This document shows, piece by piece, positions 1 to 64,000 of a stretch of DNA of 64,000 bases (position 1 is the first letter of the stretch; every line of letters begins with the position of its first letter). The DNA is from Candidatus Latescibacterota bacterium. Lineage in GTDB: Bacteria; Latescibacterota; UBA2968; UBA8231. The position numbers and the translations under genes are program-made. A model generated the notes under the pieces. That model ran no database searches, was not told where the DNA came from, and saw nothing but the letters and a program-made list of their open reading frames with translations. The stretch spans positions 6,400,001-6,464,000 of the forward strand of contig OZ244561.1 in assembly GCA_965217585.1 (NCBI GenBank). Direction: 5' to 3'.

Positions 1-570
1 GACGAGATCTTCCTGCTGACGGGTCGGCCTCTGCCAGAGGCGTCGTATTACGATGCGTTTCCCCAGCTAGAAAACGGCATCGGCATGGTCCGCTCCTTTC
101 TCGACACTTGGGACGGGGCCAGCAAGAGGCTGCCGATCCGCACTGCCGAGGCCGTGCGGATCGGCCTGCTGACCGGGCGCTTGGCCGAGCGAATCCTCGT
201 GCCCCTAGTGGCTAGGCTGAATGCCATTGAGAACGTACAGATCGATCTCCTGCCGGTAGATAACGACTTTTTCGGCCACGGCATCACCGTGTCGGGCCTG
301 CTGACGGGCCGTGATATGGTGGCGAGCGCGCGCGACGGAATCCAGCGGGATTTGGTCTTGCTGCCGCCCAATTGCGTCAATGGCGAGGGCCTGACGCTGG
401 ACGACATGACCGTGCCTCAACTTGCGGAAGAGGTCGGCGTCCCCCTCGCGGTAGGGGGGTACGACTTGGTCGAATCGCTCGAGCGCTTTTGGGCTGATCG
501 GCACGTGAAAGTGCAAGGGGAGGGGCGGCAGCTAACCGAGCTGGGTTATTACATAGGGCGCGAAAAATGA
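1..570 (+). CDS. DUF512-domain (radical-SAM-associated) protein, 5'-truncated by window edge
   Basis: Frame open from base 1 (DEIFLLTGRPLPEASYYDAFPQLENGIGMVR...NDFFGHGITVSGLLTGRD...LDD) matches DUF512 motifs; commonly upstream of der; ATGA overlap with der. Confidence 0.8.
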   Translation, partial: DEIFLLTGRPLPEASYYDAFPQLENGIGMVRSFLDTWDGASKRLPIRTAEAVRIGLLTGRLAERILVPLVARLNAIENVQIDLLPVDNDFFGHGITVSGLLTGRDMVASARDGIQRDLVLLPPNCVNGEGLTLDDMTVPQLAEEVGVPLAVGGYDLVESLERFWADRHVKVQGEGRQLTELGYYIGREK

Positions 571-1922
571 GCACCCAAACCGTCGAGAGCCATCGCCGGC
601 CCATCGTGGCGATTGTCGGGCGCCCCAACGTGGGCAAATCGACCCTTTTCAACCGCATCTTGGGGACCCGGTGGGCCATAACCGACGGCCAGCCCGGGGT
701 CACGCGCGATCAGATATTCGCCGCGGCCGAATGGGGAGGGCGGTCCTTCACTTTGGTGGATACGGGGGGCTATATGCCCAGTGCCAAAGATGCGCTATCC
801 ACGGCCGTGTTCTCCCAAGCGGCAAAGGCACTGGCAGAAGCGGATATAGCGATTTTTCTTTGCGACGGGACCACGGGAGTGACCGATCTCGACCAAGAGA
901 TGGGGGCCATGCTACGCAACGGAGGTGGGAAGTGCTTGCTGGTCGTCAACAAGGTCGATGGGGTGGGGCCGGTTGCTTCGCTCGACGAATTCTATCGGCT
1001 CGGCTTGGGGGATCCCCTGCCGGTTTCAGCCGTTACCGGGCGGCGTTCCGGAGACCTACTCGACGCGCTCATTGCGCTCTTCGACGAGGCCGGGGTTTAT
1101 GGGTCGGAATGGGACGAGGAGGCGATTCGGGTCGCTTTGGTCGGTCGGCCCAACGTGGGCAAATCCACGCTGATCAACCGCCTCGCAGGCTATCAGGTTT
1201 CCATCGTTCACGACCGGCCCGGTACGACCCGGGACCCAACCCAACTGCGCTTGGCTTGGCAGGATAACCACCTGCTGTTCGTGGATACGGCCGGTTTGCG
1301 GAGGCGATCTAAGGTCGATGATCCGGTGGAATTCTACAGCACGCGCCGGGCGGCCAACAGCATCACTCAAGCCGATGTGGCGGTCGTTCTCCTAGATAGC
1401 GCCGAGGGGTGGGTCATGCAGGACGCCCGCATCATGGAGCAGGTGATAAAGTCTGGATGCGGCTTGGTGGTGGCGATCAATAAATGGGATTTAGTCGCCG
1501 AGAAAACCGCAGCCGAGTACCGCCGCGAGCTGCGCGACCGCTATCCTTTTTTGCGCGACTATCCGGTGCTGTGCATATCGGGCTTGACCGGGCGGCGGGT
1601 TCATAAGTGTCTCGAAGTGGTGGCCGCGGTGGGCAACAAGCGCCGGACGAGGATTCCCACCGCGCGCTTGAATAAGATCATTCAGCAACTCTCCGGCGAG
1701 TACTTGGCGACTCAAGATGGCCGAGATATCCGCCTACTTTACGCCACCCAACACGCGATCAACCCGCCGGCGTTTACAATCTTTACGAATCTGCCCCGCT
1801 CCGTGCCGGGGAATTATCGACGCCACATCGAAAATCGACTGAGGTCGGAGTTTGATTTCGAGGGAACGCCCTTACGCATCGTCTGGCGTCGTCGCAAGGG
1901 GTACAGGGAAATGCGATCGTGA
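567..1922 (+). CDS. der: Ribosome biogenesis GTPase Der (EngA)
   Basis: Two tandem G domains (GRPNVGKS x2, DTGG/DTAG, NKVD/NKWD) and a C-terminal KH-like domain. Confidence 0.97.
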   Translation: MSTQTVESHRRPIVAIVGRPNVGKSTLFNRILGTRWAITDGQPGVTRDQIFAAAEWGGRSFTLVDTGGYMPSAKDALSTAVFSQAAKALAEADIAIFLCDGTTGVTDLDQEMGAMLRNGGGKCLLVVNKVDGVGPVASLDEFYRLGLGDPLPVSAVTGRRSGDLLDALIALFDEAGVYGSEWDEEAIRVALVGRPNVGKSTLINRLAGYQVSIVHDRPGTTRDPTQLRLAWQDNHLLFVDTAGLRRRSKVDDPVEFYSTRRAANSITQADVAVVLLDSAEGWVMQDARIMEQVIKSGCGLVVAINKWDLVAEKTAAEYRRELRDRYPFLRDYPVLCISGLTGRRVHKCLEVVAAVGNKRRTRIPTARLNKIIQQLSGEYLATQDGRDIRLLYATQHAINPPAFTIFTNLPRSVPGNYRRHIENRLRSEFDFEGTPLRIVWRRRKGYREMRS

Positions 1923-2341
1923 AGAACCCATTGCAAAACAAGCTGTATTACAGCATCAGCGAAGTCGCAGAACTCACACAGCTGCAACCCTACACGCTCA
2001 GGGCGTGGGAGAAGGAGTTTGCCTGTTTGCGGCCGCGGCGAGCGCGCGGTGGGAAAAACAGGGCCTATAGGGAGCGCGATATAGGGATCATCCTATTGCT
2101 CAAACGCCTCCTCTACGAGGAGCGCTACACGACGCAGGGCGTAAAGAAGAAGCTCAAAGACGAACCCGAGCTCCTGAGTCAGGTCGGAGAGCAAGTACCT
2201 GTTTTGCGCGCTAAACAGCAGAGCAGTCCCGCTCCAGTAGTGGAGCGGACGGACCTCGAAACCGCACAGAACCGGGAGGCCGCATTCAGAATGATCAAAG
2301 AGGCCAAAAAGGAGTTGCGCGAGATTTTGCGCTTTCTCTAG
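1919..2341 (+). CDS. MerR-family HTH transcriptional regulator
   Basis: KLYYSISEVAELT...TLRAWEKEF...NRAY...LLYEERYT pattern; GTGA overlap with der stop. Confidence 0.85.
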   Translation: MKNPLQNKLYYSISEVAELTQLQPYTLRAWEKEFACLRPRRARGGKNRAYRERDIGIILLLKRLLYEERYTTQGVKKKLKDEPELLSQVGEQVPVLRAKQQSSPAPVVERTDLETAQNREAAFRMIKEAKKELREILRFL

Positions 2342-2373
2342 CGTTGGCATTTGGCGGGGGCTGTTAAGTCGTC

Positions 2374-2407
2374 TTGCCTAAATCAATATAATCCCATATT
2401 TTATAAT
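2374..2407 (+). promoter_or_regulatory. Putative sigma70 promoter of rimP-nusA-infB operon
   Basis: TTGCCT-17bp-TATTTT, plus two TATAAT hexamers (2387, 2402) within a TATAATCCCA direct repeat. Confidence 0.5.
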
Positions 2408-2411
2408 CCCA

Positions 2412-2438
2412 GAGTGGGCGTCATAGCCCACTTTTTTC
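2412..2438 (+). promoter_or_regulatory. rimP leader hairpin / attenuator-like terminator
   Basis: AGTGGGC-gtcata-GCCCACT followed by a T-run just upstream of rimP; resembles the GAGTGGG..CCCACTTTT leader found upstream of rimP-nusA in many bacteria. Confidence 0.7.
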
Positions 2439-2909
2439 TTGAGGGAGAAAGCGCGTATTTCCGCCGTAGATAAATTCGCATTAAAGGCCGATATAGTAGT
2501 TCTTGTCGAACCCATTATCCGCGAGCACGAGGCTGAACTCGTCGATATCGAACTCAGCGGTGCCCAAGGCAATCAACTAGTCCGATTATTGGTTCACAAA
2601 AACTGCGGCATAACGCTGGCCACCTGTGAGTTAATCAGTCGCGAAGTGGCCGATCTTTTCGACATAGAAGATCCCATTGCCGGACGGTATCGACTCGAAG
2701 TTACCTCGCCGGGATTGGACCGGCCCCTAGAGACCGATGGGGATTTCACCCGTGCCCGTGGCCGTTTGCTAAAAGTCGTGCTCACGTCCGGCCGAGTTGT
2801 CAAAGGTCGGCTGGTCGCTTGGGAAGCCGACCAGATTCAGCTCGACAGCCCAGCCGAGTCCGTGGCGCGGGCCGATATTGCTAAAGCCAACATCGAACCA
2901 GAATTGTAA
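2439..2909 (+). CDS. rimP: Ribosome maturation factor RimP (start uncertain)
   Basis: YRLEVTSPGLDRPL signature; position upstream of nusA. Confidence 0.93.
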   Translation: MREKARISAVDKFALKADIVVLVEPIIREHEAELVDIELSGAQGNQLVRLLVHKNCGITLATCELISREVADLFDIEDPIAGRYRLEVTSPGLDRPLETDGDFTRARGRLLKVVLTSGRVVKGRLVAWEADQIQLDSPAESVARADIAKANIEPEL

Positions 2910-2932
2910 GCAGCGAAGGTCGAGCAAAAAAC

Positions 2933-4339
2933 ATGAATAACGCGAACATTGTCGAAGCCTTGGGGCAGATTGCCCGCGAAAAAAACGTCGACCGAGAATT
3001 GGTGGTGCAAACCCTCGTCGACGCCCTGATTTCCGCCGCCAAGAGGCACTACGGCAATACCGAGAATTACGAAGTTGACATCGACGCGGCCCAAGGCAGG
3101 ATGGCCGTGTACGCCCGCAAGACCGTCGTCGAAGAAGTGGTCGAGCCGTCCATGGAGATTCTCCTCGCCGACGCCCGCGACATCGACCCCCATGCCCAAC
3201 TAGGCTCCGTGCTGGTGCAGCAGCTCAATTTCGCCGACTTTGGCCGCAACGCCATACAGACCGCAAAGCAAATTCTCATTCAGCGGGTCCGTGAAGCCGA
3301 GCGCGAGCGGATATACGACGAATTTATCAGCCGGGTTGGCCTCGTCGAATCCGGTACCGTACAGCAGATCAGCCACGGCGACATCGTCCTCAACCTCGGA
3401 CGGGCCGAGGCGGCCGTTCCATACAAAGAGCAAATCCGCCGCGAGCGTTACCGCCAAGGCGATGCCGTGCGGGGCTATATATACGAAGTGCTCAAGTCGA
3501 GCCGGGGGCCTCAGGTCTTACTCTCCCGCACTCGGCCCGAATTCCTCAGGAAGCTCTTTGCCACGGAAGTGCCGGAGATAGCCGAAGGTATCGTCGATAT
3601 TCACGGCGTGGCCCGCGAGCCAGGTGAGCGGGCAAAGATCGCGGTCAGTAGCAGTGATGAACGCGTCGATCCGGTGGGGGCCTGTGTCGGGGTGAAGGGG
3701 TCGCGGGTGCAAGCCATCGTCAGAGAATTGAGCGGCGAGCGCATAGATATCGTTCCTTGGATCGACGAGCCGGATATATTCATAAGCCGGGCGCTAAGCC
3801 CGGCCACTGTGGTGCGCTGCATCACGGATTCGCGCCGCCGGCACGCCGTCGTGCTCGTCGAAGAAGATCAGTTATCGCTGGCCATTGGCAAGGGCGGACA
3901 AAATACCAAACTCGCCAGCCAGCTCACGGGTTGGGGTCTCGATATCATCACCGACGAGCAATACCAAGAGCGCCGCGCCAAGCAGGAGAAGTACCAGCAA
4001 GTATTCCGCCAGATAGATGGTATTAGCGAACTGATTGCCCTGAGTTTGACCACATCCGGTTTCGACTCCATTGCCTCGGTCGCCGAGGCCGATTTGGAGC
4101 TATTGCAGACCGTGCCAGGCCTAGAGCTAGCCGAAACCGCCCACGGGATAAAGGCGGCAGCAGCAGCGTATCTTGCCGAACACGGCGAGGTCGATATCGA
4201 GGCATTGGTCGCTGCTGAGGGGGAAGAGGCCGCTGAGCAAGAGAAGGAAGAGATGGCTGAACAAGAGGGGGAAGAAGTGCTCGCCACGCCCGCTGCGGGC
4301 ACGAGTGGAGAAGATGAGGCAGACCAAAGGGCCGAGTAG
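2933..4339 (+). CDS. nusA: Transcription termination/antitermination factor NusA
   Basis: FGRNAIQTAKQ, S1 and KH domains (DPVGACVGVKGSRVQ, AIGKGGQN), acidic C-terminus. Confidence 0.97.
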   Translation: MNNANIVEALGQIAREKNVDRELVVQTLVDALISAAKRHYGNTENYEVDIDAAQGRMAVYARKTVVEEVVEPSMEILLADARDIDPHAQLGSVLVQQLNFADFGRNAIQTAKQILIQRVREAERERIYDEFISRVGLVESGTVQQISHGDIVLNLGRAEAAVPYKEQIRRERYRQGDAVRGYIYEVLKSSRGPQVLLSRTRPEFLRKLFATEVPEIAEGIVDIHGVAREPGERAKIAVSSSDERVDPVGACVGVKGSRVQAIVRELSGERIDIVPWIDEPDIFISRALSPATVVRCITDSRRRHAVVLVEEDQLSLAIGKGGQNTKLASQLTGWGLDIITDEQYQERRAKQEKYQQVFRQIDGISELIALSLTTSGFDSIASVAEADLELLQTVPGLELAETAHGIKAAAAAYLAEHGEVDIEALVAAEGEEAAEQEKEEMAEQEGEEVLATPAAGTSGEDEADQRAE

Positions 4340-4355
4340 CTGAGGGAGTAGGTTT

Positions 4356-6710
4356 TTGGAAAAGCGCCGGGTTTATCAAGTAGCCAAAGAACAGAAGCTA
4401 TCCAGCGATGCGCTCATATCCATGCTCAAGGGCATGGATATGGAAGTCAGAAGCCATATGAGCGTAGTTACGCCCGAGATGCTGGAGGCGATCAACCGCA
4501 AGCTGGCTGAAGAGAAGAAGAGCTCGATAGAGGAAGTAAAGCGGCAGAAGGCCAAAGAAGATAGCCGCAAACAGGCCGATGGCTCCCGGCCCGAGCGCCG
4601 CGAAAAGGGGCCGGGGACCCGCAAAAAGAGCACCGGGGAGGTAGCCGGGGAGCGCACCGCGCCGCTGCCCGATAAGGCCGAAGGAGGTCGTCGTCGCGGC
4701 CGCCGCCGCGGCAAGGGCCAGGAAGGCTTGGAAAGCGTCCGCGAGGAATTGGGCGAAAAGCGGGAAGTAACCGCTCAGGCCAATTTGCCTGGAGCGCCTA
4801 CAAAGCGCCGACGGGGGAAGCGGCGCAAAGGGACGCCCGACGCCAAGGCCGTCCAAGAAAGCGTGCGGCGGACCTTGAGTCAGCTCAACGAAGGCCGGGT
4901 GCGCCGCCGCTATGAGCGCGGGCCGCGTGAAGACGGCGCCGGGGAAGATGGTGAGATTCGCCAGATCAAGGTCAGCGAGTTTATCACGCTCGGTGAATTT
5001 GCCGAACAAGTCGGCGTCAAGGTCAGCGAAGTGATCGCCCTGTGTCTGCAAATGGGCGCAATGGCGACCATCAATCAACGCCTCGATATGGACACCATGC
5101 AGACGCTGGCCGACGAGTTGGGCTGCGAAGTGATCCCGCTGGAGGCCGAAGAAGTCGAGTTGGAAGAGATCGTCGAGGAGGAAGAGATCGGCGAACCCGA
5201 GCCGCGTCCGCCGGTCGTCACCGTCATGGGCCACGTCGATCACGGCAAAACCTCGTTGCTCGACTACTTGCGCGAAAGCAAGGTGGCCGAAGGCGAGTCT
5301 GGAGGCATTACCCAGCACATCGGGGCGTACGTGATCAACATGGAAGACGGTCGCGGTGTGACGTTTCTCGACACCCCAGGGCACGCGGCCTTTACGGCGA
5401 TGCGGGCCCGCGGTTCAAGGGTAACCGACATCGTGATTTTGGTGGTGGCGGCTGACGACAGCGTTATGCCGCAAACCATTGAAGCGATCGACCACGCCAA
5501 GGCTGCGCAGGTTCCCTTAGTCGTCGCGATCAACAAAATAGACTTACCTACGGCCGACCCAGACAAAATCAAGCGGGAGCTGGCAGAAAGGGGGGTCTTA
5601 GTCGAAGAGTGGGGAGGCCAAGTTCCCTGCGGCGAAATTTCCGCCAAGACCGGACAGGGCATAGATCACTTGCTGGAAATTCTCCTCATCGTGGCCGAGT
5701 TGCTTGAGTTGCAAGCCAACCCCTATAAGAAAGCCCGTGGGACGATCGTCGAAGCCCACCTCGACAAGGGGCGGGGCCCCGTGGCTACGGTCTTGGTGCA
5801 AGAGGGGACGCTCCGCGTCGGTGAGCCTTTTATTACCGGAGTCTACAGCGGCAGGATTCGCGCCCTTCTCGACGAGCATGGTCAACGCGTCCAAGAAGCG
5901 AAACCCTCCGTGCCCGTCCAGGTGCTCGGGTTGCCCGGGGTCCCGCAAGCTGGGGATGTTTTCGCCGTTGCCAATTCCGAGCGCGAGGCCAAGGACCTGA
6001 GCCAGCGGCGGCAGCTCATCAAGCGCGAGCAGGATCACCGCAAGCTGCGCACGGTCACGCTCAGCGATTTACATGATCAGATCCAGCAGGGCCACATCCA
6101 AGAACTGCGGGTGGTGGTCAAAGGCGATGTCGATGGGTCGGTCGAGGCCATAGCCGAAGAGCTGGGCCGCATAACCCACGAAGAAGTGCGGGTTAACGTC
6201 ATTCACAGCGCGGTGGGGGCCATCTCGGAATCGGATGTGCTGCTGGCGGCGGCCTCCAGCGCCATTTTGCTCGGTTTTCACGTAAGCACCCAACCCTCTG
6301 CCCGCGACCTCGCCGCACAGGAGGGCGTGGAAATTCGCAACTACCGGATCATCTACGAGGTCATCGAGGATGTGCGGGCCGCCTTGGCTGGCCTCTTGGC
6401 CCCGACGACCGAAGAACAGGTGGTCGGTCGAGCCGAAATCCGCCAAATCTTTACTTCGTCCCGCATGGGGACTATCGGCGGTTGTTTGGTGCAAGACGGC
6501 ACCATCGCCCGCAGCAATCAGGTGCGGATTTTGCGCGATGGCCAAGTCGTCTTTACCGGGGAGCTTACCTCGTTGCGGCGGTTCAAGGACGACGTGCGGG
6601 AGGTCTCCGAGGGATTCGAGTGCGGTATGGGCTTTGCGGGGTTCGACGACATCGCAGAAGGCGATATCGTCGAGTCCCTTGTTGTAGTGGAGACCGAGCG
6701 GACGCTCTAG
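4356..6710 (+). CDS. infB: Translation initiation factor IF-2
   Basis: [32 protein letters not shown] motifs; TTG start after GGGAG. Confidence 0.98.
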
Positions 6711-6726
6711 CGGCGGTTGACTTGTT

Positions 6727-7008
6727 TTGATCGTTATGAGCTGTGCGGTGCAAATCTATATCGGCGATAGCCATTCACTCAAAGACAAGCGGCGAGTCCT
6801 CAACAGCCTCAAGGAGCGCATCCGCAACCGCTTTAACGCGGCCGTGGCCGAAGTAGATGACCACGCGCTTTGGCAGCGGGCGGTGCTGGGGATTGCCGTG
6901 GTGAGTTCGGCCGTTGAACACTGCGACGAGATGCTAACCAAAATCGTCAACTTCGTCGAAGGCGATCCCCGGGTGCATATCCTCGACTACCAAATGGAAG
7001 TACACTGA
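6727..7008 (+). CDS. DUF503 (YlxP-like) protein
   Basis: SHSLKDKRRVLNSLKERIRNRFNAAVAEVDDHALWQRA; canonical position between infB and rbfA. Confidence 0.9.
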   Translation: MIVMSCAVQIYIGDSHSLKDKRRVLNSLKERIRNRFNAAVAEVDDHALWQRAVLGIAVVSSAVEHCDEMLTKIVNFVEGDPRVHILDYQMEVH

Positions 7009-7014
7009 GCGCAG

Positions 7015-7368
7015 GTGGCCTCCCCTCAACGAATTAGCCGAGTGCGCGGGCAGTTGCTACGCGAGCTGACCGACATCGTAGGGCGGATGAAGGATCCGAG
7101 GCTGCTGCTGGTCCAAATCGTTGATGTAGAACTCTCCGCCGACATGAGCTATGCCACGATCTTTGTCAGCACACTCGGCAACGCAGACGACAAAAAGCAG
7201 GTGCTCCAAGGAATGCACCGGGGCTTGGGTTTTATGCGCCGAGAAATCGCCCAGCGCATGCGCTTGCGCTACGCACCCCAGTTGCGGGTTGCATACGATG
7301 ACACCACCGAGCGCGCCGCGCGCGTCACGGCCCTGATCGATAGCCTCGGTGGAGCGCAGCATGGCTGA
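7015..7368 (+). CDS. rbfA: 30S ribosome-binding factor A
   Basis: DPR...VELSADMSYA...GFMRREIAQRMRLRYAPQL pattern; synteny. Confidence 0.93.
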   Translation: MASPQRISRVRGQLLRELTDIVGRMKDPRLLLVQIVDVELSADMSYATIFVSTLGNADDKKQVLQGMHRGLGFMRREIAQRMRLRYAPQLRVAYDDTTERAARVTALIDSLGGAQHG

Positions 7369-8257
7369 TCCGGCCTTGACCGGGGTTTTGGTCATCGACA
7401 AAGCCAAAGGCCCCACTTCCCACGACGTAATCGCCTCGCTCAGACGCCTATTGCAGTTGCGGCGCATTGGTCATTGCGGCACGCTGGATCCTTTGGCCAG
7501 CGGCGTCTTGGTCGTTTGCCTGGGTCGCTATACCCGGCTCAACCGGTGGCTCAGCGGCGCGGATAAGGAATACGAGGCCGAGATTTGTCTGGGAGCTATA
7601 AGTGCTACGGGCGATGCTGAGGGTCCGATCCGCCACCAAGCGGATTGCGCGTCTCCTACCGACCAAAGCGTGGCCCAAGCCCTGAGCGATTTTACGGGTG
7701 CCATAGACCAAGTGCCGCCGGCGCATTCAGCGGTAAAGGTAGCCGGAGTACGCTCGTACAAGCGGGCACGTCGAGGGGACAAGGTCGTTCTCAAATCCCG
7801 CCGGGTCCACATTCACGCAATGGAGTTGCTCGGCTACGATTTCCCCAGATTAGGCGTGAGAATCCACTGCTCGGCGGGAACGTACATTCGCTCGTTGGCT
7901 GCCGATATGGGACGCGCCTTGGGGCCCGGTGCCTACTTGGCTGAATTGCGTCGACTGCGCGCCGGTGGTCTCGGGCTGGACAAAGCCCTGACGTTGGAGC
8001 AAGTAGCAAGCCTTAGTAGAGCGGGCCAAATTGAAAAAGCCCTCGTCCATCCGCGCTTGGCGTTGAGCGAGTTGGCGGCTGTCGAGCTGAACGAGGTCAA
8101 GCTGGTCGACTTCGCCCATGGGAAGGTGATCGAGTACCCGGCTGGTGCAGGCCCGCGCGAGGTTTGCGCGGTTTTTGACGCCACAGAAACCTTGTTTGGC
8201 CTCGCACGGTGGGAGAAGGGGGCGTTGCGGCCCCTTTGCGTTCTGCGCCAACCTTAG
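7361..8257 (+). CDS. truB: tRNA pseudouridine(55) synthase TruB
   Basis: DKAKGPTSHD, GHCGTLDPLASG, CSAGTYIRSLAAD. Confidence 0.96.
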   Translation: MADPALTGVLVIDKAKGPTSHDVIASLRRLLQLRRIGHCGTLDPLASGVLVVCLGRYTRLNRWLSGADKEYEAEICLGAISATGDAEGPIRHQADCASPTDQSVAQALSDFTGAIDQVPPAHSAVKVAGVRSYKRARRGDKVVLKSRRVHIHAMELLGYDFPRLGVRIHCSAGTYIRSLAADMGRALGPGAYLAELRRLRAGGLGLDKALTLEQVASLSRAGQIEKALVHPRLALSELAAVELNEVKLVDFAHGKVIEYPAGAGPREVCAVFDATETLFGLARWEKGALRPLCVLRQP

Positions 8258-8677
8258 ATGGCGGGCGCTGGCGTTCATTTTTCCGGCTGCGTCACGAGGG
8301 GCCAAGGACGCGGTAGAACACTAGGGTTTCCCACTGCGAATTTGCTGCCCCAAGGCGGTGAGCCTTTGCCGCAGGGGGTATTTGCTGCCGCAGTGCAATA
8401 CCCCGGCAGTCGGGTATTGCAGGCCGTGGCCCATATCGGCCCCCGGCCCACATTCGCCGAAGCAGCCCTAGTTGTCGAGTTGCACATACTCGATTTTGCC
8501 GGCGACCTCTACGGACAAGACCTACAGGTCGCCCTCGTAAAGAAGCTGCGCGACCATCGCGCATTTGCCTGTCCAGACGAACTGGTAGGGCAAATCCGCA
8601 GAGACATTCACCAAGCACGTGCCCTGTTCGCCTCCAGTGCTGAAGGCGGAAAACGCGACGCGAAATACGGAGGTTGA
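8258..8677 (+). CDS. Riboflavin kinase domain only (monofunctional; lacks the N-terminal FAD synthetase domain of RibF)
   Basis: GRGRTLGFPTAN, GPRPTF, ELHILDFAGDLYG; 139 aa, starts immediately after truB stop. Confidence 0.88.
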   Translation: MAGAGVHFSGCVTRGQGRGRTLGFPTANLLPQGGEPLPQGVFAAAVQYPGSRVLQAVAHIGPRPTFAEAALVVELHILDFAGDLYGQDLQVALVKKLRDHRAFACPDELVGQIRRDIHQARALFASSAEGGKRDAKYGG

Positions 8678-8679
8678 AG

Positions 8680-8946
8680 GTGTCAATAACAACTGAACGC
8701 AAGAAAGAACTAATCGAAAAATTCGGCCAGGAGGGTGGCCCTGGATCCGCCCCGGTGCAGATTGCCATTCTCACCGAGCGCATCCAGAACCTGACCGAAC
8801 ACCTCAAAGACCAGCAAAAAGACTTTGCCACGCGGCGGGGATTACTCGTACTCATAGGCAAAAGGAGGCGATTGCAGAACTACTACCAAAAGAAAAACCC
8901 GCAGGAATATGCGGCGTTGATCCACGAGCTTGGATTGCGTCGCTAG
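8680..8946 (+). CDS. rpsO: 30S ribosomal protein S15
   Basis: GSAPVQIAILTERIQNLTEHLK...RRGLLVLIGKRRRL...LGLRR; GGAGG RBS before GTG. Confidence 0.96.
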   Translation: MSITTERKKELIEKFGQEGGPGSAPVQIAILTERIQNLTEHLKDQQKDFATRRGLLVLIGKRRRLQNYYQKKNPQEYAALIHELGLRR

Positions 8947-9035
8947 CTCGTACTGAGCTACTCACCGCGGTGTCCGCTGGCGCGGGTGCTGCACAGAATT
9001 CAAAACCTCAAAGGAAAGAGCAAAAGATATATCTA

Positions 9036-11105
9036 ATGAATAAACTCGAACATGAAATAGGTGGACGGACTCTGTCGATCGAAACGGGCAGAATCGCCAA
9101 ACAAGCCAACGGGGCCGTGTGGCTGCAATACGGGGAGACCGTAGTGCTCGTCACAGCCTGTCGGACCAGCACCCCGGAGGACCGGGGCTTTTTGCCCTTG
9201 ATCGTCGATTACCGGGAAAAGGCCTACGCTGGCGGCAAGATACCGGGCAACATCTTCAAGCGCGAAGGGCGCCCCTCTGAAAAGGAGACCCTGAGTGCCC
9301 GGTTAATAGATCACCCCATTCGGCCGATGTTTCCCAAGAAGTTCCCCTATGAAATCCAAGTCTATGTTTCGGTGTTTTCGTACGACGGAGAAAACGACGC
9401 CGATGTCTTGGGTTTGCTCGGGGCCTCGGCAGCCCTGAGCATCTCCGACATTCCCTTTGCTGGCCCCATGGGGGCCGTGCGGGTCGGTCGGATCAACGGC
9501 GAGTTCGTCGCCAATCCGACCCTCTCCGAGCTAGATGATTCCGACCTCGAAATCATAGTCTGCGGCACGGCCGATTCCATCGTCAGCGTCGAAGGGGGTG
9601 CCCACGAAATTGCCGAGCAAGATCTGGTGGATGCGTTGGCCTTTGGCCACGAGTGCATCGCCGAGTTGGTCGAGCTACAGGAGCGGCTGGTCGCCGAAGC
9701 CGGCAAGGAGAAGATCGCCCTCGAGATCGAGGAAGCCGATCCCGAGCTGGTCCATGCCGTTGCCGAACTGGCGCAAGAGCGGATCGCAGAGGCCAACAGA
9801 AACCCGCTCAAAGAAGAGCGGCAGGAGCGCATTGACGCGATTAATGCCGATGTCTTGGAGGGCTTGGCCGAGCGCTTCCCAGACGCGGAAAAGTTCATCA
9901 AGGCCGAGCTGGAGGCGCTGCTCAAGGCCGACATGCGCACCATGATCCTCCAGGATAAGCGGCGCATCGACGGCCGCGCGCTCGACGCCGTGCGCGCCGT
10001 CACCTGCGAGAGCACCGTGCTGCCGCGCACCCACGGCTCGGCGCTTTTTACGCGCGGACAGACGCAAGCGCTCTGCGTGGCGACGCTGGGCACCAAGCTC
10101 GACGAGCGCATGGCCGACGACCTGCAGGGCAAGCGGTTTAAGTCCTATTACTTGGATTACAACTTTCCCCCGTATTCGGTCGGCGAAGTGCGCTTTGAGC
10201 GCGGTCCGGGGCGACGGGACATCGGCCACGGCCATCTGGCCGAGCGCGCCCTAGAGCCGGTTATCCCATCGGTCGAATCCTTTCCCTATACGATTCGGTT
10301 GGTGTCCGATATTACCGAGTCGAGCAGCTCTAGCTCCATGGCCACGGTGTGTGGCTGCTCCCTCGCCTTGATGGACGCTGGAATTCCCGTCAAAACCGCA
10401 GTGTGCGGTACGGGCGTGGGCTTAGTCAAGGAAGGGGACCAGTACGAGCTGCTAACCGACATCCGCGACGCCGAAGATTTTCTCGGCGACATGGACCTCA
10501 AAGTCGCCGGCACCAAGGACGGGATTACCGCGATCCAGATGGACATCAAGATCCAAGGCTTGCAGCTAGACATTCTCAGGGAGGCCCTCGATCGCGCCAA
10601 GGAGGGCCGTGACAAGGTCTTGGCCCTTATGAACGAATGTCTGAGCGCGGCGCGTCCCGAACTCTCGCGCTGGGCACCGCGCATTGAGTTTATCAAGATC
10701 GACCAGAGCAAAATCGGCGCAGTCATCGGCCCGGGTGGCAAGACCATCCGCGAAATCGAAAAGACCGGTGCCACGGTCAATGTCGATGAAGACGGTACGA
10801 TTACCATTGCCTCGGTTGAAGCCGGCCCAGCCGAAGAGGCGCGGCGCATGATTGAGGGAATCACCGCCGACGCCGAGGTAGGCAGGGAATACGACGGGGT
10901 GGTCAAGCGGGTCATGCCCTTTGGGGCCTTCGTCGAGATCCTGCCCGGCAAGGAGGGCCTGTTGCACATCTCCGAGTTGGCGCATCGGCGCGTGGACAAG
11001 GTCGAGGACGTCGTTGGACAAGGGGACAAAATCGCCGTCAAGGTCCTCGAAATCGACACCGGCGGCAAGATGCGGCTCAGCCACAAGGCCCTACTAAAGA
11101 AGTAA
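9036..11105 (+). CDS. pnp: Polyribonucleotide nucleotidyltransferase (PNPase)
   Basis: Two RNase PH domains (GSALFTRGQTQ, IGHG, GDMDLKVAGT) plus KH and S1; follows rpsO. Confidence 0.97.
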   Translation: MNKLEHEIGGRTLSIETGRIAKQANGAVWLQYGETVVLVTACRTSTPEDRGFLPLIVDYREKAYAGGKIPGNIFKREGRPSEKETLSARLIDHPIRPMFPKKFPYEIQVYVSVFSYDGENDADVLGLLGASAALSISDIPFAGPMGAVRVGRINGEFVANPTLSELDDSDLEIIVCGTADSIVSVEGGAHEIAEQDLVDALAFGHECIAELVELQERLVAEAGKEKIALEIEEADPELVHAVAELAQERIAEANRNPLKEERQERIDAINADVLEGLAERFPDAEKFIKAELEALLKADMRTMILQDKRRIDGRALDAVRAVTCESTVLPRTHGSALFTRGQTQALCVATLGTKLDERMADDLQGKRFKSYYLDYNFPPYSVGEVRFERGPGRRDIGHGHLAERALEPVIPSVESFPYTIRLVSDITESSSSSSMATVCGCSLALMDAGIPVKTAVCGTGVGLVKEGDQYELLTDIRDAEDFLGDMDLKVAGTKDGITAIQMDIKIQGLQLDILREALDRAKEGRDKVLALMNECLSAARPELSRWAPRIEFIKIDQSKIGAVIGPGGKTIREIEKTGATVNVDEDGTITIASVEAGPAEEARRMIEGITADAEVGREYDGVVKRVMPFGAFVEILPGKEGLLHISELAHRRVDKVEDVVGQGDKIAVKVLEIDTGGKMRLSHKALLKK

Positions 11106-11130
11106 GGACGGTCTTGAGCCACAGAATGAG

Positions 11131-11164
11131 AAGGCTATCGAGGCTATCTCGATAGTCTTTTCTT
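11131..11164 (+). terminator. Intrinsic terminator after pnp
   Basis: AAGGCTATCGAG-gctat-CTCGATAGTCTT stem followed by a T-rich tail. Confidence 0.75.
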
Positions 11165-11176
11165 ATTATATGGTAT

Positions 11177-12481
11177 ATGGATGAGCAAATGGAGTCGATT
11201 CAGGTGGCTGATATCGGCCGCTATGAGGGCCGAGAAGTGGTGCTGCGAGGTTGGTTGTACAACAAGCGATCGAGTGGCAAGCTGCATTTTCTGCAGCTAC
11301 GCGACGGCAGTGGTGTGGTGCAATGCGTTGTTTTTAAAGGGGATGTCGAGGCCGAGTTGTTCGAGCGCTGCGATCACTTGCCGCAAGAATCTTCGCTCGT
11401 AGTCCGCGGTCAAGTGCGGCGGGAGGCGCGCTCACCCATCGGCTATGAGGTGGGAGTCCGCCACCTCGAAGTCGTGCAGGAGGCCGAGCCATATCCCATC
11501 ACACCTAAGGAACATGGGGTGTCCTTTCTCCTAGACCACCGCCACTTGTGGCTGCGGTCTATGCGGCCTGGGGCCATCCTCAAGATCCGCAGCGAAATCT
11601 GCAAGGCTTGCCGCGACTTTATGGAAGAGCGCGACTTTGTCCTCGTGGATGCGCCGATTTTTACACCCGCGGCCTGCGAAGGGACCTCGACTCTGTTCGA
11701 AACCGCGTATTTCGACGACACGGCTTATTTGACCCAGAGCGGTCAGCTTTATATGGAAGCGGCCGCTATGGCCTTGGGTAAGGTCTATTGTTTTGGGCCG
11801 ACGTTCCGCGCTGAAAAGTCCAAGACCCGTCGGCACCTGACCGAGTTCTGGATGATCGAGCCGGAGATGGCGTATTGCGATCTAGAGGGTGCCATGGCCT
11901 TGGCCGAGGACATGGTCTTGTACGTACTCGACCGCGTGCTCGACCGCCGCCGCGAAGAGCTAAAGCTGCTCGACCGAGATACCGCCAAGCTGGAACGGGT
12001 CAGCCGGCCCTTTCCGCGCATGACCTACGGTGAGGCTACCGAGCGCTTGACAGCCCTCGGTAGCGACATCGCATGGGGGAGCGATCTGGGTGGGGACGAC
12101 GAAACCGTCCTCACCTCCGAGTTCGAATCGCCAGTTTTCGTCCACCGCTATCCCAGCGCGGTCAAAGCATTCTACATGAAGGAAGATGCCCAAGACCACC
12201 GTTTAGCCCTGTGCATGGACCTGTTGGCACCCGAAGGATACGGGGAAATCATCGGGGGCGGGCAACGCGAAGACGATCTGGCCGTCTTGCAGCACAAGAT
12301 CGCCACGCATCAATTGCCCCAAGAAGCCTTTAGCTGGTATCTCGACTTGCGGCGCTACGGCTCGGTTGAGCACGCCGGCTTTGGCATGGGAATCGAGCGG
12401 GTGGTCGCTTGGTTGTGCGGCGCCAAGCACGTGCGCGAGACCATTCCATTTCCGCGCATGATGCAGCGCCTCTATCCATAA
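11177..12481 (+). CDS. asnS: Asparagine--tRNA ligase
   Basis: OB fold, [48 protein letters not shown]. Confidence 0.95.
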
Positions 12482-12509
12482 ATGTCTTATAAGGATTTTT
12501 ATGTCAACC
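12482..12509 (+). repeat. dif-like 11-6-11 site, copy 1 (closest to canonical dif)
   Basis: ATGTCTTATAA-GGATTT-TTATGTCAACC; compare E. coli GGTGCGCATAA-TGTATA-TTATGTTAAAT and B. subtilis ACTTCCTAGAA-TATATA-TTATGTAAACT; begins right after the asnS stop and overlaps the leuS ATG. Confidence 0.65.
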
Positions 12510-15407
12510 GAAACAAAAAAAGGCCAATACAACTTCCAAACCATCGAAACCAAATGGCGATCCTGTTGGGAACAGGAGAAGACCTATCAAACGCTGGGAC
12601 CGGGGGATCCCGGTTTCGATGGCAGCAAACCCAAGTGCTACATCCTCGATATGTTTCCCTATCCAAGCGGCGCGGGGTTGCACATCGGCCATCCCAAAGG
12701 GTATATCGCCAGCGACATCTACAGCCGCTACAAAAGGATGCAGGGATTTAACGTCCTGCATCCGATGGGGTTCGACAGTTTCGGGTTACCGGCCGAGCAA
12801 TACGCTATCGAACACAACATTCATCCAGCGACCGTTACCGAGCAGAATATCGATGCAATGCGCGGCCAATTGCAGTTTCTCGGGCTGTCGTTTGACTGGG
12901 CCCGCGAAGTGGTCACGTCGCGGGCGTCGTACTACCGCTGGACCCAGTGGATTTTTGTCCAGCTATTCGATAGCTATTTCGACGCAGACGATATCTGGGA
13001 AGACAGCAATGGACGCCAAATAAAGGGGCGGGCCAAGTCCATCGCCGATTTAGAGGCCCAATTTGCTGCTGGCAGGGCGTTGTCGGCAGCAGATCGCCAA
13101 AGTCTTGGCACCGACGCGGCCTGGTCCGCACTAACCGCGGCTGAGCGGCAAGCTGTGCTGAACAACTACCGGCTGGCGTACCAGCAAGAAGCCGTCGTCA
13201 ACTGGTGCCCTGGCTTGGGTACTGTGTTGGCCAACGAGGAGGTGACTAGCGAAGGCCGCAGCGAGCGGGGCGATTTCCCTGTGTATCGCAAACCGTTGCG
13301 GCAGTGGACGATGCGCATAACAGCCTATGCCGAGCGGCTCTTAGAGGATTTGGACTTCGAGCTGGAGGACCGCAATGGTGAGCCTTTCCGGCTCGATTGG
13401 CCAGAACCCATCAAGCGGATGCAGCGCAACTGGATCGGCCGCAGCGAAGGGGCCGAAGTGTGCTTCGATGTTCTCAATCCGCAAAGCGACGCGGTCGCCG
13501 AGCAGTTACCCGTGTTCACGACCCGGCCCGACACGCTTTTTGGGGCGACCTTTATGGCCATTGCCCCTCAGCATCCGCTGGTGGATTCCGCCAAGGAATC
13601 CTATTTGGTCCCTAGTGATTGGCCCGACGGGACGCCTGAGCAGTGGAAGGGGAGAGGGGGTTCTATCCGGGAAGCCGTAGAACATTACGTAGTTGGGGCT
13701 GCTCTCTCCACTGCGGATGAGACCAAGGAGAAAACGGGCATCTTTTCCGGCATCTACGCCCGTAATCCAGTCAATGGACAGAAAATTCCAATTTTCGTCG
13801 CCGATTACGTCAGCATGGACTACGGCGCGGGAGCCATTATGTCCGTGCCGGCCCATGACGAGCGCGATTTCGCCTTCGCCACGGCTTATAACTTGGATAT
13901 TGTGCGGGTGGTTGATGGAGGCGAAGGGGAGTCCACAGGATGGTATGCGGGGGAGGGGACCGCGATCAATTCGCCTTCAGTACTGAAGGCGGACAACGCG
14001 CCGGCCACCGGCGATAATCCATACGCCATCACTGGGTTGGCAACGGCCGCGGCCAAAGCCCAGATCGTCGCTGCCCTCGCTGCCCAAGGACGAGGCCAAG
14101 CTGCGGTAAACTACAAACTGCGCGACTGGACCTTCGCTCGGCAGCGCTATTGGGGAGAACCTTTTCCACTGGCTACGCATCCCGATGGATATTCCATCGA
14201 GGTCCCGCCTCCGGTGGAGCTGCCGGATCTAGAGGATTTCAGGCCAGAGACCTCCGACGATCCCACCCAACCCGTTTCGCCGCCACTGCACCGGGCCGGA
14301 GCGGAGTGGACAACGGTGGAAATTAACGGGGTGGCCTGCCAGCGCGAGCTCAACGTCATGCCCCAATGGGCTGGTTCTTGCTGGTACTATCTCCGCTTTA
14401 TCGATCCGCACAACGAAGAAGCCTTCTGCGACCCGGCCAAGGAAGGCTACTTCATGCCTGTTGATCTCTACATTGGCGGCGCGGAACACGCGGTGTTGCA
14501 CTTGCTCTACGCTCGGTTTTGGCACAAGGCCCTCTACGACCTGGACCACGTATCCACACCCGAGCCGTTTAAGAAGCTGTTCAACCAAGGCATGATGACC
14601 GCCGATGCCTTTCAGGACGATCGCGGCGTGTATATCGACATCCGCGAGGTCGAGTTCCGCGACGGGGAGCCTGTTGAGATGGGGACGGGAAAGATGCTGC
14701 GCCGGTCCTCCGGCAAGATGGGCAAACGCTACAAAAACGGATTGCCGCCCGAAGAAGTCGGCGAGGAATTTGGCGTGGATACTCTGCGGCTGTACGAAAT
14801 GTACATGGGGCCGCTCGAAGCGAGTGCGCCGTGGAGCATGGAAGGCATTCGCGGGATGCAGCGCTTCTTGCAGCGCGTTTGGCGCAACTTTGTCGATTCA
14901 GATCGACTCGTAAAAATAGGGGAGCGCGCTGCGTTGACGACGGATCTGGAACGCAAGCTGCACCAAACCATCCAAAAGGTAACCGATGACATAGAGGGGC
15001 TGCGGTTTAATACGGCCATTGCCGCCTTGATCGAGCTAAACAATCTGTTGGTGTCCTTAGAGGAAGTGCCGCAGGCCGTCGCCAAACCCTTCTTGATCCT
15101 GCTAGCACCCTTTGCTCCGCATATTGCCGAGGAGCTATGGGAAATGGCGGATTGGGGGACGGGAGACCTCAGTCACCAAAGCTGGCCGAAGTGGGATGTA
15201 GCTAAGGCCGCCGAGGACATGATCGTAGTGCCCATTCAGGTCAATGGCAAAATGCGCGGCCAAGTCGAAGTACCGGTCCGTACTGGAGAAGACAAGATAA
15301 AGTCCTTGGTGCTCGACATGGAGAGCATCCAGAAATACGTGGCCGATGAGACAGCGATAAAGCGATTTATCTGGGTGCCGAATAAGATCGTCAATATTGT
15401 GGTGTAG
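12501..15407 (+). CDS. leuS: Leucine--tRNA ligase
   Basis: MFPYPSGAGLHIGH, FTTRPDT editing domain, GGAEHAVLHLLYARFWHK, KMGKR (KMSKS variant). Confidence 0.97.
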   Translation: MSTETKKGQYNFQTIETKWRSCWEQEKTYQTLGPGDPGFDGSKPKCYILDMFPYPSGAGLHIGHPKGYIASDIYSRYKRMQGFNVLHPMGFDSFGLPAEQYAIEHNIHPATVTEQNIDAMRGQLQFLGLSFDWAREVVTSRASYYRWTQWIFVQLFDSYFDADDIWEDSNGRQIKGRAKSIADLEAQFAAGRALSAADRQSLGTDAAWSALTAAERQAVLNNYRLAYQQEAVVNWCPGLGTVLANEEVTSEGRSERGDFPVYRKPLRQWTMRITAYAERLLEDLDFELEDRNGEPFRLDWPEPIKRMQRNWIGRSEGAEVCFDVLNPQSDAVAEQLPVFTTRPDTLFGATFMAIAPQHPLVDSAKESYLVPSDWPDGTPEQWKGRGGSIREAVEHYVVGAALSTADETKEKTGIFSGIYARNPVNGQKIPIFVADYVSMDYGAGAIMSVPAHDERDFAFATAYNLDIVRVVDGGEGESTGWYAGEGTAINSPSVLKADNAPATGDNPYAITGLATAAAKAQIVAALAAQGRGQAAVNYKLRDWTFARQRYWGEPFPLATHPDGYSIEVPPPVELPDLEDFRPETSDDPTQPVSPPLHRAGAEWTTVEINGVACQRELNVMPQWAGSCWYYLRFIDPHNEEAFCDPAKEGYFMPVDLYIGGAEHAVLHLLYARFWHKALYDLDHVSTPEPFKKLFNQGMMTADAFQDDRGVYIDIREVEFRDGEPVEMGTGKMLRRSSGKMGKRYKNGLPPEEVGEEFGVDTLRLYEMYMGPLEASAPWSMEGIRGMQRFLQRVWRNFVDSDRLVKIGERAALTTDLERKLHQTIQKVTDDIEGLRFNTAIAALIELNNLLVSLEEVPQAVAKPFLILLAPFAPHIAEELWEMADWGTGDLSHQSWPKWDVAKAAEDMIVVPIQVNGKMRGQVEVPVRTGEDKIKSLVLDMESIQKYVADETAIKRFIWVPNKIVNIVV

Positions 15408-15454
15408 GAGTGCTAGGCTGCAATGGGACTTGATCGTTTCAATAGGAGAAAAAA

Positions 15455-15811
15455 ATGACTTGCTACTATACAAACAGATATAACGAACAATTCATACAAA
15501 TTGAACATTACCGACGATATCCTCAAATGATGCCGTTTGTCGGAAAAGAATATGAGGCAGGCGGCATACTTTTATTGTTAGAAAGCCACTATCTACCCGA
15601 GAGAAGTCGGGTTCATCTTGACGCAGATCATTGGTATAGCGGAAATTCGGATTCACTTAGCGAGGAAGAAAAGATATGGATACATACTAGAAATATAACC
15701 AACGATAAATTGCATTGGGAAGATGGAAGAGGATCCATAGGAAAAATAAATTTAGCATTGATAGAAGCGTTAGGGCAAGAAAGGGAAGAGAGGGATAATA
15801 TGTTTCAATAA
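15455..15811 (+). CDS. AT-rich hypothetical protein, probably a truncated foreign gene (UDG-like N-terminal motif)
   Basis: AGGAG RBS; visibly much lower GC than flanks; MPFVGKEY...LLLLESHY motif; stop abuts dif-like copy 2. Confidence 0.55.
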   Translation: MTCYYTNRYNEQFIQIEHYRRYPQMMPFVGKEYEAGGILLLLESHYLPERSRVHLDADHWYSGNSDSLSEEEKIWIHTRNITNDKLHWEDGRGSIGKINLALIEALGQEREERDNMFQ

Positions 15812-15839
15812 ATGTCTTATAATTTTTAATATGTAAATA
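15812..15839 (+). repeat. dif-like 11-6-11 site, copy 2
   Basis: ATGTCTTATAA-TTTTTA-ATATGTAAATA; both arms identical to copy 3; 15 bp from the recombinase stop. Confidence 0.7.
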
Positions 15840-15854
15840 AAAAAACAAAAATCC

Positions 15855-16829
15855 TCAACTACCAATCCCAATATAATCAGACGCATTATCGAGCAGCCTC
15901 TCGCGGTTTTCGTAGTAACGCATCGTCGTCTTTAGATCCTTGTGGCGCAAATGGGCTTGCACTTGCTGAGGTTTAGCTCCGCCTTCAATCGCCAGAGTGC
16001 AGCACGTGTGGCGGAACATGTGCGCGGTGACGTTTTGCGGAAGGCCGGCGCGCAGGGCGTACTTCTTGACGATGTGATTTACCGATTGATCGGTCAGCGG
16101 CTGGCCGCGCGAATGGTTGCGCGACAGGCTGATGAAGACCTTGCCGGTCGTCGGCCAGCCCGCCACCTGTAGTTGTTGTTTGTATAGTTCGAGATGATGT
16201 AGGACGACGCTTTGTAGTTTGATCTCCTGCGCCACGCCCGATTTAGTCTGGGGCAGGTGCAGGATGTAAAAGACGCCCTCCAAGGATATATCCTCCCAGG
16301 CGACGCCCGCCACTTCGGAGCGGCGCAGCCCGCCGAAAGTGAGCAACTGAAAGATGGCCGCATCCCGCGTGCGGACCAAGTCGTCTTTTTCCTCGGCAAT
16401 AGCTTGCTGCATCTTGCGCAGCACCTCATTGGAAAGCGCTTTGCCGGCCAGTGTTTCGTCCACCTTGTAGCCACGCACCAAGGTGGAGTCGGCGGGATTC
16501 TTCTCGATGTGGCCTAGGGCCACCAACATCTTGAACAACGATTTCAGGCTGGACAATTTTCTGTTGATGCTGCTGCGCTTGTAGCCTTCGCCGGCGAGCT
16601 GATTTCTAAAGGCGACCACATGCTCAAAGGTGATTGACTGTAAGACGGCGAGGGAGACGTCATTTAGCTCTAGGCCGATGGATAAAAAGAAATGCTGGAG
16701 ATCGGCGTAATAAGCGCGCCGGGTGCGCTCGCTAAGCTGGCCGCTGAGAAATTGTTCCAAGGGATCGTCCGACACCAACGCTGGTGTTGGCGTCAGCCTG
16801 CGGACGACCGGATTGAGTGTTTCGCTCAT
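15855..16829 (-). CDS. Tyrosine recombinase (Xer/integrase family)
   Basis: SAM-like N-domain (SERTRRAYYADL, SSINRKLSSLKSLF); intact catalytic residues GLRRSE, TKSG, HMFRH, LRHKDLKTTMRY. Confidence 0.93.
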   Translation of the reverse strand: MSETLNPVVRRLTPTPALVSDDPLEQFLSGQLSERTRRAYYADLQHFFLSIGLELNDVSLAVLQSITFEHVVAFRNQLAGEGYKRSSINRKLSSLKSLFKMLVALGHIEKNPADSTLVRGYKVDETLAGKALSNEVLRKMQQAIAEEKDDLVRTRDAAIFQLLTFGGLRRSEVAGVAWEDISLEGVFYILHLPQTKSGVAQEIKLQSVVLHHLELYKQQLQVAGWPTTGKVFISLSRNHSRGQPLTDQSVNHIVKKYALRAGLPQNVTAHMFRHTCCTLAIEGGAKPQQVQAHLRHKDLKTTMRYYENRERLLDNASDYIGIGS

Positions 16830-16926
16830 AAATACTCGCTGGGGCTTAATTGGTATCTAATGTCCCAAATATAGCGAACATCGCGACATTTTGCCGCTGC
16901 ATATCACATGGGATTCGCCTAGTTTT

Positions 16927-16960
16927 TATACTATTGATAATGCCTGTTATCGTTAGTATA
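16927..16960. repeat. Symmetric tyrosine-recombinase core-like site upstream of the recombinase
   Basis: TATACTATTGATAA-TGCCTG-TTATCGTTAGTATA: 14-bp inverted arms (12/14 match) with a 6-bp spacer. Confidence 0.65.
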
Positions 16961-16979
16961 ATGACCAAAATTGAAGAAA

Positions 16980-18743
16980 CTAGAATTTTCGCAATAAACG
17001 CTCCATATCGCTCAATTTCATCCTCGCCATAATCGGCTTGTCCGTCGGGCTTATGTGCGGCGAGTCAACCTTTAGCAATTCGTTGATTAAGTGCGCCATT
17101 TCCTCGGCGTTCAGTTTCTGCCCCTTCTTGATGCTCGCTTTACGCACGTAAGCCAAGACGAGTGCTTCGCGCCAAGATCGGCCCGAATGCTGGCCATCCC
17201 GCACGTCGTTCAATAGCTGATAAAAAACATCGCCTTCGCCCCAGCGATCCAATTCGGCGGGAACAGCTTCCACTAGCACCGTCCGCGCGCCAAAATCCCG
17301 CACCACAAAGCCCAGCTTGGCAATGTCAGCCCGCACTTGGTTGAAGACCGCAAAATCCGCTGCGCCCATCTCTAGCTGTATGGGAAAGAGCAATTGCTGG
17401 CTTGTCTCGCCAAGGCGAGGTGAAGCGCTGGCCACGCCGTCCATTTGCGCCATAGCCCGATCGTAGTTGATGCGCTCGTGCGCGGCCTGCTGATCGACGA
17501 AGAGCAAGCCATCGGCTACCTCGACGAGGATGTACTGGTTGTGGACCTGCCACATCGCGGCGTCTTCGGCTAAGGCGACTTTGGCCGCGGCTGGTGCGAC
17601 GAAGGCCATCGCGAGTTGGTCATCTGCATCATGGGTTGTTGTCTCGGCCGCTCCGGGCGCAGGCAAGCTGTGCAACACCGGCGACGTCGGTTCGCCCACC
17701 CGGACCGAGACCGGCGCGACGCCCGCAGCACTGCTGTCATAGACAAAGGATTGCGTATCGGGCAGCCTGAGCTTCTGCCGGACGCTGTTCTCTATGGCCG
17801 CGATGACCTGCCCTTCGTTGGCCAAGCGAATCTCCCGTTTTGTCGGATGGACGTTGACGTCGATTTTCTTGGGATCCATATCGATCCAGAGCATGAATAC
17901 CGGATGATGCCCATCGGGCAGCAGTCCCCCAAAGCAGCGCTGTACAGCACTGGCCATGAGCCGCGAATAAATGGGCCGCCCCTGAACGATGAGGTACTGC
18001 TTGCCTTTGCTCCGACCGCAGTGTTCGGGGCCAGCCAAGACCCCTTCGATTTTGAGGCCCTCCTCCTCGTGAGCGAGATCCAACAGTTCGGCGGCTGGAA
18101 TGCCCAACAACTCGGCCGCCCGTTCCCGACGAGATGCCGGCGTGTAGCTCAATACCTTGCGATCTTGGTGCTCTAGTTCAAAGCTGAGGGCCGGGTAGCT
18201 GGCGGCTAAATGGATGATGGTCTGTGCCACATGGCGGGCTTCCGTATCGACGGGCCGCAGGAACTTACGCCGCGCCGGCGTATTAAAAAACAGGTTCCTC
18301 ACCACGATGGTCGTGCCGCGTGCTCGACCCATACTGTGCATCTCTCGCTCTATCCCCCCTTCCACGACCAAGCGCGTCCCGGCTTCGTCTTGCTGCGCGC
18401 GCGATTCTATCGCCAAGTGAGCTACCGCCCCAATACTGGCTAGGGCCTCGCCGCGAAACCCCAGCGTCTGAATGTGAAATAGGTCGGCCACCGAGGCCAT
18501 CTTGCTCGTGGCATGACGGCGCACGCACAAAGCAATATCCTCTCTGTTCATGCCCGAGCCATCGTCGGTCACGACAATCGACTGCTTGCCGCCGGCCTTG
18601 ATTTCCACGCGGATCTTAGTGGCACCCGCATCGATCGAGTTTTCGACCAATTCCTTCACGACCGAGGCCGGCCGTTCCACTACCTCACCGGCGGCGATTT
18701 TTCCAATGAGACTTTCGTCGAGAACGCGAATGGTACTCGCCAT
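16980..18743 (-). CDS. mutL: DNA mismatch repair protein MutL
   Basis: IAAGEVVERPASVVKELVENSIDA, TLGFRGEALASI, DVNVHPTK, DQQAAHERI. Confidence 0.97.
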   Translation of the reverse strand: MASTIRVLDESLIGKIAAGEVVERPASVVKELVENSIDAGATKIRVEIKAGGKQSIVVTDDGSGMNREDIALCVRRHATSKMASVADLFHIQTLGFRGEALASIGAVAHLAIESRAQQDEAGTRLVVEGGIEREMHSMGRARGTTIVVRNLFFNTPARRKFLRPVDTEARHVAQTIIHLAASYPALSFELEHQDRKVLSYTPASRRERAAELLGIPAAELLDLAHEEEGLKIEGVLAGPEHCGRSKGKQYLIVQGRPIYSRLMASAVQRCFGGLLPDGHHPVFMLWIDMDPKKIDVNVHPTKREIRLANEGQVIAAIENSVRQKLRLPDTQSFVYDSSAAGVAPVSVRVGEPTSPVLHSLPAPGAAETTTHDADDQLAMAFVAPAAAKVALAEDAAMWQVHNQYILVEVADGLLFVDQQAAHERINYDRAMAQMDGVASASPRLGETSQQLLFPIQLEMGAADFAVFNQVRADIAKLGFVVRDFGARTVLVEAVPAELDRWGEGDVFYQLLNDVRDGQHSGRSWREALVLAYVRKASIKKGQKLNAEEMAHLINELLKVDSPHISPTDKPIMARMKLSDMERLLRKF

Positions 18744-18749
18744 ATATCC

Positions 18750-19274
18750 TCACAACTCGGCCCAGAGCCGCTCGGCCTGCTGCCGGAATTCGGCTTGGGT
18801 AATTTTGCCTTGTTTGAGCGCGGTTTCGAGGTCGCGCAAGCGGCGGCGTGGCCCCCCTCCCCCTTTAAGATCCAGCCGTATTTGGGACCAGATGTGCCAC
18901 CCCCCCACGCCGAGCAACAAGGCGATAAAGACCGCACCACCCCACCACGAATCATCTTGCTCTTGGCGCACCACTCCCCCCTTTTGTCGCCAATCTTCGG
19001 CCACGGCTGGGTCGGGCTCGGCTAGTGCGATCCGCTTGGCCATCGTCGTGCCGTTGGTCCCTTGGACGCGCACGGCCCTTTTGAGCTGCCAAGTAAATCC
19101 CCGGGGTTGCACGATTAAATGCTCGATGAGATCGGCCTCTCTTATCTGATCGAACTGCTCCTTGGTAACCGGCACAGCCATAGGACTGAGCAAGTTGAAC
19201 AGCAACACGATCGCCAACAAGAAAGATGCTAACGAAAGAGCGAAGTACGTGGGTGGTGTGGATGGTTTGTCCAT
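18750..19274 (-). CDS. Two-TM membrane protein: FtsH-N-terminus-like region plus C-terminal SHOCT-like helix
   Basis: TM1, VTKEQF loop, SWW-TM2, GGGG, then LRDLETALKQGKITQAEF. Confidence 0.6.
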   Translation of the reverse strand: MDKPSTPPTYFALSLASFLLAIVLLFNLLSPMAVPVTKEQFDQIREADLIEHLIVQPRGFTWQLKRAVRVQGTNGTTMAKRIALAEPDPAVAEDWRQKGGVVRQEQDDSWWGGAVFIALLLGVGGWHIWSQIRLDLKGGGGPRRRLRDLETALKQGKITQAEFRQQAERLWAEL

Positions 19275-19291
19275 ATGTTTCTTTTATTTTT

Positions 19292-19319
19292 TATTTACAT
19301 ATTATATTTTATAAGACAT
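19292..19319 (-). repeat. dif-like 11-6-11 site, copy 3
   Basis: Minus strand ATGTCTTATAA-AATATA-ATATGTAAATA. Confidence 0.7.
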
Positions 19320-19320
19320 T

Positions 19321-20121
19321 TTATTTTGATTGTCTGCGGTTCAAGACCGCGTCTTGTCTTGCCGACGTACGCATCCATTCCAAGAGACGATAGCTTTCGG
19401 CCACCTCTCCCAAACCCAACAGCGGCTGGGCACGCCCTTGGATACAGGCGACGAAATTGCGATAGTACGCCGCCAGATCGTCCGCTTTCCATACCCAAGG
19501 CCAAGACGTATCGACTATTTCGTCCTGTGCATACGAGCGGATCCGCAAAGCCGGGGCCACAGCCGGAAAGTCGAGGAGCGCAATCGAGCCTTCGACGCCA
19601 TTGCGCATCCTCAGCAGGGCGACCGACACGTCCTCCATGCGCCCGTGATGAAAAAAGTTGCGCATCCTGCTGTACAGCACATCTACCGACCCCCAAGTGC
19701 TCAGTAGCAGGTCGCATACGTCCAAGGCCGCTTGATTGCAGATCGTCTCGCGATCAATAGGATCGAATAAAGCCGAATCAAAAGAAAGTTCCAAGGAGTA
19801 ATGCGCTACACCCTGCTGGGCGGCCAGAGCCGTGCAAAAGTGCGTATGTCTCCCTAAGGACAGCGCACACGCATTGGGATGGCTATTTGCAAACGGCTCC
19901 TGTACGGGATGGGTCGCCATAACGTGCAGACCGGCCGCCACGGCCACGCCCATCCAATGCGATTTATCGTCCACGTGTAACAGCACCAGCCCATCTATTT
20001 TTTGTTCCAAGATCGCGGCGCAGTCGGCTTGGTGTACGAGCTGGATATCGCGGCAGTTCCGCAAGGCATCCCGATGGGCGGCCACCTCGCGGGCATGGCC
20101 TGCCACGCCGAGCGTCATCAT
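19321..20121 (-). CDS. Degenerate Gfo/Idh/MocA-family oxidoreductase-like protein
   Basis: AGLHVMATHPV (canonical AGKHVLCEKP), EDVSVALLRMRNGVEGSI, NFVACI; ATGA-coupled to hprK. Confidence 0.6.
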   Translation of the reverse strand: MMTLGVAGHAREVAAHRDALRNCRDIQLVHQADCAAILEQKIDGLVLLHVDDKSHWMGVAVAAGLHVMATHPVQEPFANSHPNACALSLGRHTHFCTALAAQQGVAHYSLELSFDSALFDPIDRETICNQAALDVCDLLLSTWGSVDVLYSRMRNFFHHGRMEDVSVALLRMRNGVEGSIALLDFPAVAPALRIRSYAQDEIVDTSWPWVWKADDLAAYYRNFVACIQGRAQPLLGLGEVAESYRLLEWMRTSARQDAVLNRRQSK

Positions 20122-21059
20122 GGTTTCTTGCTCGCCTTAATCCGCTCGCGGAGCCGCTCGCTAAACGCATGTGCCGCGTATTCCCCATCCAAGCGCAAGA
20201 GATAATCCATCGCTATGGTCTCGGCGAGTACCGTGATATTTTTGCCGGGAAACAGCGGTATGAAGACCTCGGGCACCTCGACACCGAGGATTACCACCTT
20301 GTTGTCTTCGAAGCCAAGGCGTTCGTAGGCATATTTTTCGTCCCAATCGACTAGGTTGACCAATACCTCCACCCGCTTCTGCCGCCGCGTCCCCCACACG
20401 CCGAACATCTTTTTTACGTCTAGGATGCCGATGCCGCGAATTTCGATGTGATCTTGGAGCATCTCCGAGCTACGCCCCACCAAAATGCCTTGGGGCTTGC
20501 GATTGATGATGACCATATCGTCGGCCACTAACCGATGCCTGCGCTCGACCAAATCCAAGGCGACCTCGCTTTTGCCAATGCCGCTGCGACCGCGAAAGAG
20601 CAGCCCTACCCCAGAGACATCGACTAGCGTTCCATGCATGGACACTTGGGGTGAGAACACCTCGTCGAGGTAATAGCGGAGGAGATGGGTAAATTCGGCC
20701 GTATTGAATCCAGACTTCAAAAGCGGAACCGCGCACTCATCGGCTAGCTGCCGTAGCTCGGAGTGTATGCGCCCCCGACCGGTCAACACCACGCATGGAA
20801 TATCGAATTGATACATGATTTTGAGGGCTTGTCGCCGTCGGTCTGGGGACAGACTGCGCAGGTACTCCATTTCGGTATTGCCCAAGAGCTGCACTTGATC
20901 CAAGGTAAACAGCTCGACGAAGCCCGTCAGAGCCAAGCCGGGGCGATGGATGTCGCTGTTGTTGATGGTCCGCTGTAGCCCCTCGGTGCCGGCGATGAGC
21001 TTCAGCCGTAGTTGCTGCCCGTAGGTCGCTAGTAGATCCTTGATGGCCAGTTCACTCAT
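20118..21059 (-). CDS. hprK: HPr kinase/phosphorylase
   Basis: HRPGLALTG, HGTLVDV, GRSGIGKSE, RLVADD, IEIRGIGI. Confidence 0.95.
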   Translation of the reverse strand: MSELAIKDLLATYGQQLRLKLIAGTEGLQRTINNSDIHRPGLALTGFVELFTLDQVQLLGNTEMEYLRSLSPDRRRQALKIMYQFDIPCVVLTGRGRIHSELRQLADECAVPLLKSGFNTAEFTHLLRYYLDEVFSPQVSMHGTLVDVSGVGLLFRGRSGIGKSEVALDLVERRHRLVADDMVIINRKPQGILVGRSSEMLQDHIEIRGIGILDVKKMFGVWGTRRQKRVEVLVNLVDWDEKYAYERLGFEDNKVVILGVEVPEVFIPLFPGKNITVLAETIAMDYLLRLDGEYAAHAFSERLRERIKASKKP

Positions 21060-21957
21060 CGTTACTCAAGCTTTCGAAGATGCGCCGGTACCCTTCGTAG
21101 CGCACCGATGCCACACGACCGGCAGCCACAGCCGCGCGAACCGCGCAACCGGGTTCGTGCAAGTGGCTGCAATCGCCGAATTGACACTGGCCACGCAGGG
21201 GTTCTAGCTCGGGGTAATACGCCGCTAGCTCAGCGGGTTTTACCCCCCACAAGCGGAGCTCTTTAACCCCTGGTGTATCAGCCACATAGCCGCCTTGTTG
21301 CAACTTGAACAAATGCACGACCGTGGTTGTGTGCCGACCCCGGTTGTGGCGCTTCATTATTTCCTTTGTCTTGAGTCCCAATCCCGGTTCGATGCCGTTG
21401 AGCAAGGTCGATTTGCCGACCCCAGACTGGCCGACCACGGCCGTGCTGCGATTGATCAGGGCTTCTTTGAACGCGCCCATGCCGTCGCCTCGTAGAGCAC
21501 TGGTGCGATAGATTGGATAACCGAGGACTTCGTAAGGCGAGGTCAGGGTGCCCACGGCCGCTGGGGAGACTAAATCGACCTTATTGATGCAGATCACGGG
21601 CTGGAGATTCCCCTTGATCGCCATGACAATCGCTCGGTCGATAAAGCCGCGGCGGGGGCTTGGTTGGCAAGCGGCCACGACGACGACCAATTGCTCCATA
21701 TTGACAAAGAGGATCTGCTCAAATGGGCGTGTCCCACTGGCTCCACGCGAGAACTTGGAAGATCGGGGATGCACCGCTTCGATGACGCCCGTCCGTTCGG
21801 CCGTAGGCACCACCTCGACCCAGTCGCCGGCGACAACCGGGGAGCTGGTCTTGCGGCACCCGGCCTTGAGACGGCCCCGAATCTCGCATTGCCAGTGGCT
21901 TCGCCCGACCTCGACGAGGCACCGTAGCCCAGAAACTCTGATGATGCGGCCCTGCAT
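21052..21957 (-). CDS. rsgA: Ribosome small subunit-dependent GTPase A
   Basis: NKVD, GQSGVGKS, GRHTT, DTPG, C-x4-C-x-H-x5-C zinc site. Confidence 0.96.
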   Translation of the reverse strand: MQGRIIRVSGLRCLVEVGRSHWQCEIRGRLKAGCRKTSSPVVAGDWVEVVPTAERTGVIEAVHPRSSKFSRGASGTRPFEQILFVNMEQLVVVVAACQPSPRRGFIDRAIVMAIKGNLQPVICINKVDLVSPAAVGTLTSPYEVLGYPIYRTSALRGDGMGAFKEALINRSTAVVGQSGVGKSTLLNGIEPGLGLKTKEIMKRHNRGRHTTTVVHLFKLQQGGYVADTPGVKELRLWGVKPAELAAYYPELEPLRGQCQFGDCSHLHEPGCAVRAAVAAGRVASVRYEGYRRIFESLSNDE

Positions 21958-21973
21958 GCGCGCCCGCCCCTGC

Positions 21974-22696
21974 CTACTCCCCTTTAGCGAGGCGCTCGGC
22001 TAGGTAGTTGGGGTAGCCGAGGTTGTCGATCTTCTGTTGGGTCAGCTTGACTGGGTATTCGACGCGCTGGAGTTCGATCCATTGTTCGTCGGTATCCCAC
22101 AGGGTGTACGCCGACCGCCAGTCGCCATCGCGGGGTTGGCCGACGCTGCCGACGGAGACCAAGTATTGATGATCCCCTATGGCGGCCGTGGCCGAGGTCA
22201 GGGGCATGGGCTTGTCGCGCATCTTGCAGTAAATGCGCGCTTCGTGGGTGTGGCCGACAAAAGCCAATGGCCATTTGAGGTGGCTCATGCACCAAGTGAC
22301 GCGATCGTACATGAGTAGGGGCTCCCATTCTTCGGGTTTGAGGGGATTGGCATGGGACAACGCCGCATTGCCCTCCACGCGCCGAAAGACCCCTTGCCGC
22401 AAAAAGTCGCGTTCTTCCTCCCCGAATACCTCACATGCTTGGTAGAGCGAGGGACGAGCCAGCAGGTTAAAAGACTGGATGCGCACCGGCTCCAATACAG
22501 CTTGGTCGTGATTGCCCAATACGATCTGTGCCTCTACCTCCTTGAGGCGATAGAGGCAGCCCAAAGGATCGGGACCGTACCCCACGATGTCCCCCAAGCA
22601 GATAATGCGCTCGGCACCGGCGTTGGCCGCAGCGATCAATACGGCCTCTAGCGCTTCGAGATTGGCGTGGATATCGGCGAGCACTGCGATCTTCAA
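21974..22696 (-). CDS. Calcineurin-like metallophosphoesterase
   Basis: DIHAN, GDIVGYG, GNHD, GHTH, GSVGQPRDGD. Confidence 0.92.
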   Translation of the reverse strand: MKIAVLADIHANLEALEAVLIAAANAGAERIICLGDIVGYGPDPLGCLYRLKEVEAQIVLGNHDQAVLEPVRIQSFNLLARPSLYQACEVFGEEERDFLRQGVFRRVEGNAALSHANPLKPEEWEPLLMYDRVTWCMSHLKWPLAFVGHTHEARIYCKMRDKPMPLTSATAAIGDHQYLVSVGSVGQPRDGDWRSAYTLWDTDEQWIELQRVEYPVKLTQQKIDNLGYPNYLAERLAKGE

Positions 22697-22707
22697 AGGG
22701 CCCCGCC

Positions 22708-23631
22708 TCAGTTGAATAGTGCGCTAATGGAGGTTTCTTCGTGGATAGCGCGTATGGCGCTGGCAAAGAGAGAAGCCACAGAGCACACCTGCATCATGGG
22801 TGCGCGGGCGTCCGCCGGCAAGGGAATCGTATCGGTGATGGCGAGGGCTTGGAGGCTGGATTGATCCAGCCGCGCTATCGTCTCCTTGGTTAAGGTGCCG
22901 TGGACGCAACCAGCGTAGATTTTGCGTGCCCCGCGCTCCTTGACGGCGGCGGCGCCCTTGAGGATGGAAGTGCCGGTAATGATCGCGTCGTCGAAGAATA
23001 CGACATCGCGGTCGGCTACATCGCCAATAACCCTGTTTTCCCCGGCGCCCTGATCAACCACGACGAGGGGCAACCCCAACCGCTGGGCATAGGTCTCGGT
23101 GACCTTGGCGCGGCTGATGTCTGGCGCGGCCGCGACCAAGTTGTCTCGGTCGAGGTCGGCGTAATAAGCGCATATCGCCGGGACGCCACTCAGTTGGTCC
23201 ACTAGGATCCGGCTAAAGCCCATAGTCTGCGGGCTGTGTAAGGTCATGGTGAGAATGCGGTCCGCCCCGGCTTCGGCGATCAGATCTGCCACCAAGCGGC
23301 CGGCCACGGAAATCCTCGGCTCGTCCTTGCTGTCGGCCAGAGCATACGGATAGTACGGCAAGACGGCGGTGATGCGGCCAGCCGAGGCGTATTTTAGGGC
23401 GTCGAGGGCTATGAGTAGCTCCATCAAGTAGTCGCTAACGGGCGGACACGAGGTTTGAATAAAGAACACATCGCGGCCGCGCACGTTTTCACAGATCTTT
23501 ACCTTTATATTTTCGTTGCTAAAGTCGATAAACTCGATGCGCCCTGGCTCAATGGCCAGCGACTGGTAAATGCCCTTAGCCAATGTGGGATTGCTCCGCC
23601 CGGCGAAAACCTTGAGATCCGTACTACCCAT
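22708..23631 (-). CDS. Ribose-phosphate pyrophosphokinase paralogue with degenerate active site
   Basis: PRPS fold (ENVRGRDVF, RITAVLPYYPY) but lacks YARQD Arg and the DKRR loop. Confidence 0.85.
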   Translation of the reverse strand: MGSTDLKVFAGRSNPTLAKGIYQSLAIEPGRIEFIDFSNENIKVKICENVRGRDVFFIQTSCPPVSDYLMELLIALDALKYASAGRITAVLPYYPYALADSKDEPRISVAGRLVADLIAEAGADRILTMTLHSPQTMGFSRILVDQLSGVPAICAYYADLDRDNLVAAAPDISRAKVTETYAQRLGLPLVVVDQGAGENRVIGDVADRDVVFFDDAIITGTSILKGAAAVKERGARKIYAGCVHGTLTKETIARLDQSSLQALAITDTIPLPADARAPMMQVCSVASLFASAIRAIHEETSISALFN

Positions 23632-23642
23632 CAATAGGCCCC

Positions 23643-24311
23643 TTAGAACATGGCTAGTGCGGCGCGGGCTTGAGCGGCAATCGGGTACTGGGTGAACGTG
23701 CGACTGACCTCTTTGAGTAGGGCCTGTTGCTTGTCGCTCTCGCCGGCCAACCCATATATGCGAGCTGCTTCCATCCGCGCCATGGCCTCGCGGATGGTAC
23801 CCGCTTGTTGGGCCGCATAGGATTCGTAGTGCTGGGCCGCGGCCAAGAACTGCCCTTCGGCTTCGAGACAGGCACCAAGACCGCTCTGGGCCGCGTAGGC
23901 CAGGACATCCAAAGGCTCGTAGTTGTCCAAATAGCTCTGGTAGTAGCCCCGGGCCTCGACATAGCGGCCCTGTGCGTAGTGGAGATTGGCCAAGAGCACG
24001 ACCCCTTGGGCTGCGGCCGGGGTCCCGGCATAAGAGGACACTAGCTCTTCGGCCAAGCGGATTGCCTCGGTCGGCTCTCCGCCCTGCTCGACCATCAGCA
24101 CATCGCCGAGTAGGGCCGCAGCTTTGAGCCTATTAGCCTCTTTGGACTCGATAAAATAATTGATGGCCATAATGACCACTATCACTGCGACGACCCCACC
24201 GCCAAAGAGATTGGCGCGCTCTTTGACGTACTCGACTGCCTGCATGATCCATTCGACGAACTCGTCTTCGCGGAGTTCGCTCTTGCTCAGTTTACGGCGT
24301 TCACTCGACAT
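23643..24311 (-). CDS. YfgM-like single-TM TPR protein
   Basis: ELREDEF N-terminus, one TM, helical TPR-like repeats. Confidence 0.75.
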   Translation of the reverse strand: MSSERRKLSKSELREDEFVEWIMQAVEYVKERANLFGGGVVAVIVVIMAINYFIESKEANRLKAAALLGDVLMVEQGGEPTEAIRLAEELVSSYAGTPAAAQGVVLLANLHYAQGRYVEARGYYQSYLDNYEPLDVLAYAAQSGLGACLEAEGQFLAAAQHYESYAAQQAGTIREAMARMEAARIYGLAGESDKQQALLKEVSRTFTQYPIAAQARAALAMF

Positions 24312-24347
24312 GAAGGTATGGCGTCTCCATCGTTTTGGGTTCTGGTT

Positions 24348-24860
24348 TCAATAGACGATAGCGCTTTCCAATTTGTACCCGTGCAAGAGGTCGCGGCCCG
24401 ACAGAAAGCTCAACTCAGCCAAAACGCTGATGCCTGAGATAACAGCCCCTAGTTTTTCGAGCACTTGACACGTCGCCGCCAAGGTCCCACCGGTGGCCAA
24501 AACATCATCCACGACCAATACCTTTTGCCCCGGTGCGATGGCATCGGTGTGTATTTCTAAGGCCGTCTCACCGTATTCGAGCGCGAAGTCGCGGCGCAGC
24601 GTGGCCGCCGGTAGCTTACCCGGCTTGCGCACCGGCACAAAACCGCATCCCAATTCGAGTGCTATCGGCGTCGCGAACACAAATCCGCGGGCCTCTATAC
24701 CGGCTACTAAGTCCACTTCGGCGTCCGCAAAGGGTTCGAGCATGATTTGGACCGCGGCCGATAAACCAGCGGGGTCTTTGAGCAGCGGCGTGATGTCTTT
24801 GTATAAGACACCGTCTTGCGGGAAATTGGGGATTTCGCGGATTAGGTCTTTTAGGTTCAT
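24348..24860 (-). CDS. apt: Adenine phosphoribosyltransferase
   Basis: GIEARGF, RKPGKLP, LEYG, VVDDVLATGGT. Confidence 0.96.
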   Translation of the reverse strand: MNLKDLIREIPNFPQDGVLYKDITPLLKDPAGLSAAVQIMLEPFADAEVDLVAGIEARGFVFATPIALELGCGFVPVRKPGKLPAATLRRDFALEYGETALEIHTDAIAPGQKVLVVDDVLATGGTLAATCQVLEKLGAVISGISVLAELSFLSGRDLLHGYKLESAIVY

Positions 24861-24886
24861 TTTACATATTATATTTTATGAGTCTT
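24859..24886 (-). repeat. dif-like 11-6-11 site, copy 4
   Basis: Minus strand AAGACTCATAA-AATATA-ATATGTAAAAT; same spacer as copy 3, 19 contiguous bp identical; overlaps apt ATG. Confidence 0.6.
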
Positions 24887-25049
24887 AAAACAGCGCATAA
24901 ATAAAGGGGGCCACGGCCGACCCTTGGGTTGTGACAATTAACAGCCCTAACAGAATCAAAGTAGCGAATATCGGCCCCAACCACCACTTTTTGCGAACCT
25001 TCATAAAATCCCATAACTCAGAGAAAATACTCAATTTACTTGGCATTAC

Positions 25050-26000
25050 CTAGCCCTCCCACTCAATCAAGCGGCTCACTGATTCGCCGTGGTGAATGGC
25101 TTTGATCGCATCCCCCAACAACCGGGCGACGCTCAACACGGCGATTTTGCGCCTCGGCTTGCCCGTGGGTAAGGGAATGGTATTCGTGGTGGCGAACGCC
25201 TCCACCGAGGAAGCATCGATCCTCTCTAGGGCGTGCCCGGAAAAAACGCCGTGCGTACAGCCGGCCAGTATTCGGCGCGCGCCCTTTTCTTTGAGGACCC
25301 GTATCGACTCCATCATGGACCCCCCTGTCAGCACCTCTTCGTCGAAGAGCAAGGCGTCGCGGCCTTCGACCTCGCCGATCATGTTTTTGATTTCGGCCTT
25401 TTCGTCGTCCGCGTGGCGGCGCTTGTCCATAATGGCCAGCGGCAAGCCGAGCCGGCGCGCATACGCGCTGGCTTCATCGGCACCCCCCACGTCGGGCGAC
25501 ACCACCACGGCGTTGCTGAGATCTTTCATCCGCATAAAATTGCACAGCAGGCTCGTAGCCCACAGTTGGTCAACCGGAATGCGTGAGAACGCCACGATTT
25601 GCGGGCTGTGCAAGGTAATGGTCAAGATCCGGTCGGCCCCGGCCGCTTGGAGTAAGTCGGCGACGAGGCGGGCGCTAATAGAAATGCGGGGTTCGTCCTT
25701 TTTGTCGGCGCGCACATAAGGATAATAGGGTAGTACGGCCGTAATCCGGCGCGACGACGCGTACTTAAGTGCGTCGATTAGCAGCAGGAGTTCAACAAAA
25801 TGATGGTTGACCGGGGATGCTGACGTCTGGATGACGAAGACGTCGTCTTCGCGCACGTTTTCCTCAATTTTAACCTTTATATTGTCGTTGGGCTCGCGGA
25901 CGATCTGGCGGCGAGTGGGCACAATGGCCAAGTAATCACATATTTCCTGGGCCAGTTCTGGATTGCTCGAACCCGACAATATTTTCAGGTGATTTTTCAT
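25050..26000 (-). CDS. prs: Ribose-phosphate pyrophosphokinase
   Basis: YVRADKK, SPDVGG, MDKRR, FDEEVLTGGS, THGVFS. Confidence 0.92.
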   Translation of the reverse strand: MKNHLKILSGSSNPELAQEICDYLAIVPTRRQIVREPNDNIKVKIEENVREDDVFVIQTSASPVNHHFVELLLLIDALKYASSRRITAVLPYYPYVRADKKDEPRISISARLVADLLQAAGADRILTITLHSPQIVAFSRIPVDQLWATSLLCNFMRMKDLSNAVVVSPDVGGADEASAYARRLGLPLAIMDKRRHADDEKAEIKNMIGEVEGRDALLFDEEVLTGGSMMESIRVLKEKGARRILAGCTHGVFSGHALERIDASSVEAFATTNTIPLPTGKPRRKIAVLSVARLLGDAIKAIHHGESVSRLIEWEG

Positions 26001-26129
26001 GCTCTAATCCCAATTGTAACATTAAAGACCGGCCCAAACTAAGGCAAGAGGGCCGCCTTGACAGCCTGTTGGTCCAAAACTAACTTGGCGACTTTACGCC
26101 CGCTTGTCAGACGTAACGAAAGGGGCTTT

Positions 26130-26387
26130 ATGGCGCGCGTAAATATCATGCTGCCGGACGATCTGCTCGAACGCATCGATCAAGTTGCGCAGCAGGAGGG
26201 TGTAAGCCGCAGCAAACTCCTGCGTTTGGCCTTTATGGCGTACTGCCAACAAAGGGAAGCAACATACGAGTCCCAGCAGAAACAGGCGGCTATCGAACAC
26301 GGAATGACGCTCCAAGACAGTCTGCGCCAAAAGGCACTGCCTTGGGATCCGCTCAAGATACTGCGCACGGAACGGCAAGCGCGGTGA
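26130..26387 (+). CDS. Ribbon-helix-helix (CopG) antitoxin, VapB-like
   Basis: MARVNIMLPDDLLERIDQVAQQEGVSRSKLLR; GTGA overlap with PIN gene. Confidence 0.85.
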   Translation: MARVNIMLPDDLLERIDQVAQQEGVSRSKLLRLAFMAYCQQREATYESQQKQAAIEHGMTLQDSLRQKALPWDPLKILRTERQAR

Positions 26388-26812
26388 TCCGCTACGCGCT
26401 AGATACCTCCGTTATGCTGAGGTGGTTTTCTCCAGTGCACGAGGTGGATTCCCACAAGGCCCTTGGACTTCGCCAAGAGCAGCTAGCGGAAAGGGTCGAG
26501 CTAACCGTGCTCGACCAATCTATATACGAGCTAGCCCATGTCCTCAAGGAAAGCCAGCAATTCGAGCGGACCCATATAGACGACGCCTTGGCCAGCTTGG
26601 AGTACATGCACTTGGATATCGTGCCCTACAACCCCGAAATTACCCGCAAAGCCACGCAAATCGCCTTTGAGCATTCCATCAGCATGTACGCCGCCGGTTT
26701 CATTGCCTTAGGTGCCCATCTCCGCTGCCAAGCCGTGACCAGCGACAGCGACCTGTACCGCAAAGTCGCTTCCCTGCCTTGGACCGTGCTTTTGGCCGAC
26801 TTGAACTTCTGA
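26384..26812 (+). CDS. PIN-domain VapC-like toxin
   Basis: ALDTSVMLRWF, YELAHV, VTSDSDL. Confidence 0.85.
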   Translation: MIRYALDTSVMLRWFSPVHEVDSHKALGLRQEQLAERVELTVLDQSIYELAHVLKESQQFERTHIDDALASLEYMHLDIVPYNPEITRKATQIAFEHSISMYAAGFIALGAHLRCQAVTSDSDLYRKVASLPWTVLLADLNF

Positions 26813-26816
26813 TCCC

Positions 26817-28004
26817 TTAGACCTCCGCAAGCGCCCTCTCTATATCGCCGACGAGCTCAGCGGCGTCCTCGATGCCCACTGCATAGCGCACCAATTGGTC
26901 GGTGATGCCGATGGCCAGCCGCTCCCTCCGGCTCAAATCGTAATAGGAAACGGTCGCCGGATGCGAGACCAGCGTCTCCACCCCCCCTAAACTCGGCGCG
27001 ATATAAGGCACGGCTAGACGATGGACAAAATTCCGCGTCTGCTCGAGGGTGCCGTCGATGTCAAAGCTGATCAGCCCGCCAAAACCGCGCATTTGCTCTT
27101 TGGCGACGCGGTGATCGACGTGGCTTTCGAGGCCCGGGTAAAAGACCTGGCGAACCTTGGGATGAGCTGCTAGGAACCGGGCTACCGTCAGGGCTGTATC
27201 GTTTTGCCGCAGAACACGTAATGCGAGTGTCTTTAATCCTCGGATCAATAAATACGAGGTATTGGGGTCAACGATCCCGCCGGTGATTCGTTGGTATTCG
27301 CCAATGGCCTCGACTAAAGGAGCCTTGCCGCAGACTACACCCGCCATCAGATCGTTGTGCCCGCCGAGGTATTTGGTGGCACTGTGGATGACCAGATCAA
27401 CCCCGAAATCGAGCGGCCTTTGATTAACCGGCGTAGCCAAGGTGCTGTCGATGAGAACCTTGAGACGTCGCTGTTTGGCAAAAGCGACGAGCTGTTCCAA
27501 GTCGAGGACGTGCAGGTGGGGATTGGTCGGGGACTCAGTAAAGAGCAAGCGGGTCTCCGGGCGCACCGCAGCCGCCAACGCATCCATATCACCGGGTTTA
27601 ACTAGGGTGGATTCAATACCGAATCTGGCCAAGACCTCGCAGAACTTGGCCGTCATGCGATAGCAGTCTTCCATGAGCACCAAGTGTTGCCCACTGCGCA
27701 GCATCGCATAGAGCACCGAGGTAATCGCGCTCATGCCCGACGGAAAGAGCAAGGCGGCTTCGGCATTTTCCAAGGCGGCTATTCTGCGTTCGGCTGCTCG
27801 CTGGGTCGGATTGCCATAGCGCCCGTATTCATAGAGCGATTTTTCTCCCGCCTTAAAGGCGGCAAATTCATCTAGATCGGCAAAAGTATAGGTGGCCGTC
27901 TGGGCAATGGGGTCGATGAGGGACTGGGCAAACTTATCTCGTTCCACTCCCCCGTGTACGGAACGGGTCGATTCGCCTGCAAAACCATCGTCGGTGCGGT
28001 TCAT
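26817..28004 (-). CDS. metB: Cystathionine gamma-synthase (plant-like)
   Basis: YGRYGNPT, SGMSAI, ESPTNP, HSATKYLGGHND, APSLGGVE, VRYAVGIED. Confidence 0.85.
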   Translation of the reverse strand: MNRTDDGFAGESTRSVHGGVERDKFAQSLIDPIAQTATYTFADLDEFAAFKAGEKSLYEYGRYGNPTQRAAERRIAALENAEAALLFPSGMSAITSVLYAMLRSGQHLVLMEDCYRMTAKFCEVLARFGIESTLVKPGDMDALAAAVRPETRLLFTESPTNPHLHVLDLEQLVAFAKQRRLKVLIDSTLATPVNQRPLDFGVDLVIHSATKYLGGHNDLMAGVVCGKAPLVEAIGEYQRITGGIVDPNTSYLLIRGLKTLALRVLRQNDTALTVARFLAAHPKVRQVFYPGLESHVDHRVAKEQMRGFGGLISFDIDGTLEQTRNFVHRLAVPYIAPSLGGVETLVSHPATVSYYDLSRRERLAIGITDQLVRYAVGIEDAAELVGDIERALAEV

Positions 28005-28017
28005 TGTGTTTGCTCTT

Positions 28018-29382
28018 TCAGTGGCGGGCACTGGCCAGCGTCCGCTGCTCTACGGCCTCGAGGACGGCCCGATGCACGGCCTCGTATTCAGCTTCGACCT
28101 CAATGGGCAGATTGCGATGCCTAGGCTCAACGTGGAACTCTCGCAATTGGTCTTCGTGGTATTTCACTTTGAAATCTGGAAACTTCAGTCCGTGCGCCGT
28201 GGATATTACGATCACCCGACTCTTGGGATCGACGTGCCCGGCTGCGATCATTTTGCTTAGAGCTGCTAAGGCGACGCCCGTGTGCGGACAGGTGAACAGC
28301 CCATTGTGGTCGGCCCTTGCACAGGCGTTGGCCAATTCGTCTTCCGTGGCCTCTTCGACGATGCCGTCGAAGTGCTGCAAGGTGCGAACGGCCCGCTCCC
28401 TGCTTACGGGGTTGCCGATCTTTATGGCACTGGCTAAGGTGTCGCGGGCCGTTTGCGGCTCAAAGGTGCGGAACCCGTCGAGATAACTGCGATAGAGCGG
28501 ATTGGCCTGGGCTGCTTGGGCGACGGCAAGGCGCGGCAGCTTGTCTATAAGCCCCATCTTCTTGCCCTCGATAAACCCTTTCCCCAAAGCACTAACGTTG
28601 CCCAGATTGCCGCCCGGGATAATGACCCAATCGGGGACCTCCCAGTGAAATTGCTGTAACAACTCAATCGCTATGGTCTTCTGCCCTTCAATGCGGAGTG
28701 AATTCATCGAGTTGGCCAGATAGATGTGGTCGCGGCGACAGATTTCCTGCACCAAGGCCATGCACCCGTCGAAATCGGTGCGCAGGGCGAGCGTCAGCGC
28801 GCCGTTGGCTATGGGCTGGATGAGTTGGGCGGTGGAGATCATATTTTTGGGCAACAACACGATCGCCGGAATGCCGGCGGCTGCGCAATACGCGGCCAAC
28901 GCCGCCGAAGTGTCCCCGGTTGAGGCGCAGGCTACCGCGGGTATAAACTGGCCCTCGGCAATCATCTGGTTGACCATGGAAACCAATACGGTCATGCCCA
29001 GGTCCTTAAACGAACCCGTATGACTATTACCGCACTGCTTGATCCACAGATCCTCCATGCCCAGTTCGGCACCCAAGCGCTCGGCCCACAGCAGATTGCT
29101 CCCCCCCTCGTACATAGAGACCACGTTCTCGTCTTCGACGAGAGGGCAAACCATCTCTTTTTTGCCCCAAACCGAACTCCCATACGGATGCACCGAACTC
29201 ATGTAGCGCTGATCAAATAGCGTCCTCCACTCGCCGCCCGAGCGCCGCTGTAAGGTTTCCATATCGTGGCGTACTTCGAGCAGCCCCCCACATTTTTGAC
29301 AGTGATAGACTATTTCGTTTAGCGGATAGCGCTCGTCGTCGCAATCGATACACTGGAACCAGGCATTATAGGAATAGGGCAT
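28018..29382 (-). CDS. thrC: Threonine synthase (plant-like subfamily)
   Basis: [54 protein letters not shown]. Confidence 0.93.
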
Positions 29383-29417
29383 GCCAACTCGCTCTATTGG
29401 GGTGAATCAGGGCTTGT

Positions 29418-29888
29418 TCAGCCAAAAAGGGCATCTATTTCGTCCTCGTTTTTCGACTCTTCTTCATCGCTTGCCGGTTTGCTTGCCTCCTCTTGCTCGT
29501 CGCCGTGCAAGGCCTCAATGTTTTCCTCGGCGTCGGCATGGGTGTCATCGGACTCGGGTGCGGCGATTTCTCCTACGACTTCCGCATCGCTCTCTGCTGT
29601 GATAAAACCTTCGTCTTCGACTTCCCGCTGTAGAAGCGCCTGTGCCAATTCCACAAAATTTTCTTGGACACCCTCCCCTGCAGCGAGTGCTGGGGCATTT
29701 TGGCGCACGAATTCGACGACGTGATCCATCCCGGGAAAGGCATCGTCAAAAACCGTCAAATAGGCTCTTATTTTCTCGTCCTGTATCTGGTTCTTGACGT
29801 AATCGAGCCATGAATTTCCAAACAGCTTGGCCAGCGACTCCAAGGCTTCGAGCCGCTCCGCCACGTCGCGCAAGTCATCCGCGTTCAT
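29418..29888 (-). CDS. Hypothetical protein with acidic C-terminal tail
   Basis: 156-aa ORF co-oriented with thrC; AAGG/GAGG upstream of ATG. Confidence 0.7.
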   Translation of the reverse strand: MNADDLRDVAERLEALESLAKLFGNSWLDYVKNQIQDEKIRAYLTVFDDAFPGMDHVVEFVRQNAPALAAGEGVQENFVELAQALLQREVEDEGFITAESDAEVVGEIAAPESDDTHADAEENIEALHGDEQEEASKPASDEEESKNEDEIDALFG

Positions 29889-29941
29889 CCTTGCTGCCTC
29901 TGGAGATATTGAACATCGAAAAAAATATTACTAATGTGGAA

Positions 29942-30047
29942 CCCCGCTCTTTTCGGGGAGTTTAATCTATGCGAGCCATTCCGGTCATGGTTCGTATCCC
30001 TCCCAAGCGGTCAGGCGCATCCAAGGATGCCCTGGCCGCTACTTTTT
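29942..30047 (+). ncRNA. Candidate structured small RNA
   Basis: TTGAAC-17-TAATGT promoter; three hairpins whose G-U pairs work only on the + strand; last hairpin followed by a T-run. Confidence 0.4.
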
Positions 30048-30053
30048 CATTTT

Positions 30054-31052
30054 TTAGTTCAATCTCTGCACTACGATATAGCCCATGGGTACTTCCACGA
30101 TTGGACTCAGTTCCCCAACCTTCAGTTTCACTACGACTTCCTCAATTTCGGGCATGAGCTCACCCAGGCCAAAAAACCCCAAATCCCCGCCTTGATTGGC
30201 GTTGGGCGCAATGGAGAGCTGCTGCGCTAGCTGGGAAAAATCGGCTCCTTGAGCCATTTTTTCGAGGACTTTGAGTGCGGACGCTTCTGTTTCGACCAAT
30301 ATGTAGCGCGCCCGCATCTCACCGGCCATAATCGCCTGCACCTCTTCGATTTTGGCCGAGATCGCCTGGGCTAGGTAGGGATCCTGCGCCCGATCTTTAG
30401 CCAATTTGTAGTACTCGAGCGCTTCGGGATAGCGCTCGGCTCCGGCGAGGAGGAACGCGATGTTGTTGTAGGCTTCGACATTCTCCGGCGATAATTCCGC
30501 CAACTTTTGATAGTATTCAATGGCTCGATTTACCGAGTCCTTTTGCGCGTAGTAATACCCATATAGGCGATAGGCTTCCGAGTTTTTGTCGTCCAGTGCC
30601 AAGGCCCGGTCGAGGCGTTCGCACGCCCTTTCGCTATGCCCGGCCTGCATGTAGAGATAACCGAGGGTGCTGTGGACTTTAGTTGAGGAAGGGGCTAGAA
30701 TACTCGCTTGTTCAATGTAAAAAATAGAAGAATCTAGCTGGCCCATCGCCAAAAAGGCATCCCCCAACGCCGAATATACAGGTAGCTGCCTAGGGTCTTC
30801 TGCGAGCGATTGTTGCAGCGATTCGGCCGCCTGCTTATAGCCGCCGGTCTGCATGTAGAGGCTGGCCAAGCGATTGAGAAACATCGCGCTGCCAGCGCCC
30901 AGTTCGCGGGCCTTTTCGTATTCGGCTAACGCCAGCTTAGGCTGCCCTTGCTCCAATAGCGCATCTCCGCGCTGGACCGCCTCGACGATGTCTTGGCCGC
31001 TCGCCGGAGTTGCTATCCCTATTACAGCGGCGATCAGTCCTATAAACCTCAT
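30054..31052 (-). CDS. Exported TPR protein with C-terminal parvulin (PpiC) PPIase domain
   Basis: Signal peptide, about 6 TPRs, RARYILV...FSQLAQQLS...GGDLGFF...GELSPIV. Confidence 0.88.
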   Translation of the reverse strand: MRFIGLIAAVIGIATPASGQDIVEAVQRGDALLEQGQPKLALAEYEKARELGAGSAMFLNRLASLYMQTGGYKQAAESLQQSLAEDPRQLPVYSALGDAFLAMGQLDSSIFYIEQASILAPSSTKVHSTLGYLYMQAGHSERACERLDRALALDDKNSEAYRLYGYYYAQKDSVNRAIEYYQKLAELSPENVEAYNNIAFLLAGAERYPEALEYYKLAKDRAQDPYLAQAISAKIEEVQAIMAGEMRARYILVETEASALKVLEKMAQGADFSQLAQQLSIAPNANQGGDLGFFGLGELMPEIEEVVVKLKVGELSPIVEVPMGYIVVQRLN

Positions 31053-31075
31053 ACTCCCTCACATCGCGTACTGAG

Positions 31076-31798
31076 CTAGCGCAGTTGGCGCAGGACTTCC
31101 TCGGTAATCCGCTCGACTAGATCGCTTTCTCCGGCCGGCTCACAGGACGGCCGATCTCCAATCCCAAAGCGCTTCCTCAGGTTCGTGAGATCTTCTACAT
31201 CTTTACCCCCAAGCGTGCGTATCCCGCCGAGTTGGTGCGCCACCAAGGCGATTTGGGCAAAGTGTTCGACGGTCTCCATCTTGAAATGGGCGTCCATGAC
31301 GTGTTGGCCCACGGTTACCACCCCGTGATTGGCCATTAGAACGGCGTCGTATTGTCGCAAAAGTGGCTTCATCGGCTCGACGATATCAGGGCCGCCGGGC
31401 GTGCCGTAGTCCGCCAGCGGAACGCCCCCGAGGCTGACGATCACTTCGGGCAACACGCACTGAGTCAGCTCAATGCCAGCGACGGCAAAACCGGTCGCTG
31501 TCGGCGGATGCGCATGGACGACGGCGCGGACATCGGACCGCAACTTGTAGATTTCGAGGTGCATGCGGATTTCCGACGATATTTTCATCGCGCCCGCTAC
31601 TTGCCGGCCCTCCATACTGCAGGTGGCCAGCATGTCTGCACTCAGATAGCCCTTGCTCACCCCAGTCGGCGTACACAGCACTAGGTCGTCCTCTATGCGG
31701 ACGCTGATATTGCCGTCATTGGCCGCTACGTACCCGCGCTGATAGACCCTGTGCCCTACTTCGCATATTTCTTTTTTAATCGCATACGCCGAATTCAT
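31076..31798 (-). CDS. Class II aldolase/adducin family (fuculose-1-P aldolase-like, BMC-associated)
   Basis: AANDGNISVR, SSEIRMH, VVHAHPP, MANHG. Confidence 0.9.
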   Translation of the reverse strand: MNSAYAIKKEICEVGHRVYQRGYVAANDGNISVRIEDDLVLCTPTGVSKGYLSADMLATCSMEGRQVAGAMKISSEIRMHLEIYKLRSDVRAVVHAHPPTATGFAVAGIELTQCVLPEVIVSLGGVPLADYGTPGGPDIVEPMKPLLRQYDAVLMANHGVVTVGQHVMDAHFKMETVEHFAQIALVAHQLGGIRTLGGKDVEDLTNLRKRFGIGDRPSCEPAGESDLVERITEEVLRQLR

Positions 31799-32625
31799 AA
31801 GGCGACCTTTCCCATCGTCCGCAGTCGGCGGCTACCAATCCACAGCCATCCCAAGCCAGCCGGCAAGCACACATTAGAGGCAAAAATCAGGATGCTGGCC
31901 ACAAAAGCGGGTTGCGGCTCTAAGCCGAGGCTGCTAAATACCAAGATGGCCGCCGCCTCGCGGACCCCTAGATCCAAAAACCCCAAGGGCAACAAGGTTT
32001 TCAGGGCAAATATCACCGGCACCGCCAACACAACCGCTGAGTCGGTACCCACGCTGGAGGTGACCAAATAGAAAAATTGCGCCATGAATACCATGTTGAA
32101 CAAGACGGATAACCCGACGATGGCCCCCCATGCAACCGGCCCGCTCGCTTTCCGGCGGCACCAGCCCCAATACAGCAGCGGGCCGAGGAAGCAGAATAGC
32201 AACAGCAAAAAGCCCCTGAGATGGGGCCATAAAATCCATGCGGCTGCGGCCCCCAATCCCAACGTGACCGCGGCAGAACTCAACTTGTCCACGGCCGTCA
32301 GCAACGCGGCCTTGGTCCGGCTCCGCCCCAAGAAAACGCCGCGCCCCAGCTCACCTAAACGGCTGGGTGTCACCAGACCGAGGGCTGCGCCACCCAGCAA
32401 CGAATAGAGCGCATCCCGCCCATTGACCTCGGGGATTTGGTTGCGCAACAACAACTGCCACTTAATCCACTGCACGCCGATGCCTACTAGGGCAATCGCC
32501 CCGCAGATGAGCACTTTGTCCCTACCGACCTGCCCAGCGGTCGCAAGCAGTGCAGCCGGTTCGAGGTACCATGCGGCCCAGCCGAGCAGGGCCGTTGCCA
32601 AGATGATTTTTGCCCAAATTAACAT
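31795..32625 (-). CDS. Lysylphosphatidylglycerol synthase TM domain / flippase-like protein
   Basis: TPSRLGELGR, LGVREAA; multiple TMs. Confidence 0.8.
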   Translation of the reverse strand: MLIWAKIILATALLGWAAWYLEPAALLATAGQVGRDKVLICGAIALVGIGVQWIKWQLLLRNQIPEVNGRDALYSLLGGAALGLVTPSRLGELGRGVFLGRSRTKAALLTAVDKLSSAAVTLGLGAAAAWILWPHLRGFLLLLFCFLGPLLYWGWCRRKASGPVAWGAIVGLSVLFNMVFMAQFFYLVTSSVGTDSAVVLAVPVIFALKTLLPLGFLDLGVREAAAILVFSSLGLEPQPAFVASILIFASNVCLPAGLGWLWIGSRRLRTMGKVAL

Positions 32626-32912
32626 GCAGTCGCTGGGGGGCGGATTAGGGGCAACGCAGCTTCCGTGCTCTCATGCGGCCGGGGAATGATACTGAGCGCA
32701 ACTATTTCACCCGCGCTCGCCGCGGCCACGGCACCAGCTTCAGTAGCTGCGCGCACAGCGGCCACGTCTCCGCGGACGACGACCGAGACCAGCCCGCCGC
32801 CTACTTGCTGCCAGCCGACCCCCTCGACCTCAGCGGCTTTGACCATCGCGTCTACCGCTTCGACCATAGCTACCCAGCCGCGGGTTTCAATCATGCCCAG
32901 GGCGCGTCCCAT
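32619..32912 (-). CDS. Bacterial microcompartment shell hexamer (BMC-H, EutM/PduA-like)
   Basis: ALGMIETRG...DAMVKAA...VRGDVAAVRAA...IIPRPH. Confidence 0.93.
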   Translation of the reverse strand: MGRALGMIETRGWVAMVEAVDAMVKAAEVEGVGWQQVGGGLVSVVVRGDVAAVRAATEAGAVAAASAGEIVALSIIPRPHESTEAALPLIRPPATAC

Positions 32913-33050
32913 TGGTCTGTTTCACTCTTGTTTAGACGGCAGAAGATAGGCGACCTAACACCTTCCGTCAAAGCACAAAAAAGCGTCCCCCAAGACGGTC
33001 TGGGCAACGCCACTGTGTTAAGCCTAGCGCTCCGCGCTTTCTTCTGAGCC

Positions 33051-34142
33051 TCAAGCCTTAAAAAGGAAGGTGATGACGTCCCCATCGGCTACGGCGTAAT
33101 CCCGGCCTTCACTCCGCAATTGCCCGGCCGCTTTCAGCGGTGCCCATCCCCCCATAGTAAGTAGCTGATCACAAGAGACTAGTTCGGCGCGGATAAATCC
33201 CTTTTCCATGTCCGTGTGGATCCGCCCGGCCGCTCGCGGTGCCTTTTCCCCACGCCGCAACTGCCAAGCCTGCAGCTTGCCGTTGGCGAGCGTGTAGAAG
33301 GTAATCAGATCCAGCAGCTTGTATCCGGCTTGGACTAAGCGCTCTATTCCCCCCTGCTCCAGCCCCAATTCCCTGATGAACTCCGCTCTCTCCTCCCGGC
33401 TCAGACCGGCCATCTCCGCTTCGAACTGTGCCGAGACGACCAGCACTTGATCCGCTCCATAGCGTTTGACTAGCCAATCCACCCATGGCCCTGGCGCACC
33501 GGCTTCCGCTTCCCCGACATTGGCCGCATAAAGCACCGGCCTTGCCGTCAGCAAGCGATACGGAGCGAGCGCGTCTTTTTCTTCCATAGTCAACCCCATC
33601 GCCGCCGTGCCCGTTCCACGCTGCAATCCCTCTAAGACCTTGACGCAGGCCGCTAACTCGTGTGTGCGCGTGCTCCGCGGCTCAGAGCGAACTACTTTAT
33701 CTAAATAGGGCACGGCCTTTTCCATGATCGCCAAATCCGCTAGCAGCAACTCCGTTTCAATGGTCTCAATATCGCGCAAGGGGTCTATCGCCCCATCTAC
33801 ATGGCTTATTTGCGCGTCGTCAAAGCAGCGCACCACATGGACTAGGGCATCGGCATCTCTGACGTGGGAGAGGAATTGATTGCCCAACCCGGCACCTTGG
33901 TTCGCGCCCCGCACCAGCCCAGCAATATCGACAAAGTGGATGCTCGTAGGCGTTGTGGATTCCGGCTGTGTAACCTCGCTCAGCCGCTCCAATCGCGGAT
34001 CTGGAACCTCGACGGTACCCACATTGGGTGCCACTGTGCAAAATGGGTAATTAGATACCTCGACTCCATCTCCTGTTAGCGCGTTGAAGAGCGTTGATTT
34101 GCCTACATTGGGCAAGCCGATTATGCCGATGGAGAGAGCCAT
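33051..34142 (-). CDS. ychF: Obg-like ATPase YchF
   Basis: GLPNVGKST, NYPFCT, DIAGLV, GLGNQFL, IHTDMEKGFIRAE. Confidence 0.95.
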   Translation of the reverse strand: MALSIGIIGLPNVGKSTLFNALTGDGVEVSNYPFCTVAPNVGTVEVPDPRLERLSEVTQPESTTPTSIHFVDIAGLVRGANQGAGLGNQFLSHVRDADALVHVVRCFDDAQISHVDGAIDPLRDIETIETELLLADLAIMEKAVPYLDKVVRSEPRSTRTHELAACVKVLEGLQRGTGTAAMGLTMEEKDALAPYRLLTARPVLYAANVGEAEAGAPGPWVDWLVKRYGADQVLVVSAQFEAEMAGLSREERAEFIRELGLEQGGIERLVQAGYKLLDLITFYTLANGKLQAWQLRRGEKAPRAAGRIHTDMEKGFIRAELVSCDQLLTMGGWAPLKAAGQLRSEGRDYAVADGDVITFLFKA

Positions 34143-34159
34143 ATCTCATATCGCAAATA

Positions 34160-34200
34160 AATTAAGTCCCTGTAAGGCAAAAGCTCACAGGGACTTAATT
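34160..34200 (-). terminator. Hairpin / terminator downstream of tRNA cluster
   Basis: Perfect 14-bp inverted repeat AATTAAGTCCCTGT / ACAGGGACTTAATT. Confidence 0.7.
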
Positions 34201-34202
34201 CG

Positions 34203-34280
34203 TGGTCGGGGTGGCCGGATTTGAACCGGCGACCCCCTGCTCCCGAAGCAGGTGCGCTAGCCGGGCTGCGCTACACCCCG
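34203..34280 (-). tRNA. tRNA-Pro(CGG)
   Basis: Cloverleaf CGGGGTG...; anticodon arm CCTGC-TTCGGGA-GCAGG; GTTCAAATC T-loop; encoded CCA. Confidence 0.96.
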
Positions 34281-34326
34281 ACATGGACAAGCAAAAGCTG
34301 CGATCTCTATACTACTATTATAAAAA

Positions 34327-34404
34327 TGGTCGGGGTGACTGGATTTGAACCAGCGACCTCTTCCACCCCAAGGAAGCGCGCTAGCCGGGCTGCGCCACAC
34401 CCCG
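34327..34404 (-). tRNA. tRNA-Pro(GGG)
   Basis: Anticodon arm CTTCC-TTGGGGT-GGAAG; encoded CCA. Confidence 0.96.
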
Positions 34405-34437
34405 ACTCAATTATCCGACCATACTCTGGCGACAAAA

Positions 34438-34514
34438 TGGTGAGCTAACCAGGATTCGAACCTGGGACCTCCGGTTCCGGAGACCGGCGCTCTATCCAGC
34501 TGAGCTATTAGCCC
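34438..34514 (-). tRNA. tRNA-Arg(CCG)
   Basis: GGGCTAA acceptor; anticodon arm CCGGT-CTCCGGA-ACCGG; encoded CCA. Confidence 0.96.
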
Positions 34515-34520
34515 CTTAGC

Positions 34521-34616
34521 CTAGATATTCTTCTTCTTGTGTCGATTTTTGCGCAGTCTCTTCTTGCGCTTGTGCGTAGCGATCTTATGCCGCTTTCTCT
34601 TCCTGCCACAGGGCAT
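34521..34616 (-). CDS. Small basic ribosomal protein bS22 (AURKAIP1/COX24 domain)
   Basis: MPCGRKRKRHKIATHKRKKRLRKNRHKKKNI; AGGAG RBS; not in ORF track. Confidence 0.88.
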   Translation of the reverse strand: MPCGRKRKRHKIATHKRKKRLRKNRHKKKNI

Positions 34617-34926
34617 CTTTTTTTTCTCCTGGACCTTTGTCCTCTACGTTTTCCCCATTGACGCGCACCCGCAATTCCTTTGAAGGCTTAAATGCCGGGG
34701 CCTTGCGACCGGCGATTTTCACTTCGTCACCCGTGCGTGGATTGCGACCTGTGCGCGGTGCCCGCTCGACGACTTTGAAGGTGCCAAAACCGCGAATTTC
34801 AATGTGATCTTCCCGTTCCAAAGCCTCGACTACGGATTCAATAAAGCCATCGACGACAGCCGCAGTATCCGTCTTGGTAAGCCCAGTTCCTTCGGCGATG
34901 AGACGCACGATATCAGCTTTCGTCAA
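34585..34926 (-). CDS. hup: HU/IHF-family DNA-binding protein
   Basis: MTKADIV...IRGFGTF...GRNPRTG...FKPSKEL. Confidence 0.92.
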   Translation of the reverse strand: MTKADIVRLIAEGTGLTKTDTAAVVDGFIESVVEALEREDHIEIRGFGTFKVVERAPRTGRNPRTGDEVKIAGRKAPAFKPSKELRVRVNGENVEDKGPGEKKDALWQEEKAA

Positions 34927-35035
34927 GACCGTACTCTCTATTTGGGTGAATTGAAATCGCGTTAACTATCACGCCAGCAAACAGTTTTAAAGGATATGGC
35001 ACGGCTCATGCTCTGTCAAGGCAAGCAGCGCCTCC

Positions 35036-35809
35036 TCAGCCTGGGCCGCGGTTTTTGCCGAGTACGAAAACCTCTTCGAGTACAGAAAAATCCACGATCG
35101 ACTTGAGGATGACTCGTAAAAAGACTGGAGCCCGTTTCTCCTGATTCACCTCCACCACTGTGCCAATCGGTATGCCCTTGGGGTAGCGCCCGCCCAACCC
35201 CGACGACACGACCAGATCGCCCTCCCGCACCAAGTTGCTCGCTTCGACGAATCGCAACTGGAACCGGCCGTCGACCCACGACACAATGCCTTGGGCACGC
35301 GTCACTCGGATCAAAGCACTAACTCTCGTGCGCATCAACAACTGCACGACCGAGTCTGATGCACCGACTTGGGCAATGTGACCGACGAGCCCTTCGGGCG
35401 TCACCACGGGCATATCCTTATCTACGCCGAGGTCACGGCCAGCGTTGATAACGATCGTGTCGTAAATGTGGTCGGGGTCTCGGCCGATCACTTCGGCAGA
35501 AATAACGCGCGTGCCTTCATCTATAGGCCGAAAGGACAGGGCCTTGCGCAGGCGCACATTTTCCCATCCAGCCTCCTGTAGCTGCATGTTGTCGAGGGCT
35601 AGGGCTACGTTTTGGGTCAGGAGAAAACGGCTCTTTTCTTCGCTGCGGGCAGAGCGGATGACTTGCGAAAACAGTGCTTGACCTGATGCCAATAGACCGA
35701 CCTGGCACCGCTCGGCGATGTAGGTCTTATAGGATTGAGGTAAGCTCATCAAGATCAAGGCGCAGGCAACGGCCAGCCCAATGACGAAGAGCTCCCGGGT
35801 ATTGGCCAT
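35036..35809 (-). CDS. mreC: Rod shape-determining protein MreC
   Basis: TM, coiled coil (ENVRLRKAL), GLVG, SGLGGRYPKGIPIG. Confidence 0.92.
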   Translation of the reverse strand: MANTRELFVIGLAVACALILMSLPQSYKTYIAERCQVGLLASGQALFSQVIRSARSEEKSRFLLTQNVALALDNMQLQEAGWENVRLRKALSFRPIDEGTRVISAEVIGRDPDHIYDTIVINAGRDLGVDKDMPVVTPEGLVGHIAQVGASDSVVQLLMRTRVSALIRVTRAQGIVSWVDGRFQLRFVEASNLVREGDLVVSSGLGGRYPKGIPIGTVVEVNQEKRAPVFLRVILKSIVDFSVLEEVFVLGKNRGPG

Positions 35810-35815
35810 AGTCGA

Positions 35816-36835
35816 TTAGAGCAGAACTTGGCGGTAGTTATCAAACTCTTCAAGAATGCGGGCATTGCCCCGCACCACGGCCGAAAGCGGGTCTTCACTA
35901 TCGACATAAGTAGGCAAATTCGTCGCCTCAAGCAGGTGCTCCTTCAGCCCTCGCAGCATGCTCCCACCGCCGCAGAGCACCATGCCTCTATCGAGGATAT
36001 CCGCCGCCAATTCGGGTGGCATCCTCTCCAACACTCTGCGCACGCTGGCGACGATTTGGGCTACGGAACCGGCTAGGGATTCTCGTATCTCAACTGAGTC
36101 CACTTGTAAGACTTTGGGTAGCCCGGCTACGGTATCGCGACCACGCACCGCGATACTCTCTTCTGTATCCAATTCCGTCGCCGACCCGATTTTCCACTTG
36201 ATGGTCTCGGCACCTTGGATGCCAATAAGCAGGTTGTGCTTTCTACGCATCCACTCGGTAATTGACTGGTCCATGGCCTCTCCAGCCACCCGCAGCGACT
36301 CGTGTTCGACTAGACCTGAAAGGGCGATTACGGCGACCTCCGTCGTCCCGCCGCCGACATCGATGACCATTGAGCCGACGGCTTGATCGACCGGCAATCC
36401 CATGCCGATGGCCGCGGCCATCGGCTCGCTGACCATATGGACTTCTCTGGCCCCCACGCGCTCGCAGGAGTTTCGCACGGCCCGCTTCTCTACTTCAGTG
36501 CTGCCTGCCGGGACCGCCACCACGATCTTGGGCCGCACGAAAAGTTTGTTCTTTTTAACTTTGCGGATAAAGCTGCGAATCATCTCTTCGGTAACTTCAA
36601 AATCGGCTATGACGCCGTCCTTCAGGGGGCGAATTATTTGAATGCCGGCGTTTTCACGCCCCATCATCTCCTTGGCCTCTGCACCGACGGCAATGACTTT
36701 TTGGGTGGCGACTTGGCGGGCCACAACCGAGGGCTCGTTGAGGACGATTCCCTTGCCTTTGACAAACACCAAGGTATTGGCGGTGCCCAAGTCTATGCCT
36801 ATTTCATGCGAAAAGAAACGCGATAAAACGCTCAT
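35816..36835 (-). CDS. mreB: Rod shape-determining actin MreB
   Basis: GIDLGTANT, RPLKDGVIADF, EPMAAAIG, DVGGGTTEVA. Confidence 0.97.
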   Translation of the reverse strand: MSVLSRFFSHEIGIDLGTANTLVFVKGKGIVLNEPSVVARQVATQKVIAVGAEAKEMMGRENAGIQIIRPLKDGVIADFEVTEEMIRSFIRKVKKNKLFVRPKIVVAVPAGSTEVEKRAVRNSCERVGAREVHMVSEPMAAAIGMGLPVDQAVGSMVIDVGGGTTEVAVIALSGLVEHESLRVAGEAMDQSITEWMRRKHNLLIGIQGAETIKWKIGSATELDTEESIAVRGRDTVAGLPKVLQVDSVEIRESLAGSVAQIVASVRRVLERMPPELAADILDRGMVLCGGGSMLRGLKEHLLEATNLPTYVDSEDPLSAVVRGNARILEEFDNYRQVLL

Positions 36836-36934
36836 TCTGTATCTCCATCCAAAAAGTTAAATCTCGACTCTGTAGCCTTGGTTTGAGCACCCCGGCATTG
36901 AGAGCATCCGCTATTGCCTATCTATAATAAGTAA

Positions 36935-36959
36935 GGTGATTTGGATTTGCCAAATCACC
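36935..36959. promoter_or_regulatory. Perfect inverted repeat in divergent promoter region (candidate operator)
   Basis: GGTGATTTGG-ATTTG-CCAAATCACC overlapping TTGCCA (-35) of a TTGCCA-16-TATATT promoter. Confidence 0.5.
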
Positions 36960-37036
36960 CGCCCCCCTTATATTTTCTAGCGCTAGTTAATTCTGGACAC
37001 ACTGCACGCAAATTTCAGGGAGGCAGCGCATTCGCT

Positions 37037-37522
37037 ATGAACAAGGCCGCGCGGCATGTACTGCGGAGATTAGGCACTGATACTAGCTTGGACCACGAGC
37101 GCCAACAGCGCCTTTCACGCGAGGTCCAAGAAGAGCAGCAAAAACGCCGGGAACAAGGGGGCGATCAAGATACCAGCTTCGAGGCCATTCCCGAGGAAAT
37201 GCTGACTGAGTCGGAAAAGCGCCACGAGAAGTATCGCCGCCAACAGGCCATGGCCGGGCGGTTTACCCCCGCTGCCGAGCGCCTGCCCATTATGACGGCT
37301 GAAGAGCGGGCCGCCCACAACAAGGATCGTCCCAAGTGGCAGCAGACTTCGTTTGAGGGACCGATTGAAAAGCTAATCGAGAAATACCAAGACCTAGAGG
37401 AAGTACAACGCCACCTGACCTTGGGTCAATCCATGAAGTACGAGTTTACCAGCGACGGCCGCGTCCTCGACAAAGAAGGTAATCTGATCTTCGATGGAGA
37501 AAAGGTCGTCGGCAAACTCTAG
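37037..37522 (+). CDS. Hypothetical charged protein
   Basis: GGGAGG RBS, promoter-like upstream, 161 aa. Confidence 0.7.
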   Translation: MNKAARHVLRRLGTDTSLDHERQQRLSREVQEEQQKRREQGGDQDTSFEAIPEEMLTESEKRHEKYRRQQAMAGRFTPAAERLPIMTAEERAAHNKDRPKWQQTSFEGPIEKLIEKYQDLEEVQRHLTLGQSMKYEFTSDGRVLDKEGNLIFDGEKVVGKL

Positions 37523-37582
37523 GTTGGCTGGCTTGCTCCCCTCTTAAGACGCACAAGTGGCTGCTCGCCACAATCCGACTTG

Positions 37583-38644
37583 ATGCCTCGTCTTTATCGA
37601 TTGCTCATCGGGCTTGGCCTGTTGAGCGTCTGTGGCTGCAATCTCAATTACTATTGGCATCTGGCCCGCGGCCAAAGTCGCGTGGTGTACAAGCGCATAC
37701 CCGTCCAAAACCTCCTCGCCCGACCCGACCTAGCCGAGCAAACTCGGACGCAACTAGAGCTGATCCAAACCATTCTTCGCTACGCCGAAAGCGTGGGTCT
37801 GAAAACAGACGACCATTACACGGCCTTCTACGATACGGGCGGCGACCCGATCAGTTGGAATGTCAGCGCTTGTCCGCCCGACCGCTTCTCGCCCTATACT
37901 TGGGATTTTCCGTTCGTCGGCGAGGTCCCCTATAAAGGTTTCTTTCGCCGCGATTTGGCCGACGAGCAGCGCGATGCCCTCGCCGCCGCAGGGTATGACG
38001 CAATCGTTCGCCCGGTCAGTGCCTACAGCACCTTGGGCATTTTCTCCGATCCAATCCTCAGCTCAATGCTCAACTACGCGCCCGACCAACTAGCCGATTT
38101 GATCCTCCACGAACTGACTCACGCCCTCGTCTATGCCCCAAGACAGACCGATTACAACGAGAGCTTGGCGACCTTCGTCGGCCGCCAAGGGTCCCTGCTC
38201 TTCTTGGCGCAGCACTTCGGCATCGATACCCCGCTCTTGCAACAGGCTGAGGCGCACCGAGCGGACGCGGCCCTCTTTCGGCACTTCATGGCCGAGACCG
38301 TCGCAGCACTCGACAGCCTCTACTCGCTGGGCCTGCCTCGCAGCGTTGTTCTGCGCGACCGACATATCGTTTTTGCTCAGCGCCAGCGCGATTTCACCCT
38401 CATCAGAACGCAGTTTACCCACAACCAGTACGATGGGTTCCTCCAATGGGAACTAAACAATGCGCGGCTCCTATCTTATCGTCGCTACAACTCCAATCTA
38501 GCGCTTTTCTTTGATGTTTATCGCACCCGCGGCGAGGACTTGGCCAGTGCCTTGGAGATTTTTGCGGCCTGCGCTGAAGACGGCAACCCTTGGCAGTGCC
38601 TGCGCGTTACAATAGAGCCTGAGGAGGAGAGGAACCCGTCATAG
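37583..38644 (+). CDS. Putative zinc aminopeptidase lipoprotein (DUF2265-type)
   Basis: Lipobox-like VCGC; FPFVGEVPYKGFF, AYSTLG, HELTH, NESLATF. Confidence 0.85.
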   Translation: MPRLYRLLIGLGLLSVCGCNLNYYWHLARGQSRVVYKRIPVQNLLARPDLAEQTRTQLELIQTILRYAESVGLKTDDHYTAFYDTGGDPISWNVSACPPDRFSPYTWDFPFVGEVPYKGFFRRDLADEQRDALAAAGYDAIVRPVSAYSTLGIFSDPILSSMLNYAPDQLADLILHELTHALVYAPRQTDYNESLATFVGRQGSLLFLAQHFGIDTPLLQQAEAHRADAALFRHFMAETVAALDSLYSLGLPRSVVLRDRHIVFAQRQRDFTLIRTQFTHNQYDGFLQWELNNARLLSYRRYNSNLALFFDVYRTRGEDLASALEIFAACAEDGNPWQCLRVTIEPEEERNPS

Positions 38645-38673
38645 CCTCCTCTTAGCCGATTTCTTGGGTCCGA

Positions 38674-39543
38674 ATGGTAGCTAAACACCTCTTGACAATG
38701 CTCTTGCTGGCGGCCCTCGCCTTTGGTCCGCTTGGGTGCGCCGCTAGGTTGCAGTCCGCGTTAGTGGGGTCGTTGATAGAAGACGTTAGTGCGGCCACAG
38801 CCCGTCACGACGATTTGGATTTGGTCGCCTCGGGCGTGCCTACTTTCCTACTCTTATTAGAAGGACTGCTGGTGGCCAATCCCCAAGACCCGCAATTGCT
38901 CTTAAGTGCTGCTGAGACCTATACTTCCTATGCTACTTTGGTCGAAGTCGACGATCCCCAACGAGCCAAGCACCTGTACCATCGGGCCAAGGTGTACGGT
39001 CTCAAAACCCTCTCTCTGCGCCTTAGTCAACCAGGCTTACTCCGAGCACCTTATGCTGAATTTATCCGCGTCACCGATGACCTAGAGGCCTCAGATCTGC
39101 CGGTCGTGTTCTGGGCCGCTTCGAGTTGGGGTGCTTGGATTAGTGCCAATATTGAATCCATGGCGGCACTGGCTGAATTGCCCAAAGTCATTAAACTCAT
39201 GCAGTGGATCGTGGCCCAAGACGAGACCTTTCAATACGGGAGTTCCCATGTCTTCTTGGGGTCCTATTACGCAGCCCTACCGCCGATGTTGGGCGGCAAC
39301 CCGGAAAAGGCCGCCGAGCACTTCGACCGAGCGGTGGCTATCAGCAAAGGACAGGTGCTCATGGTTTACGTAGCCAAGGCCAAATTCTATGCTCGGAACA
39401 CTTTTGACCGGGTGCTATACGAATCCCTGCTCAACCAAGCCCTAACCAGCCCAGCGGACGCCGTACCGGAGCTTACCTTGCAAAACATCGCCGCCCAAAA
39501 ACAGGCGCAGATCCTGCTAGATCAAGCCGATGACTTCTTTTAA
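38674..39543 (+). CDS. TRAP transporter TatT component (TPR lipoprotein)
   Basis: LGC lipobox; PPMLGGNPEKAAEHFDRA pattern; upstream of dctPQM. Confidence 0.88.
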   Translation: MVAKHLLTMLLLAALAFGPLGCAARLQSALVGSLIEDVSAATARHDDLDLVASGVPTFLLLLEGLLVANPQDPQLLLSAAETYTSYATLVEVDDPQRAKHLYHRAKVYGLKTLSLRLSQPGLLRAPYAEFIRVTDDLEASDLPVVFWAASSWGAWISANIESMAALAELPKVIKLMQWIVAQDETFQYGSSHVFLGSYYAALPPMLGGNPEKAAEHFDRAVAISKGQVLMVYVAKAKFYARNTFDRVLYESLLNQALTSPADAVPELTLQNIAAQKQAQILLDQADDFF

Positions 39544-40534
39544 GGGACTTTTTGCGGTCGTCGCCGCTTTCATAGCCAGCTCTGTCGCGGCCCAACCCAA
39601 TCACCTCCTCAAAATTGCGACCCTCGCCCCGGAGGGCAGTGGCTGGGCCAAGGTCCTCCGCACCATTGACGCGGACGTGCGGCGAGAGACGGGCGGCAAT
39701 GTGGGATTCAAAATCTATCCTGGCGGCGTCCAAGGCGACGAGAAAGTCATCTTGCGCAAGATGCGCATCGGCCAGCTCCACGGCGGTAATTTTGGCGGCC
39801 TAGGCATCAGCCAGACCTTTCCCGATGTCCTCGCGCTGGAAATGCCCTTCCTCTTCGACAGCTATGCCGAAATAGATTACGTGCTCGAGAAAATGGATGC
39901 CTTTTACCGGCAAGGATACGAGGAACGAGGCTATGTCTTTCTCGGTTGGGTCGACATTGGCTTTGTCCACATCCTCTCGCAGCAACCCGTAGCTACCGTC
40001 GCGGACATGCGCACTCAAAAGGTATGGCAGCTACCCGATGAACCGATTACCTCCGTGCTTTTCCGTATAGCCGGCGTTACCTCAGTTCCCCTCAACATCC
40101 CGGATGTCCTCCTCGGGTTGCAGACCAACCTAATTGATGTAGTGTACGCCTCGCCGTCCGTGACCATCATTCTCCAATGGTTTACCCGCGCAAAATATGT
40201 CACCCAACTTCCCATCAACTACACCCTAGGCGCTCTCTTGCTCGACAAGCGAATTTTCGCCAAAATTCCCGCCGCCGATCGCGAGCGCATCCACCGCATA
40301 GCGCAGCAGCACCTAGCCGCCTTGGGACAGCGCAACCGCCGAGAAAACGACGAGGCCATGGCTGTGTTGCAGGCCAATGGCCTGTCGCTGGTCGAGGTTG
40401 GCCCTAATGATGTAGAGACCTTCAAGGGCCTCGTCGCCAGCGCCGAAGCCGAGCTCGTGGGCCAGGCCTTTTCTAGTGCAGCTCACGAACAAATAGCGCG
40501 ACACCTCCAGGAATTTCGCCAGGCTTCCCCTTGA
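39530..40534 (+). CDS. dctP: TRAP substrate-binding protein DctP (TatP)
   Basis: KIATLAPEGSGW, IYPGGVQGDE, KMRIGQLHG, LQTNLID. Confidence 0.92.
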   Translation: MTSFKGLFAVVAAFIASSVAAQPNHLLKIATLAPEGSGWAKVLRTIDADVRRETGGNVGFKIYPGGVQGDEKVILRKMRIGQLHGGNFGGLGISQTFPDVLALEMPFLFDSYAEIDYVLEKMDAFYRQGYEERGYVFLGWVDIGFVHILSQQPVATVADMRTQKVWQLPDEPITSVLFRIAGVTSVPLNIPDVLLGLQTNLIDVVYASPSVTIILQWFTRAKYVTQLPINYTLGALLLDKRIFAKIPAADRERIHRIAQQHLAALGQRNRRENDEAMAVLQANGLSLVEVGPNDVETFKGLVASAEAELVGQAFSSAAHEQIARHLQEFRQASP

Positions 40535-41007
40535 GCGGTCAGCACTTCCTCCACCGACTCGAGACCGGCTTCCTCGTCCTTTTGGTAACCTGCTTGCTGG
40601 TGCTGACCTGCGGGCAGATTCTCATGCGCAACCTGTTCTCCATCACCTTCTTGGGCACCGAAAGTCTCGTGCGGCACCTCGTGTTGTGGATTGGGCTAGC
40701 CGGCGCTTTGGTCGCCACCCGGCTCGACAAACACATCCGCATTGACGCTGCGTTGCGCCTGCTACCCGCCGGGGTGCGAGCTATTGTCTTGAGCTGTGCA
40801 GACTTTTTTGCCGCTGCCCTTTGCGCCTATTTAGCGTATATCGCCGGATGCTTCGTGCTCGACGAACGCGCATTCGGCACGATGGCTTTCTTGGCCGTCC
40901 CCGCTTGGATCGCCCAACTGTGCTTTCCCCTCGTCTTTGGCTTGATGGGGTTGCGCTTCCTCTTGCAGGGCGGGCGACGCCTCCGCGCCCCCGCAGATCG
41001 CTCGTGA
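40531..41007 (+). CDS. dctQ: TRAP small permease DctQ
   Basis: Four TMs; LVLWIGLAGA...KHIRID. Confidence 0.9.
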   Translation: MSGQHFLHRLETGFLVLLVTCLLVLTCGQILMRNLFSITFLGTESLVRHLVLWIGLAGALVATRLDKHIRIDAALRLLPAGVRAIVLSCADFFAAALCAYLAYIAGCFVLDERAFGTMAFLAVPAWIAQLCFPLVFGLMGLRFLLQGGRRLRAPADRS

Positions 41008-42257
41008 GCAGCCTCCTAGCCACCCTAGCCGCCCTAGCCGGGGTCCCGCTCTTTGTGGTCATCAGCGCGATGGCCCTTTTGCACTTCTCCTTCGCCGAGA
41101 TCGATTTAACCGTCGTTTTCATCGAGATGTATCGGATAGCCGAAACACCGACCTTAACGGCTATTCCGCTCTTCGCTCTCACGGGTTTCATCCTCGCCGA
41201 AAGCGGCGCACCGACTCGTCTGGTGCGCTTCTCCCAAGCCTTGCTCGGCTGGCTGCCAGGGGGTCTGGCCATTATGGCCATTATCGTCTGCGCCCTCTTT
41301 ACTGCTTTGACCGGGGCTTCGGGAATGACGATTGTCGCGCTCGGCGGGCTGCTCTTGCCCGCTCTACGACAACAGCGCCTGCCCGATTCGTTTTCCCTCG
41401 GGCTGATTACCACCTCAGGCAGCTTAGGGTTGCTCTTTCCGCCGAGCCTGCCGCTAATCATCTACGGCATCGTATCCGAGACGCCGGTAGACCAGCTTTT
41501 TATCGCGGGCATCGCCCCCGGCTTGCTCTTGGTCGGTGCGCTGTCCTGCTACAGCTTGTTCCAAGGCCGGCGCTGTGCCGCGCCCGAGCGCTCCACCGGG
41601 TGGCGCGAATTGCCGCAAGCCTTTGTCGCTTGTAGTTGGGAGCTTCTTTTACCGGTGGTGATCTTCGGGGGGATCTACGGGGGGATAATCGCCGTCAGCG
41701 AGGCTGCGGCTTTGAGCGCCCTATACGCTCTGGTAGTGGTGGTGCTGATCCGTCGCGAGGTCTCCATCGGGCAACTGCCGAAGATCATCTGCGAAAGCAT
41801 GGTGCTAGTCGGCGGCATTTTCGTCGTCTTGGCCGCGGCCATGGCCTATACCAACTACCTCGTCGATGCGGAAGTCCCAACGCGCTTACTCGCCTATATA
41901 GAGACTCATATCAGCAGCCGCCTGCTGTTCTTGATTCTCCTCAATGTGTTTCTGCTAGCGGTTGGCTGTATGATCGACATGTTCTCTGCCCTCCTCATCG
42001 TCGTGCCTCTGATCCTGCCCATCGCCGCAGCATACGATGTGCACCCCATTCACCTCGGGATCATTTTTTTGACCAACTTGGAAATCGGCTACTCGACGCC
42101 GCCGGTTGGTCTCAACCTATTTATTGCCAGCATTCGCTTTGAACAGCCCGTACATCGGCTCTACCGAGTCTCTTTGCCTTTTCTGTTGATTCTGTTGGCT
42201 TGTTTAGTTGTGATTACCTACTGGGCTGATTTGAGTTTGTTTCTCGTTGAGTCTTAA
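41004..42257 (+). CDS. dctM: TRAP large permease DctM
   Basis: AIPLF, TGASG, GLLFPPS, TPPVGLNLF; GTGA overlap with dctQ. Confidence 0.93.
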   Translation: MSSLLATLAALAGVPLFVVISAMALLHFSFAEIDLTVVFIEMYRIAETPTLTAIPLFALTGFILAESGAPTRLVRFSQALLGWLPGGLAIMAIIVCALFTALTGASGMTIVALGGLLLPALRQQRLPDSFSLGLITTSGSLGLLFPPSLPLIIYGIVSETPVDQLFIAGIAPGLLLVGALSCYSLFQGRRCAAPERSTGWRELPQAFVACSWELLLPVVIFGGIYGGIIAVSEAAALSALYALVVVVLIRREVSIGQLPKIICESMVLVGGIFVVLAAAMAYTNYLVDAEVPTRLLAYIETHISSRLLFLILLNVFLLAVGCMIDMFSALLIVVPLILPIAAAYDVHPIHLGIIFLTNLEIGYSTPPVGLNLFIASIRFEQPVHRLYRVSLPFLLILLACLVVITYWADLSLFLVES

Positions 42258-42273
42258 GTTTTTTTGCTGGATA

Positions 42274-42301
42274 TATTTACATATTAATTTTTATATGGCA
42301 T
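42274..42301 (-). repeat. dif-like 11-6-11 site, copy 5
   Basis: Minus strand ATGCCATATAA-AAATTA-ATATGTAAATA; includes the mcrC stop codon. Confidence 0.65.
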
Positions 42302-43451
42302 TTTCTATTTTGCGGATCACGCGTTGGCCCGCTTGCTCTAGATCCTCGGCTTCGAGATCGTACCCAAGCGCCTGCACAGCCACTGGGCCGACCTCGAACT
42401 GCTCGTCCATGTCGCTGCTGGGATAGAGCAAAAAGGCCCGACGTGCCCCTATCTGCACCGCATAGGCAACCACCTGTTGCACATCGCTTTCCACGGGGCC
42501 ATCGGCCTTGTACTTTGCATCAATTACCGCCAGCGGCTGCCCGGTTATCGCTGAAAACAGGGCCATATCCAAGCGGAAGGAAAGCCGCTCTGTTCCCTTG
42601 AGTCGCGTGTGATACTGGGCTTTGAGTTCGACCTTGTGGTTTAGCTTGTGGTCGATAAACGCCGTGCAAAACCGCTCGAATAAGGTTGGCATGTGCAGCA
42701 GGTACGCCGGGCCTTCTTCGGCTCCCAGCCCCCAAGCCGGGCTCCGCTGTTGGAGCAAGGGATAACACAGGGCATGCATGGGTCGGTAGTCCTCGTTTAG
42801 CCTGTGGTACGCTACGCCGAGGCAATCTGCGGGGCGAATGTGGCGGTAATTTAGCTCGCTCAGTGCCCACCAAGCTCGACCGACCATTTGCCGAATGCTT
42901 TCGCGGCGAAAGGCAAAGCGCCTCAGGCCGTACAGCACATTGGCCAAGATGCGGTTGTCGAGGATATCTGGCGTGTGCTCTGCAAACCGACAGTAGGGAT
43001 GGACGCCTATATAGCTGCGCTCGGGGTACATGCGCCCCCGCACCCACCGACTGGGACCTTCGCGAGTTTGGTAATCCCAAAACAACCCGCGCCGCACCCG
43101 TTGTAAGACCTTGCGCGCGAGTACCTCGGCCCAAAACTCGTAGATATCCCCCATGGCGGCCGGGGCTTTGTGCGCGCTGATTTTGGGCAACTGATAGGCG
43201 TATTCTAGCATGGGCATGAGCAGCGAGCAGCGTATTTTGGGATTGATTTCCAAGGCGGCATCTGTGCCCAATGGCACCACGCCGACATAGCCCCGCGACC
43301 TGAGCTGATAACACTGGCTATTAAGCGGGCTGGGGAAGCCGAACTCCAGCTCTTTTGGATATTGGGCGTGCAGGTGCAGAGCCTGTTCGACCGCAAGCTC
43401 GGCAGCCGGAATCGCGGCCACTTCCTCTTCGATCAACTCGTAGCGTCGCAC
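42291..43451 (-). CDS. mcrC: McrC-family PD-(D/E)xK restriction nuclease subunit
   Basis: GYVGVV...INPKI, DNRIL, MPTLFERF, RLD...IDAKYK, DVQQVVAYA; GTG start overlapping mcrB end. Confidence 0.88.
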   Translation of the reverse strand: MRRYELIEEEVAAIPAAELAVEQALHLHAQYPKELEFGFPSPLNSQCYQLRSRGYVGVVPLGTDAALEINPKIRCSLLMPMLEYAYQLPKISAHKAPAAMGDIYEFWAEVLARKVLQRVRRGLFWDYQTREGPSRWVRGRMYPERSYIGVHPYCRFAEHTPDILDNRILANVLYGLRRFAFRRESIRQMVGRAWWALSELNYRHIRPADCLGVAYHRLNEDYRPMHALCYPLLQQRSPAWGLGAEEGPAYLLHMPTLFERFCTAFIDHKLNHKVELKAQYHTRLKGTERLSFRLDMALFSAITGQPLAVIDAKYKADGPVESDVQQVVAYAVQIGARRAFLLYPSSDMDEQFEVGPVAVQALGYDLEAEDLEQAGQRVIRKIENAI

Positions 43452-44893
43452 GCCCAATCCTGCAAACGCCCGGAGACCTTGGACCAGCGAAAGCGCGCCA
43501 TCTGGTCTGGGCGATCGAAAAACACTTCCTCCAGATACGGCTCGACCTCGCCTTGCCAAATATGCGCCAGCGCCGTCGCGAGATCAGCGACCATAAAAAA
43601 AGAAATGCCCAGCTCACAATCCTCGTCCCCAATGGATTGATTTACTTCTTTTAGTAGAGCGACCAATTTCTCCGGGGGTAAGCCCTTCTGCTCGAGATAA
43701 TTTGCCAAGAGCTGGTAGTTGGGGCGCAGGCGGACAAAGCTGAATCGCCGCCGCATGGCTTGGTCAACCAAGGCGATCGACCGGTCAGCCGTGTTCATCG
43801 TGCCGATGAGATAGACATTGGCGGGGATCGAAAACTCGGGGCCGCCACCGGCCAGCGCGATCGGGCGGTGGCGGTATTCCAACAGGTACATTAGCTCGCC
43901 GAAAACGCGCGCGAGATTTGCGCGATTGATTTCGTCGATGATCAGCACACAGGGCTTTCCCCCGGCATGGCGTGCCTTGGCGCAAAACCGCAGAAAGTGC
44001 CCAGCGGCCAATTCGTAGTGTAGTGCGCCCTCTACCACCTGTGGCCGAATCCCCTGGACGAAATCCTCATACGCGTACGAGGAGTGGAATTGGACGAGTT
44101 CGCTAAAACCGCCTCCATCCACCAGATAGCGCGCCAGGCGCTCGGCCAAGTACGTCTTACCGGTGCCGGGCGGTCCATATAGGATGAGCTGCTGCTTGCG
44201 CCGCAGTTGGGCAACCCAGCCCTTTAGCTGGTCGGAACTATAGCCGGTCTCCTCGGCGAGGGCTTGGTCGTCGTAGTTCTTCTCCACACGGGGGGAGACG
44301 GCACGGCCGCGGTCATGCCGCTCTACGGTCTCTTGTATCTGTTCCATGCGCCGCTCGAGTTCGCTTGCTAAAATGACCGGCTGCAATTGCTCGACCTCAA
44401 AGGGCCTAACGCGCAGGTGCAGGCCCGTTTGACGCAAGAATTTCGGTTGGACGGGGGTGCAGCGATACACCCTCAGCACCGTCAGCCAAATGTCCCGCTC
44501 AATCCCCGCCCGCCATGCTTCGACGGCTTGAGCCGTCCACGGCGTCAGTTCGGCCGCCAGCGCGCCGACCCAGGCGGCATTGGGCAGCTTGAAGTAGCCC
44601 ACGGGCACGGCCAGCGCATTCACCAGCCCTTTCTCTGCCCAGCGCTCGGCTTGCTGCGCGTTGCTAAAATCTTCCGGCGACCACCCGGTGCCCTCCGTGC
44701 CCTTGGCGTAATAACACGCGGCCGTGCTTTCCCATAACGGCATGGCTTTCAGCAGCCGCGTGCCGCGAATGATCACCATAGCTTCGCCCGCTGCCAGTGC
44801 GGCGACTTCGGGACCGGGGCGGCGCAAAAGCCGGTCGTACGGCCCGGTCAAAGGCTTGTCTAAGCGCAGACGAATGGACTTCAGTTGAGTCAT
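43433..44893 (-). CDS. mcrB: McrB-family AAA+ GTPase with DUF1802-like N-terminal domain
   Basis: GPPGTGKT, VQFHSSYAYEDF, DEINRA, TMNTADRS, RRRF. Confidence 0.9.
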   Translation of the reverse strand: MTQLKSIRLRLDKPLTGPYDRLLRRPGPEVAALAAGEAMVIIRGTRLLKAMPLWESTAACYYAKGTEGTGWSPEDFSNAQQAERWAEKGLVNALAVPVGYFKLPNAAWVGALAAELTPWTAQAVEAWRAGIERDIWLTVLRVYRCTPVQPKFLRQTGLHLRVRPFEVEQLQPVILASELERRMEQIQETVERHDRGRAVSPRVEKNYDDQALAEETGYSSDQLKGWVAQLRRKQQLILYGPPGTGKTYLAERLARYLVDGGGFSELVQFHSSYAYEDFVQGIRPQVVEGALHYELAAGHFLRFCAKARHAGGKPCVLIIDEINRANLARVFGELMYLLEYRHRPIALAGGGPEFSIPANVYLIGTMNTADRSIALVDQAMRRRFSFVRLRPNYQLLANYLEQKGLPPEKLVALLKEVNQSIGDEDCELGISFFMVADLATALAHIWQGEVEPYLEEVFFDRPDQMARFRWSKVSGRLQDWACDATS

Positions 44894-45015
44894 TGCACGT
44901 ATCCTCTATGCACAATAATAGGCTTAGGCCGCTCTTTCCAAAATTCAGGCCTTTTTTATTTTCTCCTCCACCTCAAGCCCTACAAGGTCCCTTGCCCCGC
45001 CGACTCTCTCTGACC

Positions 45016-46404
45016 GTGTCCAAACTAGCGCCCAAACAATGGGTGGGCTTGCTATTGGGTATCGCGGCCCTCCTTTTGGGCTTTGCCGCCCCTTTGGCCG
45101 CGCTGCCTAGCCCAGTGCAAAACGCCCTTGGCATCGCCCTCTTTGCCCTGTTTTTTTGGACTACTGAACCCATACCTATCGCGCTGAGTTCGGCGGGGGT
45201 GCTCGTCCTGATCCCGGCCGTTGGCCTGCTGAGCTTCGAGCAGAGCCTAGCCCCTTTCGCCTCCAAGACGGTCTGGCTCGTCCTCGCCGGCATGGTCCTG
45301 AGCTTGGGGGTGGCCAAAACAGGCCTCGGAGACGCGCTGGCATCTTGGCTTCAGTCCCGTCTGTCGCAACGCCCCTTCTTCCTACTCTGCCAATTGCACC
45401 TGATCGGGCTGGTGGTGGCCTTCCTGATCCCGTCCGGGGTAATCCGCGTCCTGTTCTTGATGCCGATTGGCATCGCCCTCGTCGAGCACCTGCACGTTCG
45501 CCCATCGCCGCATCTCAAGGCCGCCGTCCTGCTCTCCCTGCTTTGCAGCACGTATTTTGGTGGTTGTGGGCTTTTGACCGGCTCCGTGCCCAATTTGGTC
45601 TTGGCTGGCCAATACGAAAAAACCCAAGGCGCACCCATATTTTGGGCCACTTGGCTGTATTGGATGTTTCCGATCATCGGCTTTTTGCGAACGTTGGTAT
45701 CGCTCGGTGTGATATGGATGCTGTTTGGCCGCCACCTCGACGGACATGTCATCCAGCAGGCCCCTCCCCCAAGCAGCACACCGCTGACCCGCGTCCAGCG
45801 GCGCGCCCTGTACATTCTCTTTGCGGGAGTGGGCTTGTGGGCCACGGACCTCTTGCACCACATCCAACCCGCCTATGTTGGCTTGGGCCTAGTGGTGTTG
45901 TTCGTCTGGCCGCGCTGGGGGCCGCTCCATTTTGGCGACTTGCTCAAGGTACGATTCGCGCTCCTAGCCTATATTGTCGCTCTGCTCACGTTGGGCCACG
46001 CCTTAGACGAGGTTGGATTTAACCACCTGTTCATCGCGGCTTTTGGCGAGCATCTGGCGTTGGCGGAATACGGCTGGCTGGGCAAGCACCTGTCGCTTTG
46101 TTTGGTCGCCCTGCCGCTCGATTTCCTGATGGACATCGCCGCGGTGGCCGGTGTGGCGACCATCCCCCTGATGGAGTTAGGTGCCCAGCACGGGATTGCG
46201 CCGCTGCCGGCGGCATTCAGCGTGGCTATGGCCACGACCTTGGCCTTCTTGCCCTACCAGTCGGCACCTTTCATGGTAGCCTATGGTTTTCGGCAGCTCT
46301 CCATGCAGCAGCTCGTCTTCGCTCAGGGCCTCATTTCCACGGCATCCTTGGTCTTGCTCTGTCCGCTCAATCTGCTCTATTGGCGGTGGCTAGGGCTAAT
46401 CTGA
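45016..46404 (+). CDS. SLC13/DASS-family anion permease (start approximate)
   Basis: WTTEPIP, IPSGVIR, TGSVPN, LPYQSAP; many TMs. Confidence 0.85.
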   Translation: MSKLAPKQWVGLLLGIAALLLGFAAPLAALPSPVQNALGIALFALFFWTTEPIPIALSSAGVLVLIPAVGLLSFEQSLAPFASKTVWLVLAGMVLSLGVAKTGLGDALASWLQSRLSQRPFFLLCQLHLIGLVVAFLIPSGVIRVLFLMPIGIALVEHLHVRPSPHLKAAVLLSLLCSTYFGGCGLLTGSVPNLVLAGQYEKTQGAPIFWATWLYWMFPIIGFLRTLVSLGVIWMLFGRHLDGHVIQQAPPPSSTPLTRVQRRALYILFAGVGLWATDLLHHIQPAYVGLGLVVLFVWPRWGPLHFGDLLKVRFALLAYIVALLTLGHALDEVGFNHLFIAAFGEHLALAEYGWLGKHLSLCLVALPLDFLMDIAAVAGVATIPLMELGAQHGIAPLPAAFSVAMATTLAFLPYQSAPFMVAYGFRQLSMQQLVFAQGLISTASLVLLCPLNLLYWRWLGLI

Positions 46405-46451
46405 AGCGCCATTGGCGTTTATGATTAGCAATGCTTATGATAAATCGCGTC

Positions 46452-47879
46452 ATGCCTACAGCCATTGCCAATGTCCTCGCCCAGCGCTACGCCAGCCAAG
46501 CAATCCAAGATCTGTGGTCTGAACGCGGTCGCATCGTCCTCGAGCGCGAACTGTGGATTGCCATCCTCAAAGCCCAGCGCGACCTAAAGCTCGATATGCC
46601 CGCCGCAGCCATAAGCGCCTACGAGCGCGTCAAGGATCAAGTTGACCTCGCATCCATCGCGCGCCGCGAAGCCGTTTTGCGGCACGATGTCAAGGCGCGC
46701 ATCGAAGAGTTTTGCAGCTTGGCCGGCTGCGAGCACATTCACAAGGGGATGACCAGCCGCGATCTGACCGACAATGTCGAGCAGTACCAGATTCTCCGCT
46801 CCTTGCAGCAAATGCAGATCAAGTACGTGGCCCTCCTCCTACGTCTAGGCCAGCGGGCGCTGCAATGGAAGGATCTCGCGGTCGCCGGCAGGACCCATTA
46901 CGCGGCCGCGCAACCCACGACGCTCGGCAAGCGCCTCGCCATGTTCGGCGAGGAAATGCTGGTCGCCTTTGACCGCCTCAACGAGCTAGTCCAACGCTAT
47001 CCCCTGCGGGGCCTAAAGGGCGCAGTCGGCACAGCCGTTGACCAACTGACTTTGCTCGCCGATGACGTCGACAAGCTCGGCCAACTCCAAAGCCGCGTGC
47101 GGCACCACCTCGGTTTCCAACGGGAACTGGGAGCCGTCGGCCAGATCTATCCCCGCAGCCTCGACTTTGAGGTGCTGAGCTGCCTCTACCAGCTGGGGGC
47201 TGGCATTGCCAATCTGGCCCGTGCGATCCGCCTGATGGCCGGCCACGATATGCTAACCGAGGGCTTTGCTGCTGGGCAGGTCGGCTCTTCGGCCATGCCG
47301 CACAAAATGAACAGCCGCAGCAGTGAGCGGGTCAATGGGTTGCAGGTCGTCCTCGGCGGCTATGTCCACATGCTGGGCGCGCTGGCTGGCGATCAGTGGT
47401 TTGAAGGGGACGTCTCCTGCTCGGTCGTGCGCCGCGTAGCCCTCCCCGATGGGTTCTTCGCCTTTGATGGCATGCTCGAAACCACGCTCCACATCCTCGA
47501 CGATATGGGGGTCTATGAAGCGGTAATTGCCCGCGATCTCGACCGCTATCTGCCCTTTCTCGCCACCACGACGCTGCTGATGGAAGCCATCCAACGCGGT
47601 GCTGGCCGCGAACAGGCCCACACCGCACTTAGAGAGCACGCCTTGGCCGCGGCTATCGATATGCGCGAACAAGGCCTAAGCACCAGCGAGTTGGCGCGTC
47701 GCTTGGGTGCAGATCCTCGATTTCCGCTCAGCGAAGAGGAAATCGCCGCCACGGTCTCCCACAGTCGTCGCCTCACGGGCGCGGCCACCCAGCAAGTCGA
47801 GCTTTTCGTAGGCCGGGTAGAGGAATTGGCCGCAGCCCACCCAGAAGCGCACGCAATCGAAAAGGGGCGACTGCTCTGA
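46452..47879 (+). CDS. purB: Adenylosuccinate lyase
   Basis: RHDVKA, HKGMTSRD, GSSAMPHKMN. Confidence 0.95.
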   Translation: MPTAIANVLAQRYASQAIQDLWSERGRIVLERELWIAILKAQRDLKLDMPAAAISAYERVKDQVDLASIARREAVLRHDVKARIEEFCSLAGCEHIHKGMTSRDLTDNVEQYQILRSLQQMQIKYVALLLRLGQRALQWKDLAVAGRTHYAAAQPTTLGKRLAMFGEEMLVAFDRLNELVQRYPLRGLKGAVGTAVDQLTLLADDVDKLGQLQSRVRHHLGFQRELGAVGQIYPRSLDFEVLSCLYQLGAGIANLARAIRLMAGHDMLTEGFAAGQVGSSAMPHKMNSRSSERVNGLQVVLGGYVHMLGALAGDQWFEGDVSCSVVRRVALPDGFFAFDGMLETTLHILDDMGVYEAVIARDLDRYLPFLATTTLLMEAIQRGAGREQAHTALREHALAAAIDMREQGLSTSELARRLGADPRFPLSEEEIAATVSHSRRLTGAATQQVELFVGRVEELAAAHPEAHAIEKGRLL

Positions 47880-47884
47880 CCTCC

Positions 47885-48619
47885 ATGCGATACCAGCGAG
47901 TCCTGCTCAAGCTGAGCGGGGAAGCCATCTCCGGCACGCACGACGTGGGCTTTGCTCCCGATTCCCTAGAGCACATTGCCGACGAAGTCCTCAACTTGCA
48001 CGCCTGTGGGGTCGAAATATCCATCGTCATTGGCGGCGGCAATATATTCCGTGGCACGCTCGCCAGTCAGTGGGGTATTGAACGGGCCGAAGCCGACAAC
48101 ATCGGCATGGTGGGGACGGTGATCAACAGCCTGATGCTGCGTGGGGTCCTCACCTCTAAATCCGATGTCGAAGTCCGGGTAATGAGCGCCATTCCCATCA
48201 ACACGGTAGCCGAGCCTTTTATTCGGCTGCGCGCGATTCACCACCTAGAGAAGCACTACATCGTCATCTTTGCCGCCGGCATTGGCAATCCGTACGTCAC
48301 TACGGACTACACGGCGGCTCAGCGCGCGATTGAGACGCGATCTCAAGCCCTGCTTTTTGCCAAGAATCAAGTCGGCGGCATCTTTACCTCCGACCCCCAC
48401 GCCGATCCCCAAGCGAGGTTGTACCGGCGGATGCACTACAACACGATCATCCAACAAAACCTCACCATCGCCGATCAATCCTCAGTCCTGTTGGCGCGTG
48501 ATCACAAGATGCCCATGCACTTTTTTGACTTCTCTGACAAGGGAACCATATTGCGTATCTGCCGCGGCCAAGACCCGGGTACCTTGGTGACGGATGTGGA
48601 TAAAAACATCGTAGAATAG
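47885..48619 (+). CDS. pyrH: UMP kinase (atypical paralogue type)
   Basis: LLKLSGE, GGGNIFRG, GNPYVTTD, SDP; not flanked by tsf/frr. Confidence 0.85.
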   Translation: MRYQRVLLKLSGEAISGTHDVGFAPDSLEHIADEVLNLHACGVEISIVIGGGNIFRGTLASQWGIERAEADNIGMVGTVINSLMLRGVLTSKSDVEVRVMSAIPINTVAEPFIRLRAIHHLEKHYIVIFAAGIGNPYVTTDYTAAQRAIETRSQALLFAKNQVGGIFTSDPHADPQARLYRRMHYNTIIQQNLTIADQSSVLLARDHKMPMHFFDFSDKGTILRICRGQDPGTLVTDVDKNIVE

Positions 48620-48621
48620 AC

Positions 48622-48655
48622 AAAAAGGCCGTCCCAAAGCAGGACGGCCTTTTTT
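48622..48655. terminator. Bidirectional intrinsic terminator
   Basis: AAAAAGGCCGTCC-caaagca-GGACGGCCTTTTT between convergent genes. Confidence 0.9.
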
Positions 48656-48678
48656 CTTATACGGGGCTTTCTTTGCTG

Positions 48679-49605
48679 TTAGAATTCATAGGCAAAGGAA
48701 AACCGGTGCGCGCCATTGGTCTCGGTCAGATCCAAGCCGATGTCATAGGCATAGTCGAACATCAACTGGTTCCACTGATAGCCCAACCCCGCATTCAACC
48801 CCCCACCGGCGTCCTCAGACAACAAACGACGACCCCCCGCCCGCAACAACAACCCCTCCACTAACTGCGTCTCCCCCCCAACAACCAACCCCTGATCCGA
48901 TCCCTCCCCCGTCAAATCCCGACGCACGTATTGCACCGACACCAACGACTGACTGCTCAGACGATACCCCACCCCCACATGCACATCCATGGGCAACATA
49001 CCCGCATCCGCGTCTCCTTCAACCTCACCATACGCCACATTCGGCTGATTGATATTCTTCAACAACACCCCCACCTGCGCCCCTTGCACCGGACTCTGCC
49101 ACAGCAAACCCAAATCCACGCCTACGTTGCCTGCACTCTGGTTTGACAGCGGGTCGGGACGCCCATCATCGTCGGGAATTGCCCCCACACTCCAAAACAA
49201 ATACTTGGCCGACACCCCCACCTGAAGCCGACGCTGCACCTGATACGACAGCGACACAAACGCCCCGTTCTCGCTCATCAGCGACGAGCCAATCCGCTCA
49301 TAGCCCAAGCCCAAGCCCATCTTGTCGCCCAAAGGCTGCGCATAGGAAACCACGTGCTGACCCAGATCGTCGCCTTCGATGCCCGCATACAGCAGCGACA
49401 CGTTGGTGTAGGCCACCTGACGCTGCGCCACCTGACCTAACCCCGCCGGATTGGCAAACACCGCATCCGCGTTGTCGGCCACCGCCACAAAGCTGTTGCC
49501 CAACCCCTGGGCCCGTGCCCCCGAGCCGACATTCTGAATGTTGACGACCCCCTCGCTTGCAGTTGCCAGCAGGGCCGCACAGATAATGCCAATCGCAATT
49601 TTCAT
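48679..49605 (-). CDS. PorV/PorQ-family outer-membrane beta-barrel
   Basis: Signal peptide; GARAQGLG...ADNADAVFANPAGL; LRAG; C-terminal HRFSFAYEF. Confidence 0.85.
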   Translation of the reverse strand: MKIAIGIICAALLATASEGVVNIQNVGSGARAQGLGNSFVAVADNADAVFANPAGLGQVAQRQVAYTNVSLLYAGIEGDDLGQHVVSYAQPLGDKMGLGLGYERIGSSLMSENGAFVSLSYQVQRRLQVGVSAKYLFWSVGAIPDDDGRPDPLSNQSAGNVGVDLGLLWQSPVQGAQVGVLLKNINQPNVAYGEVEGDADAGMLPMDVHVGVGYRLSSQSLVSVQYVRRDLTGEGSDQGLVVGGETQLVEGLLLRAGGRRLLSEDAGGGLNAGLGYQWNQLMFDYAYDIGLDLTETNGAHRFSFAYEF

Positions 49606-49786
49606 ACGCTTGCCTCCTCCACTTAGTGAGATGCGCTTGTATTGTATGTCATTTAGTATAAATATATAAACTATTAACCGTCAATCAAAAATAGCCCCGC
49701 TCGCGCGCTGCCACTTCCTTGACCAATCAAGGCCGTATGGTCGTTATTATTTTTTAAAATTTATCTCTAAACTCACGAGGTGAACT

Positions 49787-50407
49787 TTGACCGCTATCAA
49801 AGCGACCAATATCGTCCGACACGAGGGCCATGTCAGCCGCGAGAAACGCGAAAGCCTGTTGCACCAACAAGGGGTACTACTCTGGCTGACGGGCCTGCCG
49901 AGTTCGGGCAAAAGCACGATTGCTTATACTGTCGAACACGCCCTAGCCGCCCGCGGCCATTTGGCCTATGTGCTAGACGGCGACAACATCCGCTTCGGGC
50001 TCAATAAAAATTTAGGCTTTTCTGCTGACGATCGAGCGGAAAATATCCGTCGGATCGGCGAGGTAGGAAAGCTCTTTGTCGATGGGGGCTTCCTGACCCT
50101 CGCCAGCTTTGTCAGTCCCTATCGATCCGACCGCGATGGAGTGCGGGCTCTTATGGCTGAGGGCGATTTCGTCGAAATTTTCATCAGCACCCCGGTTGAA
50201 GTATGCGCCGAGCGCGATCCCAAGGGCCTCTACAAAAAAGCACTAGCCGGTGAAATACCTAATTTTACCGGTGTTTCAGACCCTTATGAGGATCCAGAAA
50301 ACCCCGAACTGGTCATCGAAACCGACACATCAACCCCCTCTGAGGCGGCCGCGCAGATCATCGGTCTACTAGAGCAGATGGGCAAAATTCGACCCACACA
50401 GGCTTGA
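49787..50407 (+). CDS. cysC: Adenylyl-sulfate kinase
   Basis: TGLPSSGKST, LDGDNIR, RDPKGLYKKA, FTGVSDPYE. Confidence 0.95.
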   Translation: MTAIKATNIVRHEGHVSREKRESLLHQQGVLLWLTGLPSSGKSTIAYTVEHALAARGHLAYVLDGDNIRFGLNKNLGFSADDRAENIRRIGEVGKLFVDGGFLTLASFVSPYRSDRDGVRALMAEGDFVEIFISTPVEVCAERDPKGLYKKALAGEIPNFTGVSDPYEDPENPELVIETDTSTPSEAAAQIIGLLEQMGKIRPTQA

Positions 50408-50483
50408 ACAAACCTACCCAGCCTCTTCCTTCCGTCATACACTAGGGGATCGCCAGATCCCCTGTTTTGCGTTTGCAAGCGCG

Positions 50484-51497
50484 ATGCACAAGATACTAAA
50501 ACAAGCCCTCCAGTATGGGCTAAGCCTAGGCTTGATGGGGCTTTTTATCTATTGGGCCTTTGAGGGAATAAACCGAGGGGAACTCTGGGCTGCCATGACT
50601 GGCATTTCGCCAGCTTGGGCCGCTATCATGTGCGTCGTAACGCTGGGGACCTTGGTATTGCGAGCTTGGCGCTGGCAAGTCCTCATGCGGCCCTTTGCGC
50701 CGCAAGTGAGCAACCTCAATGCGTCGCTCGCCTTGGCTATATGCTATGCGGCCAATGTGGTGGTGCCGCGTTCGGGCGAGGTTATGCGGTGCGTCAGCCT
50801 CAAGTGGACCGCTGGGGCGAGCATCAGCGCTTTGATGGCTACGATAGTGGTGGAGCGCATTCTCGATCTGTTCTGGCTCATCGTCTTGTTCTGGCTCATC
50901 GTCTATGTAGATATTGCCCTGCCCGTGCTTTGGATGCCGGTCGGTGCAGATCGAGACACCATCGGTCTGTTGGCCCTAGCCGGCTGCTTGGTCGCGCTGA
51001 GTGCCTTGGTCTTGGTATCGGTTTATCGAGAAAAAATTTTAGCTGGAATGCGCTCGCTGCTCGCGCGGCTCGGTTGGGGACGCGGCGAGCGAGCTCTCAA
51101 AATCCTCGAGACCTTCATCGGCGGGCTTTCCGCCCTGCGGCAACAGCCGACGGCGTACTTCGAAATCCTCGTCAGCTCGATCCTGCTCAACGCGGCCTAC
51201 GTGTTCATTATCTACGCGGCTTTTATCGGCATGGATTTAGACCAAACATACGACCTCGACGCAGCAGCGGCGCTGGTAATCATGGCCATATCGTCCATAG
51301 GAGTGATCATTCCGACGCCCGGGGCGATCGGCTCGTATCACCTCTTCTTCAGCGAGGCCCTGCACCGCCTCTACACCGTACCCCTCCCCACCGCTTTGGC
51401 CTGCGCCACCTTGACCCATGCTTTGGCGAACCTGACCTACGTCCTCCTCGGCGGCCCGACGCTGCTGTGGCAGTGGCATCGGAGCCGGCAGAGGTAG
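50484..51497 (+). CDS. Lysylphosphatidylglycerol synthase TM domain / flippase-like protein
   Basis: RAWRWQ, PRSGEVMR, ERILD, PTPGAIGSYH. Confidence 0.85.
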   Translation: MHKILKQALQYGLSLGLMGLFIYWAFEGINRGELWAAMTGISPAWAAIMCVVTLGTLVLRAWRWQVLMRPFAPQVSNLNASLALAICYAANVVVPRSGEVMRCVSLKWTAGASISALMATIVVERILDLFWLIVLFWLIVYVDIALPVLWMPVGADRDTIGLLALAGCLVALSALVLVSVYREKILAGMRSLLARLGWGRGERALKILETFIGGLSALRQQPTAYFEILVSSILLNAAYVFIIYAAFIGMDLDQTYDLDAAAALVIMAISSIGVIIPTPGAIGSYHLFFSEALHRLYTVPLPTALACATLTHALANLTYVLLGGPTLLWQWHRSRQR

Positions 51498-51498
51498 T

Positions 51499-52341
51499 TC
51501 AGAAGATCCAAACGATTAGGATCGATCCACCCACGTAGCCGAAGGCCTCTATCAGCCCGGCCCCCACATTCGGCTGCTCCTCGATCTGTTCGGCACCCAA
51601 GCGCACACCGGGCGCCAAGAGCACATCGGTCAACTTGTGGATGGCGTAGAGCGCGACAAAACCAAAGACCACGTCCATGCCAAAAATTTTGAGGCTTTCG
51701 ATCCACCCTGTGTAGTCGCCAGCCACGGCGATGCTGACGATATTGCCCATGCCCACCAGCACACCGCCGAACGCCAAGCCGACCGCGGCATTGTCGCGCT
51801 CTAGTTCGCGGTGCACCGAATGTGGGGTAATCCACTCGTAGAGCAGTCCGGCCACCACCAACACCACTTGCGCCAAGAGCCAGAAAGCCACGCCGCTCCA
51901 CAGCGGCCCCTCGCCCTGCACGATAGCCAGGACAATCAGGCCATTGGCAATGTGCATCCCCGCCTCGACAAAGGCCGTCCCCACATTCTGATCCTCGACG
52001 ACCTCCTTGCGGTTGTCAAAGTGGGGTAGGAGCACCCGTTCGCAGAGCACGCCGGCGACGAGCATCAAGACAATCGCCAAGAGGCCGTACTGGGCAATGC
52101 CAATTAGGTCGGCTTGCCAGCCGAGCGAAGGGCCACTCAATGCCCCCCCCAGCGCCAGACAAATCCCAAAGCAATAACCGCCCACCGCAACGGCCATCGC
52201 GTGGTTGTTGCGGCCGTAGAGTTCGTCCTTGAGATTGACCCGGCGAAAAACCCGGGCATAGACCTGCTTGGCGACAAAGAGCAGGACGAAAGCCTCTAAG
52301 AGATAGACTAAGGTCTGGGCCATCTGCACTATATTGTCCAC
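51499..52341 (-). CDS. DUF350 (tandem) membrane protein
   Basis: Repeated 'EL..NxAvA/G' units (NNHAMAV, QNVGTA, DNAAVGL, PNVGAG); AGGGGA RBS before GTG. Confidence 0.8.
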   Translation of the reverse strand: MDNIVQMAQTLVYLLEAFVLLFVAKQVYARVFRRVNLKDELYGRNNHAMAVAVGGYCFGICLALGGALSGPSLGWQADLIGIAQYGLLAIVLMLVAGVLCERVLLPHFDNRKEVVEDQNVGTAFVEAGMHIANGLIVLAIVQGEGPLWSGVAFWLLAQVVLVVAGLLYEWITPHSVHRELERDNAAVGLAFGGVLVGMGNIVSIAVAGDYTGWIESLKIFGMDVVFGFVALYAIHKLTDVLLAPGVRLGAEQIEEQPNVGAGLIEAFGYVGGSILIVWIF

Positions 52342-52351
52342 TGCGTTCCCC

Positions 52352-53062
52352 CTATTTTCCGAAGCGCGAGGCGCCGCGTCCCCACCCGGACGTGGTGCGC
52401 CCCATGCGGTTTTTGGCCTGATTACTAAAGGCCTGACGGCGGCTTTGCTGACGCTGGTAGAATTGCGGTCGCGTCTTTTGGGTTTGCGAGCCGCGCGACC
52501 CAAAAGTGGGACGCCCGCCTTGCACCGGCCCGTAGTGCGGGCGACCCCGTTCTCGATTGCGGCGGTAGTCCTCCCAATCGCCGCGCCCGACCCGCCAGCC
52601 CCCCCCCATTAAGTCGCGCATCAGCGCGTACTGGCCGTAGAATTGCCAGAAGCCACCGCCTCCCCAAAATCCGTACTGGGAATTGCCGACGTATTGGTAG
52701 CCGGGTGGGTGCGCTTGATTGGTGCCCGTGCGACGGCCGTCTAGCGACTTGGAGGCCACGACCATGCCGACGTAGTTCTCATAGCGGTAGAAGGTCTTTT
52801 CGCCGACTTCCATCCAATCGGTGCGGCGCTCCTGATAGACCATGGTATCGCGCCCGGCGACGCGCTGTCCCGCAGCGGTCAACACCTGAAAGCGGAGGGC
52901 GTAATCGGGGAAAAACGAGTGATCTTCGATGCGGGTATCATCGACGATCAGAGAGTATTCGGGATAGCGATCAAGGTCGCGCACCAGCTCCTTCACCGGG
53001 TCTTTGGAACCCCCACAGGCCGCGAGTGCGAATAGGGATAGTGAGGCCATAAGCCGAAACAT
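52352..53062 (-). CDS. Lipoprotein with Gly/Arg-rich low-complexity tail (YjfM/YgiB analogue)
   Basis: LAACG lipobox; PPGYQYVGNSQYG...FWQFYGQY; tail ends GRGASRFGK. Confidence 0.75.
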   Translation of the reverse strand: MFRLMASLSLFALAACGGSKDPVKELVRDLDRYPEYSLIVDDTRIEDHSFFPDYALRFQVLTAAGQRVAGRDTMVYQERRTDWMEVGEKTFYRYENYVGMVVASKSLDGRRTGTNQAHPPGYQYVGNSQYGFWGGGGFWQFYGQYALMRDLMGGGWRVGRGDWEDYRRNRERGRPHYGPVQGGRPTFGSRGSQTQKTRPQFYQRQQSRRQAFSNQAKNRMGRTTSGWGRGASRFGK

Positions 53063-53063
53063 T

Positions 53064-53612
53064 TTAGGCTCCCTCCTCCACCGGCAGGATGTCGGTGAAT
53101 TGGTATTCCTCTACCTCCAAGCCCGCGTACGCGGCAAATTCGCGCTCGCCCCATTGGCTGATGAAAAGCACCTTGCCTTCTGCTGCTTCGAACGACCAAT
53201 TGACAAATTCGCGCTCCGCATCGGTGCCGTCTTTGCGGTACAGGCCCGCTTCGCTCGTGCTCCCCGCGTATTCATCGCCCGCAAACTGCACGACTTCAGG
53301 CGGGTCGCCGTCGGCGATAATCGCCGCCGCAATATCACCGTCGATCTCGTCGATGCCAATAGCCCGCGTCAAGGTCCAATAGGCTTGGCCATCCTCGACC
53401 GCGCGCTCGAGAAAATTCACCTCTTCATCGGCTCGCAACTCCCACTCCTCGGTCGCATAGCCGTCGTAATCATGGGTCCCATAGCCCGTGACTTGCCAGG
53501 TTTTGAGGTCGTAATCGACCAGAAAGCCCACCTTCATGGTACTGAGCGAGTACTCTTGATAGGTCGGTTCTTCCTCGTCTCGGCGGCCACCGAACCACTT
53601 TTTAAACCCCAT
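53064..53612 (-). CDS. DUF4178-domain protein
   Basis: TWQVTG...EEWEL...FISQWGEREF...G pattern; Psp-locus context. Confidence 0.75.
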   Translation of the reverse strand: MGFKKWFGGRRDEEEPTYQEYSLSTMKVGFLVDYDLKTWQVTGYGTHDYDGYATEEWELRADEEVNFLERAVEDGQAYWTLTRAIGIDEIDGDIAAAIIADGDPPEVVQFAGDEYAGSTSEAGLYRKDGTDAEREFVNWSFEAAEGKVLFISQWGEREFAAYAGLEVEEYQFTDILPVEEGA

Positions 53613-53624
53613 TTCGTCTTCCTT

Positions 53625-55145
53625 TCAAAACTGAGTACCCCAACCCCGTCGATAATAACGCGCCAGCACCGGCCTATCAAGTCGGTTGGCCTGCACGGGC
53701 AAGCGGGCCATATCGCCGTCGAAGACCGCGAGGGCACCCCAGACTTGTTGGTCAATATAGCGCGTGGGGACCGCGAAGGCGACGGCCGTCGGATCCAGCC
53801 CAGCGGATCCAGCCAAGTGGAACCCCCACTCCCCAAACGAGGGCACGTGCAAGTGATAGGAGTGGACGGCAAAGCCCGCTTCCTCCAGGGCGGCGGCAAT
53901 GCTCCAGTACGCCTCGCGGACGTGGTACGGGCTGGAAGCCTGGGTCGCCAAGACGCCTTGTGGGCTGAGCAACTTGCGGCACAGCCGATAGGCTTCGACC
54001 GAATAGAGCTTGGCCAAGCTCTCCTCACGGGGGTCGGGTAGGTCGATTAGTATCGCGCCATACGGCACGTGCTCGCGCTGCAAAAAGACAAAGCCATCTT
54101 CGTTGACCACGCTCACTTGGCGACGGTTCAAGGCGTTGTCGTTGAGTCGGGTCAGGTAGATGTTGCGCTGGGCCAACTGGGTCACTGCTGGGTCAAGATC
54201 GACTAAATCGACGTGCTCGACCTCTGCGTATTTGAGCACTTCCCGCGCCGTCAGGCCGTCCCCTCCTCCGATGATGAGCACCCTTTCTCGGGAGGGAGCC
54301 AGCGCCATAGCTGGATGGACTAGCGCCTCGTGGTAACGGTGCTCGTCAATGGAGGCGAATTGCAAATGCCCGTTGAGATAGAGCCGCAGGTATTCGTCGC
54401 GCTGGGTCAGGACGATTTGCTGGTAGGCCGATTGTTCGCTGTGGACGATGCGGTCTTCGTAGAGATCGCTTTCCCACCGCGCCCGCAGTTCCTCCCCCTG
54501 CCAAGCCAACGCCCCTAGCGCCGCAATAACCGCAAGCGCTTGCGCCCCTAGCGAGCGGAAAGCACGCTGCTCTAACAACGTCCCCTTAAACGCAAGCACC
54601 ACGCCGAGACCAAGAACCGCGTTGACCAAGCCGGCGACCAACGCCGTATGCAGGCTGCCGAGGAAGGGCAACAGGATGTACGGGAAGAGCAACGAGGCCA
54701 GTAAGGCCCCCAGATAATCGAGGGACAAAACATTAGATAACGCCGCGCGTAGCGTACCGTGACCGCGCAAAAGCCGAGTGATCAGCGGCACTTCCAAGCC
54801 GATCAACACGCCAATCGCCATGCTCAAAGCCAACATGCCGACCCTAAAGTGGTCGGTGTATCCGTAGAGCACGTAGAGCAGGCCCACCGAAATCCCACCC
54901 AAAAGCCCCAGCCAAATCTCTAGCTGGGCCAGCCGCGTCAACAGCAAGTGGTCGGCGACAAAGCGCGAAAGCCAAGAGCCAAGCCCCATCGCGGCGAGGA
55001 AAAAGCCGATCGTCAGGGAAAACTGCTCGACGCTATTGCCGAGGAAGTAGGACGACACGCTGCCGATGAGTAGCTGATAGACGATGGCACAGACTGCGGC
55101 CGAGAAAATGGCCACCAGCAACAGCAGCGGACCCAGCCTAGGCAT
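53625..55145 (-). CDS. speE: Membrane-bound polyamine aminopropyltransferase (spermidine synthase-like)
   Basis: N-terminal TM domain, then LNGHLQF, DEHRYHEALVHP, IGGGDG, VDLDP, IDLPDP. Confidence 0.9.
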   Translation of the reverse strand: MPRLGPLLLLVAIFSAAVCAIVYQLLIGSVSSYFLGNSVEQFSLTIGFFLAAMGLGSWLSRFVADHLLLTRLAQLEIWLGLLGGISVGLLYVLYGYTDHFRVGMLALSMAIGVLIGLEVPLITRLLRGHGTLRAALSNVLSLDYLGALLASLLFPYILLPFLGSLHTALVAGLVNAVLGLGVVLAFKGTLLEQRAFRSLGAQALAVIAALGALAWQGEELRARWESDLYEDRIVHSEQSAYQQIVLTQRDEYLRLYLNGHLQFASIDEHRYHEALVHPAMALAPSRERVLIIGGGDGLTAREVLKYAEVEHVDLVDLDPAVTQLAQRNIYLTRLNDNALNRRQVSVVNEDGFVFLQREHVPYGAILIDLPDPREESLAKLYSVEAYRLCRKLLSPQGVLATQASSPYHVREAYWSIAAALEEAGFAVHSYHLHVPSFGEWGFHLAGSAGLDPTAVAFAVPTRYIDQQVWGALAVFDGDMARLPVQANRLDRPVLARYYRRGWGTQF

Positions 55146-56787
55146 CCTCAAGCCCTCCCAGTGAGGAGGAATACGCCACGCCGAGGCAGTCCATGGCCTG
55201 CTCCGCCGCCAGAATGCCGGAAAATATAGCTTCTCCGCACAGGGGCAGCCCAGTCGCATCGCACGAAGCAAAAAATATCCGCTCCATTGGCTGCTGCCGA
55301 CAATCGGCCGTCGGCCCCCACAGCGACCCAGGACTGGGCCGCATCATCCCGTGCCCCCAGCGATACAGATCGATGCGCTCTACGAGATCGTCTAGCTCTG
55401 GGTGGACGCGGCGCAGATCGGCCATGATCTGTGCGGTCCAGAATGAATGATCCTGCGCGAGCAAGGAGCGTCGGGCGTGCTCAAGTTCGTTGACAAAAGG
55501 CCAATAGTACAGCAACACGCGGCCTCCCTCTCCCTGCTGGTGGTCGGCGACCACGTAGCCCAACGACGGACTGTCGTACAAGACATTGTCCCAAGTCGTC
55601 TGCTGGGCAGCGAGCGGCTCTTTGAGAAAAATCGCCGCCACCAACCAAGGGCTATACTCTATGGCCGCCATAGCCTTAGCTTGTGCATCCGGCAGGCCCG
55701 CGATCGCGTAGGGAGCCGTGTGGAGCTTGCCGGCGTACACCACCGCCCGGGCGGTCAGTTGCCGTTTCTCCCCGGTGGCCAAATCGATGTATCCCAACCG
55801 CACCTGCGACCGCTCTTCGGCTAGACGAGCCACTAGAGCTTGTCGCTTTATCTCGTTCTTCCCCAACCTATTAGCGAGTTCCGCAACTAGGTGCCCATTG
55901 CCCTCGGGCCACGTCAGCGTGTGGGCTGGATACGCCTCCTCGATCCGGTAGTCGTAGAACCTACAGGCATAGTAGTGAATCCCGGCCCAAGCCGAGACTT
56001 GGGCTGCCGTGCTGCCGTAGTCGTCGCGGCAGGCGTAATCGACCAGCCAGCGGAGCCGCTCGTCGTGCCATCCCTCTTCGCGGAGGTACTGGGCCATACT
56101 GATCTGGTCCAAACGCCGCACCCGGACATCGGCCGTGCTGTAGCGCAAAGGCATGGCAAAGGCCCGGCGACCATCCCGGCCGCGATGCAAGGCCCAGCCG
56201 AGCATCGCGTCTTCAAAGCGCAATAACGCTTCGCGCTCCCGGCCCGATGCGTCGGCAAACGGGTCCAGCCCGGCGACCCAGCGACCCCGGTAGAAGAGCC
56301 GCTCGTGTGGCCAGCGCAGCATGGCCCCAGCGGCGACCATCGGCTTATTCGCTGCGTCGTAGCCGTCAATGACGCCGATATCTTGCAGTATTTCGTGGAT
56401 GCAGTCGGCTTCGGCAGGAGGGATGTTGATGTAGTGAGCACCCCAGGGAAATACCTGGTCGCCCCATTGGCCACTGCGACTGGTGCCCCCTAGCTGGTCT
56501 TCGAGGTCGAGGAGGACGATTCGCTCCACCCCCGACCGACGCAACTTCCACGCCGCAGCCAAGCCGGATATCCCACCGCCGACAATGGCGATATCACATG
56601 CGTGCTCAGCCGCGGCAAAGTCTGCCCAAGAATGCACATCGCGCAGCAGGTGCCCACGCGGCGGTCCCTCGTTGACGATCCGCCCGGGGATCGACCGCGG
56701 CGGGGCGGATGAGCAACCGCTCCAGGCGGCCCAGCCACCAGCGGCGGCGAGCGCGCCGAAAAATTGCCTGCGGCTAAGGGCCTTCAT
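55138..56787 (-). CDS. Tat-exported FAD-dependent amine-oxidase-like protein
   Basis: SRRQFF Tat motif; IVGGGISGL, GGTSRS, WGAHY, RWGHGM. Confidence 0.85.
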   Translation of the reverse strand: MKALSRRQFFGALAAAGGWAAWSGCSSAPPRSIPGRIVNEGPPRGHLLRDVHSWADFAAAEHACDIAIVGGGISGLAAAWKLRRSGVERIVLLDLEDQLGGTSRSGQWGDQVFPWGAHYINIPPAEADCIHEILQDIGVIDGYDAANKPMVAAGAMLRWPHERLFYRGRWVAGLDPFADASGREREALLRFEDAMLGWALHRGRDGRRAFAMPLRYSTADVRVRRLDQISMAQYLREEGWHDERLRWLVDYACRDDYGSTAAQVSAWAGIHYYACRFYDYRIEEAYPAHTLTWPEGNGHLVAELANRLGKNEIKRQALVARLAEERSQVRLGYIDLATGEKRQLTARAVVYAGKLHTAPYAIAGLPDAQAKAMAAIEYSPWLVAAIFLKEPLAAQQTTWDNVLYDSPSLGYVVADHQQGEGGRVLLYYWPFVNELEHARRSLLAQDHSFWTAQIMADLRRVHPELDDLVERIDLYRWGHGMMRPSPGSLWGPTADCRQQPMERIFFASCDATGLPLCGEAIFSGILAAEQAMDCLGVAYSSSLGGLEDA

Positions 56788-56811
56788 CCCATCAGCCACG
56801 GGCGGCAGCCC

Positions 56812-57522
56812 TTATTTTGCCACCTTCATTCTGGCCTTGAGCTGGGCCAGCGAATCATCGACCTTGACTCCCTTGCTGTCGGCGAGGGCCTTGTCAATCT
56901 CGTCGTCAACGGCCGTCGCAGCGTCTCCCATATCGCCATAGGCTTCGGCGAGGGCTTCCTGCTCTTCGGCCTTTTCCTTCATCCGTTCGAGCAGGGCCGT
57001 GGTGCCCTTTGAGTCGATGTTAGCCAAGTGCTGGTTGATCTTGCGGGTGGCGTTGGCGGTTTTGGTGCGCGCCTTGAGGGTTACCAGATCGTTTTCGTAC
57101 GAGGCGATTTTCGACTTCAGGTCGTTGACATTGCTCTGTAGCTTGCTGGCCATCGCCTGTTGGGCTTGGGCCTGTTGGGAAGTTTCTGCGTGCCGACTCT
57201 GGGCCTCCTCGACTCGGGCCAGGGATTCGCGCGCCAGGCGATCGGCTTCGGCTTCCTCCATCTGGCCGGACTCGGCCTTTTGCAACAGCAGCATGGCCTT
57301 GCGCTCGTAATCTTCGGCGCGCCGCCGGTGGTCTTCGGACTCGCGGCTGAGCCTGATGGAGATCGCCTTGACCTCGGCGAGTGCCTTGAGGCTCTCCTGC
57401 AAGTCATTTTTTAAGTCGCGGACCGCTTGCTCACTCATCTTGATTGGATCTTCGAGCTTATCCACTAAGGAGTGGGCCTCGGCCTGCCCAGTTTTAAACA
57501 AGCGTTGAAATATACCTGCCAT
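56812..57522 (-). CDS. pspA: PspA/IM30-family protein
   Basis: MAGIFQRLF...DKLEDP..MSEQAVRDL; coiled coil; ERMKEKA; LAQLKARM. Confidence 0.93.
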   Translation of the reverse strand: MAGIFQRLFKTGQAEAHSLVDKLEDPIKMSEQAVRDLKNDLQESLKALAEVKAISIRLSRESEDHRRRAEDYERKAMLLLQKAESGQMEEAEADRLARESLARVEEAQSRHAETSQQAQAQQAMASKLQSNVNDLKSKIASYENDLVTLKARTKTANATRKINQHLANIDSKGTTALLERMKEKAEEQEALAEAYGDMGDAATAVDDEIDKALADSKGVKVDDSLAQLKARMKVAK

Positions 57523-57525
57523 GTC

Positions 57526-57927
57526 TTATCCTCCCTCTTTGACGGCAAATCCCAGTAATTCCTCCCCATGCTCGACTAAGCCGAGACCGAGGGAGTTGAT
57601 CGTGCTTTCCAGTTCGTTTAAGTCCAAATTCTCCAGCGCCAGTGTATTGCGATAGAGCAGCGAATCGCCTCCCTCGTTGAGGACAAAGGCACCAAAAACC
57701 AAGTCTCGATTCATCTGCAAAATCCGCTTATACGTCTCGGCGGCTCCAGCAGCGACCTTGATGATAAGCTGCTCGATCACCAGCACCGTATCCTCGCAAT
57801 CAACGACTAGGTTTTGCACCCCTCGCTCCTCGTCGTTGACAATGATGATTTCCTCTTCGGGAATCTCTTCGGCGATGGCAAAGCCAAGCTCGAGGACGTA
57901 CTCCTTTACTGTGGCAAAATCAGCCAT
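57526..57927 (-). CDS. YbjN/CesT-like chaperone-fold protein
   Basis: Small acidic protein; LQMNRDLVFGAF...ENLDLNEL; upstream of pspA. Confidence 0.75.
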   Translation of the reverse strand: MADFATVKEYVLELGFAIAEEIPEEEIIIVNDEERGVQNLVVDCEDTVLVIEQLIIKVAAGAAETYKRILQMNRDLVFGAFVLNEGGDSLLYRNTLALENLDLNELESTINSLGLGLVEHGEELLGFAVKEGG

Positions 57928-57953
57928 AAGCTTCCTCCAATGCTAGTTTATAA

Positions 57954-58277
57954 TTAATGGGTCGTCAGGGACTTCTCCAGCTCTTTATAGGCGTGCGTCA
58001 ACTGGGCGCACAGCGCGTTGGCAACCTCGCGCTTGGCCGGCTCCTGTGCGTGGCGGTCGGGGTGGTACTGCTTCATCAACCGCTTCCACGCCGCCTTCAC
58101 CTCCTCCAGACTCGCCCCATAGGGGAGCTCCAGATTGGCGTAATACCCAGCGAGGACCGGGTCTTCGGCAGGTGCGGGGGCCGTCGCCGGGGGCCGCCAG
58201 TGCCCGTAGGCATCGCTCGGCCGACTGGCCGCAGTATGCGCCCGCACGACGCGGAATATGCGCGCAAACAAGTCCAT
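57954..58277 (-). CDS. Small J-domain protein
   Basis: YYANLELPYGASLEEVKAAWKRLMKQYHPD. Confidence 0.9.
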   Translation of the reverse strand: MDLFARIFRVVRAHTAASRPSDAYGHWRPPATAPAPAEDPVLAGYYANLELPYGASLEEVKAAWKRLMKQYHPDRHAQEPAKREVANALCAQLTHAYKELEKSLTTH

Positions 58278-58319
58278 AAATGGCGAAAATACAAGGGCTA
58301 GTGGACCTTGTCCACCCCC

Positions 58320-61300
58320 TCAATAGGCGAGGGAAGAGACGGCCTTTTTAATCATCGCTAGGGCGGCGCTGAACATGCCGATCAGTGACATGCCAACCCC
58401 GAAACCCACGCTCAGAACCATGGCGTAGCGTCGCCATTCTTGCTTGCCGTACTGCTTCCAAAAATAATGCCTAGCCAGCAGGGCACCGATGATTTGCGGA
58501 ATGAGAAAATGCGGAATGCCGTTGACGCTTTGGACGTATCCCCAGACCAGAAAAATCGGCATTCCCAGAAAGGCCAAAGTGAAATACGCCGTCAGACCGA
58601 ATCCCGCGCCGCCGAGGATGATGGGCCACTTCTTGCCGTCGAGGGGATGGTGCGTATCCTCGTCTATCAGACCGTCGCCGTCGTCGTCAACGTTGTTGAG
58701 CAATTCCTCGTCGAGGCCCTCGATATCCCCCGCCCGATAGGCCAGCCCCGGTTGGACAGGCGGCGCGGCGGCCACCCATCCCTCGTGTCGGTCCCCATCC
58801 CGCTCCCATTCGACCAGCACCGCTGCCGCCGTCTCTTCCACAACCGCGGCAAAGGCGGCAACCACCTCCTCGCTGCGCCACGTATCTTGGTCAATGCCTC
58901 GACCATTGACCGTCATAAGGTGGTCGCCGGCTTGCAATCCCAAGCGGTGCCCCAGCCCCTCCCCAGCCACGATGGCGACGCGCACTGCGTCGTATTCGGT
59001 CCACCCCTCGACAAATGAAGTGTCCGCCGCAAACTCAAGTCCCAGTTCTTCTTGTGGCCGGCGCACCACAACTCGACGCATGGTTTTCTCATCCCGTTCC
59101 CAAGCGACAAACACGGAGTCCGCGCCCTGGGTAAAATACCGGTCGATCCGCCCGGTATCCCATTGGGGCACGCGGAGTTCGACGCCGTTTACTGCGAGCA
59201 GGCGGTCGCCTTCCGCCAGCCCGAGCTGGCCACCTACCCCCTCCGACTCCACGCCAGCGACGATGGCCGCGATATTGAGATCGCCGTCGTCGTCCTTGCG
59301 GTCGCCTGTAAAGCGCATATCCCGCCACAGGACCTCAAAGAGCAGGGGTCGGTCCGAGGAGCGCTGCAAAAACTCGCCGTCAAAGCTAGACAGGCGATCC
59401 ACTTCAAAATAGAAGTCAACCGAATCGCCCGGAGCCAGATCAACCGAGATCCGGAAGTTGGGGTTCGGCGTGGCAAGGGCCATGCCGTTGGGAGGCCAAA
59501 GTAGCTGGGGGCCAGCCGACGGCTCAGCGGCGGTCTGCTCGGCGGCTTCCGGGGGTGGCGGAGCGCCCTCGCCGCCGAAGTTGGTGTAGAAGTACCCAGT
59601 CTGCGACCAAGGGCCATAGGTTCGCTTTACCGGATCGGGCACGCCTAAATCTCTGGTGGTGCTCGCCCGCCAGTACCACCAGCGGCCGTCCTGCAAATTG
59701 CTCGGGCTCCACACGGCTTGGCCACCGGGCACAACATCCCCTTCCAACTCCTCCCCAGCGCGCCACATTTTGCTGTACATCGTGCTGGATAAGTAGAGCG
59801 CTTGGTCAAAGGCCCGCAGCGGCCACATTAGCTGCGCGTACGGGTAGCTCTCCGAGGGGATGGGGGCCAAGCGCCAGAGGAAAGTCCAGTACATCAGACT
59901 CACCGCGAAGACGATGGGCAACATAAAGAGCTCGGCCTTGAGCAGGCTGGTAAACTTCATCCCGGTCAGCTCGACGACCCTAAACCCCTCGGCGTGCCCG
60001 CCGAAGTTGCGGGCTGGAAAGGGTACGAACCAGATTTCGACCCCGCGAAAGCCAGTCATAAAGCGGATGGCCTCATCGACATAGGGGATCGCAATCTCCT
60101 TGCCGACTAAGCCATCGAGCCGGGCGCTGACAAAGGACAGAATCGGCGCATAGACAAAGGCGATGAGCACGAAAACTACCAGCAGGCCGGTGCTGACCAA
60201 GGTGGGAAACAGGGTCTTGGCCAAGACGATCGGATAGATCGCCGCCACGCAAAACAGCGCGGCACAGACCCACATATTGAAATCGCCGCGGCCGAGGTGC
60301 TTTAAGCAGTATCCCTTCACTTCGGCCGGGTGGTTGCAGTCCGAGTGCTTGCACACCGTGGGCTGGCCGGCCCCTTGGAGCTGGAGCTTCTCCCGCAGCT
60401 CGGCCTGCTTCTGGCGGCCGGTGCTAAAGAGTTGGTAGAAGCTGACGATGGTGACGGCGATGGTGATGCCAATGGAAAAGGCGCGCCAAAAATCGATCCC
60501 GGTGGCGATCTGGGTGCGGATGGTGTCCATGCCGACTTCCCAGCGCGGTAGATAGCCCAATTCGTAGAGAAAGGGGCTGACGGCCGTGTGCAACACCACT
60601 CCGGAAAAGGAGCCAACCACCGACCAGAAGGGCATGAGCAACCCAGAGAATATCGGCCCCAAGTGCACGGCGATCCCCAGCGGCGTGGCAGGGAGGATGT
60701 TGCCGAGATAGGGCGTCAGATCCCAGAAGGGAATCGGCAAGATCTCCACTTTGGACCCCCAGAGCTGGGTGACCACCGGCACCCCTACGTAGATGGCCCC
60801 GAATGACGCACCGATGGCCGCGCCGATGCTGAACACCGGCCACTTCCACGTCTCCTGCTCAGCCCCGGAATCCTCGGCCAGCGCCATGGCGGCCAGCGCC
60901 GACATCGGCGCGGTCGGAAAGGGCAATTGCTCGCGGTCGGAGGTGAGCCGAAAGAGCATGTAGCCGGAAGTAAACCAAGCGATGCGGCCCATGATCGTCC
61001 CGATCACCAACAGTAGGATCGGGGCCAGCCAGTCGCGATGGATAAAGGTCCGCTCGGCAATAGCCTCTGAATCGGGCGGGGGTGCCCACCACCACGGCAA
61101 AATGCGTGAGATTCCGAATTGCTCGGCTTCGGCCGAGCGCACGAAATACTGACGCCAGAGCAAGTCGAGGAACGCGCCTTCCTCGCGGGCAACCAAGGCC
61201 GAAGCCACGTACACCAGCAGGTAGATTTCCTGGCGCTTGAGCGAGGTAAACGAGCGCTTGGAAACCTCTAAAAAGAGAATCACCGTCACCCATTGCGCTG

Positions 61301-61511
61301 CCGCACCCACGCCGCCACCCGTATATAGCCCGAGAAACATCTCGCCCGGGGTCATAATCAGGGAGATAAAGAGCACGCCGATAATGGTGCGGATCGTAAA
61401 GCCATCCTCAAAGCGGTCGGGGGCTTCGAGCAAGGCTCGGTACTCTTCGACCTCCGCCCACTGGCGCTGCCTTTTTTCTTCTTGACGCCTTTTCTTTTTG
61501 TCGTCGTTCAT
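58320..61511 (-). CDS. OPT-like polytopic peptide transporter with large soluble insertion
   Basis: FEDGFTIRT, AAQWVTVILF, EQLPFP, SYPYAQLMW; about 380-aa insert with PDZ-like and DDDGD repeats; family assignment by recollection. Confidence 0.7.
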   Translation of the reverse strand: MNDDKKKRRQEEKRQRQWAEVEEYRALLEAPDRFEDGFTIRTIIGVLFISLIMTPGEMFLGLYTGGGVGAAAQWVTVILFLEVSKRSFTSLKRQEIYLLVYVASALVAREEGAFLDLLWRQYFVRSAEAEQFGISRILPWWWAPPPDSEAIAERTFIHRDWLAPILLLVIGTIMGRIAWFTSGYMLFRLTSDREQLPFPTAPMSALAAMALAEDSGAEQETWKWPVFSIGAAIGASFGAIYVGVPVVTQLWGSKVEILPIPFWDLTPYLGNILPATPLGIAVHLGPIFSGLLMPFWSVVGSFSGVVLHTAVSPFLYELGYLPRWEVGMDTIRTQIATGIDFWRAFSIGITIAVTIVSFYQLFSTGRQKQAELREKLQLQGAGQPTVCKHSDCNHPAEVKGYCLKHLGRGDFNMWVCAALFCVAAIYPIVLAKTLFPTLVSTGLLVVFVLIAFVYAPILSFVSARLDGLVGKEIAIPYVDEAIRFMTGFRGVEIWFVPFPARNFGGHAEGFRVVELTGMKFTSLLKAELFMLPIVFAVSLMYWTFLWRLAPIPSESYPYAQLMWPLRAFDQALYLSSTMYSKMWRAGEELEGDVVPGGQAVWSPSNLQDGRWWYWRASTTRDLGVPDPVKRTYGPWSQTGYFYTNFGGEGAPPPPEAAEQTAAEPSAGPQLLWPPNGMALATPNPNFRISVDLAPGDSVDFYFEVDRLSSFDGEFLQRSSDRPLLFEVLWRDMRFTGDRKDDDGDLNIAAIVAGVESEGVGGQLGLAEGDRLLAVNGVELRVPQWDTGRIDRYFTQGADSVFVAWERDEKTMRRVVVRRPQEELGLEFAADTSFVEGWTEYDAVRVAIVAGEGLGHRLGLQAGDHLMTVNGRGIDQDTWRSEEVVAAFAAVVEETAAAVLVEWERDGDRHEGWVAAAPPVQPGLAYRAGDIEGLDEELLNNVDDDGDGLIDEDTHHPLDGKKWPIILGGAGFGLTAYFTLAFLGMPIFLVWGYVQSVNGIPHFLIPQIIGALLARHYFWKQYGKQEWRRYAMVLSVGFGVGMSLIGMFSAALAMIKKAVSSLAY

Positions 61512-64000
61512 CAGCTGTGCTCAGTTTCTGCGGGTGCAGCCAACATCTTCTCTGCGACCCCGAGGTGGTGGGCCCTGGACTCCGCGGCCAGCGTGTGCCA
61601 GAGCAGGAACTCTTTCCGCAACCCATTGATAAAGCGGTGGTTGACCCGCTGCCAGAAGGTGTCCTGACCACTGATCCGCTGAATGTAAATCTCCACAGTA
61701 TAGACGGATTTGACCTGGGCGGGCAAAAATTCGAGCTGCATGAACTGGCTCACTCCCATGTCGAACGGCGCCAGCCAGAGCAGGAGCTGCACTGCGTACT
61801 CCGGCCCGCGCTCGCCGTCTTCTTGGACTAATTGGACCTTTTCGGCGTAGAAGTCGCCGATGGACTCTTCGCTATAGGCGCTGAAGTAACCAGCCAAGAA
61901 TCCGCACAGACCCCGCACTTCCCCCTTGCTGACCATAAAGGGGAACTCCATTTCCCAGCGGTCTCCGCTAGGGGCCGGCGGTACCCAGCGACGGACCGTA
62001 TCGGGCACGGCCGTGCGGGCCGCCACCCTAGCCGGATATATAGTCGAAAGCAAGACCACGGCCATCACGATCAGCGACGAGACAATCGCCGCCATAGACG
62101 AGTAATTGAGGCTCAGTCCCTGCAGCAAGTCCAACGCAATGAGTGCTTTGCCCAAACTCTGGCCGAGAATATAGCCCAAGGTAACGCCAATGATCGCATA
62201 GACACATGCCTCGGCCACAAAGAGCAAGGCGATATGCAGCGGTGCCAACCCCACCGATGAGTAAATGCCGATCTCGCGGAAGCGCTCATAGACGGCCCCC
62301 ATCATCGCGTTGAGCACAATCAGCGCAGCGATAAACATCGGTATCACCAAGGCCCCCAAGCCCTCGACATTGGTCAACCCAATTGAGGTATAGGAAAACA
62401 CCTTGGTGGCGGCTTCGCCCGGCTCTTTTAGGCCGGCAAAGAGCGTAATGGCCAGGCGCAGGAGAAAATCCTCGATCAACTCCTGCCCGAGCCCTCCATC
62501 CTCCAGCCGCACCGCCACCGAGCGCAACATGCCCCCCGACTCCCGCAACGTCCCATAGGGCAAGACCAGCACGTTTTCGGATTCTAGGTGGATGAAGGGA
62601 CGAATATCGAGCGCCGACTCATCTAGGGCGATGCTCATATTGTCCTGGGTTACCGGCCCCAGTGCTTGGGCACTCGACATCTGGAAATCCGCCGGCGTCA
62701 GCGACTCGTCGTCGAGGTCGCGGATCGCCTCAAAGAGGTCGGGGTCGAACACGCCCCGCACCACCAAGTCCCGGCCGAATACCCGCACCCTCGCCGTGCC
62801 CAGTTCCGCCGGCCCTATGCCCAGCGCCTCGGCCATGCCCGCGGCCATCAGGCAGGACGCCTCGTCCTCGCGCGTGAAGAAGCTGCCTGCCACCAGCGCT
62901 TGGTCAATGCCGGTGACGCGCACTTCCTCCGGCATCAGCCCCAGCATTCCAGTCGCCCGCACCACCGAAGTATCGCCGAAGACCTCGATGTACTTTTTCT
63001 GCTCGTCGTCAAAGGCGACATACCAGTTCCGCGGCACGACCACTCCTTCGGTGGCGAAGTGGGAACGGGCATAGTCGAGCGTCGGGCGATTTAGCACGTT
63101 CCAATTGCGGTCGCGGATCAGCACCCCTTCGTAGGTCCCCTCGTGGTCCATCGCAAAGGCCATATAGCGGATCTGGGTATTGAACGAGGTGAAGGAGAGC
63201 ACCGTAAAGGTGAGCAGGACCAAGGTCAGCAAGGTCAGCCCGGTGCGCAGCTTGCGCCGACGCATATTGGAAATGCCGAGCATAAAGGCCGCGTAGCTAG
63301 CACTGGCGCGGCTGATATCGGTCTCGTGGACGTGGGCTTCCCTCGCCTGATACGCCTTCATATAGCTATTGAAGCGAGTGCTAATCATCGCCATGACAAA
63401 GGCCGCCATCGCCATGATTGCAAAGGCCAGCAAAATCACCAGCGGATGGGCGATGGCAAAGGCCGGGTGAACCTGGGAAATGGCGATCCAGATCAAAAGC
63501 AACAATCCCCCAAACCCCGCTAGCTGCCTGCGAATATCGGCTGCCGCAAACAGCAACCGCTCCCCCAGAAAGGCCGTTGGGATGACTAAGGCGAGAAAAA
63601 ACACCATGCCGCTGATGACGTCGTTGAGCGTCTGTAGCACTTCTGGGTACGCGCGGGCCGTCACTCCCAGCGCGGCCCGGACGTGCTCGACATAGCGCTC
63701 CCAATCCCTGGCCTCTTCGGCCTGTCGCGCCTGTTCGATCAGCCCCTTGCCGCGTTGGTGCAACCGGGCTAGGCGCTGGTTTTCAATGGCGTTCTCGCGC
63801 AAGGTGTGCAGCCGCGCCTCGTTGAGCTGCCACATGTCCTCGACGGCCAGCATTCCCGTGCGGACCAGCGAGTCCCGCCTTAGCGAGTAGCCCCGCCCGC
63901 GCGCCTGCGCCACGCTTTCTGTGCCTTCGCTGTTGAGTAGGAGCAGGCGGTTGTCGACGATCATCTTGATGCCCTCGTCCTCGTCGGCATCCTGTGGCCC
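61511..64000 (-). CDS. Large FtsX-like permease family protein (5' end outside window)
   Basis: NMRRRKLRTGLT, GAVYERFREIGIYSSVGL...LFVAEA, YPARVAAR; frame open to window end; TGATG overlap with next gene. Confidence 0.85.
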   Translation of the reverse strand, partial: GPQDADEDEGIKMIVDNRLLLLNSEGTESVAQARGRGYSLRRDSLVRTGMLAVEDMWQLNEARLHTLRENAIENQRLARLHQRGKGLIEQARQAEEARDWERYVEHVRAALGVTARAYPEVLQTLNDVISGMVFFLALVIPTAFLGERLLFAAADIRRQLAGFGGLLLLIWIAISQVHPAFAIAHPLVILLAFAIMAMAAFVMAMISTRFNSYMKAYQAREAHVHETDISRASASYAAFMLGISNMRRRKLRTGLTLLTLVLLTFTVLSFTSFNTQIRYMAFAMDHEGTYEGVLIRDRNWNVLNRPTLDYARSHFATEGVVVPRNWYVAFDDEQKKYIEVFGDTSVVRATGMLGLMPEEVRVTGIDQALVAGSFFTREDEASCLMAAGMAEALGIGPAELGTARVRVFGRDLVVRGVFDPDLFEAIRDLDDESLTPADFQMSSAQALGPVTQDNMSIALDESALDIRPFIHLESENVLVLPYGTLRESGGMLRSVAVRLEDGGLGQELIEDFLLRLAITLFAGLKEPGEAATKVFSYTSIGLTNVEGLGALVIPMFIAALIVLNAMMGAVYERFREIGIYSSVGLAPLHIALLFVAEACVYAIIGVTLGYILGQSLGKALIALDLLQGLSLNYSSMAAIVSSLIVMAVVLLSTIYPARVAARTAVPDTVRRWVPPAPSGDRWEMEFPFMVSKGEVRGLCGFLAGYFSAYSEESIGDFYAEKVQLVQEDGERGPEYAVQLLLWLAPFDMGVSQFMQLEFLPAQVKSVYTVEIYIQRISGQDTFWQRVNHRFINGLRKEFLLWHTLAAESRAHHLGVAEKMLAAPAETEHS

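Follow-up and report, generated by a model that had tools for sequence, protein, structure and literature searches.

The terminus of this chromosome, from an uncultured Latescibacterota bacterium, carries six short dif-like sites. The inner two repeatedly invert the block between them, which contains a tyrosine recombinase gene and mutL; across 26 genomes, no fewer than 6-8 flips have arisen independently. On balance, we lean towards the reading that these are genuine dif-type Xer sites of 11-6-11 layout at the replication terminus, and that the inner pair is active in recombination while the outer four serve for binding only. Five of the sites lie in the window, the stretch of 64,000 nucleotides that was analysed, and the sixth just to its left. 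The features are as follows (window coordinates, except for c0):

C1:6,397,972 end of the array, 2,035 bp left of the window start, + strand: sixth dif-like site, c0, upstream of a miaA-like start
12482..12509, + strand: outer site c1, ATGTCTTATAA-GGATTT-TTATGTCAACC, occupying the whole gap between an asnS-type gene and leuS
15812..15839, + strand: inner site bordering the block on the recombinase side, ATGTCTTATAA-TTTTTA-ATATGTAAATA, with the 3' end of the recombinase gene 15 nt away; inversion breakpoint
15840..19291, no strand: invertible 3.5-kb block (rec, mutL and a 174-aa membrane ORF), found in both orientations
15855..16829, - strand: rec, predicted third, clade-specific Xer-type tyrosine recombinase of 324 aa with Pfam Phage_integrase and a SAM-like N domain
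16980..18743, - strand: mutL, with Pfam DNA_mis_repair, MutL_C and HATPase_c_3, in the invertible block
18750..19274, - strand: 174-aa ORF (o174), first gene of the block, with two hydrophobic stretches by reading of its translation
19292..19319, - strand: inner site bordering the block on the o174 side, with the - strand sequence ATGTCTTATAA-AATATA-ATATGTAAATA; inversion breakpoint
24859..24886, - strand: outer site c4, AAGACTCATAA-AATATA-ATATGTAAAAT, upstream of apt, whose start codon ATG overlaps the right arm at its end
42274..42301, - strand: outer site c5, ATGCCATATAA-AAATTA-ATATGTAAATA, between the convergent genes for a DctM-type transporter and mcrC

Dif-like sites at the replication terminus

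The sequence-only reading had described five AT-rich 28-bp elements of 11-6-11 layout; their coordinates and strands were correct in all five cases, and c0 is added here. The pattern TATAA-N6-WTATGTAAA with up to two mismatches matched five times in the window against 0.15 expected, and none of 100 shuffles yielded five matches. In the whole genome, a single contig of 7,323,734 bp (C1), there are three exact matches, all in the window, and six of the nine matches with at most one mismatch fall within C1:6,397,972-6,442,276, a single 44-kb stretch of the 7.3-Mb genome. A genome-wide PWM scan gave the six copies 33.1-40.3 bits, values that are circular because the matrix was trained on these same copies. 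The best match elsewhere scored 26.8 bits (C1:3,752,106) and the remaining ones at most 21.3 bits; no comparable site exists outside the array in the 7.32-Mb genome. According to an independent repeat finder, no inverted repeat of the region is longer than the one formed by the inner pair, which spans 40 nt at 88% complementarity with 3,432 nt in between.

Every copy sits at a gene boundary, as had been noticed for the first five, and two lie between convergent genes. The sites are interspersed with housekeeping genes: leuS, those for an asnS-type synthetase and HPr kinase, rsgA, prs and apt. Three outer sites are embedded in stop or start codon contexts. At c1, the TAA stop of the upstream gene adjoins the site, the leuS start is the ATG of the right arm, and the GGA of the spacer is at the position expected for a ribosome-binding site. 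At c5, the TAA of the left arm is the mcrC stop.

The orientation of the sites was also said to flip across the recombinase-mutL block, and this could be placed more exactly. Three sites on the + strand are followed by three on the - strand, all within about 25 kb of the centre and strictly mirror-polar. The switch coincides with a sign change of the 5-kb GC skew between 6,415,000 and 6,420,000, and the cumulative skew of the genome has its maximum at the switch and its minimum at about 2.65 Mb. In c0, c1 and c4 the start codon of the downstream gene lies in or just beyond the right arm, so their orientation may be set by that gene, and polarity independent of gene direction is read from three sites only.

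In the genomes of this genus the array occupies these same boundaries between genes, and its arms are conserved while its spacers vary, the same division that the five copies had suggested. Among 31 genus genomes a run of + sites is followed by a run of - sites at similar spacing, with exactly 3+3 sites in 11 of them, and a reversed-pattern control gave 0-1 matches per genome. In 114 pooled sites, positions 5, 7-11, 19-23 and 25-26 are nearly invariant, identically across all five site classes, and the spacer and position 18 vary. The distinction drawn earlier between ATATGT and TTATGT copies holds for the outer sites, where the variant is fixed in each class, and fails for the inner ones, where A/T varies among species. 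The AATATA spacer common to the third and fourth copies of the window is not conserved in relatives.

Inversion of the recombinase-mutL block

Relative to its leuS and o266 flanks, the block has one orientation (configuration A) in 16 of 26 genomes and the other (B) in 10, and the gene orders of A and B differ solely in this respect. On the tree at least 8 changes of orientation are required, of which at least six are forced by well-supported branches. Shuffled orientation labels gave a mean of 8.2 changes; the block flips so often that its orientation carries no phylogenetic signal. Sister genomes only 0.02-0.04 substitutions per site apart carry opposite orientations. At the breakpoints, flank-specific sequence meets block-specific sequence inside the 28-mers. 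Inverted joints were also found in metagenome contigs from two of four runs (opposite-strand joints of 15853/15857 to 19279/19287), in samples that also contain related strains, so these joints are no proof of flipping within one population. Of the Xer-driven, ter-centred rearrangements proposed earlier, inversion by the inner pair is borne out, but the outer sites take no part: no rearrangement or breakpoint was found at any of the four in the genomes examined for gene order.

Only 6 of 22 genomes (counted by hand) have the same spacer in both inner sites, so that a classical two-strand Xer exchange would meet heterology. In close A/B pairs the spacer had moved with the block in three of three cases, and the left-arm variant likewise in one pair. 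This would place the exchange at or left of the border between left arm and spacer, although the mapping is weak. Within a genome the left-arm variants vary together; in four genomes, for example, both inner sites have AAG. Accessory DNA occurs next to the inner sites: a 118-aa ORF unique to this genome among 53 loci, and other inserts in loci L045, L048 and L073. No site remnant was found between leuS and the inserted ORF.

We predict that the two inner sites are recombinationally active and that site-specific recombination flips the 3.5-kb block. Since the flanking genes converge on the block, its operon runs in the same direction as an upstream flank whichever way the block lies, and the flip therefore looks near neutral. 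It may be a by-product of maintaining two active sites.

The third Xer recombinase and the outer sites

The recombinase of the window had been taken for a lone one, and the presence of separate xerC and xerD genes had been left as a question. The genome contains five PF00589 genes, including a canonical XerD (346.7 bits, above the cut-off) and an XerC-like gene (313 bits), and also encodes FtsK with a gamma domain and Smc. The rec protein reached only 129 bits against the XerC model (cut-off 335 bits) and 86 bits against the XerS model (cut-off 267 bits), and matched XerH weakly (29 bits). Its closest solved structure is E. coli XerD (1a0p). In an alignment with XerC and XerD of the same genome, R169, K204, H270, R273, H296 and Y305 of rec fall in invariant columns, and we take this R-K-H-R-H-Y series to be the catalytic set. 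Judged by its sequence, rec is a clade-specific third Xer paralogue whose catalytic set is intact.

An ortholog at 79-97% identity is present in 22 of 24 genus genomes. Identity is 58-68% in other Latescibacterota genera, and 16 genomes drawn from the same class outside the genus gave matches of at most 31%. A site lies just beyond the rec 3' end in 17 of 19 loci of relatives. The exceptions are one genus genome with a 7-bp spacer and one that has lost the site, so that possession of two inner sites is not essential. The six-site array is limited to the genus and its near relatives, and more distant genera have the pair only. There, a +/- pair around rec alone was found in 8 of 28 loci with the strict pattern (10 of 28 with the relaxed one), and in three of five whole genomes the rec-flanking pair was the sole cluster. 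In these genera mutL adjoins rec yet lies outside the pair. Throughout the genus mutL is adjoined by the 174-aa ORF, for which domain searches matched no family. In other genera with rec only 63-79% identical, a site recurs between asnS and leuS in three loci and upstream of apt in two. Five genomes of the sister family, which lacks rec, showed no cluster, and matches there were no commoner than in the control. The ancestral unit of the clade may have been the third recombinase gene bracketed by an inverted dif-like pair with right arms inward, and in this genus the bracket would have widened to take in mutL and the membrane ORF.

Regarding the outer sites, all 23 genus sequences collected have c1 at the asnS-leuS boundary, and its spacer there is GGATAA or a near variant; conservation of its arms (0.98 and 0.93) does not exceed that of the coding flanks (0.95 and 0.85). 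At c4 (21 genus sequences) the mean majority frequency is 1.00 in the right arm and 0.87 in the left. At c5 (11 genus sequences) the right arm reaches 0.99, versus 0.76 in the 3' flank, and the left arm 0.87. Each outer site class keeps its own spacer, and the asnS-leuS and prs-apt adjacencies are intact in all genus loci that cover them. By analogy with the XerD-binding XDS of Bacillus subtilis, the outer four are probably binding-only, that is, conserved putative protein-binding sites without recombination. Most likely they would serve to hold Xer proteins (XerD, the third recombinase or both) that act as polar barriers to machines heading for the terminus, or unload them.

Alternative explanations and related systems

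Only the inner pair might be functional, the outer four being relics of old dif duplications or integrations that were co-opted as stop, ribosome-binding or start sequence. The codon contexts of c0, c1 and c4, which supply an upstream stop and/or a downstream start, together with the GGA of c1, fit this explanation, as do the unexceptional conservation of the c1 arms, the sufficiency of the pair in more distant genera and the accessory inserts beside the inner sites. We nevertheless regard it as unlikely. The right arm and spacer of c5, between convergent genes, have no coding or translational role, and this right arm is better conserved than the 3' flank; all five site classes share the nearly invariant positions, the asnS-leuS and apt sites recur in other genera, the genes between the sites are housekeeping genes and not cargo, and the gap beside the inserted ORF holds no remnant. 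Less probable still, and speculative, is a polar trap for forks or FtsK resembling Tus-Ter or RTP-Ter, with the third recombinase or XerD as barrier protein. Opposed groups of three sites do lie on either side of the skew switch, and rec adjoins the innermost site, as tus and rtp adjoin inner Ter sites in known traps. No homolog of Tus or RTP was found in the genome, which leaves this role otherwise unfilled; to our knowledge, however, most bacteria lack a dedicated fork trap, so the absence proves nothing. We also know of no tyrosine recombinase that arrests forks. The sites are of a recombination type, the adjacent protein is by its sequence a catalytically complete recombinase, whose fully conserved catalytic residues favour recombination over mere binding, the more distant genera contain just the pair, and gene direction can account for half of the polarity. 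A recombinase-site complex can block a translocase from one side: FtsK is stopped by XerCD-dif from both sides and by XerD alone from one face only (PMC2800217).

The two orientations could also stem from RecA-dependent homologous recombination at short inverted repeats or from assembly error, and the 40-nt repeat formed by the inner arms in this genome speaks for this. We consider this very improbable. Uninterrupted identity is at most 17 nt here because the spacers differ, as they do in many other genomes; the flips among close relatives are numerous and independent, complete-chromosome and fragmentary short-read assemblies (judged by accessions and titles) each show both orientations, and the breakpoint lies inside the 28-mer every time. 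An ordinary promoter or transcription-factor operator, suggested by AT-rich sequence just 5' of the start codons of three genes, deserves hardly any credence. The motif is confined to 44 kb, two copies lie between convergent genes, sigma-70-like matches in 15300-19800 number 3 against 2.8 expected from shuffles, and Rfam matched no families apart from three tRNAs. The genome-wide distribution of the sites refutes this explanation; the PWM and genome scans exclude a genome-wide transcription-factor motif and uphold the earlier view of dif-type, polar sites confined to the terminus and kept in relatives.

An active inner pair with binding-only outer sites, the reading we prefer, resembles several known systems in part. 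As in XerCD/dif, the sites are 28-bp 11-6-11 elements at the GC-skew switch whose inner arm halves are conserved and whose AT-rich spacer varies, and the genome has XerD, an XerC-like gene and FtsK with its gamma domain. Unlike there, six sites are present instead of one, the central two are inverted and recombine together, and a third Xer paralogue lies between them. In fimS/FimBE-type inversion switches of tyrosine recombinases, short inverted repeats bound a segment that occurs in both orientations in nature, with the recombinase encoded at the element. Our block shares these traits, but it has no evident ON/OFF logic, being read from an upstream flank either way, and its repeats are dif-type sites at the terminus. 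The pdif modules of Acinetobacter plasmids and IMEX likewise have several XerC/D-like sites bordering gene blocks. The pdif sites alternate in orientation, whereas the present array is chromosomal, has housekeeping genes between its sites, three + before three -, and synteny conserved across genera.

XerS genes are genetically linked to their dif-like site (PMC1914069, PMC2731167). The same linkage is seen in XerS/difSL, XerH/difH and here, within tens of bases of the rec 3' end, but those systems replace XerCD and here XerC and XerD coexist. The sequence-only reading knew of no such sites among core genes, and two systems now provide precedents. As described by papers citing Karaboja et al. 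2021 (PMC11840125, PMC11894783), the terminus of B. subtilis has dif-like XDS sites at which XerD removes Smc-ScpAB from the DNA. By these descriptions, XDS resemble our array as several dif-like sequences among ordinary terminus genes with no sign of recombination, and Smc is encoded here as well; the present sites would differ in the conservation of the two arms, or at least of the inner half of each, in their mirror polarity, in lying within about 25 kb of the centre and in the extra recombinase. El Kafsi et al. 2017 (PMC5345009) report two putative dif sites, inverted with respect to each other, at the terminus of the circular chromosome of Lactobacillus delbrueckii ssp. bulgaricus. Both belong to an inverted repeat of 47.5 kb that was recently duplicated in one subspecies; the authors call this large repeat unprecedented and expect the two sites to complicate dimer resolution. 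In our array the repetition is confined to the 28-mers, the arrangement is common to the rec-bearing clade and the segment demonstrably flips. Six inward-pointing dif-like sites with a flipping inner pair and an extra Xer recombinase are an arrangement undescribed for a chromosomal dimer-resolution region.

Dif-like sites of the terminus and their conservation in the genus

The sequence-only reading had claimed five dif-like 28-mers in the window, and each was confirmed at its position and on its strand. Using the core pattern with at most two mismatches, the matches in the window are exactly these five (0.15 expected; five reached in 0 of 100 shuffles). The array of five was nevertheless incomplete, as a sixth copy on the + strand lies about 2 kb to the left of the window:

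C1:6,397,966-6,397,993, + strand: sixth dif-like site (c0), TAGTCATATAA-TCTATA-ATATGTCAAAT, 2,035 bp before the window begins, in locus L005

The TAG of c0 is the stop codon of the upstream gene and its ATG is the start of a miaA-like ORF; the site is kept in all 10 relatives fetched. In the genome, searched as a single contig of 7,323,734 bp on which the window spans C1:6,400,001-6,464,000, the core pattern has three exact matches, all inside the window, and nine matches with at most one mismatch, six of them at 6,397,972-6,442,276. With a PWM built from the six sites, these same six score 33-40 bits, which is circular, while the next match in the genome scores 26.8 bits and the remainder 21.3 bits at most. 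The 26.8-bit match (C1:3,752,106-3,752,133, + strand; L099:5107-5134) has GATAA in place of TATAA and a spacer containing GC. It is located in a 330-bp gap between divergent ORFs, distant from the origin and the terminus alike, and is probably a chance occurrence. A genome-wide transcription-factor or promoter motif was ruled out, because pattern and PWM give only the six sites plus this weak match.

Along the chromosome the sites are ordered +++---. The cumulative GC skew peaks at the array and has its minimum at around 2.65 Mb; in 5-kb bins, the skew changes sign between 6,415,000 and 6,420,000, and the two inner sites are located at 6,415,812 and 6,419,292. The genome-wide scan suggested by the sequence-only reading therefore shows a motif clustered at the terminus, with its polarity switch at the GC-skew switch. 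In an unbiased repeat search, no inverted repeat of the region was longer than the inner pair. Apart from three tRNAs, no known RNA family was found, and the best candidate among KOPS-like skewed octamers had a strand bias of only 72%. Judged by their sequence, all the sites are of the dif type.

We searched 31 genus genomes with a 23-nt pattern allowing at most one mismatch. Among the matches listed, every listed complete genome has a cluster in which a run of + sites is followed by a run of - sites, the spacings are alike across the genus (about 14.5, 2.9, 3.5, 5.6 and 17.5 kb), exactly 3+3 sites are present in 11 of the 31 genomes, and a control with the reversed pattern gives 0-1 match per genome. 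Conservation in relatives had been named earlier as a check, and the array turned out to be clustered and polar across the genus genomes. A near-match with one mismatch, TCATATAACATCCTTTATATAAA, recurs identically in four of these genomes away from the terminus (G003:C52:251185, G021:C24:177054, G011:C1:1797901 and G022:C1:748762); it is a conserved sequence without relation to the array.

The 114 pooled sites share a 28-bp form consisting of two 11-bp arms with conserved inner halves and a variable 6-bp centre; positions 5, 7-11, 19-23 and 25-26 are near-invariant, and the spacer and position 18 are variable. Each site class keeps a constant gene boundary, and each outer class retains its own spacer type. 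The spacer of c0 is TCNNTA-like. At c1, between asnS and leuS, it is GGATAA-like, with GGA at the place expected of a ribosome-binding site, and the right arm contains the leuS ATG. The spacers are CATATA-like at c4, upstream of apt, and AAATTA-like at c5, beside mcrC; in these two classes the right arm is more conserved (1.00 and 0.99) than the left (0.87). Counts of distinct spacers (20/48 for inner sites; 7/23, 10/21, 4/11 and 8/11 for outer ones) give no clear sign that the inner spacers evolve faster than the outer. In the closest relative the recombinase-side inner site has a 7-bp spacer (L026:11005-11033), and in another species this site is lost (L039:10980-11010).

The extra recombinase and the genes around the sites

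The tyrosine recombinase between the inner sites (rec) had been called lone, which proved wrong: the genome has five PF00589 genes, and the proposed look-up of separate xerC and xerD genes found XerD and a XerC-like gene elsewhere in the genome. XerD scores 346.7 bits, above the equivalog cut-off, and the XerC-like gene scores 313 bits, below its equivalog cut-off (335) and above the subfamily cut-off (279). The rec protein scores no more than 129 bits on the XerC model, 86 bits on the XerS model against a cut-off of 267, and 29 bits for XerH. Aligned with XerC and XerD of the genome, it has R169, K204, H270, R273, H296 and Y305 in invariant columns, which we take to be the catalytic R-K-H-R-H-Y set, and its closest solved structure is E. 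coli XerD. The invertible element is thereby predicted to encode a catalytically competent recombinase. The genome also encodes FtsK with a gamma domain and Smc (Smc hinge detected). Searches for Tus (PF05472) and RTP (PF02334) gave no match in this genome, which is 94.6% complete, the controls being positive in E. coli and B. subtilis, respectively.

As a single-copy ortholog with 79-97% identity, rec is present in 22 of the 24 other genus genomes; the two genomes that lack it are 58% and 92% complete. Other Latescibacterota genera have homologues 58-68% identical, always near mutL, leuS and asnS, and 16 genomes drawn from other families of the class gave XerC/D-level matches only (at most 31% identity to rec). 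The family comprises more than 120 clusters at 90% identity, which carry only generic names in the sources. In the more distant genera a +/- pair surrounds rec alone, with 8 of 28 loci showing the strict pattern and 10 of 28 the relaxed one. Some of these loci have a same-polarity site between asnS and leuS (three loci) or before apt (two loci), and in one, L050, rec is inverted relative to mutL. In five of the most distant loci (L059, L065, L066, L067 and L076) the site downstream of rec reads as + under the relaxed pattern, with 1-2 mismatches; this may be its true orientation or may stem from a near-palindromic right arm. Five more distant genomes were searched whole: in three, no cluster other than the pair was found, and in two a single site lies beside the gene. 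In a sister family without rec (five genomes of one genus, which are kin and not independent) we found scattered matches at or below the control and no cluster. Extra sites thus accompany the extra recombinase.

Between one site and the next lie housekeeping genes (PNPase, an asnS-type synthetase, leuS, HPr kinase, rsgA, two prs, apt, and cysteine/methionine enzymes). Those on the left are on the + strand and those on the right on the - strand, converging on the centre. The two prs paralogues (window 22708-23634 and 25050-26000, both -) are about 50% identical and lie one on each side of c4. A McrBC-type restriction system (McrC and an AAA_5 ATPase; window 42291-44893, -) adjoins the outermost site, c5, the left arm of which supplies the TAA stop codon of mcrC. 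Three tandem tRNA genes are located at window 34206-34514 (-), two of them 85% alike over 80 nt. A 118-aa ORF without family (window 15455-15811, +) separates leuS from the inner site and is absent from all 53 related loci; no second site was found between leuS and this genome-specific ORF. Other inserts lie beside the inner sites in L045, L048 and L073, and insertions may favour these sites. A promoter scan of the block gave no more matches than in shuffles; one sigma-70-like match, TTGATA-17-TATAAT (11/12), falls in the mutL-rec gap (window 16934-16962, +), on the strand opposite both genes.

The records of the relatives are titled Candidatus Latescibacterota MAGs, with a few labelled Gemmatimonadetes or Magnetovibrio by their depositors. 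L030, L047, L049, L051, L053 and others share rec and the synteny under the titles Gemmatimonadetes, Gemmatimonadaceae or Magnetovibrio, and for bins of the rec clade these labels look doubtful.

Inversion of the inner block

The inner sites bound a block of rec, mutL and the membrane ORF o174. When the loci are oriented on rec, order A reads prs-site-apt...o266-site-[o174 mutL rec]-site-leuS-site-asnS, and in order B the identical block is reversed with unchanged flanks. Among 26 rows, 16 have order A and 10 order B. On a tree made from the mutL and rec DNA of these rows, orientation changed at least eight times, at least six of these changes being forced by well-supported branches, and the number is as in shuffled labels (mean 8.2). 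Sister genomes only 0.02-0.04 substitutions per site apart have opposite orientations. Flank-specific sequence reaches the first base of the 28-mer and block-specific sequence starts directly after its last base, so the breakpoints lie inside the 28-mers. The segment is thus bounded by inverted repeats, occurs in both orientations and has its breakpoints in the repeats, as in site-specific inversion elements. Homologous recombination is an unlikely source of the flips, because uninterrupted identity between the inner sites does not exceed 17 nt in this genome.

Within genomes the left arms of the two inner sites co-vary, and their spacers are identical in 6 of 22 genomes. In all three close A/B pairs the spacer remained with the block. 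A position-by-position test of how the site bases associate with flank or block gave only weak signals; these would place the exchange point between about -2 and +12 and agree weakly with an exchange on the left-arm side. Contigs of two of four public runs contain opposite-strand joints (15853/15857 to 19279/19287), and in run X23 the parental junction contig (depth 42.8) and the inverted one (depth 32.6) occur together; all four runs consist of Logan contigs, not reads, and the samples also hold related strains, which makes within-strain flipping and co-occurring strains inseparable. Neither stretches lacking cover nor the small-share runs X1-X18 entered this evidence.

Whichever way the block is turned, the genes on either side point towards it, leaving it co-directional with an upstream flank in either state, and for this reason the flip appears neutral. 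The rearrangement of the terminus imagined in the sequence-only reading, probably Xer-driven, is seen at the inner pair, which inverts repeatedly, but not at the outer sites, which are never breakpoints in any genus locus. From the sequence comparisons we read the inner pair as a functional dif region, which would have been duplicated in inverted orientation around the third Xer recombinase and would undergo frequent site-specific inversion.

Comparison with known systems and meaning

One dif is expected per chromosome. The present system shares with XerCD dif the 28-bp architecture, the terminus position at the GC-skew switch, and the encoded XerC-like protein, XerD and FtsK gamma domain. It differs in having six sites instead of one per chromosome, the two central ones apparently active, judging by their flips. 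With XerS and XerH, the single-recombinase systems, it shares a recombinase gene adjoining its site (17 of 19 loci); XerC and XerD are present here and rec falls outside both families. A pdif module or IMEX, which would feature mobile cargo and direct repeats from integration or alternating orientation, was ruled out by the housekeeping genes between the sites, the lack of a second site between leuS and the 118-aa ORF, the conserved synteny and the +++--- orientation. In L. bulgaricus a large inverted repeat holds two putative inverted dif sites, a situation described as unprecedented and as hazardous to dimer resolution (PMC5345009); judged by titles and abstracts, this is the nearest described case to the present inverted pair. 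Among the titles and abstracts searched, none describes an inverted dif pair conserved around a Xer gene or a flipping terminus block, and none on Latescibacteria and Xer or dif was relevant. We rate the system as a variant of the Xer/dif kind not previously described.

The outer sites, which are never breakpoints, are best read, by analogy, as candidate binding-only sites. The nearest precedent is XDS, sequences resembling dif that lie elsewhere in the terminus region (PMC11840125) and at which XerD of B. subtilis unloads Smc-ScpAB (PMC11840125, PMC11894783). The likeness to XDS lies in the four outer dif-like sites in the terminus region, in the lack of rearrangement at them in any genus locus, and in the encoded Smc. 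They may otherwise serve as a fork trap or translocase trap, or may be relics. Polar sites in two opposed groups, one on each side of the terminus, are shared with Tus-Ter and RTP-Ter, but this genome is without Tus and without RTP. Recombinase-site complexes are known to halt FtsK, which XerD by itself halts from a single face (PMC2800217; Bonne et al.), and this makes a polar role of the outer sites physically plausible by analogy; at c0, c1 and c4 their polarity cannot be fully separated from gene direction. The boldest form, a Xer-derived polar trap in which rec, with or without XerD, would sit on six inward-facing sites so that the last 45 kb could be entered but not left by FtsK, SMC or replisomes, seems to us improbable. 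If true, Tus-Ter and RTP-Ter would gain a third counterpart of independent origin, made of a recombinase plus sites, and residual recombination activity would show itself in the flipping of the central block.

Returning to the reading of an inverting inner pair with binding-only outer sites, a whole clade of an uncultured phylum appears, from its sequences, to keep a pair of active, inverted dif-type sites on either side of an extra Xer recombinase. It tolerates constant flipping of the block, which in one genus carries mutL, and the same genus has added four more sites in a mirror-polar arrangement. The system offers short portable DNA sites and three recombinase genes, testable in E. coli or B. 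subtilis. Should the outer sites behave as XDS do, XerD-type SMC unloading would extend far beyond Firmicutes and could be polar; if they act as a trap, they would represent a new class of terminus barrier.
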